Assembly: GCA_963791045.1 (NCBI GenBank)
Contig: CAWBQK010000017.1
Location: 160,001 to 224,000 of the forward strand
Direction of reading: 5' to 3'
DNA length: 64,000 bases
Source: Candidatus Latescibacterota bacterium
Lineage (GTDB): Bacteria > Krumholzibacteriota > Krumholzibacteriia > WVZY01
This document shows, one piece after another, positions 1 to 64,000 of this stretch. The notes beneath the pieces were generated by a model. It saw only the letters and a program-made list of their open reading frames with translations, was not told the origin of the DNA and made no database searches. How positions within the stretch are numbered: position 1 is the stretch's first letter; each line of letters opens with the position of its first letter. Both the position numbers and the translations under genes were made by a program.

Positions 1-2
1 CG

Positions 3-755
3 GCATTCCTCGAATACCTCGCTGAAGACGGGGTGATCTTCAGACCGGACCCGGTAAACGGCCGTGAGTGGTATCTAACGCAGGATGATTCGGACGCCTA
101 CCTCGGATGGGAACCGGTCTATGCGGATATGTCGCGGGCGGGCGACTTTGGTTACACGACGGGACCTTGGGAATTCAGCGAGAACGGGGAGGTTGAATCG
201 GCGAATGTTTTTGGACAGTACGTATCTGTCTGGCAAAGAGACGGGTTGGGGAACTTGAAGGTCGTCATTGATATGGGGACGGTCAACCCCAGTCCGAAAA
301 CGGCGGATGCGCCGCTGGTGACGTCGTCGAACCGATTGGAGGACACGTGGGTCGGCGAAGGCGATGATTCCGAGGGCGGTCGAAAAAGACTTGAGCGCTC
401 GGAATTCGAGTTCACAAAGCTGAGACGCGATTCGGGACCCGTTTCCGCGTACGGGAGATACGGCGACGGAGATATTCGACTTCTCAGGATGGACGAGTTC
501 CCGCTGATCGGGGTGGAAGCGGTTCGGAGGCATTTTGCGGGCGCCGACAGGGAAGAGGGGGGTACGGAAATGTCGATGCTGCTGGGGAGCGATGTCGCGA
601 TATCGGGAGATATGGGTTACACCTTTGGCGCGACGGCGATGGTGGGCGGATCGAGTTTCTTTCGAATCTGGCGACGAACAAAAGAAGGTGGCTGGTATAT
701 TGTCCTTGATATGTCGATTCCCCGTGCGGATGAGAGTGATGCCCAAAATGAGTAA
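3..755 (+). CDS. DUF4440/NTF2-like (SnoaL-like) tandem-domain protein, 5'-partial
   Basis: Frame is open from the window edge (AFLEYLAEDGVIFRP). Contains two copies of the family-typical S..GD.GYT.G ... Y/F..[VI]W.R...G.[LW].[VI]V.D motif. Confidence 0.75.
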   Translation, partial: AFLEYLAEDGVIFRPDPVNGREWYLTQDDSDAYLGWEPVYADMSRAGDFGYTTGPWEFSENGEVESANVFGQYVSVWQRDGLGNLKVVIDMGTVNPSPKTADAPLVTSSNRLEDTWVGEGDDSEGGRKRLERSEFEFTKLRRDSGPVSAYGRYGDGDIRLLRMDEFPLIGVEAVRRHFAGADREEGGTEMSMLLGSDVAISGDMGYTFGATAMVGGSSFFRIWRRTKEGGWYIVLDMSIPRADESDAQNE

Positions 756-798
756 TGCGATTGCGGGCGTGTGGCGCAGTAGAATGCGGCGCCATTAG

Positions 799-2313
799 TT
801 ACTTCAACAAAACGATCCGGCGGGTTTCGAACCGGTTGTTTGATTCCAGGGTGCAGAAGTAGACGCCCGAACCGCTTCGCGTCCCTTTCCTGTCCGTGCC
901 GTCCCAGGTCACGGCAAACACGCCTGCTTCATGCGACCGGTCATCGACAAGTCTTCGCACAAGCACCCCGCCAACATCATAAATTGAAACACTCACCGGA
1001 GAAGGGCTTCCAACCCGATAGCGAATGGTTGTGACCGGGTTGAACGGGTTGGGGAAGACGGTCGTGAGTTCAGTGCTGAAACGGGGAATCGATATCTGGA
1101 CCCATTGTGACCGGACTTTTGACCCATCGATCAGACTTGTGGTGAGTGCGTAACGATATGTTTTGCCGGGTTCGGCCGTCGTGTCGCGGGCGGACTCGGA
1201 GTCGGCGGCATAATAGAATATGTCGTGGTCGTTTGTTCCGCTCTCAATTCTGTCGATGGTGAATCCTTCAACGGATGCAGTGGATGTTACTCGCCACTCG
1301 AGATTGACCTCTTTGCCGTAGTTGGCGGCGGCAAAATATTCCACAAAAACAGGGACGGAAGCGTCGAGTCGAAGGATGGTGCCGGCGTCTCCAACGGAGA
1401 AAACGTTACCCATATCGTCGCCGAAGACGCCCTTGAGTGTGCGGGTGGTTGGCGTGGCCATAGTCGTCCAGGATTCGCCATCCCAACGGAGAATTGTCCC
1501 GCCCGAACCCACGGCGAAAGCATCATCCGGGCCCCGTCCCCAAATTCGGAGGAGGTCCTCATCCGTTCCGGAGTCCTGAGCTTCCCAGGCGCTGCCGTCG
1601 AAGTGGACGATGACACCTTCACCGCCAACGATAAACGCGTCGTCGCCCGATGTGCCCCACACGCCCCAGAGCGTGGGGCGGACGCCGCTGGTCATGGGTG
1701 CCCATGCGGCGCCGTCATAGTGGAGAATGGTGGCGAGATGACCCGCGACAAAAATGTCATTGTTTGCGGGGCCCCAAATGTCGTACAGACGATTTGGGCT
1801 GTTGCTTTCCACGTTGTCCCAGCGAATTCCGTCGAAATGAATGATTGTTCCCCGAGTGCCGGTGATGAATACATCGTCGGGAGCTGTTCCCCAGGCGCCT
1901 CTCAGGAATTCCGTGGTTGGAGTGTTGACCGGCGCCCAGAAACTGCCGTTGAAACGGACGACCAATCCTCCTCCGCCAACCGCGTATACGTTGCCCGGTG
2001 AGGTGCCCCAGACCCCCTGGAAATCCTCTGTGGTGCCGCTCATCATCGGAGACCACTGTGCGCCGTCAAAGCGAAGGATTGTGCCTTGCGCGCCGACGAC
2101 GAAAAAGATGCCGCCTTGTCCCCAGACACCGGAAAGTATCTCGCCGGTTCCTCCGTCAATCTCCATCCATACGGCGTCTTCGGTAAGCAAAACGGGAAAG
2201 CGATCGAGCGAATCACGCGCCGAATAGGCGGGACTTTGAACGACCAATGCGGCAAGAAAGAGACACCCGAGAACGAGCCAGCGCGCGAAAAAGAGGATTG
2301 GACGAGGTTGCAT
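799..2313 (-). CDS. Secreted 7-bladed beta-propeller (L.GVWG..P.D.F.VG..GTIL.FDG..W repeats) with C-terminal FlgD-Ig/T9SS-type sorting domain
   Basis: Seven ~39-aa repeats and a signal peptide. C-terminus FPNPFNPVTTIRY...IYDVGG.LVR.L...WDG.D..G...SGVYF..L...RRIVLLK. ATG at 2313 has an AAGGAG SD. Confidence 0.85.
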   Translation of the reverse strand: MQPRPILFFARWLVLGCLFLAALVVQSPAYSARDSLDRFPVLLTEDAVWMEIDGGTGEILSGVWGQGGIFFVVGAQGTILRFDGAQWSPMMSGTTEDFQGVWGTSPGNVYAVGGGGLVVRFNGSFWAPVNTPTTEFLRGAWGTAPDDVFITGTRGTIIHFDGIRWDNVESNSPNRLYDIWGPANNDIFVAGHLATILHYDGAAWAPMTSGVRPTLWGVWGTSGDDAFIVGGEGVIVHFDGSAWEAQDSGTDEDLLRIWGRGPDDAFAVGSGGTILRWDGESWTTMATPTTRTLKGVFGDDMGNVFSVGDAGTILRLDASVPVFVEYFAAANYGKEVNLEWRVTSTASVEGFTIDRIESGTNDHDIFYYAADSESARDTTAEPGKTYRYALTTSLIDGSKVRSQWVQISIPRFSTELTTVFPNPFNPVTTIRYRVGSPSPVSVSIYDVGGVLVRRLVDDRSHEAGVFAVTWDGTDRKGTRSGSGVYFCTLESNNRFETRRIVLLK

Positions 2314-2453
2314 GATGCCGGTCTCCTTATCATATAATTCTAACACATAAAAGTGTCACATCGGAACCGAAGCAGCATTCGCGGGGAAGTCAGACGCGGG
2401 CAGGGCAGGTGCGGGTTGGCCGATAAACGACCGTCTGTTATGATTTCACTATT

Positions 2454-2873
2454 ATGGGAGTCAAAACATTCAACATCACGGTCGAGACGGAGGGGTTCTG
2501 CCATCTCGAAGATATAACACGGGACGTGCAGGACTGCGTCAAACGGTCGGGGTTGACGGCGGGAATTGCGTGCGTCGCGGTCGTCGGTTCGACGGCGGGG
2601 ATTAGTACCATTGAGTATGAACCGGGTCTTCTCGCGGACATTCCCGAATTTCTGGAGAAGCTTCTGCCGTCAGACCGGTCGTATCATCACGACGAGACAT
2701 GGCACGATGGGAATGGATTTTCGCATATGCGGTCCTTTCTGCTCAAGACATCGCACACGGTTCCATTCTCGGAGTCGCGCCTCATGCTCGGCACGTGGCA
2801 GCAGATCGTTGTCGCTGATTTCGACAACGGCCCGCGAAGCCGCAAAATTGTCGTACAGCTTGTTGGGGAGTAG
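2454..2873 (+). CDS. yjbQ: YjbQ/UPF0047 family protein (secondary thiamine-phosphate synthase)
   Basis: Y.H...W.DGNG.SH.RS and LGTWQQIV..DFD..PR.R motifs. Confidence 0.9.
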   Translation: MGVKTFNITVETEGFCHLEDITRDVQDCVKRSGLTAGIACVAVVGSTAGISTIEYEPGLLADIPEFLEKLLPSDRSYHHDETWHDGNGFSHMRSFLLKTSHTVPFSESRLMLGTWQQIVVADFDNGPRSRKIVVQLVGE

Positions 2874-2898
2874 CCCGGCTGTGGGCGCGACAGCCTCG

Positions 2899-4680
2899 TC
2901 ATTGGGCCTCGCGTGTCGCCTCGATCCGTGCGTCTCCGTGTTCGATCACAAGCCTGTCGCCGGCTGCAAAATTGGCGGCGACCACGGCGCCGGTCGTCAG
3001 GCTGTACGAGACGAAGCGGTTTGGTGACTGTCCGAGAAGTTCTCTGGAAGGCGGCTCGGCGTTTGGGCGAATTCCTCCACACTTGCCGCCCATCCATAAG
3101 AATCGGCACTCGAAGGACTTGCCTGAAAAGTGGATACGGCAGTGGGTTTGTGCGCCTTCGGCCGCAAGCGTGCCCACAATTTCGACGCGTTCGAAAGGGC
3201 CGAAGCCTTTGAGCGAGCCCCACCATTCTTTCACCATCGCTTCCCATTCCCTCTTTGTCGCCATTCCCGTGTCGAAATGCCCCAGTGCCTTGTCAAAGTC
3301 CGAGGCGGAGAGTGCTGTGACGAGTTCGCGTGTCAACTGGTTGTATTTCGACAATTGTGCCTCGAACCGAGAGGGGAAGAGGGCCGCCATGGCCGTTTGC
3401 CCTTCGGGGTCGATGAGAAGAACGCCGGTCGGCGCTGTAACGCGAAAAATGTCCCCGTTGGGAAGTGAATATGCGCCTGCGTGGGATGCGATGTCAAAAC
3501 CCGATACCGAGTCTTTGTCGATGGAAGGGGGAAGTGGTGTGCCGCTTCCTATGAGGATGCCGGCGAGCCGTTCCGCTATAATATCGGTCGGATGAATTCC
3601 CTCGATGGGTTTGTTGGAAAAGACAACGATGAAAAGATCGTCGTCGACAAAATGATAAACGGCGCACCCCCACCCCTGGGGCATAGATCCGCCGTTGTGC
3701 CAAATGAGAGTCTTCCCGTCTTTGTACTCATCGATCACCCATCCATATCCATAGTAGCTGCCGCCGTCCTCATACTCGAGAACGTACGGTGTGAACATCT
3801 GGTCTCTTGCGTCCTTGGGCAGAACGTCACCGGTTCGGATTCCGCGGTACCACTTGTACATGTCCGTCGTGGTTGACAATATTCCGCCGTTGCCCTTGAG
3901 AAACCAATATTCGGTGGGGCGTTCGAGGGGCGACGCGTAAGCGGTGTCGAGATTGTGTGAGCGCGACACCTGCGCGGGCTCAATATCGAGAAGCTTGAGA
4001 CCTGTCGCGTTCATGTCCAGTGGCAAAAAAAATGTATCGCGAAGGTATTTCTCGTATTCGACGCCGGTGACGATTTCGACGATGGCGGCGAGGAGCGAGT
4101 ACCCGCCGTTTGAATACTGGTATTTGTCCCCGGGTGGGAGTTCGAGCGGTGTGTCCAATATCAGGCGGATGAGTTGTGGTCGGGTTATTGGATCTTCATC
4201 GCTTCCGTATGCCGGCCTTAGGCCTGCCGTGTGGGTGAGGAGTTGATGTATCGTTATTTGCTTTTTGTCTTCGGGAACATCGTCAAAGAAATTGGTTATT
4301 GGATCGTTCACGTTGAGATTGTTATTTGCCTGGAGATAAAGTATCGCGGTGGCTGTGAACTGCTTGGTAACTGATCCAGTGCTGAAGAGCGTGCCGGGCT
4401 TGTTGGGCACGCCTTTGGAAACGTCGGCAAGACCGTATGCGCGGTTGAGGAAGATTTCGTTTCCCTGCGCGACAAGGACGGCACCGTGAAATCCGAACGG
4501 TTCGAGACGATTCATGTACGACTCTATCGTGGCGACCTTGTCGACATCGATCATTGTCACGGCCGGTTGATCGCTCTGTGTGGTCGCAAGCGTGCTACCG
4601 ACCCAAAAGAGCAGCGCGGCGGCGGCCATAATAATAGGGAAGGCGGTGGAATCGAATCGGTTGATTTGCAGTTTTCTCAC
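2899..4680 (-). CDS. Secreted serine hydrolase, beta-lactamase class C/PBP family, with C-terminal extension
   Basis: GSVTK (SxxK), LLTHTAG, YSN (YxN), HNG; N-terminal signal peptide. Confidence 0.85.
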   Translation of the reverse strand: MRKLQINRFDSTAFPIIMAAAALLFWVGSTLATTQSDQPAVTMIDVDKVATIESYMNRLEPFGFHGAVLVAQGNEIFLNRAYGLADVSKGVPNKPGTLFSTGSVTKQFTATAILYLQANNNLNVNDPITNFFDDVPEDKKQITIHQLLTHTAGLRPAYGSDEDPITRPQLIRLILDTPLELPPGDKYQYSNGGYSLLAAIVEIVTGVEYEKYLRDTFFLPLDMNATGLKLLDIEPAQVSRSHNLDTAYASPLERPTEYWFLKGNGGILSTTTDMYKWYRGIRTGDVLPKDARDQMFTPYVLEYEDGGSYYGYGWVIDEYKDGKTLIWHNGGSMPQGWGCAVYHFVDDDLFIVVFSNKPIEGIHPTDIIAERLAGILIGSGTPLPPSIDKDSVSGFDIASHAGAYSLPNGDIFRVTAPTGVLLIDPEGQTAMAALFPSRFEAQLSKYNQLTRELVTALSASDFDKALGHFDTGMATKREWEAMVKEWWGSLKGFGPFERVEIVGTLAAEGAQTHCRIHFSGKSFECRFLWMGGKCGGIRPNAEPPSRELLGQSPNRFVSYSLTTGAVVAANFAAGDRLVIEHGDARIEATREAQ

Positions 4681-5012
4681 GATAACCTTTCGTCCGAGCA
4701 GAAAAATAAAAAGCGGCCGACCGGATTCGAACCGGCGAAGATCGACTGTTCCGAGAGGGAAGAGGTTTGGTTTTCAATTGTACGACCCATCGACAAACGC
4801 GTTCCATGGTGTAAAAACCGGCAAAAAGATGATATGTGTGTAAGACGAGTCTTACATTTTTAAGAAAAATTTGCAAACCACCCCGTGAAACTCCCTGGAT
4901 TTTCAAGAAACCGTGAGATATAAGAAGAAATCCACGGAAACCTGAAAACAAGAAGGTTTTGAAGCAAAAACTCAAAACATGCATTAATACGCATCAAACC
5001 CCAACTCTTTAA

Positions 5013-5042
5013 TTGACTAAGGGTTCGAAATCGTGATATAAT
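5013..5042 (+). promoter_or_regulatory. sigma70 promoter with extended -10 for the 5169 gene
   Basis: TTGACT-N18-TATAAT with TG at the extended position (TGaTATAAT). Confidence 0.75.
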
Positions 5043-5046
5043 TGCT

Positions 5047-5168
5047 TTCGCAACACTGGAGCATGGCTGTCATTCCACACACATCGCACGGGATGAAAAC
5101 CTGCTTCTCCGGATTTCTAGCTGCATTGCCTGAACAGCGTACGTTGAGTAACAAGGAGGAGTAACGAT
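5047..5168 (+). promoter_or_regulatory. Conserved structured 5' leader, copy 1
   Basis: Identical blocks shared with 5924-6043; hairpin CTGGAG/CTCCGG enclosing TCATTCC/GGGATGA; SD AAGGAGG. Confidence 0.6.
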
Positions 5169-5720
5169 ATGAAGAAAATGGCATTGCTTACGATCGCGAT
5201 GCTTTGTGTAGCGAGCCTTGTGTTCGCGCAGGGTGGAAGTATCGGCGCCTTTGGCGACATGGGTGGAACAGACTGTTACATCACTGACGCAGCGCCCGGT
5301 CTTCTCTCGATCTACATTGTCCATGTGAACGTTCCCGGCGCAACGGCTTGTCAGTTCGCCGCCCCGACACCGGCGTGTATGACTGCTGCGACCTATCTGT
5401 CCGACAGTTCACCGTTCGCGGTCGTTATCGGTAGCTCGCAGACCGGCGTAGCCATTGGTTACGGCGGATGTTTCACAGGTCCGATCCACGTTTTGACGAT
5501 TCAGTACTTCGCCTCCGGAATGACAGCACCGTGCTGTTACTTCGATGTCGTTCCTGATCCGTATCTCCCGTCAGGACAGATCGAAGTCGTTGACTGTGTC
5601 GAGAATCTGATTTACGCCACAGGTCAGAGTGGCCTCGTGAATGCCGACGGCTCATGCGAGTGCGGCGTTCCCACGCAGGACACCACCTGGGGCCAGATGA
5701 AAGCTCTCTATAGCGAATAA
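5169..5720 (+). CDS. Secreted Cys-rich hypothetical protein with C-terminal TWGxxK motif (paralog A1)
   Basis: Signal peptide MKK...VFA|Q, strong SD, ends CECGVPTQDTTWGQMKALYSE; ungapped paralog of 6044-6595. Confidence 0.9.
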   Translation: MKKMALLTIAMLCVASLVFAQGGSIGAFGDMGGTDCYITDAAPGLLSIYIVHVNVPGATACQFAAPTPACMTAATYLSDSSPFAVVIGSSQTGVAIGYGGCFTGPIHVLTIQYFASGMTAPCCYFDVVPDPYLPSGQIEVVDCVENLIYATGQSGLVNADGSCECGVPTQDTTWGQMKALYSE

Positions 5721-5751
5721 TCTCTCTGTTGGCTGAGTGAAAATTTGCGCT

Positions 5752-5785
5752 AAAGGCGCCCGGTCTTGTGACCGGGCGCCTTTTT
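5752..5785 (+). terminator. Intrinsic terminator
   Basis: AAAGGCGCCCGGTC-ttgt-GACCGGGCGCCTTTTT. Confidence 0.85.
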
Positions 5786-5889
5786 ATTGAGGAGGGATGT
5801 AGGCAACTGCTTTCTTCGCAGAAGACTACCATCATAATGGCAAGGTCCGGAATTGCCAGCAATCATGCGGGATATCTCGAACTCGACAA

Positions 5890-5919
5890 TTGACAGGTGG
5901 TTAAATCTTATGTTATAAT
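5890..5919 (+). promoter_or_regulatory. sigma70 promoter with consensus hexamers and extended -10 for the 6044 gene
   Basis: TTGACA-N18-TATAAT, TGtTATAAT. Confidence 0.85.
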
Positions 5920-5923
5920 GAAG

Positions 5924-6043
5924 TTCGCAACACTGGAGCTTGGCTTCAATCCGTATACATCGCACGGGATGAATGATCGCTTCTCCAGATTGCCAACTGC
6001 AGATCCTGAACAGCGTACGATGTTAATAAGGAGGAGTAACAAT
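5924..6043 (+). promoter_or_regulatory. Conserved structured 5' leader, copy 2
   Basis: CTGGAG(5933)/CTCCAG(5983) enclosing TTCAATCCGT/ACGGGATGAA; SD AAGGAGG. Confidence 0.6.
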
Positions 6044-6595
6044 ATGAAGAAAGCAGCATTGCTGACAATCGCGATGCTCTGTGTGGCTAGCCTTGCGTTC
6101 GCGCAGGGCGGCAGCATTGGTGTCTTCGGCGACATGGGCGGCACGGACTGTAACGTGTATGACGCGGGCCCTGGTCTTCTGTCGGTTTATGTCGTTCATG
6201 TGAACACAGCGGGCGCAACTGCCAGTCAGTTCTACGCGCCGACACCGGCGTGTATGGTCGGAGCAACCTACCTGTCCGATTCGTCACCGTTCGCGGTCGT
6301 TATCGGTAGCTCGCAGACCGGTGTCGCGATCGGTTACGGCGGATGCTTTACCGCGCCGATCCACCTTCTGACGATTCAGTACTTCGGTTCCGGGCTTACG
6401 AGTCCGTGCTGTTACTTTGGCGTCTATCCGGATCCGGCAGTACCGTCCGGACAGATCGAAGTTGTCGACTGCGTGGAGAATCTGATCTTCGCGACCGGCG
6501 GCGTTGGTATCGTGAATCCCGACGGAACATGCCTGTGCGACGTCCCCACTCAGGACACCACATGGGGCAAGGTTAAGACGCTCTTCAGCGAATAA
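6044..6595 (+). CDS. Secreted Cys-rich hypothetical protein with C-terminal TWGxxK motif (paralog A2)
   Basis: 183 aa with 36 substitutions versus A1 (~80% identity, counted by eye); ends CLCDVPTQDTTWGKVKTLFSE. Confidence 0.9.
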   Translation: MKKAALLTIAMLCVASLAFAQGGSIGVFGDMGGTDCNVYDAGPGLLSVYVVHVNTAGATASQFYAPTPACMVGATYLSDSSPFAVVIGSSQTGVAIGYGGCFTAPIHLLTIQYFGSGLTSPCCYFGVYPDPAVPSGQIEVVDCVENLIFATGGVGIVNPDGTCLCDVPTQDTTWGKVKTLFSE

Positions 6596-6626
6596 TTATT
6601 CGTTGACCGAGTTATTCAGTTGGAAG

Positions 6627-6661
6627 AAAAACACCCGATCTTTGGATCGGGTGTTTTTTTT
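6627..6661 (+). terminator. Intrinsic terminator
   Basis: AAAAACACCCGATC-tttg-GATCGGGTGTTTTTTTT. Confidence 0.85.
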
Positions 6662-6819
6662 GCTGTCGAAGAATCAAAAAACCAATTTGCGTTCCGGGAC
6701 AAATAGCTATAGGTTGATATCGATCGGTAACGGGATGCCGCCTGACCGGGATTCGGAAAGAGATCGATCCGGCCGACGCGTCATCCTGGGGAATTGTGAA
6801 CGCACAAGGAGATCGCGGA

Positions 6820-7014
6820 ATGACAATGAATAATATGATCCGTGCGATAGCCGGGACGTTGATCCTGGTTTCGCTCGGGCTTGCGAAATTCCACAGCCCG
6901 AATTGGCTTTACTTTACCGCCTTTATCGGCCTGAACCTCTTCCAATCCGCTTTTACGAAGTGGTGTCTCATGGAGGACATATTGGCCAAGTTTGGTGTTC
7001 CGAAGCAAAATTGA
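6820..7014 (+). CDS. DUF2892/YgaP-like small membrane protein
   Basis: IR.IAG..IL.S...W...TAFIG.NLFQSAFTKWCLME.IL.K.G pattern; SD AAGGAG. Confidence 0.85.
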   Translation: MTMNNMIRAIAGTLILVSLGLAKFHSPNWLYFTAFIGLNLFQSAFTKWCLMEDILAKFGVPKQN

Positions 7015-7041
7015 CAACGGCAAACAGTGGGCGGAAAATTG

Positions 7042-7076
7042 AACCCGGGGACGCTGCGCGTCCGCCGGGTTTTTTG
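7042..7076 (+). terminator. Terminator between convergent genes
   Basis: AACCCGG-GGACGC...GCGTCC-GCCGGGTTTTTTT hairpin with U-tract. Confidence 0.55.
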
Positions 7077-7097
7077 TGTCGTGGGCGAGCGAGTTCG

Positions 7098-7733
7098 TTA
7101 TTCGGTTGACGCGAAGTAGGGATTTCTTCCGCCCGCGTGATCCGTGGTGTCGAGGATCTCGCCGACTTCGGGGATGTGCTGGCGAATCAACTTCTCGACG
7201 CCGTACTTAAGAGTGACGTGCGACATCCCGCATCCCTGACAACCGCCGCCAAATTCGAGGTAGATGTTGTTTTCTTTCACATCGAGAAGATTGATCTGAC
7301 CACCGTGTGAGGCGACTGCCGGTGTGATCGCGGCGTCGATGAGTTCCTGGACCTTTTGCTTAAGTTCATCGGACGAGGGAAGTGTATTTTTGTGCTCGGG
7401 GGCGACGGCGGGTTCATCGGAATCGAGTTGATGACGAATCGCCGATGCAATCTTTCCGCCAAGGTCCTGCCAGTCGGCGGGCTGCTCGGTACTCACCGTT
7501 ACGGCATCGCCCGCTACAAGAACCTCGGTCACCTCTTCGATGTCGATTAGTTTTGCCGCCATCGGCGATAACCTGGCGGCGGGTTCTCCGGACACATGGA
7601 TGGCGCCGCCGGGGTAGACCGCGGGTTCAACCACGAACCGACAGATATTTTGATGTGTATAAGAGGGTTCAACGCTTACGCGGATTCGTGAACCGTCCTT
7701 GGCTTTCCAACTGTAACTGGTTTCCTCGTACAT
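7098..7733 (-). CDS. NifU/NfuA-family Fe-S cluster carrier (Nfu N-terminal + NifU C-terminal domains)
   Basis: PAVASHGG...FGGGCQGCGMS..TLK.GVE...D.TDH..G.NPYF; SD AAGGAG before ATG 7733. Confidence 0.9.
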   Translation of the reverse strand: MYEETSYSWKAKDGSRIRVSVEPSYTHQNICRFVVEPAVYPGGAIHVSGEPAARLSPMAAKLIDIEEVTEVLVAGDAVTVSTEQPADWQDLGGKIASAIRHQLDSDEPAVAPEHKNTLPSSDELKQKVQELIDAAITPAVASHGGQINLLDVKENNIYLEFGGGCQGCGMSHVTLKYGVEKLIRQHIPEVGEILDTTDHAGGRNPYFASTE

Positions 7734-7828
7734 TGATTTGCTCCTTGATCGCGTATGGTTCTCGCGTGGATGGCGCCCAGGTGCCTCATTCCTCAAAATA
7801 GGGAATGGGAGACCGGTTATCAAGCAGT

Positions 7829-10800
7829 TCAAGCTGCTTTCGATCGTGACGGCAGGGCGCGAATATGTCGAATTACGCGCAGGAGGATGATGGACAGAAT
7901 CCAGGCGGCGACAATGGGAATACCGGCGGACTTGATCCAGTGGATGCCGACGAGGCCCTCGATGAATTCAATATCGAGAAGGTTCAAAAGAGACAGGCCT
8001 GACGCGGTAAGAACGACGCCGGTAATGAGGGATAGAAGGCTACGCCACCACGATCGCCACGCGCCGTACGCGCCGGCCCACAACGCGAAGAGAATCCCGA
8101 TCGCAAGCCCGGTGTACTGGGCGATTGCACGATGATTGTCGGCGAGGGTTACTGTTTCTCCCGGATCGACGACACCGTAGACAATGTGTGTCTGGTAGAG
8201 CCCAAAAACGATGGACGCCGCGATGAGAAGACAGACGAACACGCCGGTGGACATTACAACACGGCCCCAGTGCGTGGCTTCCTGCCAGGCGTCGCGCCAG
8301 CGCCATCCAAAAAAGCGCACCGATACAAAGTAGAAAGCGGGGATGGCAAATATGATTAAAATGGTGCTCGAAGCCAGGCCGCCGATCGATGCGAGCGCGA
8401 GGTTTTCCCAAATGTCCTTGTCATCGGTGTCTCTGAAGTGCACGAGCAGCGGGGCAAGCCCGACAATCGTGGTGCCGCTGGTAAGAAGGATCGAGCGGAG
8501 TCGTATTCGAACGGCGCGGGACACGGCGCGGCGAAGAAGGTCAACCCGCTCTTCCCGTGGCAGGTGCCACAGATCGACACCGCCGGGCTCGGTCCGCGTC
8601 TGGGAAAACAGCGCCGACGTTTTCGCTGGGTCGATGCCGAGGCGCGCCCTGATGACCAATGCGGACTCTGTCCGGAAACGGCTTGCGAGCAAAATCGCAT
8701 TGTTGACTACGATGCCAAAGAGAAGAATCAACCCAATTCGGGCGGAAGAATCAAAAGACGAGTTTGTGACCCAGAACGCGATGTAAACGCCAACAAGAGC
8801 CATCGGCACCGAGACCAGCACGAGAAACGGCAGGGAAATGCTTTCAAAAAGAGCGGCGAGAACCATAAAGATAAACAGCACGGCGAGCGCCAGCGCCAGC
8901 GTGAGTTCTTCCTCTTCTTCCTGCGAAAAGAATTCGCGAGTGGTCTCCTCCGCATCGTAGCCGTAGGGAAGGTCGAATGAGTCGAGGACTTTTTTGATAA
9001 AGCTCAGTCGCATCCGGTCGGTGCCTACATACTGCCAATTGAGGTACGTGGTGTACCGCTGGTTTTCTCTAATTATTGAACCGGAAAGCGGAAGAACCTC
9101 GGCTTTAACAAGGTCGGCAAGCCGCACGGTCTCTCCACTTGGAGTTGTTATGAATGTCTCTCGCGCATCGGCGAACTCCACGGCTTCGGAGTCCTCGAAG
9201 GCCAGTTGGACCTGTTTGTGTTCGTTGTCTATGAGCATCGTCCGCGGTGTGTCGACACCGAGCAGGCGTTGGAGGTGGACGACGATTTCCAGGACGCTGA
9301 GTCCGTAAACGGCTAATTGGTCCCGGTCCACGGTTACGACGACTTCGTCCTGGAACGCGCGTTCGAACTGGGAGCCGGTCGTGATCCGGGCGTTACGCAC
9401 CCGGCGGTTCTTCTGAATGTCGGTGAGAGTCTTTTCCGCGATCTCCCGGAGCCGTTTTGAATTGTATCCTGTTATCTTGATCATCGAATTAAGGGCGGAG
9501 CCCCCGAAGTTGCCGCGAACATAGGGAGTGTCGGAATAACCGAAGATTACGATGGCCGTGCCGCCAAGCTTGTCCGCCTCGTCGACAAGAAGCTGTCTGA
9601 AAAACATCGGAATCTCCGACTGGCGAGTGTCTTTGTCAAACTCGATCCTCATCATCGCCTGGTTGCCGAAGACTTGTGAGCGCACCTGCGCGCCCTCGGG
9701 GATTGGTTGGAGCTTTTCCTCGAAGAGGCGAAGGGTTTCGGAAGTAAGCTCGATATCCGTTCCCGAAGGCATCTCGAGGATCAATACAAGCTGTTCTACA
9801 TCGGGCAGCCGCCAGAACCCCGCCTTTATGACCTTGGTGTCATAAACGTACCAACCGAAAACAAAGACAAGCAGAGTGGCTGGAACCACGAGCCACCAGA
9901 GTTTCTGGTTCCAGGCAAATATACGTTCAAAAAGAGGCGGGCGGGCATCGAGATCGGGAAGATCCTCGGTAAACCTGGCGAGCTCCCTTGGGTCGTCGAC
10001 GTTGTTCGGGCCATCCTCCGAGCGCCTCACGTTGGGCGTGGCCCAACTGCTGTGGAGGATCATCGGAACCCATCCGAACGCGACGAAGAGCGATGCGATA
10101 AGCGCCGTGGCGACGGAGACTCCGAGAGGAACGTAGTAAAGCGCAAGGCGGCCTGACAGAAATATAAAAGACACGAATGCCACAACTGTTGTCGCCGTGG
10201 TTGTGAGGATGGGGAAGAATACATCGCGCGTGCCGCCGATAATCATTTCGAGTGCGATCTTCATTTTTGACGAATGCGACAAACCGGCTTCCTGTGCCTT
10301 GTCCAGGGACCCCATGCGGCGGTGAATCGAATCGAGAACGAGGATACTGTTGTCAAGAATGAGCCCGAAGCAAACAGTCAGACCGCTGATGGTGATAAAG
10401 TTGACTGATATTTTGAGAAAGTAGAAAAAGCTCAGTGAGATAACGATGGCAAAAACGATCGATCCAATGACGATTGCGGTGAGCTTGATCTGTCGGAGCG
10501 AAATCGCCAACAGCAGAAAAAGAAGAGCGAGAATGACGAGCGATCTGTATACGAGTTCCTTGAGCTTTGATTCGAGTTCTTCGCCCTGATCCTCGTCAAC
10601 ATTGAATGTGACCTCGAAAGGTACCTGGTTTTCTATTGCGGGCAGGGCCTTGCGGAGCGTTCGACTCGCGGCGACAGAGTTTGCACCGCTCCTCTTTTCG
10701 ACGAAGATTTGGACGACGTTCTTGCCGTTTGAACGGACAAGGTACACGGGGTCTTCGTGATCCCTTTTGATTTCGGCGAGCATTCCAAGTGTGAAGGCTC

Positions 10801-11548
10801 TTTCGCCTCGTTGAGCGACGATGGCGTGTCGAAGGTCATGAAAGCTGACCATATCCCGGAGTGCCACGAACTTCTCGGTTCCGGCCTGGAATACCGTCCC
10901 CGCCCCATCCAATTCGTCGAGACGGTCTATATTAGTGAATATCTCGTCCGGCGTGATGCCGTAGAGGTCGAGTTTGCGGCGGTCGAGATAAATCTTGATA
11001 AGCGGCTGGGCGCCGCCAAGTATTCGCGCGTCGGCGACACCTTCGAGCGCCACCAGCTGAGGGAGCACCCAGTCTTCGGCGAGTTCGCGCAATTCGTTGG
11101 GTTCGAGGGGCGACTCGAGACTGAAGGTAAAGAATTGTTCGGTTCTGAATTCCTCGGGGACGTAGGGGAGGATCATCGGTTGTCCGGCGTTGAGCGGCAA
11201 ATTACGTCTGACAGAACCCAACTGTTCGTTGAGGTCGATTCGGGCGAATTCGATATCAATCTCGCGGCGAAAAGATACTTCGACTTGTGAGCGAGCGGCC
11301 CGGCTGGTCGACCTGATGTTCTCGACGCCATGGACTTTGCGAGCCGCCTCTTCAATGGGAATGGTAATCGAGCGTTGGATAGCTTGAGGTGAGGCGCCGT
11401 TCCAATATGTTTGTATAGTTAGAGTTGGGAGATCTATCTCAGGTATAGCTTCAATTTGGAGGCGGGGTACGGCGTACAGACCGAGCAGTATGAACGCCGC
11501 AAAAATCATCCAGGTCGTGACCGGGTGCCTCACGAAGAAATTGGTCAT
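7829..11548 (-). CDS. RND efflux transporter permease subunit (AcrB/AcrD/AcrF family) with extra C-terminal TM region
   Basis: RHPV N-terminus, P.IDLP, GASP..I...IT.PIEE, TM4 LILDNSILVLD, GIVVNNAILL, RLRSILLTS.TTI.GL.PL. Confidence 0.9.
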   Translation of the reverse strand: MTNFFVRHPVTTWMIFAAFILLGLYAVPRLQIEAIPEIDLPTLTIQTYWNGASPQAIQRSITIPIEEAARKVHGVENIRSTSRAARSQVEVSFRREIDIEFARIDLNEQLGSVRRNLPLNAGQPMILPYVPEEFRTEQFFTFSLESPLEPNELRELAEDWVLPQLVALEGVADARILGGAQPLIKIYLDRRKLDLYGITPDEIFTNIDRLDELDGAGTVFQAGTEKFVALRDMVSFHDLRHAIVAQRGERAFTLGMLAEIKRDHEDPVYLVRSNGKNVVQIFVEKRSGANSVAASRTLRKALPAIENQVPFEVTFNVDEDQGEELESKLKELVYRSLVILALLFLLLAISLRQIKLTAIVIGSIVFAIVISLSFFYFLKISVNFITISGLTVCFGLILDNSILVLDSIHRRMGSLDKAQEAGLSHSSKMKIALEMIIGGTRDVFFPILTTTATTVVAFVSFIFLSGRLALYYVPLGVSVATALIASLFVAFGWVPMILHSSWATPNVRRSEDGPNNVDDPRELARFTEDLPDLDARPPLFERIFAWNQKLWWLVVPATLLVFVFGWYVYDTKVIKAGFWRLPDVEQLVLILEMPSGTDIELTSETLRLFEEKLQPIPEGAQVRSQVFGNQAMMRIEFDKDTRQSEIPMFFRQLLVDEADKLGGTAIVIFGYSDTPYVRGNFGGSALNSMIKITGYNSKRLREIAEKTLTDIQKNRRVRNARITTGSQFERAFQDEVVVTVDRDQLAVYGLSVLEIVVHLQRLLGVDTPRTMLIDNEHKQVQLAFEDSEAVEFADARETFITTPSGETVRLADLVKAEVLPLSGSIIRENQRYTTYLNWQYVGTDRMRLSFIKKVLDSFDLPYGYDAEETTREFFSQEEEEELTLALALAVLFIFMVLAALFESISLPFLVLVSVPMALVGVYIAFWVTNSSFDSSARIGLILLFGIVVNNAILLASRFRTESALVIRARLGIDPAKTSALFSQTRTEPGGVDLWHLPREERVDLLRRAVSRAVRIRLRSILLTSGTTIVGLAPLLVHFRDTDDKDIWENLALASIGGLASSTILIIFAIPAFYFVSVRFFGWRWRDAWQEATHWGRVVMSTGVFVCLLIAASIVFGLYQTHIVYGVVDPGETVTLADNHRAIAQYTGLAIGILFALWAGAYGAWRSWWRSLLSLITGVVLTASGLSLLNLLDIEFIEGLVGIHWIKSAGIPIVAAWILSIILLRVIRHIRALPSRSKAA

Positions 11549-14500
11549 TCGCCGGTCTCCTTGATGCGATGGGCCATCTTGTAGAGGATCGGCGTGTAGA
11601 TAAGCGTGAGGAACGTCGTCAGGAAAAGACCGCCAATGATGGTCAGAGCGAGCGGCCGCTGGAGTTGTTCACCGCTACCTATTCCGACGGCAAGCGGGAT
11701 CATGGCAAGAATCGTCGACGCACTGGTCATTAAAATTGGCCGGAGACGGAGTCGGCTGGCCTCGAGGATTGCCTTGTAGCCGTCCATACCGTTCTCACGC
11801 AGGCGGCGTATGGTGTCCACCTTGATGATGGCATCGTTGACCGCAATTCCAATTAAGGCAACCATGCCGATGAGGGAGAGAACATTCAACGAACCGCCGC
11901 TGAGAGCAATGGCAATAACGGACCCCGCGAGACCGATTGGTAGCACGGAGGCAATCAGGAGTGGGTCGACAAACGACTCGAACTGGGCGGCAAGAATCAT
12001 GTATACGAGGAGCGTCGCAAGCAGCATTGCCCAGCCGAGATCGCGTGAAGCTCTTGACCATCTCGGCTCGCTGACCGCTCTTAACAATCATCACGCCGGT
12101 TGGCAGGTCCATTGTCGATGCGACCGCCATCGCCTGCTCCCACGCTTCATCGACCGATCCCTTGCGCAGGTCGGCGGACACAGTGACCATTCGACGCTGA
12201 TTTCTCCGGGTCAGTTCGCGCACGGGCCGTTCTTCGTGCAGGTCGAGAAAGGTGCGAAGGGGGACCGTATTTCCGTCGCCGACCGCAACGGGTGAATTCA
12301 ACGCCTCCGAGAGATCGCGGCGCTTGTCACGGGGAAGCCTCACCGAGATATCGATCCTCTGGTCGACCTCGTTGAATGTGGTCGCCTCCACGCCGCGGAT
12401 GCGGTTGCGAAGCTCGCGCGCAATGGCCTCGGGATTCAGGCCGCTACGGAGGATTTCTTCGGCGTCGAGTTGGACGACGAGGTTTGGCGTGCCGATAACC
12501 CGGTCTACCTTGAGATCTCGAAGTGATTCGGCGTCAGTGAGACGATGCATCAAATCTTCGGCAACTTCCACGGCGACCAGGGGATCCTCGGCCATCACAC
12601 CGAGTGTGAAAGGCGCCTCGTCCGTGGCGAGAATTTCACCGAGTCCGATTCCTTCCTCGTGGAAAGCGTATTGGAGCCCCGGCATATTGCCGAGCCGCCT
12701 GGCCGCTTCCTCCTGGATTCTGCGTCCTTTCTCGCGTCCGCCTCGTCCGGGCTTCAGAATTATTCTGATACTCGCCGTGTGCGGCGCCGTGAACTCGCTC
12801 AAAGATTCGAGTGTTTTCTCGGTGCGGCCAACCTGGCTGAACACGTTTCTAACATCCTCATCGGCGCTTATCCAGTCAGCGAACTTCGAAGTCCAGATGG
12901 CCGTTTCCTCGAGTGGCGTGCCGCTCGGAAGTTCGACGTCGATCCTCAGGTCACCGGCGCTTCTTTCGGGCATAAAACTCGTTCGAAGTCCGGTTGCGAG
13001 AAGAGCTGTTAGGGCGAGTCCGGCGACGAGAATTGTGAGCATAAACCTGGGGCGTCGAAGCGAGCGGACGAGCACGGTGTGGTAGACATTATAAAACGCG
13101 TCGAATGCGTCGCTGAAGAGCCGAAAGAGTCCGCGGGGAGGCCCTTGTTTTCTTGAGAGTACCCTCGCTGAAAGCATCGGCTGAAGCAGCAACGCCGTCG
13201 CTACCGATACGAGAAGCGCAAAGACGACGGCCAGGGCCTGGTCGCGGAAAAACGCGCCCGCTATTCCCGGGACATAGACGACGGGGAAGAAGACCGCCAC
13301 GGTTGTGAATGTGGCTGCAAGGACGGCGCGGGCCACCTCTCCGGTCCCGTCCACCGCGGCGCGGGCGACGAAACGCTGCCGGGCAAGATCCTTATGCGCG
13401 CCATCCGCATCACCGGTCCCCGGTTCTATGGGGCGGTCTTCAGCGAGATGCCGGTTGATATTTTCGAGCACAACGATCGCATTATCGACGAGCATACCGG
13501 CGGCAAGAGATAGCCCACCGAGGCTCATTAAGTTGAGTTTGACCTTGCCGAAATAGAGGAGGGCAAAAGTAATGAAAATCGATACCGGGATTGAGACGCC
13601 AACGACGATGGGGCTCCGGAAATCACGAAGGAAGAAAAACAAAACGAGAAAAGCGAGACATGCCCCGATGATGAGCGATTGCACGAGCCCTTGAAACGAT
13701 GCGCGGACGTACTCCGCGTCCCTGTATACGAACTCGTATTCGAAGTCTCCGTAGTCCTCGACGAGAACGCCGAGCGCGACATCGATTTCCTCCGACACCT
13801 GGATCGTATTGGCGTCGGGTTCCTTATAGAGAAGAAACGACACCACCTGGTCACCGCCGAGGTAGGTCATTCCTTCCGACTCTTTGACGGTGTCGGTGAC
13901 AACCGCGATGTCGCTGATGCGGACAACGGACGTCCCCGATCTCAAGATGTCCGTTGCGGCGATGTCTTCGAGCGTTTCATACTCTCCGACGATACGTAGA
14001 CTCAGGTGCAGCGGTCCTTGCCTGATTTTCCCCCCGGGGAAGGATATGTTGCTCCGCGAGAGAGCGCCGCGGATGTCTTCGATCGTAATGCCATACATCG
14101 CCATTTTCTTGACATCGGGTTCGACGCGGATTTCGCGTTCTACGCCGCCGACTACCTCGGCCTGGCTTATCCCCTCGACTTGTTGGAGCGCGGGTTTGAC
14201 GACCTCGGTCGCGAATTCCGTCACCGATTCTATACGTCCGGTTCCCTTGAGGGCGAGAATGCTAATGGGTCGCGAGAGGGGGTCCCAACGAAGAATAACC
14301 GGTCGTTCCGCCTCTTCCGGAAAATCGTCGCGAAACGCTACGCGGTCCACGGCCTCTCGGAGGTGTAGATTGGCGAAGTCCATCTGCGTGCCCCACTCAT
14401 ACTCGACGGTGATTATCGAGATACCTTCGCGGGTTCTGGAGATGACACGGCGGACACCGGAGAGCGCGGTGACGACTTCTTCGATTCTCTGCGTGACGAG

Positions 14501-14680
14501 GCGTTCGAGGTCCTCCGCCGGAATATCCTCGTACGTCGTGATTACGGTAAGTCGCGGGTATGTAATCGACGGAAGCAGGTCAACGGGCAGTCGGGCGAAA
14601 CTAAGTAAACCGATCAGCACTAGCGCGAGAAATAGCATGCTGATTGCTATGGGTCGCTGGATGACAAAACGCAGCATCAC
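11545..14680 (-). CDS. RND efflux transporter permease subunit, frameshifted at ~12046 (likely sequence error; ~1044 aa when corrected)
   Basis: LPVDLLP.I.YP and GMLVDNAIVVLENI in the 961-aa ORF. The C-terminal TMs (LAAQFESF..P, GIAVNDAI, RLRPILMT) lie in the 11545-12087 frame. The corrected stop overlaps the next ATG (ATGA). Confidence 0.85.
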
Positions 14681-14686
14681 GCGTCC

Positions 14687-16033
14687 TTATTTTGTGCCCC
14701 CCCAGGGATCCGTTATGGGGACTGTCTTTTTGATTTTAATTTTTGCCTCGTGGGAGAGGGTGAGGTGGTTGGATACGACGACCTTATCGCCAGCCTCCAG
14801 GGTTCCCCCCTGAAGAACTTTTTCGATTTCGACAGTGTAATCGTTCTGTTTTCCAACCTTCAGATACAGCCACTTGGCTCGATCGCCTTCAATCTTGAAA
14901 AGAAGGGGTCTGCCGTCGCGGGTTAGAATTGCCTCTCTTGGCACGAGCAGCCGGTCGGGATAGGTTTCTCCCGCGACGATTGCCCTTACAAACATACCGG
15001 GTCGGAGGCGGCCCTCGGGACTCTTTACGCGCAAAAGAACCATGCAGGTTCGACTCGCCCTATCGAACTGGGGACTGATAACGTCCACCGTGGCTCGAAT
15101 AGTATCGCCGAGAGCCGGCACGGCGAGGAGGGCGGGGCGCCCAACATCAAGATGTCCGATGTCGGACTCGAGGACACCCACCTCCGCTTCGAGGTCGATA
15201 TTGTTGACCAGCGTGCAAATTGTCTCTCCGATGACCAATCGTTCACCGTTTGTAAGTTCCAGGCCGGTGATGACGCCGTTGAAAGGCGCGCGAATCTCCG
15301 TCCGCTCGAGGTTGAGATATGCGCGTTCGAGGGCCGCCCGCGCGGACGTAACACCGCTCCGCACAGCGACCATATCGACGCGAAAATCCCCGTCCCTCAA
15401 AGCCTGAACGTCGAGCGCAATCTCCTGGGCGAGGCGTTCCTCTCTACTGATCGAGCCCTTACGTTCGAGAACCTCGAGCTGCTTGATCTTTTCCTTGAGC
15501 TCAGAAGAGCGTTCGGTGACATCCACGCTGTCTTCTTCGACGGCAAGAACACTCAGCGCCTGGAGATAATTGGATCTTGCTTCGTCCGCGGCCACTTCAT
15601 ATTCACGGGAATCCAGCTTCAGAATAATCTGACCTTTTCGAAGGAACTGACCCTCAGTGGTGTGGACTTTGTCTATGCGCCCGCTGATCTCTGTCTTGAT
15701 CTCGGCATCCTGACGGGACCGAATCGTCCCTTCTGCGATAACGGGAATGACAAGATCTCCTTTGACGGTCGCCGCCACGTTGACCGATGTGGTGCGCTCA
15801 CGCTGTTTCTTCTCGGGCTGTGAGTCGGTTGTGTCGGCCGCCGCTTCGCCGTTACCGTTCTCGCCACCGCCTTCGGCGGCGACGGCGAGCGAATCAGCCT
15901 CACCGCCGCTCGTGTCTCCAGAGCCGCAGCCGGTCGTCACAACCAGCAAAGCGAGACAAAAAATAAGGACGACGCAAAGACACGAAGTCCGAATCTGAAC
16001 AGGAATACTGGGAAGTTCGTAGCTAGTTTTCAT
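14687..16033 (-). CDS. RND efflux periplasmic adaptor (membrane fusion protein), lipoprotein-like
   Basis: EISGRI..V...EGQ...KGQ....LD, IRAPFNGVI, LRPGMF, VPREAI motifs. Confidence 0.9.
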   Translation of the reverse strand: MKTSYELPSIPVQIRTSCLCVVLIFCLALLVVTTGCGSGDTSGGEADSLAVAAEGGGENGNGEAAADTTDSQPEKKQRERTTSVNVAATVKGDLVIPVIAEGTIRSRQDAEIKTEISGRIDKVHTTEGQFLRKGQIILKLDSREYEVAADEARSNYLQALSVLAVEEDSVDVTERSSELKEKIKQLEVLERKGSISREERLAQEIALDVQALRDGDFRVDMVAVRSGVTSARAALERAYLNLERTEIRAPFNGVITGLELTNGERLVIGETICTLVNNIDLEAEVGVLESDIGHLDVGRPALLAVPALGDTIRATVDVISPQFDRASRTCMVLLRVKSPEGRLRPGMFVRAIVAGETYPDRLLVPREAILTRDGRPLLFKIEGDRAKWLYLKVGKQNDYTVEIEKVLQGGTLEAGDKVVVSNHLTLSHEAKIKIKKTVPITDPWGGTK

Positions 16034-16039
16034 GAGTTT

Positions 16040-16072
16040 AAAAAAGTCCGGCCGGCTAAGCGCCGGCCGGAA
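16040..16072 (-). terminator. Intrinsic terminator after the beta-propeller gene, immediately before the MFP start
   Basis: Minus strand TCCGGCCGGC-gctta-GCCGGCCGGA-CTTTTTT. Confidence 0.7.
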
Positions 16073-16086
16073 TCTTGGTAAAAGAT

Positions 16087-17376
16087 CTATTTGGTGGATG
16101 TCTTCAGCTCACTGCCAAGCTTGAAGCAAATGACGCTCATGGGTTCGGGCTCGTCGTCGCCAATCTGCAACGATTGCCCCCCGGACTGAAGCGATATGGC
16201 CGCTTGCAGCAAATCGGTCACGACATAAAAGCGGTCTCCGACAAAGTAGTAACCGTCGGTCAACGGCGAGCCTTCGACTTTCAAAGTGACCTGGCGGGCG
16301 AAGCGGCCCTCCGGATCGAAAACGTCGAAGGTGCCTGCGATGTCGTCGGGGAGGTTGCGCGTGCCGTTGCTCGTGAGGACCCAGAGACTTCCGTCCTCGC
16401 GGACAAATATCGTCTCGACGTCCTTGTTGAAATCAGAAATCTTGACCGTCGCATTGGGGATCTGGTTGGCGAACAACCCCATCAGGTCTTCGACGATTTT
16501 TTTCTCTTCGGGCGTGCGCTTCAGATGCGTGTACTCCCGTTCGATAGTCCGGTCGCGCGTGCCGTCGGCGTTCCACACCTCGATACGATAGTCCGAGTAG
16601 TTCGTGCACGCATACACGCGGCCGTCGCCGCCAATGGTCCAGCGGCGGTCGAATGTGTCCCAGACCTGGTCGTCGAGGACCGGATTCGCAAAGTCAATCG
16701 TCCGAACTTCGGAGTGGTACGTCGCCGCTTCGGTACCGTCGGGGTTGAGGCTTGCGAGATAGCGGGTCTGGTCAAAACGTCCCTCGGCAAAGCCATTCGC
16801 AGCAGCTGCGAGGACGAGGTTGCCGCCACGAGAATTTCCGCCGATGAGAATCATCATGCCGCCGTCTTCCCGGGTGGGAAGCGGGTGTTCGCCGGCCGGC
16901 TCACCGTCGGGTGTGAGGAGCACGACCTTGCCGGGCGCCAGTTGGAGCACACCGAGATTTCCATCGCGAGTGAAGAACATGCTTGTCGGCGCACGAAACT
17001 CGCCCGGGCCTTCGCCCTCGCGACCGATGGCTCGAAGGTACTCGCCGTCCGGGGAGAACACTTTGATCTGGTTGAGTTGCGAGTCGAGGAGATACACATT
17101 TCCGGCGTCATCGGTGAGGACTTGTGAAATCACTCCGAAGAACTCATCCTCATCATCCGTGTCTCCGCCAATCCGCCAGAGCTCTTCCGGAGTTGATTCG
17201 ATCACCGGTTCCATCGGATCGGATGGATTCAATAGAACCCGAACGCCGTCGCGGACTTCGTCCGTGCCTTTCCAGTCTGCCGCGGAAGCGGGGAGTACAG
17301 AGGCGAGCATCAACAGCCCGGTGATGATCACCAGGATGGTCGTTATATGGTATGGGTGAATTGTAGAACGGGACAC
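16087..17376 (-). CDS. Secreted 6-bladed beta-propeller (NHL-like) protein
   Basis: ELWRIGG...FG.I......GNVYLLD.....IKVFSPDGEYLR.IGREGEGPGEF..P motif; signal peptide. Confidence 0.85.
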   Translation of the reverse strand: MSRSTIHPYHITTILVIITGLLMLASVLPASAADWKGTDEVRDGVRVLLNPSDPMEPVIESTPEELWRIGGDTDDEDEFFGVISQVLTDDAGNVYLLDSQLNQIKVFSPDGEYLRAIGREGEGPGEFRAPTSMFFTRDGNLGVLQLAPGKVVLLTPDGEPAGEHPLPTREDGGMMILIGGNSRGGNLVLAAAANGFAEGRFDQTRYLASLNPDGTEAATYHSEVRTIDFANPVLDDQVWDTFDRRWTIGGDGRVYACTNYSDYRIEVWNADGTRDRTIEREYTHLKRTPEEKKIVEDLMGLFANQIPNATVKISDFNKDVETIFVREDGSLWVLTSNGTRNLPDDIAGTFDVFDPEGRFARQVTLKVEGSPLTDGYYFVGDRFYVVTDLLQAAISLQSGGQSLQIGDDEPEPMSVICFKLGSELKTSTK

Positions 17377-18011
17377 AATGACTCCTTTCGATCCATTTCT
17401 GCTTGAGATTACACCCAGGTATCTACGGTCAAGTCGATAAAATGTTACGTGCTTGAACGGTCAACAGACCTGGGTTTTGGGCGCCTTCGCAGATATGTAC
17501 ACCTGATCCGGCAAATCATTCGATTCTATAGGTTGCGAATCGACATTCAGTTTTTAGCCGCTTGAACTAAACTGGTTAAGAGTCTGTCGTGAAGGAGGTT
17601 GCATCGGCGTGCGGCACGTGCTTTTACCCTCGATCCACGGCGATTCAGAATAGCGCAATTGGTATCAAAGGGAAAGCGTTGTTTTAAAGGTCCGGCGCCC
17701 TCGGAACTTTCCCAGATGATGATGATTCAACCGGTGCTGGGGACGGTGGCGTCTGGAGGCGCTGGAAAGCCGAATACGGGTTCCATTTCGATTCCGCTCG
17801 GATTGAAACTGTTTGAAGGAGCGTCTGTTATAGGCTCCATGTGTGGCGCCCGCCGGCGAGGTGTGCGGTCTCTTGGCCGCGAAACATGTTGACTACGCGT
17901 CGTCCGGTGGCTACTATTCGATACCGTAAGATGGTGCACGACAACCACTGGGCTTTATTTAGCCGAATTGCTCCGAACCGTTATTTAATTTCAATATAGA
18001 GAGGTCTAACC

Positions 18012-18629
18012 ATGAGAAGTAGATCTTGGATTATCGTAGCTATCCTGGTCGCCCTTTTGGCGATGGGGTGCTCGAACAAGAAAGTGATGAGGGAAAAAGA
18101 CGCCCAAATCGCGCAACTCGAAGGTCAGGTATCCGATCTCGAGCAGGCAAACCAGGAAGACAGGGCCAGAATTGCCGAGTTGAACCAGGAGCTGGCGAGC
18201 GCTCTCTCCGAATTCGAAGCCAAAGAACAGGTTTGGCTCGAAGAGAAGGAATCGTCCACGGCCGTGACGGTGTCCGAAGCGGTTCTTTTTAATTCAGGGA
18301 GTACCAAACTCTCCGATTCCGGCCGGAACGTGATCGATCAGATCGCGGGAGTTGCGCAGAACCACTCCGACCGCAGTATTCGTGTGGAGGGCCACACGGA
18401 TAACAAGGGAATCCTGACGCCGTACCTGACCAAATACCCGTCGAACTGGGAGCTTGCCGCCCATCGTGCGTGCGCCGTGGTGCATTATATGGTGCAGAAG
18501 CATGGGATCGCGCCGGAGCTCCTGTCGGCTGCCGGATATGGCGAGTACCAGCCCATCGCCGACAACGATAGTCCAGAGGGCCGGGCAAAGAACCGCCGTG
18601 TCGTAATAGTGATCGGTCCCCGCCGTTAA
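18012..18629 (+). CDS. OmpA/MotB-family peptidoglycan-binding lipoprotein with coiled coil
   Basis: Lipobox LAMGC; LFNSGS, VEGHTDN, NWELA..RA, GYGEYQP...N....GRAKNRRV. Confidence 0.9.
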   Translation: MRSRSWIIVAILVALLAMGCSNKKVMREKDAQIAQLEGQVSDLEQANQEDRARIAELNQELASALSEFEAKEQVWLEEKESSTAVTVSEAVLFNSGSTKLSDSGRNVIDQIAGVAQNHSDRSIRVEGHTDNKGILTPYLTKYPSNWELAAHRACAVVHYMVQKHGIAPELLSAAGYGEYQPIADNDSPEGRAKNRRVVIVIGPRR

Positions 18630-18665
18630 TCCGGGGCCATCGGGTTACGCTCGTGATGAACAATG

Positions 18666-18701
18666 AAGAGGCCCTCCAGCGAATTTCTGGAGGGCCTCTT
18701 T
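18666..18701 (+). terminator. Hairpin terminator
   Basis: AAGAGGCCCTCCAG...CTGGAGGGCCTCTTT. Confidence 0.6.
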
Positions 18702-18735
18702 GAATAGATCGACCGAGCCCAGGGTAAGGAGATGT

Positions 18736-20571
18736 ATGCGAACATTTATTATATTTCTGCTTTCTGTGGTGGTCGTTACGTCTCTCAATGCGCCGTGCTT
18801 CTCGAAGAGTTACTCGGTCGAGTCGATAGACGTCGATGCGACGGTTCGTCCCGATGGCGCGCTGCGTGTTGTCGAGAGGATTACCTACAATTTTTCGGGA
18901 TCTTACTCTTTCGCGTTTCGGGAGATTCCTCTCAAGCCGGGTGAAGAACTTCATGATATCGAGGTGGCCGATGGCGGAGTTACCTTTTTACCGTCCGCAT
19001 CGAAATCTCCTGGAACATATTCGGTATCGAGAAACGGATCGACACGAACCATAACGTGGTACTACTCCGCCCAGGACGAGAAACGATCATTCGTTTTTTC
19101 ATACACGGTGTCGGGCGTAGTCCACCGGTTCACAGATGTCGCGGAGATCTATTACAAATTCGTCGGGGAAGATTGGGATCGAGCGATCGGTCGTGTTGAA
19201 GTTCGCGTTCATTTGCCCGAATCGGTCCGTTATTCGGATGTCAGGGCCTGGGCCCATGGGCCGCTCCATGGAACGGTGAGGATTCTTCCCGAGGGGGGTG
19301 TGTCGCTTTTTGTGGCGCCGCTTCCGGCCCGAACCTATTGGGAGGCAAGAATCACCTGCCCGGAAGATGTGTTTTCCGGCCTGGCGCTGACAAAGGATGG
19401 CGCCCGTCTCAGCGAGATCCTCGTGGAAGAGGCGGGATGGGCGCAGGAGGCCAACCAACGGCGTGAAGCAAGACAGCAGCGGCTGGAAGACGCCGCCCGT
19501 GAGAGGGACACGAAAGCGGCGTTGGCAAAGAAACTGTTTCCGCTCTCAATAATCCTCGGCCTGGCTGCGCTCGGAATCTGGTTTCTGTACTTCAACCGTT
19601 ATGGCCGGCCGCACGGTGTTGTCTCCAGGACGGTACGCGGTGAAATGCCAAGCGAGCATCCACCCGCGATCCTGTCCTACCTGATGAACCGAACCGTATC
19701 GGGACCGGCAATGGTTGCGACCCTGATGGACCTGGCGAACAGAGGATTTTTGGAAATTCACGAGACGGTGGCCGATAAGAAGGGTTGGTTCGGGAAATCT
19801 AAAAAGGAAATTGATTACCGTTTCGATGTTGTGGCAAAACCGCTCGATGAACTCGCCCCCTACGAACGAGAACTTCTCCAGTTCATGCTCAACGAGGCCG
19901 GTGACTCGAACGGGTTTTCGATGTCCGCGTTCAAGAAAGCGGCGATGAAGAACCGCACGGGATTCCAAAAATGGTTCCGGAAATGGATCAAACAGGTTGG
20001 AGATTACGGAAAATCGTTCGGTTTTTTCGAGCCATATCCGGTCGGAGCGATGGTTATCAATGGTTTGTGCGGCCTGGGAATCATGCTCGCGGGGATGGCG
20101 TTTATTATCTTCTCGGAACCGCATGCGGGGATTGCCGCACTTGTCGGTGGTTTTATCCAGGCGGTTCTCACCGCGTTTCTCAGCCGTAGGACGCAGGAGG
20201 GGCGTCGCCTGGTGTTGGCGTGGCGCGATTTCAAAAAACATTTGAAGTCAATCAGCCGCGGACTGGGTCCAGTGACCCTCGACTCAAATGACTGGAGCCG
20301 GTATCTCGGCGCGGCGATTGTTTTCGGCATGCACAAACAGCTCATTCCCAAACTTCAGGTTAAAGGGGAAAGCGGCGCGATGGTATACCCCGTCTGGTTC
20401 TACGGCGGAGCGTTTGGGAGCGTTGAGCAAAGTGTGACCGGATTGTCGACGGGATTCTCGACAATGATTCAAACCATGTCCACGTCGATGAGTTCCGCAT
20501 CGGGCGCCGGAGGCGGAGCGAGTGGTGGCGGTGGTGGCGGAAGTGGCGGTGGTGGCGGCGGTGCGGGATAA
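18736..20571 (+). CDS. DUF2207 family membrane protein
   Basis: DG.L.V.E.ITY.F.G, AWAHGPL.G, ATLMDLA.RG, W..FK..L, Gly-rich tail GGGGGGSGGGGGGAG. Confidence 0.9.
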   Translation: MRTFIIFLLSVVVVTSLNAPCFSKSYSVESIDVDATVRPDGALRVVERITYNFSGSYSFAFREIPLKPGEELHDIEVADGGVTFLPSASKSPGTYSVSRNGSTRTITWYYSAQDEKRSFVFSYTVSGVVHRFTDVAEIYYKFVGEDWDRAIGRVEVRVHLPESVRYSDVRAWAHGPLHGTVRILPEGGVSLFVAPLPARTYWEARITCPEDVFSGLALTKDGARLSEILVEEAGWAQEANQRREARQQRLEDAARERDTKAALAKKLFPLSIILGLAALGIWFLYFNRYGRPHGVVSRTVRGEMPSEHPPAILSYLMNRTVSGPAMVATLMDLANRGFLEIHETVADKKGWFGKSKKEIDYRFDVVAKPLDELAPYERELLQFMLNEAGDSNGFSMSAFKKAAMKNRTGFQKWFRKWIKQVGDYGKSFGFFEPYPVGAMVINGLCGLGIMLAGMAFIIFSEPHAGIAALVGGFIQAVLTAFLSRRTQEGRRLVLAWRDFKKHLKSISRGLGPVTLDSNDWSRYLGAAIVFGMHKQLIPKLQVKGESGAMVYPVWFYGGAFGSVEQSVTGLSTGFSTMIQTMSTSMSSASGAGGGASGGGGGGSGGGGGGAG

Positions 20572-20636
20572 TCGCGCCGGGGTTGCCGATGGGCGACGCG
20601 ACAATTTGTCTTAAAAAACGATCCAGGAAGAAAAAC

Positions 20637-21395
20637 ATGAAAACGGAAAACGTGGAGTTCGTCAACCGGCGGGGACTCCTTCTGTCGGGTTATCTCGATT
20701 TGCCTGATGCGGGGCCGGCCCGAACGTATGCGATACTGGCGCATTGCTTCACATGCGGCAAAGATCTCAAACCCTTCGTGAATATCAATTCGGCGCTGAC
20801 GTCACGTGGGATCGCGGTTTTGAGATTTGATTTTACAGGACTGGGGGAGAGCGACGGCGATTTCTCGTCGTCGACGCTGAGTTCGAATGTCGAAGATCTC
20901 ATCGACGCCGCGGGATATCTGCAAAACAACCACGGTCCGCCGGGGCTTTTGATAGGACACTCGTTGGGTGGGGTTGCCGTGCTCAACGCCGCTCGGCATA
21001 TCGCGTCGATTGGTGCGGTGGCGACGGTGGCGGCCCCGTTTGATCCGGCGCATCTGGGCGCCAAATTGAGCCGGGCGCGCGAGGAGGCGGCGGAAAAAGG
21101 GGAAGCTCGGGTCAGTATTGGCGGCAGGCAGTTTGAACTTCGGGAGAGCTTTTTTAAAGATCTTGAAGCGACACCGGCCGGTGAGGTTATCGAATCGCTG
21201 GACATGGCGCTTCTTGTTCTTCACTCACCCGCCGACACGATAGTGGAAATAGATAACGCCGGCAAAATTTTCGCGGCGGCGCGGCATCCTAAAAGTTTTG
21301 TTTCGCTGGCGCATGCGGATCACTTGATGTTAAATGAGTCGGACGCCAGTTATGTTGGTGGCGTCATTGCCGCGTGGGCGGAAAATTACATCTGA
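20637..21395 (+). CDS. Alpha/beta hydrolase (type found N-terminal to OsmC domains)
   Basis: AHCFTCGKD, LRFDFTGLGES.G, GHSLGG, HSP.D..V, A.HPKSFVSL..ADHL. Confidence 0.9.
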   Translation: MKTENVEFVNRRGLLLSGYLDLPDAGPARTYAILAHCFTCGKDLKPFVNINSALTSRGIAVLRFDFTGLGESDGDFSSSTLSSNVEDLIDAAGYLQNNHGPPGLLIGHSLGGVAVLNAARHIASIGAVATVAAPFDPAHLGAKLSRAREEAAEKGEARVSIGGRQFELRESFFKDLEATPAGEVIESLDMALLVLHSPADTIVEIDNAGKIFAAARHPKSFVSLAHADHLMLNESDASYVGGVIAAWAENYI

Positions 21396-21410
21396 TAATA
21401 AAGAAGGGGA

Positions 21411-22412
21411 GTGTCACAAATGGAGTACCGGTATCTGGGATCGTCGGGTTTGCAGGTGTCCGCGTTGTCGTTGGGCGCATGGATTACATATGGGGGGCAG
21501 GTGACGGCCGACAAGGCGGATGAGTGCATGGCGGCGGCGTACGAGGCCGGTGTGAACTTTTTTGATAACGCCGAGGGATACGATGCGGGCGCGGCCGAGA
21601 CGGTGATGGGAAAAGTGATAAAGAAAAGGCAGTGGAAGCGGTCGGATCTCGTGGTGTCGACGAAGATATTTTGGGGTGGTAAGGGCCCCAACGACCGCGG
21701 GCTCTCCCGAAAACACATCATGGAGGCGATGGACGCTTCGCTCAAGCGTCTCAAAATGGACTATGTCGACCTTGTGTTCTGCCACCGCCCCGACTACCAC
21801 ACACCGATGGAGGAAACGGTGTGGGCTATGAACATTCTCATTCAACAGGGAAAAGCATTTTACTGGGGGACAAGCGAGTGGAGCGCGGAGGAGATCATGC
21901 GGGCTGTTGCCGTGGCGCGGCGCGAGCATCTCATCCCTCCGACCATGGAACAACCGCAGTACAACATGCTATGCCGTGACAGAGTCGAGGTCGAATACGC
22001 GCCTCTTTATGACGAAATAGGTCTTGGAACGACGATATGGAGCCCGTTGGCGAGCGGTGTTCTGACCGGGAAATACAACGATGGTGTGCCCGAGGGGAGC
22101 CGCTTGTCTCTGAAGGAATACGCGTGGCTCTCCGACTGGGTGCTCGGCGACGATGCCCCGGCTCGTCTCGGCAAAGTCAAGAAACTCGCTTCCATTTCGA
22201 CCGACCTGGGTTGTACCACAGCGCAACTCGCGCTCGCGTGGTGCTTGAAGAATCCGAACGTTAGCACCGTAATAACGGGCGCGACATCGGCGGCGCAGGT
22301 TCAGGAGAACATGAAGTCACTCGATGTCCTCGAGAAAATCGACGACAAGGTTGTGGAAAAAATCGAATCGATTCTCGATAACAAGCCTGTTCCACCTCAG
22401 GACCATCGGTGA
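21411..22412 (+). CDS. Aldo/keto reductase, Kv-beta-like
   Basis: [53 protein letters not shown]. Confidence 0.92.
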
Positions 22413-22416
22413 GTGC

Positions 22417-22998
22417 CTACGCGTGAATCTCGACGAGCATTTTGGTCAATTTTGATGCGATGGCTTCCACCGCCTCCGATTGCTTGGGATCGACCATCGA
22501 GCCGTCATCGGCGAACGCTTTGTGCGCGTGTGAAATCGCCTTCTGATCGGAAAGCACTATCACCCGCATGTTTTCGAGAAGCGCGCGGAGTTGTGCGAGC
22601 GAGCGCATCCCACCTAGAGCCCCGGGTGATGCGGACATGATTCCAGCTACCCTGCCCTCGAATCCGGCATAAGGTTTTTCACCTTCGAGAGGGCGCGATG
22701 CCCAGTCGATGACGTTCTTCATCAATGGTGTGTAGGTGCTGTTGTATTCCGGGGATGCAATTAAGAAACCGTGGTGGTTGTTGAAAAGCGCTTTGATCTT
22801 TTGAGCGTTTTCGGGGATTCCCTCCGCGGCTTCGAGATCCGCGTCATACAACGGAATGGAATAATCGCGAAAGTCGAGAAGAGTTACCTCCGCCCCCGAG
22901 TTCCGGGCGGCGCCGGCCGCGATGCGGATGAGCTTCTTGTTGAGCGATTCCGCGCGTGAGCTTCCGGCAAAAGCGAGTATCTTTGGAATGAACGGCAT
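22417..22998 (-). CDS. NADPH-dependent FMN reductase
   Basis: GSSR..S.N, ASPEYN, KN.IDWASR, SASPG..GG. Confidence 0.92.
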   Translation of the reverse strand: MPFIPKILAFAGSSRAESLNKKLIRIAAGAARNSGAEVTLLDFRDYSIPLYDADLEAAEGIPENAQKIKALFNNHHGFLIASPEYNSTYTPLMKNVIDWASRPLEGEKPYAGFEGRVAGIMSASPGALGGMRSLAQLRALLENMRVIVLSDQKAISHAHKAFADDGSMVDPKQSEAVEAIASKLTKMLVEIHA

Positions 22999-23283
22999 AT
23001 CTGTTCTCCTGAAAGTTCATTGGCTGTGATATTGACTCTAAGGCACCTTAAGAAATTCGATATTAACCGCCGGCGTTCCCCTTGGCAATAGCGCAGGGGG
23101 GCTCGATGTGTCGGCGGTGGGGCGATTTTGACCTCAGGTATGAACAGCCCCCATAGCGCTTGACCGGAGCAATTCATTTTGTATAGTTGTGGGGTGTCAT
23201 GCCGCGCTCTGCGGCCGCTCGGGCGCCGCGCATGACGGTTCGGCCGAAATTTGTTCAATTATTCACATAATTCAGGATTATTT

Positions 23284-25785
23284 ATGAGTACATCTCGATC
23301 ACCGAAAAAACCGGCGTCGGTGCCGGCCACTCAATTGCCGGGCAGTCCCGTGGTGGAGGCGTATCGCCGCTGGGGGTATCTTGGGGCGAATATCGATCCT
23401 TTGGGGCGTATGGAATCTGTTGAGCACCCCGATATCATCGACGCTTCCAGCGGTGCTGCCGGTGATGTAATCGAGCGTTGCCGGGCGGTGTATTGCGGAT
23501 CGATTGGTGTCGAGTTCATGCACATCGAAGACCGGGTTCGAACCCGGTGGATTTCAGCATGGCTGGAGTCGGATGATTCCGTACCCGACCCGGTCGAGAC
23601 GGTGGAACGGCTGGCCCGATCCGAGTTGTTCGAGCGTTTTTTGCACACAAGGTATGTTGGGAGCAAGCGCTATTCGATCGAGGGGATTGCGGGGACGATT
23701 ACGCTTCTTGATGCGATTCTGGATCGATTTATCGATCACGATGGGGATATGGCCATGATTGCCATGAGTCACCGGGGACGCCTGAATGTGATGACCAATA
23801 TCGTCAACATTCCCGCGTCGGACATTTTTGCCGCAACAGAAGATATCGACCCGAGAAGCATGCTGGGGGCCGGTGATGTCAAATATCACCTCGGGGCGAC
23901 GGGAATGCACAAAACGCCGAGCGGCAGGGAGTTGAAAGTCCACCTCAACAGCAACCCCAGCCACCTCGAGGCGGTTAACCCGGTTATCATGGGACGTGTG
24001 AGGGCCAAACACGACCGCAGGGGAGAACAAGGTCGCCGGCAGGTTCTTTGTATAACGCTTCACGGGGACGCGTCGTTCGCGGGCCAGGGCGTTGTTGCGG
24101 AAACGCTCAACATGGCGGGGCTCGAATCCTATGACGTCGGCGGCACCATCCGGATCATCGTGAACAATCTTATCGGTTTCACAGCGGAATTTCCGAGACT
24201 GCATTCATCTCGCTTCTCATCCGATCTCGCCAAGCGCCAAACGATACCGATCATCCACGTCAATGGCGAAGACCCGGATGCAATCCATCGCGCGGGAAAA
24301 CTGGCTATGGATTACAGGACGGAATTTGGCGACGACATATTGATCGATATCATCGGTTACCGCCGCTACGGTCACAGCGAAGTCGAGGATCCGTCGATAA
24401 CGCAGCCGCTTCTGTACGAAAAGATCACGGATCGGCCGATGTTGTGGGAGCTTTACGGCAATAAAGTTGGAGAGAGTCCCGAGTCACTTGAGAAAATCAG
24501 GGAGAAAGTATGGTCTGTGCTCGAATCGGAACATGAAATCGGCCGCTCATCCCTCCATCGGCCTGTGATGCACCGGCTGCCCACATACTGGGATCCGTAC
24601 CGCGGTGGACCGTACATTCCCGCGCTCGAAGTTGATACGAGCGTCGGCGAGGATATCGTTCAGGAAGTCGGCGCGAAGATCACATCGTACCCGGATGATT
24701 TCAACATCCATCCAAAGATCAAGCGGCTCTTCGACCAGCGGAAGAAGATGCTGGCCGGTGAGAAATCGGTGGACTGGGGGATGGCGGAGGCGTTGGCGAT
24801 GGGGACTCTACTCTACGAGGGCGTACCCGTTCGATTGACCGGACAGGATTGCCGAAGAGGCACTTTCAACCAGCGCCACGCGATGATAGTCGACACAAAA
24901 ACCGGGGAGGGTTACTACCCGCTCGCCAATCTTCACGCGGACCAGGGAAGGTTCACCGTAATGGATTCGCCGCTGTCCGAGACGGGTGTGCTCGGGTTCG
25001 AGTACGGGTACAGTCGAGAGTATCCGGAAGCGCTTGTTTGCTGGGAGGCACAGTTCGGTGATTTCGCAAATGTGGCGCAGCCGATTCTCGATCAGTTCAT
25101 CACGGCGGGCGAGGACAAATGGAAACTCTTGTCGGGGCTCGTGGTGCTGCTTCCGCACGGTTATGAGGGGCAGGGTCCGGAACATTCCAGCGCGCGGCTC
25201 GAGAGGTTTCTTCAACTTGCCGCGGAAGACAACATTCAGATTTGCCAACCTTCGACGTCGTGCCAGTACTATTATTTGTTGCGGCGCCAGGTCTTGAGAA
25301 TCTGGAGAAAGCCGTTAATTGTCTTTACCCCCAAAGGACTGCTCCGCGCGGAGGCGGCCAGCTCGTCGATCGATGTGTTTTCGGAGGGCGGATGTTTCCG
25401 TTTTGTCCTCCCCGATGCGAAGGTGAGCGACGCTGAGAGGGTTTTGATCTGTTCGGGTAAAATCGCTCACGAGCTTAAGGCGGAACGCGACAAGCGCCAG
25501 GACGACAAGACGGCGGTGATATGCCTCGCCCAGCTTTATCCCTTCCCGAAGAAAGAAATGCAGGAAGAACTCGCCAAACATGGAAATGCGAAAAAGGTGA
25601 TCTGGGTGCAGGAGGAGCCGGCTAACAAGGGCGCGTTGAGCTTTGTGCGCCCGCAGCTGCAGAGATTGCTCGGCGAAAAACACCTGATCACGGTGAAGCG
25701 TTCGGAAAGCGCGAGCCCCGCGACTGGCTCGATCAAAGCGCACAAGATGGAACAGGAAGCGCTGATCCGCCTCGCCTTCGCATGA
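23284..25785 (+). CDS. sucA: 2-oxoglutarate dehydrogenase E1 component
   Basis: AYRRWG...A.IDPL, KRYSIEG, MSHRGRLN, GDVKYHLG, NPSHLE, HGDASFAGQG, WEAQFGDF, LPHGYEGQGPEHSSAR. Confidence 0.95.
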   Translation: MSTSRSPKKPASVPATQLPGSPVVEAYRRWGYLGANIDPLGRMESVEHPDIIDASSGAAGDVIERCRAVYCGSIGVEFMHIEDRVRTRWISAWLESDDSVPDPVETVERLARSELFERFLHTRYVGSKRYSIEGIAGTITLLDAILDRFIDHDGDMAMIAMSHRGRLNVMTNIVNIPASDIFAATEDIDPRSMLGAGDVKYHLGATGMHKTPSGRELKVHLNSNPSHLEAVNPVIMGRVRAKHDRRGEQGRRQVLCITLHGDASFAGQGVVAETLNMAGLESYDVGGTIRIIVNNLIGFTAEFPRLHSSRFSSDLAKRQTIPIIHVNGEDPDAIHRAGKLAMDYRTEFGDDILIDIIGYRRYGHSEVEDPSITQPLLYEKITDRPMLWELYGNKVGESPESLEKIREKVWSVLESEHEIGRSSLHRPVMHRLPTYWDPYRGGPYIPALEVDTSVGEDIVQEVGAKITSYPDDFNIHPKIKRLFDQRKKMLAGEKSVDWGMAEALAMGTLLYEGVPVRLTGQDCRRGTFNQRHAMIVDTKTGEGYYPLANLHADQGRFTVMDSPLSETGVLGFEYGYSREYPEALVCWEAQFGDFANVAQPILDQFITAGEDKWKLLSGLVVLLPHGYEGQGPEHSSARLERFLQLAAEDNIQICQPSTSCQYYYLLRRQVLRIWRKPLIVFTPKGLLRAEAASSSIDVFSEGGCFRFVLPDAKVSDAERVLICSGKIAHELKAERDKRQDDKTAVICLAQLYPFPKKEMQEELAKHGNAKKVIWVQEEPANKGALSFVRPQLQRLLGEKHLITVKRSESASPATGSIKAHKMEQEALIRLAFA

Positions 25786-25992
25786 GACGCACGGCATCGT
25801 TGTCGGCAGATAGTAAACCGAGTGCAAATCGCTGTTATCTGCGAATCAGCGATCCGAGCGAACAGCGTGAGCAAAGTGCGGGTATCGTGACCAATGGCTC
25901 CAACAACCCAGGCAGTAAGCCGCACGAAGCTCAAGTGAGCGAGCGTGGGGTAATCGGCGACAGGACCCGCGCCCGCATGAAGTTGAAATATG

Positions 25993-26598
25993 TCAGCGCT
26001 GGTGTCTGCGGGCGGTGAGTGCGGTAAACGACCCGTAGATTGAGGCGGCGGCGAAGACTTTCAATGCGTCGCCGATCAGGAACGGCACGAATCCGAGCTT
26101 GATGGCCAACGAGAGATTGTGCGTGTAGAAAAGTGAGAGATGCAGCACGCCGATCGTGAGAATGACCAAGGCGCCGATCGAGAAAACCGAGAGATGCCAC
26201 GCAAAGCCGTCACGGACCGAAATCAGACGCCCCACGACAAACGCCGCGACGACGAACCCCGCGAGATAACCCCCGGTCGGTCCCATGAGGACGGCGAGTC
26301 CGCCCGCCGCGCCGGCGAGAAACGGAACGCCCAGCATTCCCAACAAAACATAGATCGACTGGCTCAGGGATCCGAAGCGGGACCCGATTATGGCTCCGGA
26401 AAGAAGCACAAAAAGGGTCTGAAGCGTAATGGGCACCGGCTGGATTGGAATCCGGATTTCCGCGCCTGCAGCGGTCAAGCATGCGAACACCACGGCTCCG
26501 GTGAGTCCGACAAGCAGATGTTTGATCGAACGCGGGAGCGGGCGAGCGACAGACTTTAAATCGACGAGAACCGCGGGGATATTCCTGGAATCCGGCAT
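25993..26598 (-). CDS. bioY: Biotin transporter BioY
   Basis: PVPITLQTL, GPTGGYLAGF, PFL.GD.LK. Confidence 0.92.
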   Translation of the reverse strand: MPDSRNIPAVLVDLKSVARPLPRSIKHLLVGLTGAVVFACLTAAGAEIRIPIQPVPITLQTLFVLLSGAIIGSRFGSLSQSIYVLLGMLGVPFLAGAAGGLAVLMGPTGGYLAGFVVAAFVVGRLISVRDGFAWHLSVFSIGALVILTIGVLHLSLFYTHNLSLAIKLGFVPFLIGDALKVFAAASIYGSFTALTARRHQR

Positions 26599-26789
26599 GG
26601 TTTTCCTCCGTTTTGGTCCGCTGAATTTGATTCAAAACCCGCTCCCTGTCAAGGGAAAAGCCGGTTCCGAGCAGGGGGTGGGCGGCGGGTGGACGCGGAG
26701 CTGGGGAACCGGGAAAAGGGTGAATCCTTCTGTTGACCGCGGATAGGACAACGGGTAGTGTCCAAATTGTCTTGAGCCTCAAACGGGAC

Positions 26790-27825
26790 ATGAGAATGGT
26801 ACGGTCGAGGATGAAACGCCTCGGCGGCGTACTGGAGCAGAGCCGGAAGGTCTTGATTGCGTCACACAACAATCCGGACCCCGACTCGATCGTGTCGGCG
26901 CTTCTCCTCAGTTATATCTGCCAGGAAGTCTTTTCTCTGCCCTCGACGATCTCGTACAGCGGTGTAATCGGACGTGCCGAGAACGAATCTCTGCTCGAAT
27001 ACTCGGGGGCGAAACTGATTCCACACGCGAAGCTCGACCTCGACACGTTCGATACGGTGGCGCTTGTCGACACACAGCCCGGGACGGGCAACAACCCCTT
27101 CGATGACGAGAGCCGAGTATCGATCGTGCTCGATCACCACGGCATCCGGCCTGAAACACGGAAGGTGCCGTTTTTTGACGTTCGCGAACATCTGGGCACG
27201 ACAACGACGTTGGTGTATCTCTATTGCCGGGCGTGGGGAATCGAAATCACGGGGCGGTTCGCTACCTTGATGCTCTACGCGCTGAGAAGCGAAACGGCGG
27301 ATATGGGCCGGGAGGCGTCGCCGGTCGACCGGCGAATTTTTAAGGATCTCTACATCGCGGCGGATCTTCGGGCGTTGTCGCAGATAGTTAATGCGAAAGT
27401 CGACGTAGGATACTTCGCCGCCATCCATCGCGCCATCGAAAAGTCTTCCGTCCATGGACGGCTTATCGTCTGCCCAATGGGCCCGCTACCGTACCCGGAC
27501 GCGGCCGCACAGATTGCCGATTATTTTTTAAGATACCGAAAAGTAAGTACGACATTTTCGATAGGCGTCTTCGAAGATATGATCTTGATGTCCCTTCGCT
27601 CGGATGATCCGTCGGCGAAATTGGGAGTGCTTGCTCAAAAGGTGGTGTTGGGTCTTGGAACGGCGGGTGGACACGGGTCAAGCGCAGGCGGGCAGGTATC
27701 AATCGCCGGAAAATCGAGTGAAGAAGTTGAAGACAATCGAGAAAAGACTGATTGATGCATTGCTGAAGGAACTCGGATTAGAAAATGAGATATCCCACAA
27801 ATTGATAAACGAAATCAACGGTTAG
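26790..27825 (+). CDS. DHH family phosphoesterase (NrnA-like), frameshift near 27729
   Basis: H.NPDPD, VD, LDHH, SLRS, AGGH..SAGG. Removing one G at ~27729 extends the frame to KTIEKRLIDALLKELG...NG-stop. Confidence 0.8.
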
Positions 27826-28196
27826 CCCTCGCGAAATTAGCCTGTCTTTAAGGACGAGCACCCCGAAAAAGCTACGCGAATATCGCTACTTCTCCAATGT
27901 TTATGCCCGCCGCACGGAAGTGATTTCAAAAAAGTTCTTGTGAATTTTAGCGCAAAAAATAGTGGCACAAACCTCCGGGTCGACACGCCCTTTATGTTTC
28001 TTGCGGTTCCGGAATATTGTTCACGTGTTACTTTACAGTGTAGGTCGATTCTTACGCTAACATTGGTTAAATAAACGATTTTCGCTTGCTTTTTGCACGA
28101 TTAAGAGCTACGAATAGAGTAGAAGGGCAAAGGGCTGTGAAGCCTGCACGATCAATCGTTGAAACACCAAGAGTCACTGGGTTTCGAGGAGGGTCA

Positions 28197-28625
28197 ATGA
28201 AGAATCCCAAGTTCTTCACGATTGAAGAAGCCGAAAATCTCATCGGTTTGCTTGAAACTACTCTCGAGCGGATCAAGCGGAACAAGCAACAGTTTCTCTG
28301 GCTTCAGGAAGAAATCTCCATACTTGAGTTGGTTGTGGACTGCGGCGCGCACGAAGACAACGCCGACTCGGTCTCGCTCGTATCCAAACAAAAGACATTC
28401 AACAAACTCTCTCGAGAAATCGAGAGGGATGTCGTCGCGATCGACGCGATGGGCTGCGTGCTGCGAGACGTAGACACAGGCGTTATCGATTTCTTCTCGA
28501 TCCAGGATGGAACGGTCGTGTTTCTTTGCTGGAAGAAGGGTGAAGACAATATCATGTACTGGCACCCGATCCGTGAAGGATTTTCAGGGCGCCAGGAACT
28601 GATGCGTTCACCGAGCAAGCGCTGA
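28197..28625 (+). CDS. DUF2203 family protein
   Basis: FT.EEA..L...G..LRD.D.G.IDF......VFLCWK.GE..I.YWH...EGF.GR; SD GAGGAGG. Confidence 0.88.
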   Translation: MKNPKFFTIEEAENLIGLLETTLERIKRNKQQFLWLQEEISILELVVDCGAHEDNADSVSLVSKQKTFNKLSREIERDVVAIDAMGCVLRDVDTGVIDFFSIQDGTVVFLCWKKGEDNIMYWHPIREGFSGRQELMRSPSKR

Positions 28626-30350
28626 TTAAAGCAGCGTATAGTTGGGACCTTGTCCGCCTTCGGGCGGCGTCCAGCGAATATTGTTCAACGGGCACTTGAT
28701 GTCGCACGTCTGACAATGCACGCAGTTGGTGAAGTTGACCTGCAGGGTCAGTTTTTCCGAGCCTTCCTCTTTTAACATCTCGTACACTTTTGCCGGGCAA
28801 AAACGGTTGCACGGGTATCGGTACGTGTCAACGCATGTGTCGTAACACACCGATGTGTCGATGATCTTGAGGTGCGATGGCTGGTCCTCGTTGTGTTGTG
28901 TCCCCGAGATGTAAACATCCGAAAGCTTGTCGATCGAATAGACACCGTCGCCCGCCGGTTCAACCGGGGCATCGAGCGATCTGCCGTAGTATTCGGCGAC
29001 GGGTTTTGTGGTTTTGTAGTCTTCCTCGATCGTGTCATACGACAACACGTCCCGTCCGCCGGACAGGGTTTGTATCCCGATATGGAAGAAAGCCCTGGGA
29101 AGCCCCATGGAGACGGCGCGGTGAAAGTGCCTGACGCGATGGAGCGTCGCTCCGACCGAGCCGTCGCGCAGTTTTGTCTCGTATGGGGCGAGCGTCTTCT
29201 CTGAGAAATCGTCTTTTTTCAGCCCCTCGAATATCTGCTGGGCGGCGAGCATGCCCGACTTCATGGCCAGGTGGACGCCCTTGAACCGCTGCATGTCGAC
29301 CATCGAGCCCGCTTCGCCTACGATGAGCGCCCCGTCGACCGTGAGTTTGGGCATAGAGAAATATCCACCGGCGCTGACGACTTTTCCGCCGTACTGAATC
29401 GGCTTGCCGCCTTTGAGGATTTCCTTCACAAAGGGGTGCTGTTTGAACTGCTGAAAAAGTGTGTGTTGATCGGTAAAAGGATCTTTGGCGTCAAGGGGCA
29501 CGACGAGTCCGACGGAAATCAAGTTGTCCGCCATATGATACATCCAGGTTCCACCGACCGCGTCGCGCTTGAATGGGTAGCCCATGGTGTGGACCACGCG
29601 CCCGGGCTGAACACGGCCCTCTGGCATTTCGAATATCTCTTTGACGCCCGTTTCGAAAATCTGATTCGCCTTGCCGGAGAGCAGGCCGTGCCGCCGGATG
29701 AGTTCCTTTGACAAGTAGGCCCGCGGTCCGTCGCCAAACACGGTGACTTTTGCTTTGAGGTCGATGCCGGGTTCGAAGTTGCCCTTTTTTTCTCCGGCCG
29801 CGTCGATTCCTTTGTCGCCGGTGCGAACACCCGTGACCACCGAGTTTGCAGCGAGTATTTCCACTCCCGCAAACCCGGGGAACACATTGACGCCGGCTTC
29901 TTCGACAAGCGAACCAAGCCATCGGTTGAACTTTGCCAGGGAGACGATCTTGTTGCCGTGATTGGACATGATCGGGGGCATGAACGGGATTTTGACCGCT
30001 TTCGTGGAGGAAAGGAAATAGATGTCGTCGCTGGTGACATCCGCCTCAATCGGACAGCCCTTCTCCTTGTAATCGGGGATCAATTCCTGGAGCGCGGAAG
30101 GGTCGATAACGGCGCCGGAAAACCCATGGGCGCCGATTTCCTGCGCCTTGTCGATTAGAACGATCATGGGTTCGAGCGGCGATCCCTCGCCGGTCGATTC
30201 GACATTTTTGTTGTGGGCCTCGATCAGGCGCGTCAGGTGGTAAGCGCCCGCGAGCGATGCGGGGCCGCCGCCGACAAACAGAACATCGGATTCGAGGCTT
30301 TCTCGTTCTTCGGCCGTCGATAAGCTCGTGTGACACACAAACGTGTTCAT
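28626..30350 (-). CDS. Electron transfer flavoprotein-ubiquinone oxidoreductase (FixC/FixX fusion type)
   Basis: VGGGPA.L, SGAV, GVRTGDKG, KG.HLAMKSGMLAA, H.EDQP.HL, CNRFCPA.VYE, NCVHCQTCDIKCP, W.PPEGG.GP.Y. Confidence 0.93.
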   Translation of the reverse strand: MNTFVCHTSLSTAEERESLESDVLFVGGGPASLAGAYHLTRLIEAHNKNVESTGEGSPLEPMIVLIDKAQEIGAHGFSGAVIDPSALQELIPDYKEKGCPIEADVTSDDIYFLSSTKAVKIPFMPPIMSNHGNKIVSLAKFNRWLGSLVEEAGVNVFPGFAGVEILAANSVVTGVRTGDKGIDAAGEKKGNFEPGIDLKAKVTVFGDGPRAYLSKELIRRHGLLSGKANQIFETGVKEIFEMPEGRVQPGRVVHTMGYPFKRDAVGGTWMYHMADNLISVGLVVPLDAKDPFTDQHTLFQQFKQHPFVKEILKGGKPIQYGGKVVSAGGYFSMPKLTVDGALIVGEAGSMVDMQRFKGVHLAMKSGMLAAQQIFEGLKKDDFSEKTLAPYETKLRDGSVGATLHRVRHFHRAVSMGLPRAFFHIGIQTLSGGRDVLSYDTIEEDYKTTKPVAEYYGRSLDAPVEPAGDGVYSIDKLSDVYISGTQHNEDQPSHLKIIDTSVCYDTCVDTYRYPCNRFCPAKVYEMLKEEGSEKLTLQVNFTNCVHCQTCDIKCPLNNIRWTPPEGGQGPNYTLL

Positions 30351-30597
30351 GGGCCCTCCAAGAGCGGTGTGGACGTAGACGATGTCAGATAGGACAGTCT
30401 AACACGAGCGCCAACGACCTGTAAAATCGTTTTCATATCGGAACCTCGATCGAGGTCCCCGCGAATCGGCCGCCGGAAAGAAGAGATGGTGACGAATTGA
30501 TTTCCACTTGACTTGATATGGAGTTGCGGTAAGTTTGCTGTAGGATATTCGAGGGTTTTTCAGGGCTGGACGATGAAAGCAGGCAAGGAACACATCC

Positions 30598-31130
30598 ATG
30601 GCTAAACGCTGATACGACAATCGTGAAATACAACCGGAAAAGCTGGTGGGAGCGGGTCTATCTTTTTGAGATCTTCCGTGGGATGGGAATCACCATTTCG
30701 CATTTCTTCCACAATATGGCGGAACTCCGCAAAGGCAAAGTCGGGATGACGTATCAATACCCTGAACAGCCAAAACCGATCGATCGGTGTGGAAGGGCGA
30801 ACACAGGCTGATGCACCGTGAAGACGGCACGCCGCGTTGCGTGGCTTGTAACTGCTGCTCCACGCTTGTCCGGCCGACTGTATCCACATTACGGCGGCCG
30901 ACTCAGGTCATGACGGCGTGGAGAAATACCCCATCGGGTTCGACATCGATATTCTGCAGTGTGTGTTTTGCGGGATGTGCGTAGAGGCGTGCCCGTGTGA
31001 TGCGATTCGGATGGACACGGGGAAGTTCCCCGAGTCCGGTTACGATGGTCCCATTCGAATTTTCAACATTGACTATTTGATGAACAATCATCCCGAGGCC
31101 GTTAGCAAGGTCAGCGAAGCGATCTACTAG
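30598..31130 (+). pseudogene. nuoI: NADH-quinone oxidoreductase subunit I, broken by three single-base indels (error or pseudogene)
   Basis: Pieces in successive frames: ERVYLFEIFRGMGIT..HF...T.QYPE / .GEHRL......RCVACNCCST / CPADCI.I...EKYP..FDID...CVFCGMCVEACPCDAIRM. Confidence 0.85.
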
Positions 31131-31151
31131 ACAGCCCCGGATCCTCTCCGT

Positions 31152-32566
31152 TCACGACTCCGGAAAAATTTTGCCGGGATTGAGGATGCCTTTCGGATCG
31201 AAGGCATCCTTTAAACGTTGCATCAAGGCTATCTCGTGGGGTTTGAAAGCAATCCGAGATACGGCTTTTGCGAGTAGCCGATTCCGTGTTCGCCGGATAT
31301 CGTCCCGCCCAGCGACACGGTGAGTTCAAAAATCTCCCTGATGGCTGGTTCGAGATTGCGGCTCCAATCCTCGTCGCTCATATCCATTTTCAAGATATTG
31401 ACATGAAGGTTCCCGTCTCCGGCATGCCCGTAACAGACGGTTGTGATGCCGTGCCGTTTCGCGATTTTTTTTACCCCGAGAAGAAGGGGGACAAGATTGT
31501 AGCGGGGAACGACCGTGTCTTCTTCCTTGTAAACCGATACGGATTTGACCGCCTCGCCGGTCGCCCGCCGCATATCCCATATTTCGTTCTGCCGGGTTGA
31601 CGAATCGGCAAGGAGCACATCGGATGCGCCTTGTTCGAGGGCGATTTCGCAGACCTTTTCGGCGGATGCGTGCAAAACCGTTTCGTCGTTGCCGTCAAGT
31701 TCGACGATCAGCTGTGCGGCGGCGTCACTGTTGGGTATCGATGAATCGAGGTGCTTCTCAGCAATCTTTATCGCGTCGCGTTCCATGAGTTCGAGGGCCG
31801 AGGGGGTGATGCCGGCGTTCATTATTGCGGGAACTGTGCGGGCGGCGGACTCGAGAGTTGGAAAGGGAACGAGAAGTGTGAGCCGGTGTTTGGGCAGTGG
31901 AATCAGTTTGAGGTAGATTTTGGTAATGACGGCAAGGGTCCCCTCGGATCCCACTATCAGCTGCGTGAGATTGTAACCCGTCGAATTCTTCAGAAGTTTC
32001 CCGCCGTGATTGATGATTTCACCGTTGGGAAGAACCGCTTCGATTCCAAGAATGTAATCTTTTGTGACCCCGTATTTGACGGCGTGCGGGCCGCCGGCGC
32101 ACTCGGCAAGATTGCCGCCGAGACGGCAGCTGCCCTTACTGGCCGGGTCGGGAGGGTAGTAGAGACCCTTGTCTTCGACGGCTTCCTGCAGCTCCTGTGT
32201 GATGACGCCGGGTTCGACAACCGCCATGAGGTTGTTGGTGTCGATTTCGATGATCTTGTCGAGGCGTTCGAGCCCAAGGACGATTCCGCCAAAAAGAGGC
32301 AGTGCTCCTCCGGACAATCCCGTGCCGCCGCCGCGGGGCGTGACGGGAATATCATTATCCCAGGCGATCCGCATTGTTTTGGAAACGGAATCGGTCGTGG
32401 TGGGAAGCACCACAACCTCGGGTGGGAAAACAAAGTCCTCGGTTTCGTCGGAACCGTAGATTTCGATCGATTCATCGTCGACGAGCACGTTCTCTTTGCC
32501 CGCCGCTTGGCGGAGCAAAGCGAGAATGTCGGGTGTGACTTTTCCAAATTCGAGTTGCTTGGTCAT
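31152..32566 (-). CDS. FAD-linked oxidase, GlcD/D-lactate dehydrogenase family; frameshift near 31254
   Basis: PRGGGTGLSGG, YPPDPAS, GGN.AE.AGG..AVKYGVT, GSEGTL, GHAGDGNLH, SGEHGIG. The canonical tail K.AFDPKGILNPGKIF is in the adjacent frame, ending at 31152. Confidence 0.88.
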
Positions 32567-32621
32567 CGGGTCTCCGTGTAATGGTATCTGGTCGTGCCGA
32601 ATACTTCATTGCAGGCAAACG

Positions 32622-33584
32622 CTAATCAGACTTGTCAAAACTCCCCGTGTCATGGACGTCCAAAACGAGGACTCCTCTGGAATCGTTTGCGACATACAAG
32701 TAACCGTCGTGCGCGGTCACCTTGTTCGCGAATCCGCCGTCGGTGTCAAAACGGTGTAAGAATTCGAGGTGATCCGGAGCGACAAAGCGAAATATAATAA
32801 CGCCGGCCTGGCCGTCGGCCACGTAGACCAATGTTCCGTCGGTGGCGACGCCGTGCGCGAGATCGTTTGTACGGGCATTCGCCACGAGCGCGGGCGTTGA
32901 TGGGTCCGATATGTCGACAACGCTCAATCCATGAACGCCGTCCGCGACAAAAGCCACGTTCTTGTTGAAAGCAACATCGCGCGCATCGCCCTTCGTAGGC
33001 AATGATCCGCGGCTGGTCGGCACGCCGTCATCGTCCACTTCGAGAATTATGAGACCGCTTTTTCCGGCGCACACGTAGAGTTCATGAAGGTAAAACCTTA
33101 CACCCCTGCAGTAATCGTCCCACTCTCCACGCCCGGTCAGCCTGGGCGCGTCGGGGGCATTCAAATCAAAAATTGAAACGCCGATGCTGCCGTCCGCGAC
33201 GGCGAGAATGTTTTGTCTGACATCGAGCATCATGGCGGAGCCGGCAGTTTGAATGTGTAATGTGATTTCCGGCGAAACGGGCTCCGTGGCGTCGATGATG
33301 TAAACACCCGCGGGCCCCTGCGCGACGAACACTCGATTGTCATCGGCAAGCACATACGTCGCCGACTGCGGCAGCGGCACGATGGCGATCTCCGTTGGAG
33401 AGGTAGGGTCCGACAAATCGAGAACTCTCAACCCCGCGGAAACACCGGCGAAACCCCGGTCGCCCGAGACGGCGACATGATATGTACGCGCGGAGAGCGG
33501 TTCGACCAGCGATTCGGTTTGTGCGGAGGTCGTGGCAACGATCGCGAGACAAACAATGGAGACGGTAAAGATGAGAGTTTTCAT
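32622..33584 (-). CDS. Secreted LVIVD-repeat beta-propeller protein
   Basis: Repeats GLRVLDLSDP..P, GVYIID, VADG..GL.VVDISDP..P; signal peptide from ATG 33584. Confidence 0.85.
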   Translation of the reverse strand: MKTLIFTVSIVCLAIVATTSAQTESLVEPLSARTYHVAVSGDRGFAGVSAGLRVLDLSDPTSPTEIAIVPLPQSATYVLADDNRVFVAQGPAGVYIIDATEPVSPEITLHIQTAGSAMMLDVRQNILAVADGSIGVSIFDLNAPDAPRLTGRGEWDDYCRGVRFYLHELYVCAGKSGLIILEVDDDGVPTSRGSLPTKGDARDVAFNKNVAFVADGVHGLSVVDISDPSTPALVANARTNDLAHGVATDGTLVYVADGQAGVIIFRFVAPDHLEFLHRFDTDGGFANKVTAHDGYLYVANDSRGVLVLDVHDTGSFDKSD

Positions 33585-33660
33585 AGGCGTCAATCTACCA
33601 AACATCGCTTTGATTGACCACGAAAACTTGGTAGAATCCGGTCGCACAAGGAGGTAGAAC

Positions 33661-34974
33661 GTGCGGCGTTCAATCGCGTTTTTTATATTATCAATACTGT
33701 TGCTGAATTCGAATGGTCTCTCCGGAGCAGAGTCCGGTTTTGACGATGACTTTCGTGACGGCACACTTCGGGTCGATCTCGTGCACTCGGGCACATCCGT
33801 GGACGAAGAGTTCGCGATTCGGCGCGTTGTGAAGCAGATGGAGTGGGCGGGCCCGCGGACGAATCTCGCCACAAGCCGGGATATGGGCAAATACAGGGTG
33901 GATCTTATTGACAGTGGCACGCGAAAACGGATTTATCGCCTGGGCTTCAGTTCTTTGTTTGGCGAATGGCAGACGACTGAGGAGGCGGCGGAAACCCGGC
34001 GTGCGTTCGAGGAAACGCTCGAATTCCCGTGCCCCAGAAACCCCGTAGATCTGGAGATTTCAAGCCGAAACAAAAGCGGTGAAATGGAACGTGTTTTTGC
34101 AACCTCGATAGATCCGAACTCGCATCTTGTAGGCCGTCCGGTGACAAATCCGGGTGTCAAGGTTCACGATATCCATGTGAGTGGTGATCCGCACGAAAAG
34201 CTGGATATTCTTATTCTCGGGGATGGGTATACGATTTCCGAGCGGGAAAAATTCAGGAAAGACTGCACGCACATTGCGGACAGATTTCTGGATGCCGAGC
34301 CTTTTGATTCATTGAGAGACCTGATTAGTTTCCGTGGCCTGATGATACCTTCGGCGGAATCCGGTATCGATGAACCCCGAAAGGGAATATTCAGGGACAC
34401 TCCTTTTGGTATGTCGTTCAATACTTTTGATTCACCCAGGTACTGCATGACCGAGTCGGTATGGGCGCTTCACGATGCCGCGTCCTTGGCGCCGCATGAT
34501 GCTATCCTCGTGATGGGGAACAGTTCCCGTTACGGCGGAGGCGCGATATTTAATTTCTACACGGCTTTCATCAGCGATAACGAATTTGACGACTACCTGT
34601 GCGTGCACGAGTTCGGTCACGGGTTCGCGGGGCTTGGCGACGAGTACTATTCGTCAAAAGTCTCGTACAACGAGTTTTACCCCAGAGGCGTCGAACCGTG
34701 GGAACCGAACATAACCGCATTGCTCGACCCCGAGCGCCTGAAATGGGCCGAGTTAGTCGAAGACGGAACACCGATACCAACTCCGGCCGATGACCCCCGG
34801 TTCGGCGAGAAAGTTGGCGCATTCGAAGGCGCCGGTTATGCGGCCAAGGGACTGTTCCGGCCCGCCGTGGACTGCAAAATGTTTTCTAAAGGACATCAGG
34901 AGTTCTGCGCGGTTTGCAAAAAGGCCATGATCGAAATGATCCACCGCTACGCTCAAGACACACCGAAGAAGTAA
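33661..34974 (+). CDS. M64 family (IgA peptidase-like) metallopeptidase
   Basis: TLRVD..H.G, LGDGYT, YGGG.IFN, HEFGHGFAGLGDEYY, EPWEPN, FEGAGY, C.M....FC.VC. Confidence 0.9.
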   Translation: MRRSIAFFILSILLLNSNGLSGAESGFDDDFRDGTLRVDLVHSGTSVDEEFAIRRVVKQMEWAGPRTNLATSRDMGKYRVDLIDSGTRKRIYRLGFSSLFGEWQTTEEAAETRRAFEETLEFPCPRNPVDLEISSRNKSGEMERVFATSIDPNSHLVGRPVTNPGVKVHDIHVSGDPHEKLDILILGDGYTISEREKFRKDCTHIADRFLDAEPFDSLRDLISFRGLMIPSAESGIDEPRKGIFRDTPFGMSFNTFDSPRYCMTESVWALHDAASLAPHDAILVMGNSSRYGGGAIFNFYTAFISDNEFDDYLCVHEFGHGFAGLGDEYYSSKVSYNEFYPRGVEPWEPNITALLDPERLKWAELVEDGTPIPTPADDPRFGEKVGAFEGAGYAAKGLFRPAVDCKMFSKGHQEFCAVCKKAMIEMIHRYAQDTPKK

Positions 34975-34976
34975 AA

Positions 34977-35492
34977 GTGGGAACACCCCAGAAAATAGTC
35001 GTCGATGGTTACAACGTGATTTATGCGGATGATTCTCTTCGGCGGCACGCACTGAGAGACATGCAACGCGCGAGACGCGAGTTTCTCGATCGTATCAAGA
35101 CGTATTTGATGGGGAAGCAGATCCAGGTGACGGTTGTCTTCGACGGACGCGGCGGAATGGTGGACTCCGAAACGATTGTGCCGGGAAAACTGCAGGTGAT
35201 TTACTCGGCGCGTGACGAGACGGCCGACGACCTGATAATCTCCATGGTTTCCAGGTCGGGTAACCCGCAGGCGTATCTTGTGGCTACTTCCGACAAGGCC
35301 CACATCCGCCCCGCCGTGTCGAGGTTGGGGTGCGAGGTTATTGGCGCGATGGGGTTCTTGAAGCGGATTTCCCAGGGTGGACCCGCAAAGGGTGAGAAAA
35401 GAGTCAGGGAAAAGCCGGAGGCAGACGGCGCCGATACAGACTACTGGCTCTCGGAATTTGGAAAGGAAGAGGGGGATGACAAGAACAAATAG
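34977..35492 (+). CDS. NYN/YacP-like PIN-fold RNase domain protein
   Basis: VVDGYNVI, VVFDG, VIYS...ETADD.I, VATSD. Confidence 0.88.
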   Translation: MGTPQKIVVDGYNVIYADDSLRRHALRDMQRARREFLDRIKTYLMGKQIQVTVVFDGRGGMVDSETIVPGKLQVIYSARDETADDLIISMVSRSGNPQAYLVATSDKAHIRPAVSRLGCEVIGAMGFLKRISQGGPAKGEKRVREKPEADGADTDYWLSEFGKEEGDDKNK

Positions 35493-35587
35493 AGGGGGCG
35501 GCGAGAATTCTCTTAGAAATTTGGGGTGTTCCTATTAGAATGAATATGTTCGCAACTTTGAAAACAACAGCAATTTGATTTAAGTAA

Positions 35588-36547
<960 letters not shown>

Positions 36548-36648
36548 GCGAGGTATGTAATGTTCAATCGAAGCGCACGGGAGCTTTCGCTCGCGTGCGT
36601 TTTGATTGTAAATGTGGATGCGGGGATTCTAAAAAAGGGGGCACGAGA

Positions 36649-37412
36649 GTGCGAAGGATGTTTGTATTCGTCGTTGTTCTGATATCGTTCTCGGTTGGGT
36701 TGGCCGCGGCGCAATCTCAGGGGGTGGACTTGGATCAGCTCAAGAGGATCGCGGAGCGATTCAATTTTCTGTTTATCCATGTCGGGGCGGAAGGCGGGCC
36801 CACGCGGATAATTTATGCAGATGCGCGTGAACACGTTCACGTATATCGTCTCGAAGGCAACAGGGCGACGCTTGATTGGGAGGCGACAGGGTTGGGATCG
36901 AGGGCATCCGCGTTGATTGTCAAAGACGTTGACGCCGACGGCCGGGAAGAGATCATCATCGCCACCTCGGGGGGCGGATTGTCTTTTACGACGCGGAGAC
37001 ATACGACCTGAAATGGGAGAACCTCGACGCTCCATTCGAGAAAATCGAGTGCATGGTGGCCGCGAATATCGATCGCGACCCCCAGGATGAGCTGATTTTC
37101 ATTGCTGATTCGTACCTTCATATCTACGACGGACTGAGCAGATCGACCGAATGGCAGAGCCAAAGGGAGTTCAGCGCCAGGGAGATTGTGCTTGGAAACG
37201 TCGATGACGACGATCAACTCGAGATCATCCTCAACACCGGAATTATATTTGACACAAGGTTTTACAACGTGGAGTTCGAGGCGGAAATCAGCTTCGGAGA
37301 GAAGATCAGCCTGATGGACGTCAATGGAGATCAGATTCCAGAGGTGATCGGGGAGACAGCGGATTTCACGATAAGAATTTTCGATATTTACGCCGAACGG
37401 GAATTCTGGTGA
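36649..37412 (+). CDS. Secreted FG-GAP/VCBS-like repeat protein, frameshift in G-run 36969-36974
   Basis: Four DxDxD-type Ca-binding loops (DVDADGREE, NIDRDPQDE, NVDDDDQLE, DVNGDQIPE) split over two frames; signal peptide. Confidence 0.7.
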
Positions 37413-37482
37413 AACTCGCCGCCGGAGCTTCATTTGCGTAATGAGGATAAGCGATACGGCTGCTGCTAATGCTAATTTACTC

Positions 37483-37511
37483 TTGAACTTGCGAATCGGT
37501 TGTGGTACAAT
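37483..37511 (+). promoter_or_regulatory. sigma70 promoter with extended -10 for the 37676/38405 pair
   Basis: TTGAAC-N17-TACAAT, TGgTACAAT. Confidence 0.65.
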
Positions 37512-37675
37512 GGCCAAGCCAACGAGTGTAGCACAAGAAAATAATTACATCGGCGCTTTAGATCCTGCATACCAGGGAGCTCTCGGCGTTATGGCGTTAT
37601 ATCGACCGCCCTGTGGATCAAAGAACATTTGATTTGAGCGAACTATCATACACCTGGAAGAGGAGGAGTTCTTCG

Positions 37676-38362
37676 ATGCTCAGTTTGTTAAAAAAGGTGG
37701 TGCCCATCCTCTTGATTTTGATCCTGGCTTCTCCGCCGGCGGCGGATGCCGTGATCAAAAACGAGTCATTTCAGCTTTCTGGTTTTGGCGGGTACTTGAT
37801 CACGCCGGCCGTGTTTGACGGCTCGATCTTCGCCGGAACCCTGTCGCCGGGCACATTCGTTATCGACATCGATGACGTGGTCTGGCCGGTTGACAATCTT
37901 GCCTCGCCGCAGAACGAACGCTGGGATTACATCTTTGCGAATTACTTTGTTTACGACAGCACGCCGGGCGCGCAGTCGTGGACCGCACATTTTCCTCCTC
38001 TACCCCAGCAGCTTCCCGTGGTGACGTGGAGCTTCTATCACAACGGGGATAAGGTCGGCGGGATACTTCAGAGTTTGATTATCACGATAAGCGATAAGGA
38101 CGCCGACGGGGTCGTCGATCCCGATGAGATGAATCTTCAGGCGGTCGGCGGGAACCTTGTAAGCCACATCGAGCAGAGCACGGGTATTTATGAAGGCTTC
38201 TGCGGTGGCGGTTCTCTCAACGGTTCGATTGAAGGTTTTGACCTCTCGCAACCATACGTGATGACGATCAGCGGGGGGACCCTGCTGCTAAGGGACTTCA
38301 GCTGCCAGGTGCCTACACAGAACACAACCTGGGGCGCTGTCAAAGAGATTTACTCAGAATAA
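37676..38362 (+). CDS. Secreted hypothetical protein with C-terminal TWGxxK motif (family B1)
   Basis: SD AGGAGG, signal peptide, DKDADGVVDPDE loop, ends DFSCQVPTQNTTWGAVKEIYSE. Confidence 0.85.
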   Translation: MLSLLKKVVPILLILILASPPAADAVIKNESFQLSGFGGYLITPAVFDGSIFAGTLSPGTFVIDIDDVVWPVDNLASPQNERWDYIFANYFVYDSTPGAQSWTAHFPPLPQQLPVVTWSFYHNGDKVGGILQSLIITISDKDADGVVDPDEMNLQAVGGNLVSHIEQSTGIYEGFCGGGSLNGSIEGFDLSQPYVMTISGGTLLLRDFSCQVPTQNTTWGAVKEIYSE

Positions 38363-38404
38363 GTACAGCTATGTCGCGGTGAGCACGAGCAGGAAGGGTT
38401 ACTG

Positions 38405-39070
38405 ATGAAATTTACAGCTTTGATGGTTTTGAGCGCGATTCTGGTTCTAAGTGTGCCGGCACTTGCGCAGGTTCCGAGCCATATTCAGTATGAGTTTTCG
38501 GGGACAGGAAACCTGATGGTTTCGCCCGTCCTTTATTCGGGTTCGATCGACACAGGGGAAGCCCTGCTCGTCGGAGGAACCTGGGATATCGCGATCGACG
38601 ATACCGGTTGGCCGGCGGATACGGATAAGGCCGCGCGCTGGGCGTATCTCGATGCAACGTATTTTACACCGAACTTCAATTCGAACGTTTATTCGTGGAC
38701 GGGAATTTTCAGTTCGGCGACAACGGCGAGCGTGCCGACATGGCGTGCCGGTCGTGGTGACGTCGGTGATCTTGTTGGAACTGCGGAAGTCCAGTTGACG
38801 ATCCAGGACTTTGACTTTGACGCGATGATCGATCCCGATGAGAGAATGACGATGCTGCTTTCCGGAACGATTATCGTTATTCGGAACGGCACCGGAATCT
38901 GGGCTGGTTACTGTGGCCTGGGCTCTTACAGCGGGTACACGGAAAATATGGATCCGTGGAATTTCGCGGATGACAATGTCTATGGCTCGTCGGTCCTCGA
39001 CATCGAGGACTGCTCGTTGCCGACAAAGGAAGTTACCTGGGGACACATCAAAACCAGGTACACCGACTAG
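38405..39070 (+). CDS. Secreted hypothetical protein with C-terminal TWGxxK motif (family B2)
   Basis: Signal peptide ...PALA|Q, distant paralog of B1, ends EDCSLPTKEVTWGHIKTRYTD. Confidence 0.85.
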   Translation: MKFTALMVLSAILVLSVPALAQVPSHIQYEFSGTGNLMVSPVLYSGSIDTGEALLVGGTWDIAIDDTGWPADTDKAARWAYLDATYFTPNFNSNVYSWTGIFSSATTASVPTWRAGRGDVGDLVGTAEVQLTIQDFDFDAMIDPDERMTMLLSGTIIVIRNGTGIWAGYCGLGSYSGYTENMDPWNFADDNVYGSSVLDIEDCSLPTKEVTWGHIKTRYTD

Positions 39071-39093
39071 ATAGAAATAAAACTGAGCGTTTG

Positions 39094-39127
39094 AAAGGCT
39101 CCGGGTGCAAACCCGGGGCCTTTTTTT
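39094..39127 (+). terminator. Intrinsic (probably bidirectional) terminator
   Basis: AAAGGCTCCGGGT-gcaa-ACCCGGGGCCTTTTTTT. Confidence 0.8.
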
Positions 39128-39773
39128 ATTGTTTGCGGGTGAAATCGATTTGAATCTGTGTCCACATCCTCGCCGGTTTGCCGTTTATTCTTCCCGGGGC
39201 GAATACGATTTGCCGGGCCGATTCGAGCGCGGCCCGGAGGCAGTCCGCGGGGTGGTCGAACTCGTCCGCTTCGATGTGGAGAATCGTGCCGTCAACGTCC
39301 ACCTGGATGCGGACGTCAATATGCTGGCCAAGACAGTGTTTGAGTTCCCCGGTATCCGGCCAGTCGATTTGAAGCGGTCTCGGGGGGATTTTTATAAACT
39401 CTGAGCCGGGACCCTGTGGAAGGGTTTGGGTCTCATCGCCAAGAATATCATCCAGTTCCTCGGGAACGTCGGACGGCCGGCCGGGTTTGGGGTAGCTGAA
39501 TTCATCGGTTGGGCGTAGCGTTTCTTCGACTTCGGAAATCTCGGTAATCCGTTCGACGATTTGATCATCGCGGGGTTCTTCGATTTCGATCGGTATGTAA
39601 AGTATGGCGTCGGGGCTCGATCGGCCTCTGGTGGCGTTGTCCGTGACGATGTCGGTTTTGCGGCTGAAAAAGGAGAAATGAGACTGTTTGACATAGAGCA
39701 ACAGAGCGAGGTGGATCGCTATCGCCGCCGCGACAAAAACAAGCCACTCCATGGATCGTTTTCGTTGTCTCAT
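39126..39773 (-). CDS. TonB-like protein (N-terminal TM anchor, acidic/Pro linker, TonB C-terminal domain)
   Basis: AIAIHLALL anchor; V.I.VD.DG.I...AALE.ARQ..FAPG..NGKP...W..I.I.F. Confidence 0.7.
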   Translation of the reverse strand: MRQRKRSMEWLVFVAAAIAIHLALLLYVKQSHFSFFSRKTDIVTDNATRGRSSPDAILYIPIEIEEPRDDQIVERITEISEVEETLRPTDEFSYPKPGRPSDVPEELDDILGDETQTLPQGPGSEFIKIPPRPLQIDWPDTGELKHCLGQHIDVRIQVDVDGTILHIEADEFDHPADCLRAALESARQIVFAPGRINGKPARMWTQIQIDFTRKQ

Positions 39774-39905
39774 TTGCCTTGTGTCCCTTTACGTGCCGGG
39801 CGCTGCGATTGGGTCTTGGAAATAACCGGTATCCTGCCTTAATATTAACCACTTTGACGCCTTTGCGAGTAGACAAAATTAACGGTCTCTTAAAGAGGGA
39901 GAACA

Positions 39906-40475
39906 ATGGAATCGGGCCGGGTAGCCACAGTGCCTAACGGGCTGACCGCTCTTCGGTTGGCGATGACGATCGTTGCCGGCGTAATGTTTTTTGTGGCAGG
40001 GATGGACGGTCCCGCGACGGCTATATGTATCGTGGTGGCGATCTTGGACAGCCTGGACGGATGGCTGGCCCGCCGACTCGATCAGGTTACCGCCCTTGGC
40101 GTGTATCTCGATCCGCTGGTCGATAAGATAATGACGACCCTGGTGTACGGAGTGATTGCTTTCAAGATGGGGAACAGCGTGGTGTGGGGTTTGTTTATTC
40201 TTCTTCTGGTTCGCGATCTAGCGGTGACGGCAAATCGTTCGGCATCCCTGGTGAAACGTGGTCGCTGTATTGCCGCATCGCGTGTGGGCAAGATAAAGAC
40301 GGGGGTTCAAAACATTGGGGGGCTCACCGCCCTCGGATATCTGGTGTGGGTGTCGGATGGGGAAGGGTTAGCGGCGGCGCCGGTGTTGTTTGTGTTTGTT
40401 GTCGTGACTTTTCTGTCGTATCTTTCCGCGTGGAAATACGGCATGCTTTGGCCGAAACGGCGATATTGCCGATAA
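39906..40475 (+). CDS. CDP-alcohol phosphatidyltransferase (PgsA-like)
   Basis: PN.LT..R, D.LDGWLARR..QVT.LG..LDPL.DK, GK.KT..Q. Confidence 0.92.
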   Translation: MESGRVATVPNGLTALRLAMTIVAGVMFFVAGMDGPATAICIVVAILDSLDGWLARRLDQVTALGVYLDPLVDKIMTTLVYGVIAFKMGNSVVWGLFILLLVRDLAVTANRSASLVKRGRCIAASRVGKIKTGVQNIGGLTALGYLVWVSDGEGLAAAPVLFVFVVVTFLSYLSAWKYGMLWPKRRYCR

Positions 40476-40673
40476 TGCCAAAGATAAAATCTAATTCTGT
40501 GAAGATGGAGATATGTTTTCCCGATAACAAAGGGGCCTGTCGCCGACCAGGAACAGGCCCACTTTGACTACCGTCTAACCAAAACGGTAGGCTGGTAGCA
40601 TTTCTAACTTAATTAAGCCAAATACAGTTGTCAAGTTGTTCCCAAATCCATATGTTTATCGCGGGTATTTTAG

Positions 40674-41084
40674 ATGAATTTTAAGCAAAAGAATCGGTTG
40701 TTTTTCAGGGTCACCGTCTTCGTTGTCTGTGGGTCGCTTTTGTGCCTGACGTGGCCGAGGGCGCCTTTGGCGGGCGAATCCGTAGTGGAGGGCGCCCGGA
40801 CGCCGTCGGAAGCAGCCGGTGTGGAAATCCCCAAAAACACCGATCGCCTGTTCAATTTTCTGAATTGGCGTCCGGCCCCGTCGTTTCTTGCAGCCAGCGC
40901 TTTTGCCGACACAACCGACCTCGAATTCCCGGAAGACGAGGAAGTTAATCAGAAGAACCTGGTTCGAGATGTCAGCATCTTCATCGTGGCCTCCGCTTTC
41001 GTGGCTTTCTTTCTTATCAAGGTGTTTCTCGAGGGGGACACCCAGGAGCCCCCGCCGGACGACAATAGTAAGCCCATTCCTTGA
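40674..41084 (+). CDS. Hypothetical protein with signal peptide and C-terminal TM helix
   Basis: Hydrophobic N- and C-terminal segments; fills the gap between convergent genes. Confidence 0.55.
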   Translation: MNFKQKNRLFFRVTVFVVCGSLLCLTWPRAPLAGESVVEGARTPSEAAGVEIPKNTDRLFNFLNWRPAPSFLAASAFADTTDLEFPEDEEVNQKNLVRDVSIFIVASAFVAFFLIKVFLEGDTQEPPPDDNSKPIP

Positions 41085-41091
41085 TTCCCCG

Positions 41092-43137
41092 TCAGTCGAT
41101 TTCCGTGGACAGCTTTGTGAAGGCTTTTGAGGAGACCGCCCGTTCGCCCGTCGTTTTATCAAGAACGGTGATGCTGATCATATAGTCGCCCGGATCGAGG
41201 TCGTCTATGTCGATAGCGATGCGTTCATGCGTGGTGTGGTTCGATCCCGTCCGGGTCAACGTCTGGGACAGGGTGGGGTCCGGGTCCGAATCCATTCGGA
41301 GGAGCCACTTCATCCCTCGGCCAATTTGTTCCCAACGGCTGGAGGATTCGGAGGCCGCGTATATAGAATATGTCACGTCGTAGTTCGAGACGAGACGTGA
41401 AAGCCCGAGGTTGTAGATCTCGATGTAGGTTTCGACCATTTCGGCGGGGCGATAGGCGCGCGACGGATTTGGCGTCAGGGTCTCGCCGAAACGCTCGATG
41501 ACAGGAGTTGGCGAGTCCGCGGCGGGTTGAGCCTCGAAAAGTATGTCGCTCAAGCAAAGCGAACTCTTGAGATACTTCACCGTATTGGTCTCGGACCAGT
41601 GGATCGACTGGGAGAGACCGCGCTCGTCCTCGAAGCAAAAGGACACCAGATAGGCGTCGAAAGGAAGTTCGAACGAGCGAACCACACAGCGATTCTGGCC
41701 AAAGGGGCCGGCACGGGGTGGTATGGCTTCGGCCGCAAGAGTGTCCGCGTCCCGTGTTTCGGGCCTGCCTGTGATGTCGTAAAAGGTTGTTCGCGCGATG
41801 TAAGAATCTATATCCCAGGTCCACAACGCTTCCGCAAGACTGTCGGCGTCCACGGCGAATGCGACGTATACCGAGGTTGCGAGATCGGAGTCCCGGAACG
41901 CAACGACGTCAAGCACGCCCGGTATGAGAATCGTTTCGGGGATGATCTCCGTGACCGGAGGATCATTGAAGAGACTCTGCGCCGAAAAGGAATAAGCGTA
42001 GTCCATTGGGATGATGTAGTTGCCGTTGAGGAACTCGTCTCGAAAATGAAATGTGAAACCCTCGGGCGGAGCGTAGTAACTCCAGATTTCCATCCGGCCG
42101 TCCGTGGGCGTCAGGCCGCCGCCAAGGGTCGTGCGCATGTGCGTGGGCCAACCGAACTTGATCAGCGCGCGGCCGCGTTCGCTATGACGACCGTCGATAG
42201 CCGGCGATTCGAGGGTGTAACGAATTTCGGCCTGATAGACCCGGTAAACATGTTCCAGGAATCGTTCGTTGATCTCCGTTGTGGGGTCGGGGTCCTGCCG
42301 AAGCCAGTAAAGGCGCTGCACCGTCGCGCGTTCATTAATCCCCGTGGAATCGTATTTTTTCTTCGCGTCACCTGTTAGAAGCATTCCGATGTCCCTGTAC
42401 TCGTAATACTCATCGTCGGAAAGCGCGTCGAGAGCGATCTTGAAGTGGGTCCAGGACGCCTCGTACTTTTTTTGTTCGTAGTAGATAGTTCCGAGGATAA
42501 AGTCCGGGTTGGGGTCATCGGGATGGTATTGACGGTAGGCTTCGCAGGTCTTCAAAACAAAAGTGGTATCGCCGAGTGCGTACCGCGAGAAGGCCAGCTT
42601 GAAAAAAGCGTCCTCGTTCTCGGGGGAACAGGTGGTGACGCGACTCAAGTGGTCGACGGCTTCCGGAAGGTATTCTGTGTAGAGTTGGACACGTTTCCAT
42701 TTGCGGTAGGCGTTGCTTCCAAGATAGTAACGAGCGATGCAGTTGTCGGGGTCGAGCTCGTGGGCGCGCTCGAACATGCGCTGTGCGTCACCATAGAATG
42801 TCTGCTCGTAGTAGGTCTTGCCCAACTCGGCGATGATGTCGGGGTCGTCGGGATATTTGCTCAAACCCTTTTCGAGGACGCGCTGCGAGCACATGCGCTC
42901 ACGAATGGTGTCGTTCCGTCTATGGAGATCTCCCAGGAGTACATATTCATCTGACGTTGCTTCTGAACCGGCCACCCTCGATTCGAGAACCTCGATGGCG
43001 TGTGTGGTGTCTCCCTCGGCGAGGGCGGTGTTGGCTCGGTCGATCGCCCGCAAAGTCGTGTTGCGGCGGTGCGAACAGCCCAGCTGAAGAAGTTGAACGC
43101 ACGCAAAAACAAAAATGACTATGGCGAATCGTTTCAT
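41092..43137 (-). CDS. GWxTD-domain lipoprotein with N-terminal TPR repeats
   Basis: Lipobox-like LQLGC; TPRs; YW...DPDPTT..NE...EH..RV..A...Y......G..SERGR..I.FG.P...E.W.Y. Confidence 0.82.
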   Translation of the reverse strand: MKRFAIVIFVFACVQLLQLGCSHRRNTTLRAIDRANTALAEGDTTHAIEVLESRVAGSEATSDEYVLLGDLHRRNDTIRERMCSQRVLEKGLSKYPDDPDIIAELGKTYYEQTFYGDAQRMFERAHELDPDNCIARYYLGSNAYRKWKRVQLYTEYLPEAVDHLSRVTTCSPENEDAFFKLAFSRYALGDTTFVLKTCEAYRQYHPDDPNPDFILGTIYYEQKKYEASWTHFKIALDALSDDEYYEYRDIGMLLTGDAKKKYDSTGINERATVQRLYWLRQDPDPTTEINERFLEHVYRVYQAEIRYTLESPAIDGRHSERGRALIKFGWPTHMRTTLGGGLTPTDGRMEIWSYYAPPEGFTFHFRDEFLNGNYIIPMDYAYSFSAQSLFNDPPVTEIIPETILIPGVLDVVAFRDSDLATSVYVAFAVDADSLAEALWTWDIDSYIARTTFYDITGRPETRDADTLAAEAIPPRAGPFGQNRCVVRSFELPFDAYLVSFCFEDERGLSQSIHWSETNTVKYLKSSLCLSDILFEAQPAADSPTPVIERFGETLTPNPSRAYRPAEMVETYIEIYNLGLSRLVSNYDVTYSIYAASESSSRWEQIGRGMKWLLRMDSDPDPTLSQTLTRTGSNHTTHERIAIDIDDLDPGDYMISITVLDKTTGERAVSSKAFTKLSTEID

Positions 43138-43287
43138 TTTATATGACAAGGCCATGTTCGGAGCTACCGGCGGGGGATAGTCACAATACAATTGTAAAAC
43201 GTGAGGGCCATCCGGGACGAATGTTTTTCAAAAAAAAGAGGGCCCGGTGGAACCCGGACCCTCATGTTTGGTTTTTGCAAAATGTCG

Positions 43288-43668
43288 CTAGATGTTCTGG
43301 TCGACGTGTATCGTACTGTCTCTGTCACGGAAAGTGACGCCCAACGGTGCGGCTTTGTTGGATGTAACGATCCGGAAAGTCACCGTTGCGCCTGATGCGA
43401 TCGGTTTGTCGCCGGTCCTGAACATGACGCTGTCACCGGTCGAGATTCCCACCCATCCTTTGGGTGCATAAATGTCGGTGATAGAGCCGGAATCGTCGGC
43501 GAGATTGATGCCGTAGATCGTCTTGTCGGCGCCACTAACTTTGACGAGGAGCACTGTCTCCGCGCCGGTCTCGGCGAATATGCTCTTTGTTACGACGGGC
43601 TCAGCGGAAAGAACCGGCGTGGCAAGAAAAACACATATCGCGAGGATCATCAAAGTTGAACGAAGCAT
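43288..43668 (-). CDS. Small secreted hypothetical beta-rich protein
   Basis: SD AAGGAGG, signal peptide, downstream hairpin with U-tract. Confidence 0.75.
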   Translation of the reverse strand: MLRSTLMILAICVFLATPVLSAEPVVTKSIFAETGAETVLLVKVSGADKTIYGINLADDSGSITDIYAPKGWVGISTGDSVMFRTGDKPIASGATVTFRIVTSNKAAPLGVTFRDRDSTIHVDQNI

Positions 43669-43970
43669 GATGGACCTCCTTGGGTGCTGTGTACTAAGGA
43701 CGCTAATGCTGTTGAAGTCTAAGCGGTTGCCCCTCTGATCTCAAGTGTCACATAAAGTGAGGGTCGGATCGTCCTCTCACGCACTCGATTCGGCTCAAAA
43801 CGGGCAGCCAATCTTGTCAAAATTGATAATTAATTGTACCACATTTGCGTGGGACTTGTCGAGCATGGAAATCAGTATTTGATTTCGCAACACGCTGTTT
43901 AATAACGGGTTATAGATGGTCCTGCCGGTGGGGCAGGGGGGTAGTGATCGATGGCGATCCGGAAGCGAAA

Positions 43971-45806
43971 TCAGACAATTCCGTCGATGATGCGAAGCGC
44001 GGCCTCGTGCCGCCCGAATGGCGGCATGATATAGGCGCCCTTGACGCGTTCGAGCGTCATGCAGTCCTTGAGGGCGTCGCGCGCGATGTCGATACCCTGG
44101 GTTCTGGACTTCTCGCCGGCTGGAGCTGATTTCATAAGGTCGCGGATACGTCCGGGAATCTGCATCCCGGGAACCTCGTTGTGGAGGAACTCGGCGTTCT
44201 TGTAGCTGCTCAGCGGAAGCAGGCCCACGAGGACGGGAATATCGGATCCCTTTGTCCGATCGAGGAAATCCTCGAGCAGTTTTGCTTCGTACACGGGCTG
44301 CGTGAGGACGAACTCGGCCCCCGCGGCGATCTTCTCGTTGAAACGCCGCACCTCGGTGTCGAGATCGACCGCCCCGGGGTTGGCGCCGACACCGATGGCA
44401 AAACTCGTGGCCGAGCCGAGTGGGTTGCCGGCGAGATCGAGCCCCTGGTTCATGTTTTTTACAATGCGGGTGAGACCGATCGAATCGACGTCGAATACGG
44501 CGGTGGCGCTGGGATAGTCGCCGAGCTTGGGTGGGTCGCCGGTGATGATGAGGACGTTCCTGAGACCGATGGCGTGGGCCCCGATGAGATCCGCCTGCAT
44601 CCCGAGGAGATTGCGGTCACGGCAGCAGTAGTGGAGCAGGGTCTCGATACCGACGTCGCGCTCGATAAGCGTTGCCAGGGCCATCGGACTCATCCTGGCG
44701 CTGGCACGGGGGCCGTCGGCAATATTGATAACGTGTACGCCGTGAACCCGCAACTGGCGCGCCGCCTCGAGGGATTGGGTGGGATCGAGCCCCTTTGGAG
44801 GATCGATCTCGACGCTGATAACGAATTCCTTCGAGAGCGCGTTGGCGAAACGGCTCCTCAGCGGAAGGGGCGTCTCTGGGATGGTCTTTGCTTCTTTTTC
44901 AGCGCGCGGCGCTTCGGCTACCTGGTAGTGAACGGGACGAAGCGCGCGGATCGCGCTCGCCATTGCCTTGATATGGTCGGGCGTCGTCCCACAGCAGCCG
45001 CCGATCAGCGACACACCACTCTGAATAAAACGTTTGGCGTACTCCGCCATGTATTCGGGGGAAGTGAGATAAATGAACCGACTCTCGACGAGCCGGGGCG
45101 CGCCGGCATTCGGCATCGCGGAAAGGGTCTTGTCTGAAATCTGTCGCATCTTCTCGATGATCTCGAGCATCGGTTGTGGGCCGATGCTGCAGTTGCACCC
45201 GAGGGCCGCGAGGTCATAGCCGCTGAGTTCTTCGACAACATGTTCGGGGGACTGCCCCATGAGGGTTTGCCCCTCGTCGGAGAAGGTGAGCTGTGCGACG
45301 ATGGGGAGATCGCAAACGGCCTGTGTCGCCTCGATGGCAATTTTGATTTCTTCGATACTCGGGATTGTCTCGATGATAAAGAGGTCAACGTCATTGGCCA
45401 GCGCAGCCGCCTGTTCACGGAACGCCTCGAAGGCCTGGTCATTCGTGATCTTGCCGAGCGGACGAAGGGGTTTGCCCAGAGGGCCGATCGAAGCAGCGAC
45501 AAACGTTTTCTTTCCGGCCGCCTTGCGGGCCAGCTCTACGCCCTTTTTGTTTATGGATTCCACCCGGTCTTCGAGCCCGTAGGGCGCCAGTTTGTATCGG
45601 TTGGCGCCAAAGGTGTTGGTCTCGATGATCTCCGCCCCGGCATCGATGTAGTGTTCGTGCAGTTCCTGAACGAGTGCGGGCCGGGTCAGGTTCAGCTCAT
45701 CAAAACAGGTATTTATAAAAATACCCTTGGTGTAGAGCATGGTTCCGATTGCACCGTCCGCCAGCACGATTCGTTCTGCGAGTTCTCCGCGGATATCACG
45801 TGACAT
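43971..45806 (-). CDS. Bifunctional homocysteine S-methyltransferase / methylenetetrahydrofolate reductase (YitJ-like)
   Basis: DGAIGT, ETNTFGAN, GCNCS.GP, GGCCGTTP.HI, VEIDPP, ADGPRA.ARM, CRDRNL, TGDPPKLGDYP, TQPVY, HNEVPG. Confidence 0.93.
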   Translation of the reverse strand: MSRDIRGELAERIVLADGAIGTMLYTKGIFINTCFDELNLTRPALVQELHEHYIDAGAEIIETNTFGANRYKLAPYGLEDRVESINKKGVELARKAAGKKTFVAASIGPLGKPLRPLGKITNDQAFEAFREQAAALANDVDLFIIETIPSIEEIKIAIEATQAVCDLPIVAQLTFSDEGQTLMGQSPEHVVEELSGYDLAALGCNCSIGPQPMLEIIEKMRQISDKTLSAMPNAGAPRLVESRFIYLTSPEYMAEYAKRFIQSGVSLIGGCCGTTPDHIKAMASAIRALRPVHYQVAEAPRAEKEAKTIPETPLPLRSRFANALSKEFVISVEIDPPKGLDPTQSLEAARQLRVHGVHVINIADGPRASARMSPMALATLIERDVGIETLLHYCCRDRNLLGMQADLIGAHAIGLRNVLIITGDPPKLGDYPSATAVFDVDSIGLTRIVKNMNQGLDLAGNPLGSATSFAIGVGANPGAVDLDTEVRRFNEKIAAGAEFVLTQPVYEAKLLEDFLDRTKGSDIPVLVGLLPLSSYKNAEFLHNEVPGMQIPGRIRDLMKSAPAGEKSRTQGIDIARDALKDCMTLERVKGAYIMPPFGRHEAALRIIDGIV

Positions 45807-46032
45807 CAAATATTCCTTGGTCAGGGGGGCCAAAATGCCGAAAAGGAGACTTCCGAATACTAATTATAACCCGGGGGGAACGCAAACTAAACTCTTTGGG
45901 TTCAACGGCTCGGGTAACGTCGAGCGTCCCGGGGTCGTCCGGGGTCCGCAAAATGGCTTGGCAACCCGCCCAATCTTTTATATTATTATTTAACAGGCTG
46001 TTCCACCCCTGGCTAGAGATTGGAAATCATCA

Positions 46033-48042
46033 ATGATACGTTTCAAATATCTCGTGGCATTCGCGGCTGCGATTCTATTTGTGTTTGCGTCCCCATCCGC
46101 CGGGAAGGCGCAGGAGCGGCATGACGCCGCTGAATTTGCCAAGCAAGAATTGTCTCGATACCGCAGGGTCCGCGAAAGGATGCTTCTCGACTCGATCAGG
46201 AAGGCCGAAGTGGACCAGTCGATTTTTGACGCCCTTCACTACGAGCTCGTGTTGGACGTCGATCCGGTGTCCGAGTCGATTTCGGGCACGCTCGGATTGA
46301 CGGCCCTCGCCACTGCCGGCTCGCCGTCGAATATTGTTCTCGACCTTGCTGATAGTCTGACTGTGACGGGTGCGCGTGAGGGCGGGGTCTCGAGCGTTTT
46401 CACGCACGAGGACGATTTGTTGACGATCGATCTTGCATGGGACTACGCGGTCGGGGATACCATCCGCATCGAAGTCGATTACGGCGGAGAACCTACCGGC
46501 CTGAACGAGGAACTCTATTCCAACGCGTTTTCGTTTGACCGGCACGGTCCCGATTATGAAAATCGGAACCAGGTGGTCATCTATACCATAAGCGAGACAA
46601 ATTTTGCGCGCGCCTGGTGGCCGTGCAAGGACGTTCTCGATGACAAGGCGACGACGCGGCTTCATATCACCGTTCCAGATACGCTGGTGGTGGCGTCTAA
46701 TGGACTTCTCGAGTCCGAGACAGCCATCGACGGCGGCAAGAAAACATATGTGTGGCACGAACGGTATCCGATCGCCACGTATCTGGTTTCGCTCGCCATA
46801 TCCAACTACGAAGTGTTTGAAGATTATTATCATTACACAGCGCTCGACTCGATGCCCGTTACGTATTTTGTGTACCCGGAGGATCTTGAGGCCGCCCAGG
46901 TGGATTTTGCCGTTACGGTTCCGATGATCGAATTTTTTTCCGGGCTGTTTGGCGAATACCCGTTTATCGAAGAGAAATACGGGATGGCCGAGTTTGGTTG
47001 GGGCGGTGCCATGGAGCACCAGACGTGTACCAGTATGAGCGCGGGAATGATCCGTGGGGACGGCAGCCGTGCCTGGGTTATCGCGCACGAACTCGCTCAC
47101 CAGTGGTACGGCGATCTGGTATCGCCCGCAACCTGGGAGGACATTTGGCTCAATGAAGGTTTCGCGACGTACTGCGAGGCGCTTTGGCGCGAGTACACGG
47201 AAGGGTTTGAAGCGTACAAGGAAGACATCACGCGCCGGCGCTCGAGGTTCGGATTCCGCGGAACGCTCTACGATCCGGACGATCTTTTTGGGATTACGGT
47301 GTACTGGAAGGGATGTTGGGTTCTACACATGCTCAGGCACGTCATGGGCGACGAGGCGTTTTTCAATTCGCTCCGCGATCATGCGTCCGATCCGGCGCAC
47401 AGTTACAAGAACGCGACGACGGCGGGATTCCAGAGTATCTGCGAGCGCAACTACGAGGGGAGCCTCGCATGGTTTTTTGACAGGTGGGTGTACGGCACCG
47501 GCGAACCGCGGTACGCGTACTACTGGAACCAGCGCGAAACCGGCGGGCGATTTACGATTGACGTCACATTGAAACAGACGCAGGCGGAAGGTCTGTTTGC
47601 GATGCCCGTGGATTTCCGTTTTGCCACAACCGCGGGAGACACGACGATAACGGTGTGGAACTCAGAACGGCTCGAACACTATGAATTCAGCTTTCTCGAT
47701 CGTGTCAGCGCGGTAGCATTCGATCCGGACGAGTGGATTTTGAAAGATTCCGAGGAGCGGGGAATCGAGGCGGTGTCGATGGGAATTACCCCGAATCCCT
47801 TCAACGCGGCGACGCGGATCTCTTTTGAGTTGAGCGTGCCCGGTCAAATCGAGATCGACATCTTTGATGTGACGGGCGCTCGCGTGACGGTCCTCGACAA
47901 GAAACAGGTACCACCCGGTTATCACGAAGTGGTATGGGATGGCAAAAACAGTTCGGGTCAAATGGTGTCGTCGGGGGTATACTTCGTGCGGTTGCAGACG
48001 CCCCAGGGCGGTCAGGTAAAAAAAGCGGTGTTTCTCAAGTAA
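46033..48042 (+). CDS. Secreted M1 family aminopeptidase with C-terminal FlgD-Ig/T9SS-type domain
   Basis: ARAWWPC.D...DKAT, GGAMEH, HELAHQWYGD, WLNEGFATY, Y.KG; C-terminus PNPFN...WDG....SGVYF. Confidence 0.92.
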   Translation: MIRFKYLVAFAAAILFVFASPSAGKAQERHDAAEFAKQELSRYRRVRERMLLDSIRKAEVDQSIFDALHYELVLDVDPVSESISGTLGLTALATAGSPSNIVLDLADSLTVTGAREGGVSSVFTHEDDLLTIDLAWDYAVGDTIRIEVDYGGEPTGLNEELYSNAFSFDRHGPDYENRNQVVIYTISETNFARAWWPCKDVLDDKATTRLHITVPDTLVVASNGLLESETAIDGGKKTYVWHERYPIATYLVSLAISNYEVFEDYYHYTALDSMPVTYFVYPEDLEAAQVDFAVTVPMIEFFSGLFGEYPFIEEKYGMAEFGWGGAMEHQTCTSMSAGMIRGDGSRAWVIAHELAHQWYGDLVSPATWEDIWLNEGFATYCEALWREYTEGFEAYKEDITRRRSRFGFRGTLYDPDDLFGITVYWKGCWVLHMLRHVMGDEAFFNSLRDHASDPAHSYKNATTAGFQSICERNYEGSLAWFFDRWVYGTGEPRYAYYWNQRETGGRFTIDVTLKQTQAEGLFAMPVDFRFATTAGDTTITVWNSERLEHYEFSFLDRVSAVAFDPDEWILKDSEERGIEAVSMGITPNPFNAATRISFELSVPGQIEIDIFDVTGARVTVLDKKQVPPGYHEVVWDGKNSSGQMVSSGVYFVRLQTPQGGQVKKAVFLK

Positions 48043-48074
48043 TTCGAACCCGGCGTCCGGAGTCAGGGAGGGCC

Positions 48075-48779
48075 ATGAAACGGATTGTATTTTTTGTTCT
48101 GTTGATTGTGTTTGTCGGCGTTGGTCTTCTCAAGTCTGAGGTCGTCTACCTCAAGGACGGCTCGACGCTGAAGGGCACCGTGAAGAAGATGTCGGGGGAC
48201 ACACTCTATTTTGAGGCCTCGTTCGGTTCGCTGATGAAAATATCGAAAGACAAGATAGTCAGGATCGACTTTGCGGAGGGCTCGTCCGTTGTGTCGCCCG
48301 GGCCGCCGCCGGCTGTGGAGGAGAGTGGAGCGAGCGCCGAGCCTGGGAGCTTGATGGTCGTTTTCGAGAAAGTCAAATTTACCAGTAAAATTTCGGTCAA
48401 GCGTGATCGTGATCGCGAAGGACACGAACGCGAGAACGCCATCGAGATGAGGCTCATGCTTGAAGGGAATACAATTTATTCGTTGATCGATTCGACGACT
48501 GACAAGGTCATTGCGAATGGTCCCGAAACAACACTGCGAAATGATATCGAACCACAGGCGTTTTCCCTCGCATTGGCTCCGGGAATGTATCAGGGGGCGC
48601 TCCGTATCGGGAACACGCGGATAGACAAATACGCCGAACGGTTTGATCCGGAACCGCTCGACAAACTCCTTGTCCTGGACAACTTGAAGATAAAGCCGAA
48701 CGAGACGCTCGTGGTTCGCGTGACGGTAAAGAAGAAATTGCTGGGGCTGAAGAAGTCAGATATGTCGCGCCAACAGTGA
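48075..48779 (+). CDS. Secreted hypothetical protein
   Basis: Signal peptide then VYLKDGS.LKG.V...I.RIDF module; SD GGGAGG. Confidence 0.7.
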   Translation: MKRIVFFVLLIVFVGVGLLKSEVVYLKDGSTLKGTVKKMSGDTLYFEASFGSLMKISKDKIVRIDFAEGSSVVSPGPPPAVEESGASAEPGSLMVVFEKVKFTSKISVKRDRDREGHERENAIEMRLMLEGNTIYSLIDSTTDKVIANGPETTLRNDIEPQAFSLALAPGMYQGALRIGNTRIDKYAERFDPEPLDKLLVLDNLKIKPNETLVVRVTVKKKLLGLKKSDMSRQQ

Positions 48780-48796
48780 CGGGTAGTGTGTAGGGA

Positions 48797-49933
48797 TTAT
48801 TCGGACAGATTATCGAGCGCCTGTGTGAGAAGTTCACGCAGGCGTTCATCCGTTCCGGCCCGGTCTAGTGACTGCCCAAACGCGACAAGCGCGTTGTCAT
48901 GCTCGCCTTTTATTCGGTAAAGATTCCCGAGGTAGTAATAGACCCATGCGTTGTCCGGGTCGATTGCCAACGCCTCACGAAAACTATGTTCGGATGCGTC
49001 AAAATCGCCTGTTGCCGCGAACACGCGGCCGAGATTTGTGTGTGCGTCGGCGTATTCGGAACGGAGTTGGATTGCCCTGCGATACTCAGCTGCGGCGGCG
49101 GGATAATCTTTTTGTTTGGAGTAAAGGTCTCCGAGAATCTTGTGCGCTTCGGCAAGTTCGGGTTCGATTTCCAACGCCCTCTTGAGCGCCTCTTCGGCTT
49201 GTACCGGCCTGTCGAGGGCCGTGTAGCATTCTCCAATTCCCATGTAAGCGTCGGCGTGGTTTGGATTCTCCTGCACGACCTTTTGATATTCGGCTGCGGC
49301 GTCTTCGTAGAGTCCCTTCTGATAGAAAATCATACCGAGCCCCAGGCGGCCCTCGATCGAATTCGGGTCGGATTTCAAACCTCGATAAAGGTAAAACGTC
49401 GCCTGGTGAACCTTGCCCGTCTTGGCATACACCCATCCGAGATAGATATACGCTTCGGCATAGGAGGGCTTGATGGTAATGGCGTTGATAAGACTTTCTT
49501 CGGCGCCGTCGTAATCCCCGGTCTCCATCCGGAGCTTGCCCTGGCCCGTCAGCGCTTCGTGAAAGTCGTTTTTCAAACGGATGGCCACATCGTATTCGCG
49601 CGCGGCCGCCTGGTACGATCCCATTGCCGCATAGGTTTCGCCCAACCCATAATGAAGGATCGGATCAGAGGGATAGGCCTCGAGGGCGATTTTGAAATGT
49701 TCGACCGCGGAATCATAATTGCCCACATAATAGTAAGCGACCCCAAGATTGAGATGGGTGTCCGGGTCGTCTTCTCGGTAAGTCAGAGATTTTTCAAAAT
49801 TTTCGACGGCTGCTTCGGGGTCGTCCTGCTCGATGGAGTCGATGCCCTGGTTGTAGTACAAAAGCGCCTTATCCTGGCATGCGGGGAGCAGTATTACCGC
49901 GACGAGTAGGAATAGAATTGTTGATGTTTTCAT
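48797..49933 (-). CDS. Tetratricopeptide-repeat lipoprotein
   Basis: Lipobox LPAC; about 10 TPRs (A...LG..Y...G.Y..A...Y..AL...P). Confidence 0.9.
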   Translation of the reverse strand: MKTSTILFLLVAVILLPACQDKALLYYNQGIDSIEQDDPEAAVENFEKSLTYREDDPDTHLNLGVAYYYVGNYDSAVEHFKIALEAYPSDPILHYGLGETYAAMGSYQAAAREYDVAIRLKNDFHEALTGQGKLRMETGDYDGAEESLINAITIKPSYAEAYIYLGWVYAKTGKVHQATFYLYRGLKSDPNSIEGRLGLGMIFYQKGLYEDAAAEYQKVVQENPNHADAYMGIGECYTALDRPVQAEEALKRALEIEPELAEAHKILGDLYSKQKDYPAAAAEYRRAIQLRSEYADAHTNLGRVFAATGDFDASEHSFREALAIDPDNAWVYYYLGNLYRIKGEHDNALVAFGQSLDRAGTDERLRELLTQALDNLSE

Positions 49934-50027
49934 AGGGGGGAAGCTAAAGGAAAGTGATGGCGAGTTCAAGGAGATTCTTGGGAGGCACAAAGAGGCGGGA
50001 GCATCGAGATCCCGCCCCTATTTATGT

Positions 50028-50783
50028 TCAGCCGTCGCCTTTCATTTTCTTCAAAAACGGTTCGAAGAGATCTATTGGAACCGGGAAGATCATTGTCGAG
50101 TTCTTTTCCGACGCAACCTCGGTCAATGTCTGCAAGAATCTCAGCTGCAAGGTGATGGTGTTTTGCCCGAGAATGTTCGCCGCTTCGTAGAGCTTTTGAG
50201 ACGCCTGGAACTCGCCGTCCGCATGAATAACCTTGGCCCGTCGCTCGCGCTCCGCCTCCGCCTGGCGCGCGATGGCACGCTGCATTTCGACGGGGAGGTC
50301 GACGTGCTTGATTTCAACGAGCGAAACCTTGATGCCCCAGGAATCGGTTTGTTCGTCGATTATCCGTTGCAAGCGTGAATTGATGTCATCGCGTTCGGCG
50401 AGCAGCTGGTCGAGTTCGGCCTGACCCAGGACCGATCGAAGCGTCGTTTGCGCGAGTTGTGTCGTGGCGTAGAGAAAGTCCTCGACTTCGACAATCGCTT
50501 TGTCCGCCGCCATCACCCGGAAATATACGACGGCGTTTACCTTCACCGAGACGTTGTCTTTGGTGATTACGTCCTGGGGGGCGACATCCATCGCGACGAC
50601 GCGGAGGCTCACCCTGACCATTCGATCGATTATCGGAATCAGAATAACCAACCCGGGCCCCTTGACGCCGACCAGGCGCCCCAGTCGGAAGATGACTGCG
50701 CGTTCATATTCCCGGAGGACTCGAATCGCGCTGGCAACAACGAGAAGCACGATTAACACGAATACAATCAGTGGCAGACCCAC
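50028..50783 (-). CDS. Slipin/SPFH (stomatin-like) protein
   Basis: [54 protein letters not shown]. Confidence 0.95.
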
Positions 50784-52169
50784 TTATGTTACCTCCTTTT
50801 GCGCGACGCTTTTAACCTTTAGCGTCATGCCTTTAATGCCGATGACCTGTATTTTAGTGTTGGCTGGAATCTTAGTGTCGCTGTAAGCATTCCAGAATTC
50901 TCCGTGGACGAAGACGGAACCATCACCATCGATGTCGGTTCGGGCGACACCTGTGTCCCCAAGGATACCTTTTTCACCGGTTGTCACTTTTTTGGTTTGC
51001 GCGCGAAGTCCCATGCCTACCGCGAACACGAAAAAGAGCGCGGTGAAAATTACAGCCGGTACGATGACCGACAGGGAAACGCGCATGAACGGCATCGGAG
51101 AATCGATCAACATTATTGATCCGATGATCATCGAAACCACGCCTCCAACGGTTAATAGCCCTCCGGATGGTATCTTGACTTCAAGAAGAAACATGACGAC
51201 GGCGAGAAGGATGAGGGCCAGGCCCGCGAGGTTGACCGGCAAAAGTTGAAGTGCAAAAAACGCAAGAAGAATAGATATTCCGCCCGCGACTCCGGGGAAG
51301 ATCGCCCCGGGATTCTGCAGTTCGAAAAATATTCCGAATATGCCGAGAAGGAGAAGGAGATAAGCGATATTCGGGTCGGATATTTTCGCGAGAAATTGTT
51401 CCCTCAGCGATGGATTTTCGGTTATCACGACCGCGTCGGCGGTCGCAAGCGTGGCGGGCTCACCGTTGAGTTCAACCTGGAGCCCGTCGAGCATTTCGAT
51501 GAGTTGTTCGAGGTCATCGGCGAGGAGGTCGATGACGCCGAGTTCGAGCGCTTCTTCCGCCGTTGAGGAAATACTCTCGCGGACGATTTGCTCGGCCCAC
51601 TCGACATCGCGTCCCCGTTTCTTTGCGAGGCCCCTCGCAAACGCCGCGGCGTCGTTTGTGACTTTTTCGAGCATTTCGTCATCCATCTTGCCCTGACCGA
51701 CGGGGACAGGGTGCGCGGCGCCGATGTTGGTACTCGGCGCCATCGCGACGACGTGTGACGCCAGACTTATAACGGCCCCGGCGCTCGCTGCCCGTCCACC
51801 ACTGGGATACACAAAAATAACAACGGGGACGGGACTCGCCAGGATATCTTTAATGATGCTGCGCATGGAGGCATCGAGGCCGCCCGGCGTGTCCATAGTG
51901 AAGATTATACACTCGGGCCGGAGCACGGCTGCGCTTTCGATAATTCTGTGGACGTAATCCTTGGTTACCGGGCCGATGGCGTCATTCATCTCGCCCACAA
52001 CTATGCGGCGCCCCCGGGTTTGATCCTCAGCAGTTGCCGCAGTCGGACGTAGACTTGTGAGAGTGAACGCGGCGAGGAATGAAATGAGAATGAGGAAGGG
52101 CAGGGACCGGATCGAGGAGGAAACCCCACGGAATCGGACTGCGAGATAAGTATTGGTTTTGTTGGCCAT
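50784..52169 (-). CDS. nfeD: NfeD family membrane-bound serine protease
   Basis: DTPGGL, RAASAG, MAP.TNIGAAHPV, K..ND, C-terminal OB fold G.V.VHGE.W.A; adjacent to slipin. Confidence 0.92.
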   Translation of the reverse strand: MANKTNTYLAVRFRGVSSSIRSLPFLILISFLAAFTLTSLRPTAATAEDQTRGRRIVVGEMNDAIGPVTKDYVHRIIESAAVLRPECIIFTMDTPGGLDASMRSIIKDILASPVPVVIFVYPSGGRAASAGAVISLASHVVAMAPSTNIGAAHPVPVGQGKMDDEMLEKVTNDAAAFARGLAKKRGRDVEWAEQIVRESISSTAEEALELGVIDLLADDLEQLIEMLDGLQVELNGEPATLATADAVVITENPSLREQFLAKISDPNIAYLLLLLGIFGIFFELQNPGAIFPGVAGGISILLAFFALQLLPVNLAGLALILLAVVMFLLEVKIPSGGLLTVGGVVSMIIGSIMLIDSPMPFMRVSLSVIVPAVIFTALFFVFAVGMGLRAQTKKVTTGEKGILGDTGVARTDIDGDGSVFVHGEFWNAYSDTKIPANTKIQVIGIKGMTLKVKSVAQKEVT

Positions 52170-52381
52170 ACCGGTACACGCTACAATACAATGAAACCAC
52201 TTTCCTGGTTTATGTTAACCGATCCAAGGGGCAAAGCAAGGGCCTTTTTGATCGCTGTTCGATTTCGATGTCCAGGGCCGAGAGACACCCGTCGTTTCGA
52301 GGTTTTGCAATTCCGCCGAAATTGGGATATATTCTTTACAGATAGTAGCATCAGCGCCGAGGCTTCTCTAAAAGGAGAACT

Positions 52382-52906
52382 ATCTTCGAGAACGTTCTGG
52401 TTTTGAACGCGTCATTTGAACCGCTCAACGTGATCAATTGGAAGCGGGCGATGAAGCTCGTTTTCCTCGACAAGGTGGAAGTGCTTGAGGAATCCGATCA
52501 CGTGATTCGTTCGACAACACTGTCGATGCGCGTCCCCGCCGTGATTCGTCTGGTTCGTTTTGTTCGGTTTCGGCGATGGGATGTTAAATTTTCGCGGCAA
52601 AACATTTATGCGCGGGACAAGTACCGGTGCCAGTACTGCGGCGAGGAGTTCGCGCCCAAAGACCTCACCTGCGATCACGTCATTCCGAGATCGCAGGGTG
52701 GCCCGACAGAGTGGACCAATATTGTTGCCAGCTGCGGCAAGTGCAATCGCAAGAAGGGCGGAATGACTCCGGCACAGGCCGGGCTTCGGTTGTTGAAGAA
52801 TCCGTCACGGCCAAGCTGGTTGATAGCATTCAAGACACGGTTCAAGGCGAAGGAACCGCCCGACGAGTGGCGCGAGTACTTGTTCGGAATGGGGAGAGGG
52901 AATTGA
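52382..52906 (+). CDS. HNH endonuclease (stand-alone McrA-like family)
   Basis: VLVLNASFEPL, PAVIRL, FSRQNIYARD.Y.CQYCG, DHVIPRSQGG..W.N.V..C..CN.KKG; start codon uncertain (ATC 52382). Confidence 0.88.
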   Translation: MFENVLVLNASFEPLNVINWKRAMKLVFLDKVEVLEESDHVIRSTTLSMRVPAVIRLVRFVRFRRWDVKFSRQNIYARDKYRCQYCGEEFAPKDLTCDHVIPRSQGGPTEWTNIVASCGKCNRKKGGMTPAQAGLRLLKNPSRPSWLIAFKTRFKAKEPPDEWREYLFGMGRGN

Positions 52907-52939
52907 GAACCCGGAAACGAGTGTGGGGAAGGTGGAGGA

Positions 52940-53028
52940 TGGTGCCGGAGGTCGGAATCGAACCGACACGGAGCTAAGGCTCCGGGGGATTTTGAGTCCC
53001 CTGCGTCTACCAATTTCACCACTCCGGC
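52940..53028 (-). tRNA. tRNA-Leu (CAA)
   Basis: GCCGGAGTGGTGAAATTGGTAGACGCAGGGGACT-CAA-AATCCCC, long variable arm, GTTCGATTC, encoded CCA. Confidence 0.97.
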
Positions 53029-53166
53029 ACAATGGTTCGCGGGCCGTCCGGAAGACGCCATTGCCATGTTAATGACATAACCTGCTTATTGTCAAGGCCC
53101 TTCGGAACATCACGTCCTTCTTTTGGACTTGACTTCGGAGTTTGTTTTGATAAGGTTGTTGCTCGT

Positions 53167-53242
53167 GGGGTTGTAGCTCAGCTGGGAGAGCACTTGACTG
53201 GCAGTCAAGAGGTCACGGGTTCGAACCCCGTCAACTCCACCA
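53167..53242 (+). tRNA. tRNA-Ala (GGC)
   Basis: GGGGTTGTAGCTCAGCTGGGAGAGCACTTGACT-GGC-AGTCAAG...GTTCGAACCCCGTCAACTCCACCA; G3:U70 pair. Confidence 0.97.
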
Positions 53243-53366
53243 ACTTTTTGCTCCCACGGAACCGGGTTCCGTCGTCTGGTGGAACCCGGTTCTCCAGGGT
53301 TCACGCTCTCGGAGATGACCGAAGAGACAGGGTAATTGTCAAGGATCACGGGAGAGTGACTGATAC

Positions 53367-54806
53367 GTGGCGACGTTCGTTTGTATTTTCGAGGACAAGA
53401 AGTTTTCCAACTTCTTGCCGTTGTCGTTGAGCCAGCCTGTTTTCGATCTCCGCATTGGCTTCAATAACCTCCGTACACGTCTTCAGGATGACATTGGATC
53501 TGAAAAATTGGGTGTACTCTGCCGCGATTATCTCGCGTCGGTCGTTGAGGCACGCGACGGGACAATCTTGGTAAACAAGGACCCGGAAGGCGAGTCGATT
53601 TTCATCAACGGCCGGCTCCTCTGCTATGCAGAGGAACTGGCGGAGATTCTGGAGAAAATTCCGAACGGCGGGATCGCCGTCAAGGGCGGCTACGTGGTTG
53701 CGGGCAAGCTCGAAGGGGAGGCGGCGACGGATTTTGCCGCGTACATCAAGCGGCGGATTTCCGAGGATACGATCGGCCAGCTTTGTGACGAGCTTAACGG
53801 CTATGTTACCACCGACGCGAAGAAGGAGAACGGAACCAAGAAGAAACGGACAGTCCCTCTTCAGGAAGCCGATGAAGGTACATACGAAGATGACCATGCG
53901 CTGGGTCAGGACAACCTGGCGGAAAAACTCCCAAAACAACTCCTCGATTTGATCGACAAGCACAACCTCAAAAGAGTGGATATGCCGGAGGCTCGGCTCT
54001 TGTCGTTCACCTGGCAGATGATCGAGGAGAACCCGAAGGTTATCGAGGACGATTTTCAAAAATCACCGTTTCGTGGACAGTCGGAAGAAGCGGTGGTGTA
54101 CCCGGGTGTGCGGATGGTGGGTGAGGAGAATATTCTCCTTGGCGAAGGTGTGGTGATCAAGCCGGGCGTGGTCCTCGACGCGTCGTCGGGGCCGATCGTC
54201 ATAAATGATGGAAGCACCATTATGGCAAATGCCCTGGTTCTCGGTCCAACCTATGTTGGGCGTGGAAGCATCATCAAAGCCGGGGCAAAGATACTTGAGG
54301 GTACCTCGGTGGGCGACGTGTGTAAGATCGGGGGCGAAGTCGATTCTACGATATTTGGGAACTGGACGAACAAACAGCATGACGGCTTCCTCGGTCATTC
54401 TTATCTCGGCGAATGGGTCAACATCGGGGCGGGTTCGAACAACAGCGATTTAAAAAACAATTACAGCGCGGTTCGAATGTGGTGTGGGGGGATGATTAGG
54501 GAAACAGGCCGGCAGTTCCTCGGACTCATAATGGGTGACCACACGAAGGTGGGGATCGGAACACTCTTCAACTCCGGGACTGTCGTCGGTTTCAACTGCA
54601 ATGTGTTCGGGAATGAAATGGTGCAAAAATTTGTCCCAAGTTATTCGTGGGGACACGGCCGAGGCGTGTCCGATTACGCTCTTGAAAAAGCGATGCTGAC
54701 GGCACAGGTAGTGATGGAAAGACGTGATGTGAAGTATGTGGAGGCATACCAAAACCTGTTTCAGAAGATTTCTGAACTTTCTCAGCGGTCCGGCCGGAAC
54801 ATCTGA
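53367..54806 (+). CDS. GlmU-like putative sugar nucleotidyltransferase/acetyltransferase (Bacteroidota alternative GlmU type)
   Basis: IFED....F.PL....P.FDLRIG, hexapeptide region, CKIGGEV...NKQHDGFLGHSYLGEWVNIGAG.N.SDLKNNY, GDH.K.GI.T.FN.GT. Confidence 0.88.
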   Translation: MATFVCIFEDKKFSNFLPLSLSQPVFDLRIGFNNLRTRLQDDIGSEKLGVLCRDYLASVVEARDGTILVNKDPEGESIFINGRLLCYAEELAEILEKIPNGGIAVKGGYVVAGKLEGEAATDFAAYIKRRISEDTIGQLCDELNGYVTTDAKKENGTKKKRTVPLQEADEGTYEDDHALGQDNLAEKLPKQLLDLIDKHNLKRVDMPEARLLSFTWQMIEENPKVIEDDFQKSPFRGQSEEAVVYPGVRMVGEENILLGEGVVIKPGVVLDASSGPIVINDGSTIMANALVLGPTYVGRGSIIKAGAKILEGTSVGDVCKIGGEVDSTIFGNWTNKQHDGFLGHSYLGEWVNIGAGSNNSDLKNNYSAVRMWCGGMIRETGRQFLGLIMGDHTKVGIGTLFNSGTVVGFNCNVFGNEMVQKFVPSYSWGHGRGVSDYALEKAMLTAQVVMERRDVKYVEAYQNLFQKISELSQRSGRNI

Positions 54807-54990
54807 CCGCGGCAAACCCTTCCCGGTACTAACCCGATACGAAAAGATCCTACTCGATTTAACCACGCCGTCTGACGGCTCCACCGGCGATTTACTCCGC
54901 GTGCGCGATAGTCGTCGGTCATCCTCACCCAGATCCCTTGAATTCCTGGTACGCTCTATATCATTGAAAGAACAATAAGTTAGGCAACGA

Positions 54991-55287
54991 TGATTTTTGT
55001 CCTGGGTGCAACCCCGCAGGGGCGTAGTACCGGCAGGGGCGCCGTTTTCGATGGAGATCTTACCTGCGTGTTCGTAACTGTATGAATGCCAATCGGGTAG
55101 CATTGAGGCGGTGATAGCTTGTGTCGCGATGCGGCGCCTTTGATGCCGCGGCACGTACCTTGATATAGCCAGGGTGACATCAAATAAGACCCTGCCTTAC
55201 AGGTGAGTTGCTTTGGCATAGGCCCATTCCTCAAGGTAAATGCTGTTCAGCGAGTCCAGGCACACGGTAAGGCGGGGATCTTTTTTT
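54991..55287 (+). ncRNA. Candidate structured ncRNA (192-nt rod with central bubble, possibly 6S-like, followed by a ~90-nt rod and U-tract)
   Basis: Hand-derived nested stems rich in G-U pairs valid only on the + strand; no credible ORF. Confidence 0.5.
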
Positions 55288-55329
55288 CCCCCTGAAATCC
55301 ACTCCGACTCTCCGCAGCAACGACCTCGA

Positions 55330-55359
55330 TTGACACCGTTTCCACCACTTTGCTATTGT
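55330..55359 (+). promoter_or_regulatory. sigma70 promoter for sppA
   Basis: TTGACA-N18-TATTGT with extended TG. Confidence 0.55.
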
Positions 55360-55425
55360 AAGACTGTTCGTTCTCCCTGCTGACTGCTTCGGCGTAGTTA
55401 TTATTTATCCGATAGAAGGCATTTC

Positions 55426-56303
55426 ATGGCTCAAAAAGGCAATCTCCTGTTTTTGGTTTTGTTTGGTATCGCACTCGCTGTGACGGTATTCGTGGCCATG
55501 GTGTATATCGCCTTTGTGTTCGTGTCGGACAGCGACGTGGCGTTCGGAGACGCAGTTGCCGTCGTCGACATCACCGGGGTGCTGAGTTACGATCTGAGCA
55601 AGATCCAGGAGATCGAGGGATACCGCGACAACGACAACGTCAAGGCCGTCTTGTTGTTCATAAATAGCCCCGGAGGTGGGGTCGCGGCCTCGCAGGCGCT
55701 CTACCACGCCGTTGAGACGTTGCGTGAGGTCAAACCCGTGGTCGCGATGATGGGATCCGTCGCGGCTTCCGGCGGATACTACGTGGCGTGCGCGGCGGAC
55801 ACGATCCTGGCCCACGAGGGAACGATTACAGGGAGCATTGGTGTATTGGCGGAGTATCTCCGTACGGAGGAGCTCTATCACAAGATCGGGCTCGACGTCA
55901 TCGTGCTCAAGTCGGGCAAAGTACAAGGATGTAGGATCGCAACACCGGGCGATGACCGGTGATGAAAAGGCCTACCTGGGGCAGCTCCTGGACACCGTCT
56001 ACGACCAGTTCGTGGAGGCAGTGGCCGAGGGGCGGGGGATGAACGTTCGGCAGGTCCGACGGCTGGCCGAAGGCCGGCTATACTCCGGGGAAGAGGCCGT
56101 TGAGGTCGGTCTGGTGGATCAGATAGGAACGTACGAGATGGCGCTGGAAATCGCTGCCGAAATGGGGGGTATCGAGGGCAGTCCGCGGGTGTTGAAGAGA
56201 CAGATCAGAAGGCCACTGGTGGAGAGGATTTTGGGGCAATCGGTGCCTGCCTTGCCGCTGACCGCGGGATGACCGGGTCAGCCTCAAATATATAATCCCG
56301 TAA
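55426..56303 (+). CDS. sppA: Signal peptide peptidase SppA (36K type); two single-base insertions (~55918, ~56266)
   Basis: INSPGG.V.AS, AASGGYY, TGSIGV in frame 1; KYKD...F...VAEGR...G..YSGE.A...GLVD.IG in frame 2. Confidence 0.88.
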
Positions 56304-56479
56304 ATTATTATTTGACACCACCTCACTTGTATGCTAGTTTGTTGTCGCTGGCTGATCGGGTTCTATTTGCCCCGCCACGAGGTGCAGCAGACCTCAGGTT
56401 AGACGAGTCGTCTATGGCCGGGGGGGCCGGAGCCGTCTTTCAGGGAGAGAAATCCCACAACAAGACGAGGTGAAGGATA

Positions 56480-56767
56480 ATGACAAAAGCCGATTTGGTG
56501 GAAGAGATTTCGAGGCAAACGGGACTGAACAAAAAGGACACCAGCATCGTTGTAAACGAAATCATCGCAAACATTTGTCGTGCGCTTGCCGAAGGCGACA
56601 AAGTTGAGCTGCGTGGCTTTGGAAGTTTTAAAGTTAAAGAGCGTCGTGCTCGAAAAGCGAGAAACCCCAGAACGGGTGCGGGTGTCTTCGTTCCCGCCAA
56701 ACTCGTTCCATACTTCAAAGCATCGAACGAACTGAAGTCGCGGGTCAATCACGACCAAAGCGAATAG
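56480..56767 (+). CDS. HU/IHF family nucleoid protein
   Basis: MTKADLVE, VELRGFGSF.V..R.ARKARNPRTG..V.VP...VP.FK. Confidence 0.95.
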   Translation: MTKADLVEEISRQTGLNKKDTSIVVNEIIANICRALAEGDKVELRGFGSFKVKERRARKARNPRTGAGVFVPAKLVPYFKASNELKSRVNHDQSE

Positions 56768-56788
56768 CATCGAAAGGGTTGCAAAGAT

Positions 56789-56881
56789 ATGCCTTGTGGG
56801 AGAAAAAGAAAAAGAAAAAAGATAGCGACTCACAAACGCAAGAAAAGATTGCGGAAGAACCGGCACAAGAAGAAGAAGTAA
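56789..56881 (+). CDS. Small ribosomal subunit protein bS22-like (AURKAIP1/COX24/mS38 domain), 30 aa
   Basis: Translated by hand: MPCGRKRKRKKIATHKRKKRLRKNRHKKKK; below the ORF-track cutoff. Confidence 0.85.
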   Translation: MPCGRKRKRKKIATHKRKKRLRKNRHKKKK

Positions 56882-57012
56882 TACAACGCCGTTGATGCCG
56901 ACTTATTCGGGTGGCATGAGCGTGTCGCCCTTTGAAATTACCGTCAGTTCAGCCGGCGCCTGGGTCGGCTGAACGTTGACGGTTATGCACTGAACATAAC
57001 AGCGGTTTATAC

Positions 57013-57381
57013 ATGTCATCTGCAGAACGTCGAAAAGCAGTCAGAGCGCCCGCCAAGCTTGCCATGGAAATCAAGCTCGGGGGGGCGGACTTCGGCCAGC
57101 TCAAAACGATCAATGTGAGCGCAAACGGCGTGTACTTCTCGTCTCCCAGCTTTATCCCTCCTTTGACGCGGCTGGAGATTATTCTGCTGATACCTGAAAA
57201 GCTCGATGGGTCTTCGTCGAAAAAGTGCGAGGTATCGTGCGAGGGCGTTGTTGTCCGTACGGAGCCCGAAGCTGAGGACAAGGCCGTTTCCGCGTACGAT
57301 GTAGCTTGTTATTTTACATCGATCACGGATCATGATCGCGGGCACCTCGAGTCATATATTCTCACCCAACTTTCTTTCTAA
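57013..57381 (+). CDS. PilZ domain protein
   Basis: ERRKAVR (RxxxR) and NVSANG (D/NxSxxG) motifs; G.VVR. Confidence 0.85.
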   Translation: MSSAERRKAVRAPAKLAMEIKLGGADFGQLKTINVSANGVYFSSPSFIPPLTRLEIILLIPEKLDGSSSKKCEVSCEGVVVRTEPEAEDKAVSAYDVACYFTSITDHDRGHLESYILTQLSF

Positions 57382-57498
57382 CAACAACTCACCCAGATTT
57401 GCCGGGCACAATTATCCGACCCCGGCGGACCTACGTCTTTTTCGGAGGATATTTGGGTTGATGCCCTGCGGATGGTGTGGTAAAGAACTATCCAGTGC

Positions 57499-59652
57499 TT
57501 GGAAGTCATTCCACTCGGCCAGCATGAAATGGAGAGCATGGATCCCACCGAAGAATTCAACAAGTCCTTGACCAAACAGGTGTTGCTCGTCTCGCGTGAT
57601 GCGATTTGCGGGGAGGGCCTGAAGAATTTCCTCGAGGGCTCCGGTGTTGACGTCGGGATGGTTGATTCGGCGGTTCAAGCCTTCGATATCCTCGAGCACA
57701 GCGCGCACCATGTCGTTTTTGTCGATGCGGACTGCGTCGGCAAAGATACCGGACGATTCGTTTCGCAGCTTAGAAAACGGCACCCCGACCGTGTGGTCAT
57801 GGTCGCTGCTACCAGGCCCTCCAGCACGTTATTGATCAAATTGATTCATGCCGGCGTCCAGCATTTTGTTCCCAAGCCACTCGACGAGAAGAAGGTGGCG
57901 GGGACGGTGCGGACGATTTGTGAGAGGCGGGAGCAGGCCGCAGCCGCATTCATTGCCGGAAACAAATCGGGTTCCGCCATAACGAGTCGTCCCGGGGGCA
58001 TGTCGAATGAAATTCACCTGGCCAATCAGCAGCTGCAGAACGCCAACGAGACGCTCCGAAAGCAAGTTTCCCAACTGACGATTCTCTATCAGATGGGGAG
58101 AGATATTTCTGAGAACGAAAACTGGAGCGACGCCCTCGATCGTTTTCTTATGGCGCTGGTCAATTATGGAAAAGCGGACGGTGCATCGTTACTTTTGTTT
58201 AGCGGAAATCAAACACGTCTCGCGCCGCGAACAAACTTTCAAATAGACCCGTTACAACTCGAACAGGTTTGCGACACGCTGCTCGCCGAATGGGGGGAGA
58301 ACCCGCGCGGTTCCGAAATCCATTCGATCGAGAGCTACGAAGATAGGATATTCAATACGTGTCTTGAAAGGTTAAACCGCTGGCGTATGACGATTGTCCC
58401 CCTCAGGTACAGAAACCGCTGGTGGGGATTCCTTCTCGTAGAAAAAACCTACAAATCGAGTCATCAATTCCGGATTGACTACCCGTTTCTCACCACAATC
58501 CAAACGATCCTCGCCGAAGAAGTGGCGAACGCGTCCTATATTAGCGATCTTCGTCAACTCACTCGCTTCAACCAGAATGTCCTCGACAACATAAACAGTG
58601 GAGTGATTACCACCGATCTGGACGGATATGTTTTGTTCTGGAATCATCTCGCGCACCAGATGTGTCCAAAACTTGTTGGCGGCAGTCGAGTTCACTTTGA
58701 TGAGCTTTTCAGGCACCCTGACTTTCCTTCCGGGATAACGGACGGAATGATGGGTTCGGATGCCGACACGCGTTCACTCGAGGTCGTTTACCTTGGGGAT
58801 CGAGACCAGGAATACCCCGCGCGGATAAGCATTGCGAGAATGCACGACGACAATTTGAACGGAACGGTCCTCGTGGGGATTTTTGAGGATCTGACGGAAC
58901 AGAGACGGCTCGAAGCGGCGGTGCGCAGGAACGATCGGCTTCGCGTCCTTGGTCAGCTTTCGGCAAGCGTGGCCCACGAAATCAGAAACCCGCTCACGGG
59001 AATTGCGACCAGCGCCGAGATACTTGGGAAACGAGTCGGCGAAGAGAACACAAAGTATGTGCGGGCGATCCTGGACGAAACCAATCGGCTCGACGGCATT
59101 ATCCGGGATCTGCTCAATTTCGCCAGGCCGGCGAAACCGCAGATGGGTCCGTGCGCGTTGGGAGACGTTTCGGGGCGGGTGATTAATCTCGTTTCCGACC
59201 AGGCGGCAAAAAAAGGTGTGGATATAAACGTTCAGGATGAGCTCGACAACGATATGTGTACGGCCGACGCAAACCAGCTTACACAAGTTCTGCTCAACCT
59301 GGTATTGAACGCCGTCGACGTGTGTTCCGATGGCGATTGTGTCGAGATATCTCTGAGCAGGGAAGCGGCGGCTGGAGATCAGAGTCACGGATACGCGCGA
59401 ATCGATGTGTCGGACACCGGTCCCGGTGTTCCTGATACCATTCGCGGCACGCTGTTCGATCCATTTGTAACAACAAAGACTCATGGAACCGGGCTTGGGT
59501 TGGCGATAAGTCAGCAGATCGTCGAGGAGCACCGGGGAGAGATTCGGTGTGAGTTCTTGAAGAACGGAACACGTTTCACTATCCGTTTGCCTCTCGAAAA
59601 AACGAAGTTCGTTTCGAAGGGGCACGTAAATCGTAAAGCAGGGGAGCATTGA
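57499..59652 (+). CDS. Cytoplasmic sensor histidine kinase (degenerate REC, GAF-like, PAS, HisKA, HATPase)
   Basis: AHEIRNPL, QVLLNLVLNA, DTGPGV, FDPFVTTK..GTGLGL; start may be ATG ~57529. Confidence 0.9.
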   Translation: MEVIPLGQHEMESMDPTEEFNKSLTKQVLLVSRDAICGEGLKNFLEGSGVDVGMVDSAVQAFDILEHSAHHVVFVDADCVGKDTGRFVSQLRKRHPDRVVMVAATRPSSTLLIKLIHAGVQHFVPKPLDEKKVAGTVRTICERREQAAAAFIAGNKSGSAITSRPGGMSNEIHLANQQLQNANETLRKQVSQLTILYQMGRDISENENWSDALDRFLMALVNYGKADGASLLLFSGNQTRLAPRTNFQIDPLQLEQVCDTLLAEWGENPRGSEIHSIESYEDRIFNTCLERLNRWRMTIVPLRYRNRWWGFLLVEKTYKSSHQFRIDYPFLTTIQTILAEEVANASYISDLRQLTRFNQNVLDNINSGVITTDLDGYVLFWNHLAHQMCPKLVGGSRVHFDELFRHPDFPSGITDGMMGSDADTRSLEVVYLGDRDQEYPARISIARMHDDNLNGTVLVGIFEDLTEQRRLEAAVRRNDRLRVLGQLSASVAHEIRNPLTGIATSAEILGKRVGEENTKYVRAILDETNRLDGIIRDLLNFARPAKPQMGPCALGDVSGRVINLVSDQAAKKGVDINVQDELDNDMCTADANQLTQVLLNLVLNAVDVCSDGDCVEISLSREAAAGDQSHGYARIDVSDTGPGVPDTIRGTLFDPFVTTKTHGTGLGLAISQQIVEEHRGEIRCEFLKNGTRFTIRLPLEKTKFVSKGHVNRKAGEH

Positions 59653-59653
59653 T

Positions 59654-61039
59654 ATGGCGAAACTGATTCTTGTCGTTGACGACGAAAAAACGATCCGTTG
59701 GTCCCTTGGAGAAGCGCTCAAGGAAGATGGGTACGAAGTGGTCGAAGCCGAGAACGGCGAGAAGGGGCTGGAGTTCTTCAAGGACCGCTCGCCGGACCTC
59801 ATACTGCTCGACCTGAGGCTGCCGGGTGAAGACGGCATATCGATTTTGAAGAAAATCAGAAGCGTAGATTCCGATGTTCCCGTGATCATGATGACCGCGT
59901 ACGGCGAGGTTGAGACCGCCGTTGACGCGATGAAGTCGGGAGCGTACGACTTCGTTCTAAAACCATTTGCCCTGGAAAAACTCAAGATTACGATCAAGAA
60001 TGCGCTCGAAGTTCAGGGCCTCAAGGATGAGATCGCTTATCTCAAGAAAAGATCAACGCCCCGGATTGGGTTCAAGGAGTTTATAGGCCAGAGCGCTCAG
60101 ATGAAGGAGATTTTTACGAAGCTTCAGAAAATCGGGAAAAGCAAGGCCAATACGATCTTGATCACCGGTGAAAGCGGGGTTGGAAAAGAACTCGTGGCGA
60201 GGACGGTTCACAGCTGCAGCCATGAAGCACCGCGACCGTTTATGGAGATCAACTGTGCGTCGGTTCCGGAAACGCTTCTCGAAAGCGAATTGTTTGGTTA
60301 TGAAAAAGGAGCCTTCACCGACGCGAAGACAAGAAAAAAGGGACTCGTCGAACTTGCCGAGGGCGGGACACTTTTTCTCGACGAGATCGGCGAGATGGGA
60401 ATTACGCTGCAGTCGCGGTTGCTTCGCGTCATCGAGAACAAGACATTCCGGCGCGTCGGCGGTGTTCAGGATCTCATGGTGAACACAAGAATCGTTGCGG
60501 CCACCAACAGGGATCTCGAGAAAGAGATCGAAGACAAGACCTTTCGCAAGGATTTGTACTATCGGCTGAAGGTGATTCCTGTCCACGTTCCTCCACTGCG
60601 TGAAAGAAGGGACGACGTCCCCCTCCTTGTGAACTTTTTTGTCGACCGGTTCAACCGCGAACTGGGCAAAAAGGTCAATCCGGTGGGACGAGAAGCGATG
60701 GAAGCGCTCGTCGCGTACGACTGGCCCGGAAACGTCAGGGAACTCAAGAATGTAATTGAACGTGCGATGCTGCTCGACGCGGACACGGACATTCTCCTCG
60801 AGCATCTTCCGGGAGAAATCTACAACGGCGACACTGTTCAAACCGGCTCTGATAAGGCGGCAAGTGTTTTGACGAGTTTCTTCCCGATGACCCTTCGTGA
60901 AATAGAGAAGATACAGATCGAGCGGACGCTCGAGCAGACCAACGGAAACAAGTCCAAAGCAGCCAATATTCTTGGAATCTCGCGCCAGACCCTTCGGGAA
61001 AAGCTAAAACAATTCCAGGCGGCGCAAAAGACCGAATAG
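59654..61039 (+). CDS. NtrC-family sigma54-dependent response regulator
   Basis: VVDDE, LLDL, KP; GESGVGKE, ESELFGYEKGAFTDA, FLDEIG, WPGNVREL, Fis-type HTH. Confidence 0.95.
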   Translation: MAKLILVVDDEKTIRWSLGEALKEDGYEVVEAENGEKGLEFFKDRSPDLILLDLRLPGEDGISILKKIRSVDSDVPVIMMTAYGEVETAVDAMKSGAYDFVLKPFALEKLKITIKNALEVQGLKDEIAYLKKRSTPRIGFKEFIGQSAQMKEIFTKLQKIGKSKANTILITGESGVGKELVARTVHSCSHEAPRPFMEINCASVPETLLESELFGYEKGAFTDAKTRKKGLVELAEGGTLFLDEIGEMGITLQSRLLRVIENKTFRRVGGVQDLMVNTRIVAATNRDLEKEIEDKTFRKDLYYRLKVIPVHVPPLRERRDDVPLLVNFFVDRFNRELGKKVNPVGREAMEALVAYDWPGNVRELKNVIERAMLLDADTDILLEHLPGEIYNGDTVQTGSDKAASVLTSFFPMTLREIEKIQIERTLEQTNGNKSKAANILGISRQTLREKLKQFQAAQKTE

Positions 61040-61057
61040 GAATGACCGGGTTTTGCT

Positions 61058-61086
61058 TTGACAAAATGTCAGGTTTTTCTTATCGT
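61058..61086 (+). promoter_or_regulatory. sigma70 promoter overlapped by palindrome TGACA-AAA-TGTCA
   Basis: TTGACA-N17-TATCGT; inverted repeat 61059-61071. Confidence 0.55.
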
Positions 61087-61104
61087 GAAAAACGGTGAAA
61101 CCCG

Positions 61105-62586
61105 TTGAACGAAAAAAGACTACAATTTATCTCCGTTACGGAAGACCCGACAATAAGCCAGGTTCTCCACGATCTGGCCACCGGTGATCCGTGGAACTTT
61201 GTGTTGTTCCAGGACCCCGCCCGCGTGTTCTCCGCCGCGTTCGACACGGTGGATCTTCTGCTGCTCGATGAGGCCGCCACCGGCGCCAACTATTCCACAA
61301 TTGTTAAGAAAGCGCGAAAGCGGTTCCCAGGCGCCGATATCACGGTTATCGGCGGGCCAAAGTCCGATGACGTACGGGATTCCGACCGACGCGACGGCGT
61401 GGATTACTACGTCGAGCGTCCATTTGATGACGGTCGATTGATGTCGGTGCTCGACCACCGCAGGAAGATCGCGGAGCTGAAGTCATCGGCGGGTATTATC
61501 GGCCGGTCGAAACAAATTGAAGATATTATTGAAGCGATTCTCCAGGTGGGCCCGACCGTGGTCCCGATCCTGATTGAGGGCGAGAGCGGCACGGGGAAGG
61601 ATGTGGTTGCGCGCGCGATTCATCAGGCGAGCCGTCGTCGCGACAAACCGTACGTGGCTATTAACTGTGCGTCGTTGGCCGAAGGGGTTCTGGAGAGCGA
61701 GCTGTTCGGGCATGAGAAGGGTGCTTTCACCGGGGCGGTTTCGCAGCGGGCAGGAGTTTTCGAAAGAGCTGATAACGGGACGATTTTCCTCGACGAAGTC
61801 GGAGAGATGAGCCCCAATATGCAGGTGCGTTTGTTGAGGGTGCTCGAGTCTGGTGAAATCCTTCGGGTTGGCGGGGTCAAGGGATTCACGGTTGATGTTC
61901 GGGTTGTGGCCGCCACTAACAAGAGTCTCGCCCAGGCGGTCGAAGATCGGAGCTTCCGACAGGATCTCTACTACCGTTTGAAGGGTGTCAATTTTGTTCT
62001 GCCGCCGCTTCGCGTGCGGAAAGACGACATACCTGTCCTCGCCGAACATTTCTTGAAAGAGGCGAACCGCAAACACGGCAAAGATGTCAGAGTTATTGAA
62101 AAAGACGGGTTAAGACGGTTGACGGCGTACGAGTGGCCCGGGAATATACGCGAATTGAAGAACGTGATGGACACTGTCGTTGCGCTGGCGGCGGACGGAC
62201 GGATTTCGCGGGAGTTGATTGAAACACAGATCCCGGAAGGCGACGACCGGGAGACCACTCTGTTGCCCGTGCCTCTCAACCGCACGAAAGAAGAGGCGGA
62301 GAGGGAGATGATCTACGCGTCGATCCTGGCGATGCACAGGGATGTGCGCGAAGTACTGGGCCTGGTTCGGGGCGCGATGACAGGGCGTCCGCTGGAGAGC
62401 ATGAAAGAGGTGCATCCGGAGGGGGGCGTGTACGAGACCGAGGTCCAGTCGTTGTCCCGTATCGAACGCGCGGCGATCCAGGAGGCGCTCCGTGCCGGTG
62501 ACGGCAACCGAAGGAAAGCGGCCGAAATGCTTGGCATATCAGAACGTACGCTCTACCGGAAGATCAAGGAGTACGGGCTGGTCTAG
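61105..62586 (+). CDS. sigma54-dependent transcriptional activator with degenerate receiver domain
   Basis: GESGTGKD, ESELFGHEKGAFTGA, FLDEVGE, WPGNIREL, LGISERTLYRK. Confidence 0.93.
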   Translation: MNEKRLQFISVTEDPTISQVLHDLATGDPWNFVLFQDPARVFSAAFDTVDLLLLDEAATGANYSTIVKKARKRFPGADITVIGGPKSDDVRDSDRRDGVDYYVERPFDDGRLMSVLDHRRKIAELKSSAGIIGRSKQIEDIIEAILQVGPTVVPILIEGESGTGKDVVARAIHQASRRRDKPYVAINCASLAEGVLESELFGHEKGAFTGAVSQRAGVFERADNGTIFLDEVGEMSPNMQVRLLRVLESGEILRVGGVKGFTVDVRVVAATNKSLAQAVEDRSFRQDLYYRLKGVNFVLPPLRVRKDDIPVLAEHFLKEANRKHGKDVRVIEKDGLRRLTAYEWPGNIRELKNVMDTVVALAADGRISRELIETQIPEGDDRETTLLPVPLNRTKEEAEREMIYASILAMHRDVREVLGLVRGAMTGRPLESMKEVHPEGGVYETEVQSLSRIERAAIQEALRAGDGNRRKAAEMLGISERTLYRKIKEYGLV

Positions 62587-62738
62587 GAATTTGCTTTTGA
62601 CAGGGGGGGCGGTGGTTGCGTATACTTACGTGGTAAGCGCCTGCTTCCTGATCCCCCCTGAATCCTTGTAGAAAGTTGGTCTATGCTCATCTGGTAACGG
62701 CTTTGAAACCAAGGATTCCTTCAACCTCTCAAGGGCTT

Positions 62739-63773
62739 ATGCGATACAAATACAACGTTTCTCTGATAATGATCGTTCTGGTGTGCCTGCTGATTGGGGC
62801 GCCGAACCAGGCCGTGGCCAAGAAATTTGCCGGGGAATTCATGGCGAGCGGGGGTGGGGCGCGAGCGCTGGGGATGGGCGGCGCGTTTGCGGGGATCGCG
62901 AACGATGCGTCAACGCTTTACTGGAACCCTGCAGGGATTTCGGGTTTTGAAAAACGCCAGGCGCTATTTATGCACTCGGAACGGTTTGGTGACCTGGTAA
63001 ATTACAACTTCGCTTCCTTCGTTTCCCCGACGACGTCGTTTGTGTCCGAAGAACGTGAGGCGTCGTTTGGTCTGGCGCTGATTCACCTGGGCGTCGACGA
63101 TATCCCGATAACCAGTCATCTTCAATACGAAGAAAGAAACGGCACGCCTGGTTTCCAGCCTGAAGAGGGTGACCGTCTGCTTTACGATGCGGACGCACTC
63201 CCCAAGGAAGGGAACAACGACTTCGCGCTATACGGTTCGTTTGCCCTCAAGACCGCACACGGACGGGTTGGGGGCACGGTTAAACTTATTTACACAAATG
63301 CCGTGGCGGGATATTCGGCGACCGGGATCGGGTTGGATCTGGGTTACCTCAAGCATGACCTGTTTGTGGAGCGTCTCGACGTCGGTCTCAAGCTCCAGGA
63401 CATCACGGGTACATACATCAGTTGGAGTACCGGGACGAACGAGTTTATCGCGCCGTCGGTCAAACTCGGGTTGGCTTACCAGATCCCCGCGCCGAGTCTG
63501 AACGCCGCGCTCATCGTCGCGGCGGATGGTGATTTCTTCTTCGAGGACAGACGTGGGGCGTCACAGTTCTGGGTGGAGACATTCTCGACCGATCTTCATC
63601 TCGGGGCGGAATTGATTCTCCAGGACAAGGTGATGGTCAGGGGCGGTCTTGATTCTGGTAACGCGACGGTGGGTGCGGGTTTCCGGGTTGGAATCATCGG
63701 ACTCGATTATGCTTATCTTCACCACGATGATTTCGAAGCGACACACCGCGTGTCGGGCCAGGTTGATTTCTAA
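62739..63773 (+). CDS. PorV/PorQ-family (FadL-like) outer-membrane beta-barrel
   Basis: F...G.GARALGMGGAF...ANDAS..YWNPAG N-terminal signature; beta-strand pattern ending THRVS..VDF. Confidence 0.8.
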   Translation: MRYKYNVSLIMIVLVCLLIGAPNQAVAKKFAGEFMASGGGARALGMGGAFAGIANDASTLYWNPAGISGFEKRQALFMHSERFGDLVNYNFASFVSPTTSFVSEEREASFGLALIHLGVDDIPITSHLQYEERNGTPGFQPEEGDRLLYDADALPKEGNNDFALYGSFALKTAHGRVGGTVKLIYTNAVAGYSATGIGLDLGYLKHDLFVERLDVGLKLQDITGTYISWSTGTNEFIAPSVKLGLAYQIPAPSLNAALIVAADGDFFFEDRRGASQFWVETFSTDLHLGAELILQDKVMVRGGLDSGNATVGAGFRVGIIGLDYAYLHHDDFEATHRVSGQVDF

Positions 63774-63796
63774 ACAAACGAATATTGAGACCATGG

Positions 63797-63836
63797 AAAA
63801 GGCCGGCGGATCCAAACGATCGCCGGCCTTTTTTTG
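63797..63836. terminator. Bidirectional terminator
   Basis: AAAAGGCCGGCG...CGCCGGCCTTTTTTT between convergent genes. Confidence 0.75.
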
Positions 63837-63861
63837 TGGACGTTTGCCCTGCGTTTTATCT

Positions 63862-63999
63862 TTATTTCTTTTGCCAGATTTCGAGCACGTCGCCTGGGTG
63901 TATGATCGACTTCCGCGACTTGGAATTCCAAGTGATGAGGTCAACCATCCCGACGTTGAATTTCCGGCTGATCGAGTAGAAGGTGTCGCCTTTTCTTAC
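63862..63999 (-). CDS. C-terminal LysM domain of a protein continuing beyond the window
   Basis: Hand translation VRKGDTFYSISRKFNVGMVDLITWNSKSRKSIIHPGDVLEIWQKK*. Confidence 0.85.
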   Translation of the reverse strand, partial: VRKGDTFYSISRKFNVGMVDLITWNSKSRKSIIHPGDVLEIWQKK

Positions 64000-64000
64000 C

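Follow-up and report, generated by a model that had tools for sequence, protein, structure and literature searches.

A portable C-terminal TWG tail on unrelated secreted proteins as a candidate envelope sorting signal

A tail of 17 residues, described by the pattern [VT]-[PA]-[VT]-x3-[TS]-W-G-x-[IVL]-K-x-L-[YF]-x1-4-stop, ends 51 open reading frames of this genome, the bodies of which fall into 26 unrelated groups, and it is very probably an envelope sorting or anchoring tag of some kind. Its carriers combine a signal-peptide N-terminus with the tag at the C-terminus, and their median length is 202 aa compared with 734 aa for carriers of the T9SS CTD. The core [TS]WGx[ILVMF]K, with 4-7 further residues before the stop, closes 47 of the 3,305 called genes, against 0.02 expected from composition, and thus the tail cannot be ascribed to chance; only one copy of the core lies more than 15 residues from a stop. 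We give slightly better than an even chance to the reading that a T9SS-like system recognizes the tail as a short linear signal on small cysteine-rich surface proteins.

The window, that is, the whole stretch of 64,000 nucleotides analyzed here, holds four carriers, all encoded on the plus strand. Family A is represented by 5169..5720, which encodes a secreted protein of 183 aa with a signal peptide, a Cys-rich cohesin-like beta-sandwich and tail copy 1 in its last 17 residues (5667..5717), and by a paralogue of 183 aa at 6044..6595 (tail copy 2, 6542..6592), whose body is 80% identical. Family B comprises a secreted protein of 228 aa at 37676..38362 (tail copy 3, 38309..38359), which matched no Pfam or NCBIfam model, and a paralogue of 221 aa at 38405..39070 (tail copy 4, 39017..39067), the body of which is about 35% identical and 62 of whose 64 homologues have the tail; the ESM Atlas returned nothing for this family. 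The first-pass annotation had read these four frames, their coordinates and their tails correctly, and each begins with a hydrophobic signal-type N-terminus. Its statement that the two families have unrelated bodies was upheld by BLAST and by hhalign (0.1%, E 0.45, from shallow alignments of 10 and 2 rows). A model of 5169-5720 (pLDDT 65, alignment of 8 rows) had cohesin 2vo8 as its best structure match (Z 9.9, rmsd 2.8, 117 aligned), and the top 18 matches are cohesins or cohesin complexes by title, in line with a predicted cohesin beta-sandwich fold for the family A body, which gave no match to Pfam, cohesin included.

Across unrelated bodies and phyla, the W, G and K of the tail are invariant, and they stand in its middle rather than at its start. 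Two elements of the consensus first proposed did not stand: a leading Cys occurs in only 12 of the 51 tails at -11, 13 at -10 and 14 at -9 and is part of the bodies rather than of the tag, and the terminal [ST]-[ED] is not conserved. The portability and the Sec signal peptides that had been claimed were both confirmed, as was the strict C-terminal position, although rare non-terminal copies exist; within this lineage, the tail was not found to be confined to one family, to be an internal or cytoplasmic element, or to belong to a shared fold. The claim that the tail has no transmembrane segment was likewise correct, since within the last 30 residues the most hydrophobic 15-residue stretch scored 0.63 on average and 1.73 at most. 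As a rule, at most one Arg follows the tail Tyr, and there is no terminal cluster of 2-5 basic residues. Identical codons are shared between tails at a frequency of 0.43 versus 0.37 expected, so that synonymous sites are near random while the invariant residues are kept, which argues for selection on the tail peptide; recent shuffling of tails at the DNA level was not supported.

The bodies include cohesin-like, CHRD, lamin-tail, CARDB, BACON, beta-helix and CxxCH-containing proteins, and some carriers are lipoproteins (C15:184398, L074). In a scan of Pfam and NCBIfam no model covered the tail, and PF18962, TIGR04183 and PF13860 matched neither the four window proteins nor the 51 carriers; PF24248, found on some carriers, was set aside as DUF7451, a body model of 191 positions. 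A search of PDB sequences with the tail profile gave a single chance match (E 0.51), the ESM Atlas matches of the tail were all unnamed clusters (0.88-0.90), two of them with one Eisenbacteria-labelled member, and a description of the motif was absent from the open-access literature searched. Among known systems, the tag resembles the tripartite C-terminal sorting signals LPXTG, PEP-CTERM, IPTL-CTERM (TIGR04174), MYXO-CTERM and the orphan WGxxGxxG-CTERM (NF038039), with which it shares attributes 1, 2, 6, 7 and 8 as set out in section 5 of a survey (bioRxiv 10.1101/2023.06.07.544157). Like them, it has three invariant residues, it has homologues with no signal or with another one, and it follows choice-of-anchor domains, namely E (115.6 bits, cut-off 23.8), W (195.2, cut-off 45) and X (44.2, cut-off 25). 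It differs in having neither a hydrophobic transmembrane helix nor an arginine cluster and in not being co-distributed with exosortase, and no model of these signals gave a match.

The tail was found in 118 of 121 genomes of this phylum and in 50 of 51 of the Eisenbacteria phylum, but in 4 of 41 of the Zixibacteria phylum. Up to about 70 matches occur per genome, the tail-rich G079 being one contig with 65 tails, and the tail profile matched 1,036 cluster representatives with E values of 0.001 or less. Labels of Fibrobacteraceae, Polyangiaceae, Elusimicrobia and Verrucomicrobiia were not taken as part of the range, and three loci (L088, L097 and L110), with reading frames of 16 residues or fewer, were discarded as chance matches. 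G131 and G132 have one match each, G133 is listed in the Eisenbacteria phylum, and on checking the motif was not seen in the single match of G005 (L315). Clustering the neighbourhoods of 128 tail loci recovered other tail genes and CTD genes only, with no dedicated enzyme or transporter; the association with CTD genes is modest, a tail gene adjoining one in 11 of 50 cases versus 5.3 at random (99.9th percentile, 12).

Several observations connect the tail with the T9SS type A CTD (PF18962, TIGR04183, PF13860). Both are C-terminal, occur in many copies per genome on signal-peptide proteins and have no transmembrane segment, and they can replace each other on homologous bodies, an exchange that the first-pass annotation had named as a check and that was borne out by family A and beta-helix proteins. 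Here, a CTD terminates the family A bodies at C4:3-1043 and C1:23372-24586, and the beta-helix bodies at C13:272027-275671 and C12:19094-23125, all of them in this genome; among 45 distinct family A reading frames of relatives, in 30 loci, classified with correction by eye, 33 end in the tail, two in a degenerate tail and two in a CTD, and eight are cut off or end otherwise. Furthermore, the W-G-x-[VIL]-K core directly precedes the CTD in proteins of a Poribacteria-type lineage, and of 100 distinct metagenome sequences matching WG..K-gap-PNPFNP, 97 continue into a CTD; one top homologue is named Candidatus Poribacteria. In the 100 fused copies, residues outside the search pattern are also conserved: 84 have A/S/G at -11, 90 have V/I at -10, 84 have K at -5 and 78 have T at -1. 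Nine stand-alone tails lie in loci of fused copies. The tail and fused profiles aligned at 89% (E 2.3e-6) up to the CTD's first L-Y, the WG..K part of this match being circular. These fusions tie the tag to a T9SS-type signal and speak against the separate route parallel to T9SS that had been suggested. In-frame fusions were not found in 201 genomes of this phylum and 201 of the Eisenbacteria phylum, which gave 4 + 4 matches, those with spacing read being out of frame or without a following CTD, and therefore the direct T9SS link rests on another lineage.

At the T9SS CTD processing site, a small residue is described at +1 and Ile at +2 (PMC11969387), and the matching [TV][GAS][IV] lies 12-24 residues ahead of PNP in 34 of the 88 CTDs of this genome (5.9% background), whereas [TV]P[VT] is not enriched there (3/88 versus 1.7%). 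The tails have V/T at +2 in 45 of 51 cases in this genome, and the upstream [PA]-[VT], which is outside the search pattern, is kept in 79 of 122 GTDB tails; proline occupies their putative +1 position in 38 of the 51 tails of this genome and 65 of the 122 from GTDB, unlike in the fused copies, 84 of 100 of which have A/S/G there. The tag also differs from the CTD in size and structure: the latter is described (PMC11969387) as a folded beta domain of 43-82 residues that contains motifs B, D and E and that in its shortest forms has 43-55 residues in three strands, whereas the 17-residue tag is unfolded and has none of these motifs. Two CTD proteins without the tail lie in the window itself, one at 799..2346 on the minus strand and an M1 peptidase at 46033..48042 on the plus strand, both with a T9SS type A / FlgD-Ig CTD.

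The genome encodes SprA (543 against 200 bits), PorU (554 against 420) and PorV (217 against 90), as well as about 13 PorV-family barrels. The barrel at 62739..63773 (plus strand; NF033709, 106 bits, cut-off 90), which has no adjoining cargo gene and had been put forward for co-folding with the tail, is a conserved core gene, both core PorV barrels having matches in 59 of 59 genomes, but it is one candidate receptor among those 13 or so. PorV barrels are equally present in the mostly tail-free Zixibacteria phylum, so their co-occurrence with the tail does not discriminate. PorM/GldM was not found in this genome (G000, 81% complete) or four related ones, with a positive Bacteroidota control; neither was GldN, for which the controls were silent too. 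A co-fold of three chains, the tail (96 rows), the window barrel and the PorU-adjacent PorV, gave no answer (score 0.00, mark 0.32, controls not folded) and counts neither for nor against these barrels.

From these data, the tag probably addresses proteins to the cell surface via a T9SS-like machine, which in these phyla would consist of the SprA translocon, the PorU sortase and barrels of the PorV family. The protein would first be exported by Sec and form its disulfides, after which a component of the machine may bind the W-G-x-hydrophobic-K-x-L-Y core in the form of a short helix. Cargo of small size (about 200 aa) would be exported or held at the surface by the 17-residue tag, while large cargo of about 730 aa would use the CTD of about 85 residues in its place. 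The opening residues of the tag, [VT]-[PA]-[VT]-[EQK], appear to line up with the CTD processing site. The least secure step is cleavage by PorU, which is doubtful: proline at the putative cut argues against it in this genome, and with proline at +1, retention of the tag is more likely. We put forward only tentatively that a motor-less T9SS-like machine, conserved in at least three uncultured phyla, exports and displays an entire class of small surface proteins by means of an unfolded 17-residue peptide and a dedicated receptor; the peptide would be the shortest signal for outer-membrane export in this system and would open a second cargo route alongside the folded CTD.

The main alternative, itself unlikely, is a non-covalent docking peptide that binds a receptor domain on a periplasmic or surface scaffold, in the manner of dockerin and cohesin in the cellulosome, and is neither cleaved nor involved in passage across the outer membrane. 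Such a peptide needs no free C-terminus, which suits the second tail copy close to the N-terminus of P0092, the copy 29 residues before the stop in C17:41724-42242 and the internal copies ahead of CTDs; it also fits proline at the junction and the lipoprotein carriers. The commonest carrier is cohesin-like, and the tag is, like dockerin, a short portable module on many bodies; however, dockerins are folded domains of about 65 residues that bind calcium, and in the present case it is the cohesin-like protein that bears the tag. Family A was found in 12 of 61 genomes of the phylum, nearly all of one order, a distribution far narrower than that of the tail, so that it could be the general receptor only if it had become too divergent to detect elsewhere. 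By itself, docking would explain neither the processing-site-like junction nor the one-for-one exchange with the CTD. Less probable still is an amphipathic helix that binds the lipid leaflet directly, comparable to the C-terminal G-x-hydrophobic-K-x-L-aromatic helices of MinD and FtsA. W0, the hydrophobic +3, L+6 and Y+7 share one helix face, and the 10-residue core has a mean hydrophobic moment of 1.0 (Kyte-Doolittle scale, without shuffle control); yet the invariant W, G and K exceed what lipid binding needs, some stand-alone Poribacteria-type tails end 0-2 residues after the K and are too short, and the conserved upstream junction finds no explanation. MinD/FtsA-type helices are, moreover, cytoplasmic and each belongs to single families, whereas the tag is on exported proteins.

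A substrate motif of an exosortase-type or other intramembrane sorting protease, which the IPTL-CTERM-like V-P-T...W-G start and the presence of exosortase PF09721 in 42 of 60 genomes tested might suggest, is very improbable and largely refuted by the presence/absence profile. This genome (81% complete) and the tail-rich G079, G056, G070 and G162 gave no exosortase match, but 15 of 16 genomes of the mostly tail-free Zixibacteria phylum have one; a membrane segment and a basic cluster are missing from the tail, and TIGR04174 gave no match above its cut-off. That the tail is no signal at all, being a structural element of one fold or the decaying stump of a longer CTD, is least credible and already contradicted. 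That it aligns with the first part of the extended CTD of the Poribacteria type makes truncation plausible as an origin; nevertheless, the codon comparison above is at odds with decay, the carriers span unrelated folds, and the tail is unpacked in both models, at pLDDT ~25 in family A and at ~50, with a 4-residue helix, in the AlphaFold2 model of the fused form (93 rows), where the CTD exceeds 90.

If the preferred reading, a linear signal read by a T9SS-like system, is correct, the tag would represent a third design, with neither a membrane helix, which all the small C-terminal sorting signals in the survey use (bioRxiv 10.1101/2023.06.07.544157), nor a folded domain such as the T9SS signals have. 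About 1.5% of this genome's genes bear the tag, and it recurs in lineages that are abundant in sediments, soils and aquifers and about whose cell envelopes very little is known. With a single small HMM, thousands of proteins now listed as hypothetical would be marked as envelope cargo, and the tag offers a test of how little a T9SS-type machine needs for cargo recognition; if it works, it would also be a very compact surface-display tag.

With respect to transcription in the window, RNA run X1 contains two exact-match contigs over 5974-6147 and 6161-6474, in the region of the 6044 paralogue; the run consists of contigs with 0.07 of words shared, so that expression cannot be ranked and uncovered parts carry no meaning. 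By consensus match, a perfect sigma-70 promoter-like site (12/12) lies ahead of 6044 at 5890..5919 and a near-consensus one (11/12) ahead of 5169 at 5013..5042, both on the plus strand, and the 135-nt leader that follows the latter is 79% identical to the leader of 6044.

The 17-residue tail around [TS]WGx[ILVMF]K, which ends four proteins of the window (family A, 5169-5720 and 6044-6595; family B, 37676-38362 and 38405-39070), is a real, widespread and unmodelled C-terminal tag on exported proteins. The four reading frames and their tails agree exactly with the first-pass annotation, and the bodies of the two pairs are unrelated. In the host genome (3.66 Mb, 81% complete; the window is 160001-224000 of contig C17), the pattern matched 53 times in 68,886 six-frame ORFs, counts that include fragments because frameshifts split many genes of this assembly (e.g., SprA, several tail genes and several genes for T9SS type A/FlgD-type C-terminal domains, CTDs); 48 of the 53 matches lie 4-7 residues before the stop. 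The proposed profile scan, seeded with the four window tails only, had 52 of 59 matches at the C-terminus at convergence, and the motif closes 47 of 3,305 called genes, where 0.02 would be expected. Among the 51 tails scoring above 9 bits, defined as the carrier set (one 48-residue ORF was left out), the upstream part, counted from W = 0, holds V at -7 in 37, P at -6 in 38, V/T at -5 in 45 and T/S at -1 in 50, and the core holds W in 50, G in 51, I/V at +3 in 47, K at +4 in 51, L at +6 in 35 and Y/F at +7 in 51, with 1-4 residues between the last and the stop.

The expected diversity of bodies and association with signal peptides were both borne out. The 51 carriers fall into 26 BLAST groups, 21 of them single-member, with BACON, CHRD, beta-helix, CARDB, lamin-tail and choice-of-anchor E and W domains, and a crude hydrophobicity rule called signal peptides in 37 of the 51, compared with 528 of 2,791 genes overall. 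Of the 14 carriers missed by this rule, six have a signal-like start in their own frame by eye, another six were fragmented by frameshifts and have one in the upstream frame, and two were left unassigned. In addition, the stretches in front of the two family A genes (window 5013-5168 and 5890-6043) each hold a sigma-70 promoter-like site of near-perfect consensus, a 135-nt leader common to both (79% identical; no further genomic copy was found by BLAST) and a strong Shine-Dalgarno sequence, and each stop is followed by hairpins with T runs, an arrangement that suggests separate, highly expressed units.

The names of homologues (Candidatus Krumholzibacteriota, Krumholzibacteriia, Latescibacterota) suggest Krumholzibacteriota as the host's phylum. 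The tail profile matched in 118 of 121 genomes of this phylum (two of the other three have clear tails under a broader profile), in 50 of 51 from the phylum to which an Eisenbacteria-labelled genome belongs, and in 4 of 41, each with one true tail, from the phylum that includes a Zixibacteria-labelled genome; these counts are given as ranges, with no statistics, because kin are not independent. A GTDB pattern scan matched at least 125 stretches, and the 80 titled ones among those listed comprise Eisenbacteria (27), Krumholzibacteri- (4), Latescibacter- (3), Zixiibacteriota (1), others (10) and 35 with no taxon label. Conservation extends outside the search pattern, with [PA] at -6 and [VTA] at -5 in 79 of the 122 GTDB matches listed. 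Against 1.84 billion representatives, the profile found 1,036 at E up to 0.001, and the motif lies at most 12 residues from the end in all of the best 150 of these. In the four window proteins and in 67 of 77 extracted GTDB carriers, the tail is covered by no Pfam or NCBIfam model; the same holds for all 51 host carriers with Pfam and for 37 of them with NCBIfam. No description of the motif was found in the literature, although subscription journals, supplements and NCBIfam comments could still mention it.

The tail works like a C-terminal sorting signal, yet stands outside the tripartite and T9SS CTD families, and it is very probably a signal for envelope sorting or anchoring. Compared with the list of eight attributes that section 5 of bioRxiv 10.1101/2023.06.07.544157 gives for small C-terminal sorting signals, it agrees in position, copy number, signature residues, signal peptides, unrelated bodies and exchange, but has neither a TM helix nor a basic cluster. 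Interchange with T9SS-type CTDs on homologous bodies, raised by the first-pass annotation, was indeed observed: family A bodies end in a CTD on host contigs C4 (3-1043) and C1 (23372-24586), and the family A body in a lipoprotein at C13:117234-117815 has neither tail nor CTD. Likewise, the lipoprotein at C15:184398 carries the tail and its paralogue at C2:101657 (60% identical) ends before it. For domain A, bioRxiv 10.1101/2023.03.06.531300 explains the term 'choice-of-anchor' by surface proteins bearing LPXTG, PEP-CTERM or T9SS signals, and the tail occupies this signal slot after choice-of-anchor E, W and X domains.

That a T9SS-like machine reads the tail is somewhat favoured. In the host genome, FlgD/T9SS-type CTDs occur in 114 ORFs or fragments, alongside SprA with a GWxTD protein nearby, PorU adjoining PorV, and 13 PorV-family matches; GldM was not found in it or in four related genomes, with a Bacteroidota control matched. 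Carriers are smaller (median 202 aa vs 734) and richer in Cys (2.7% vs 1.0%) than CTD proteins. In a metagenome search for the core followed by PNPFNP, 97 of 100 distinct matches continue into a CTD, with the fused form [AS]-V-x-P-x-G-K-x-x-x-T-W-G-x-V-K-x-T-x-L-x-Q-N-Y-PNPFNP; nine stand-alone tails occur in the same loci as fused forms, and one homologue is labelled Candidatus Poribacteria. AlphaFold2 gave the CTD of the fused form (93 rows) a pLDDT above 90 and the motif one near 50, and in the family A model the tail has about 25 on a body that folds like cohesin; the motif thus behaves as a free linear element that something else presumably binds.

According to PMC11969387, PorU cuts in the linker before the CTD, with preference for a small residue at +1 and conservation of Ile at +2 in Prevotella intermedia; PMC4804311 locates the T9SS signal within the final 22 residues of the CTD and has PorU cut the CTD off. 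A small-then-I/V junction precedes 34 of 88 host CTDs (5.9% background) and begins the fused form, so that the motif would belong to the signal removed at a PorU site. Stand-alone tails start in this register too, but mostly with proline. Against the T9SS-like reading, this proline at +1, the tails on lipoproteins and the rare non-terminal copies fit an uncleaved docking peptide on another scaffold as well, a reading we consider rather unlikely; the cohesin-like family is too narrow for a general receptor. Also against the T9SS-like reading, no in-frame fused form was found in 402 genomes of the two tail-rich phyla, PorV barrels are equally common where the tail is rare, and no adjacent partner gene was found for tail genes. 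An exosortase as reader has a distribution that does not follow the tail, and direct binding to the membrane seems more doubtful still than docking.

Several carriers are unusual. Four Poribacteria-type proteins (P0276, P0278, P0284 and P0293) have a sigma-70/ECF domain at the N-terminus, followed by a transmembrane segment near residue 211 and a large repeat domain, and carry TWG with a T9SS CTD behind these; this is an inner-membrane sigma factor with an outer-membrane export signal, possibly a trans-envelope sensor. Two small exported CxxCH (haem-binding motif) proteins with the tail (L011, C9:7561-8181; L030, C17:41724-42242), one with a 25-residue extension past it, may be surface-displayed cytochromes. 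A tail-bearing lipoprotein family comprises P0092, which has a second tail copy soon after the signal peptide, locus L074 and C15:184398-185216. P0169, from a 1-kb contig, couples a prepilin N-methylation N-terminus with the C-terminal half of a tail-bearing family and is probably an assembly chimera. Two-domain family A proteins at L395 and L399 have degenerate tails, W-[GD]-R-[IV]-R, which shows that loss of the otherwise invariant K and G can occur.

In all 16 Zixibacteria-phylum genomes tested (G212-G247), the open frame that holds the best match to PorU-adjacent PorV is about 870-1,070 residues long, suggesting fusion to another domain. In the host, large proteins with variant CTDs at C10:97606-101142, C6:406538-411655, C17:332497-337095, C10:36862-40998, C1:122942-124783 and C10:52883-54052 each have a PorV-family gene of their own immediately downstream, in the manner of cognate cargo-carrier pairs. 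A frameshifted PorV-family gene (L301, C15:82865-91246) is situated amid TonB, ExbB/ExbD-like and large outer-membrane genes. Finally, the PorV-family gene at 62739 (within window 61105-63773; compared with loci L324-L353) has a conserved place behind a sigma-54 activator in most phylum relatives inspected, and a LysM murein transglycosylase gene converges on its position in many.
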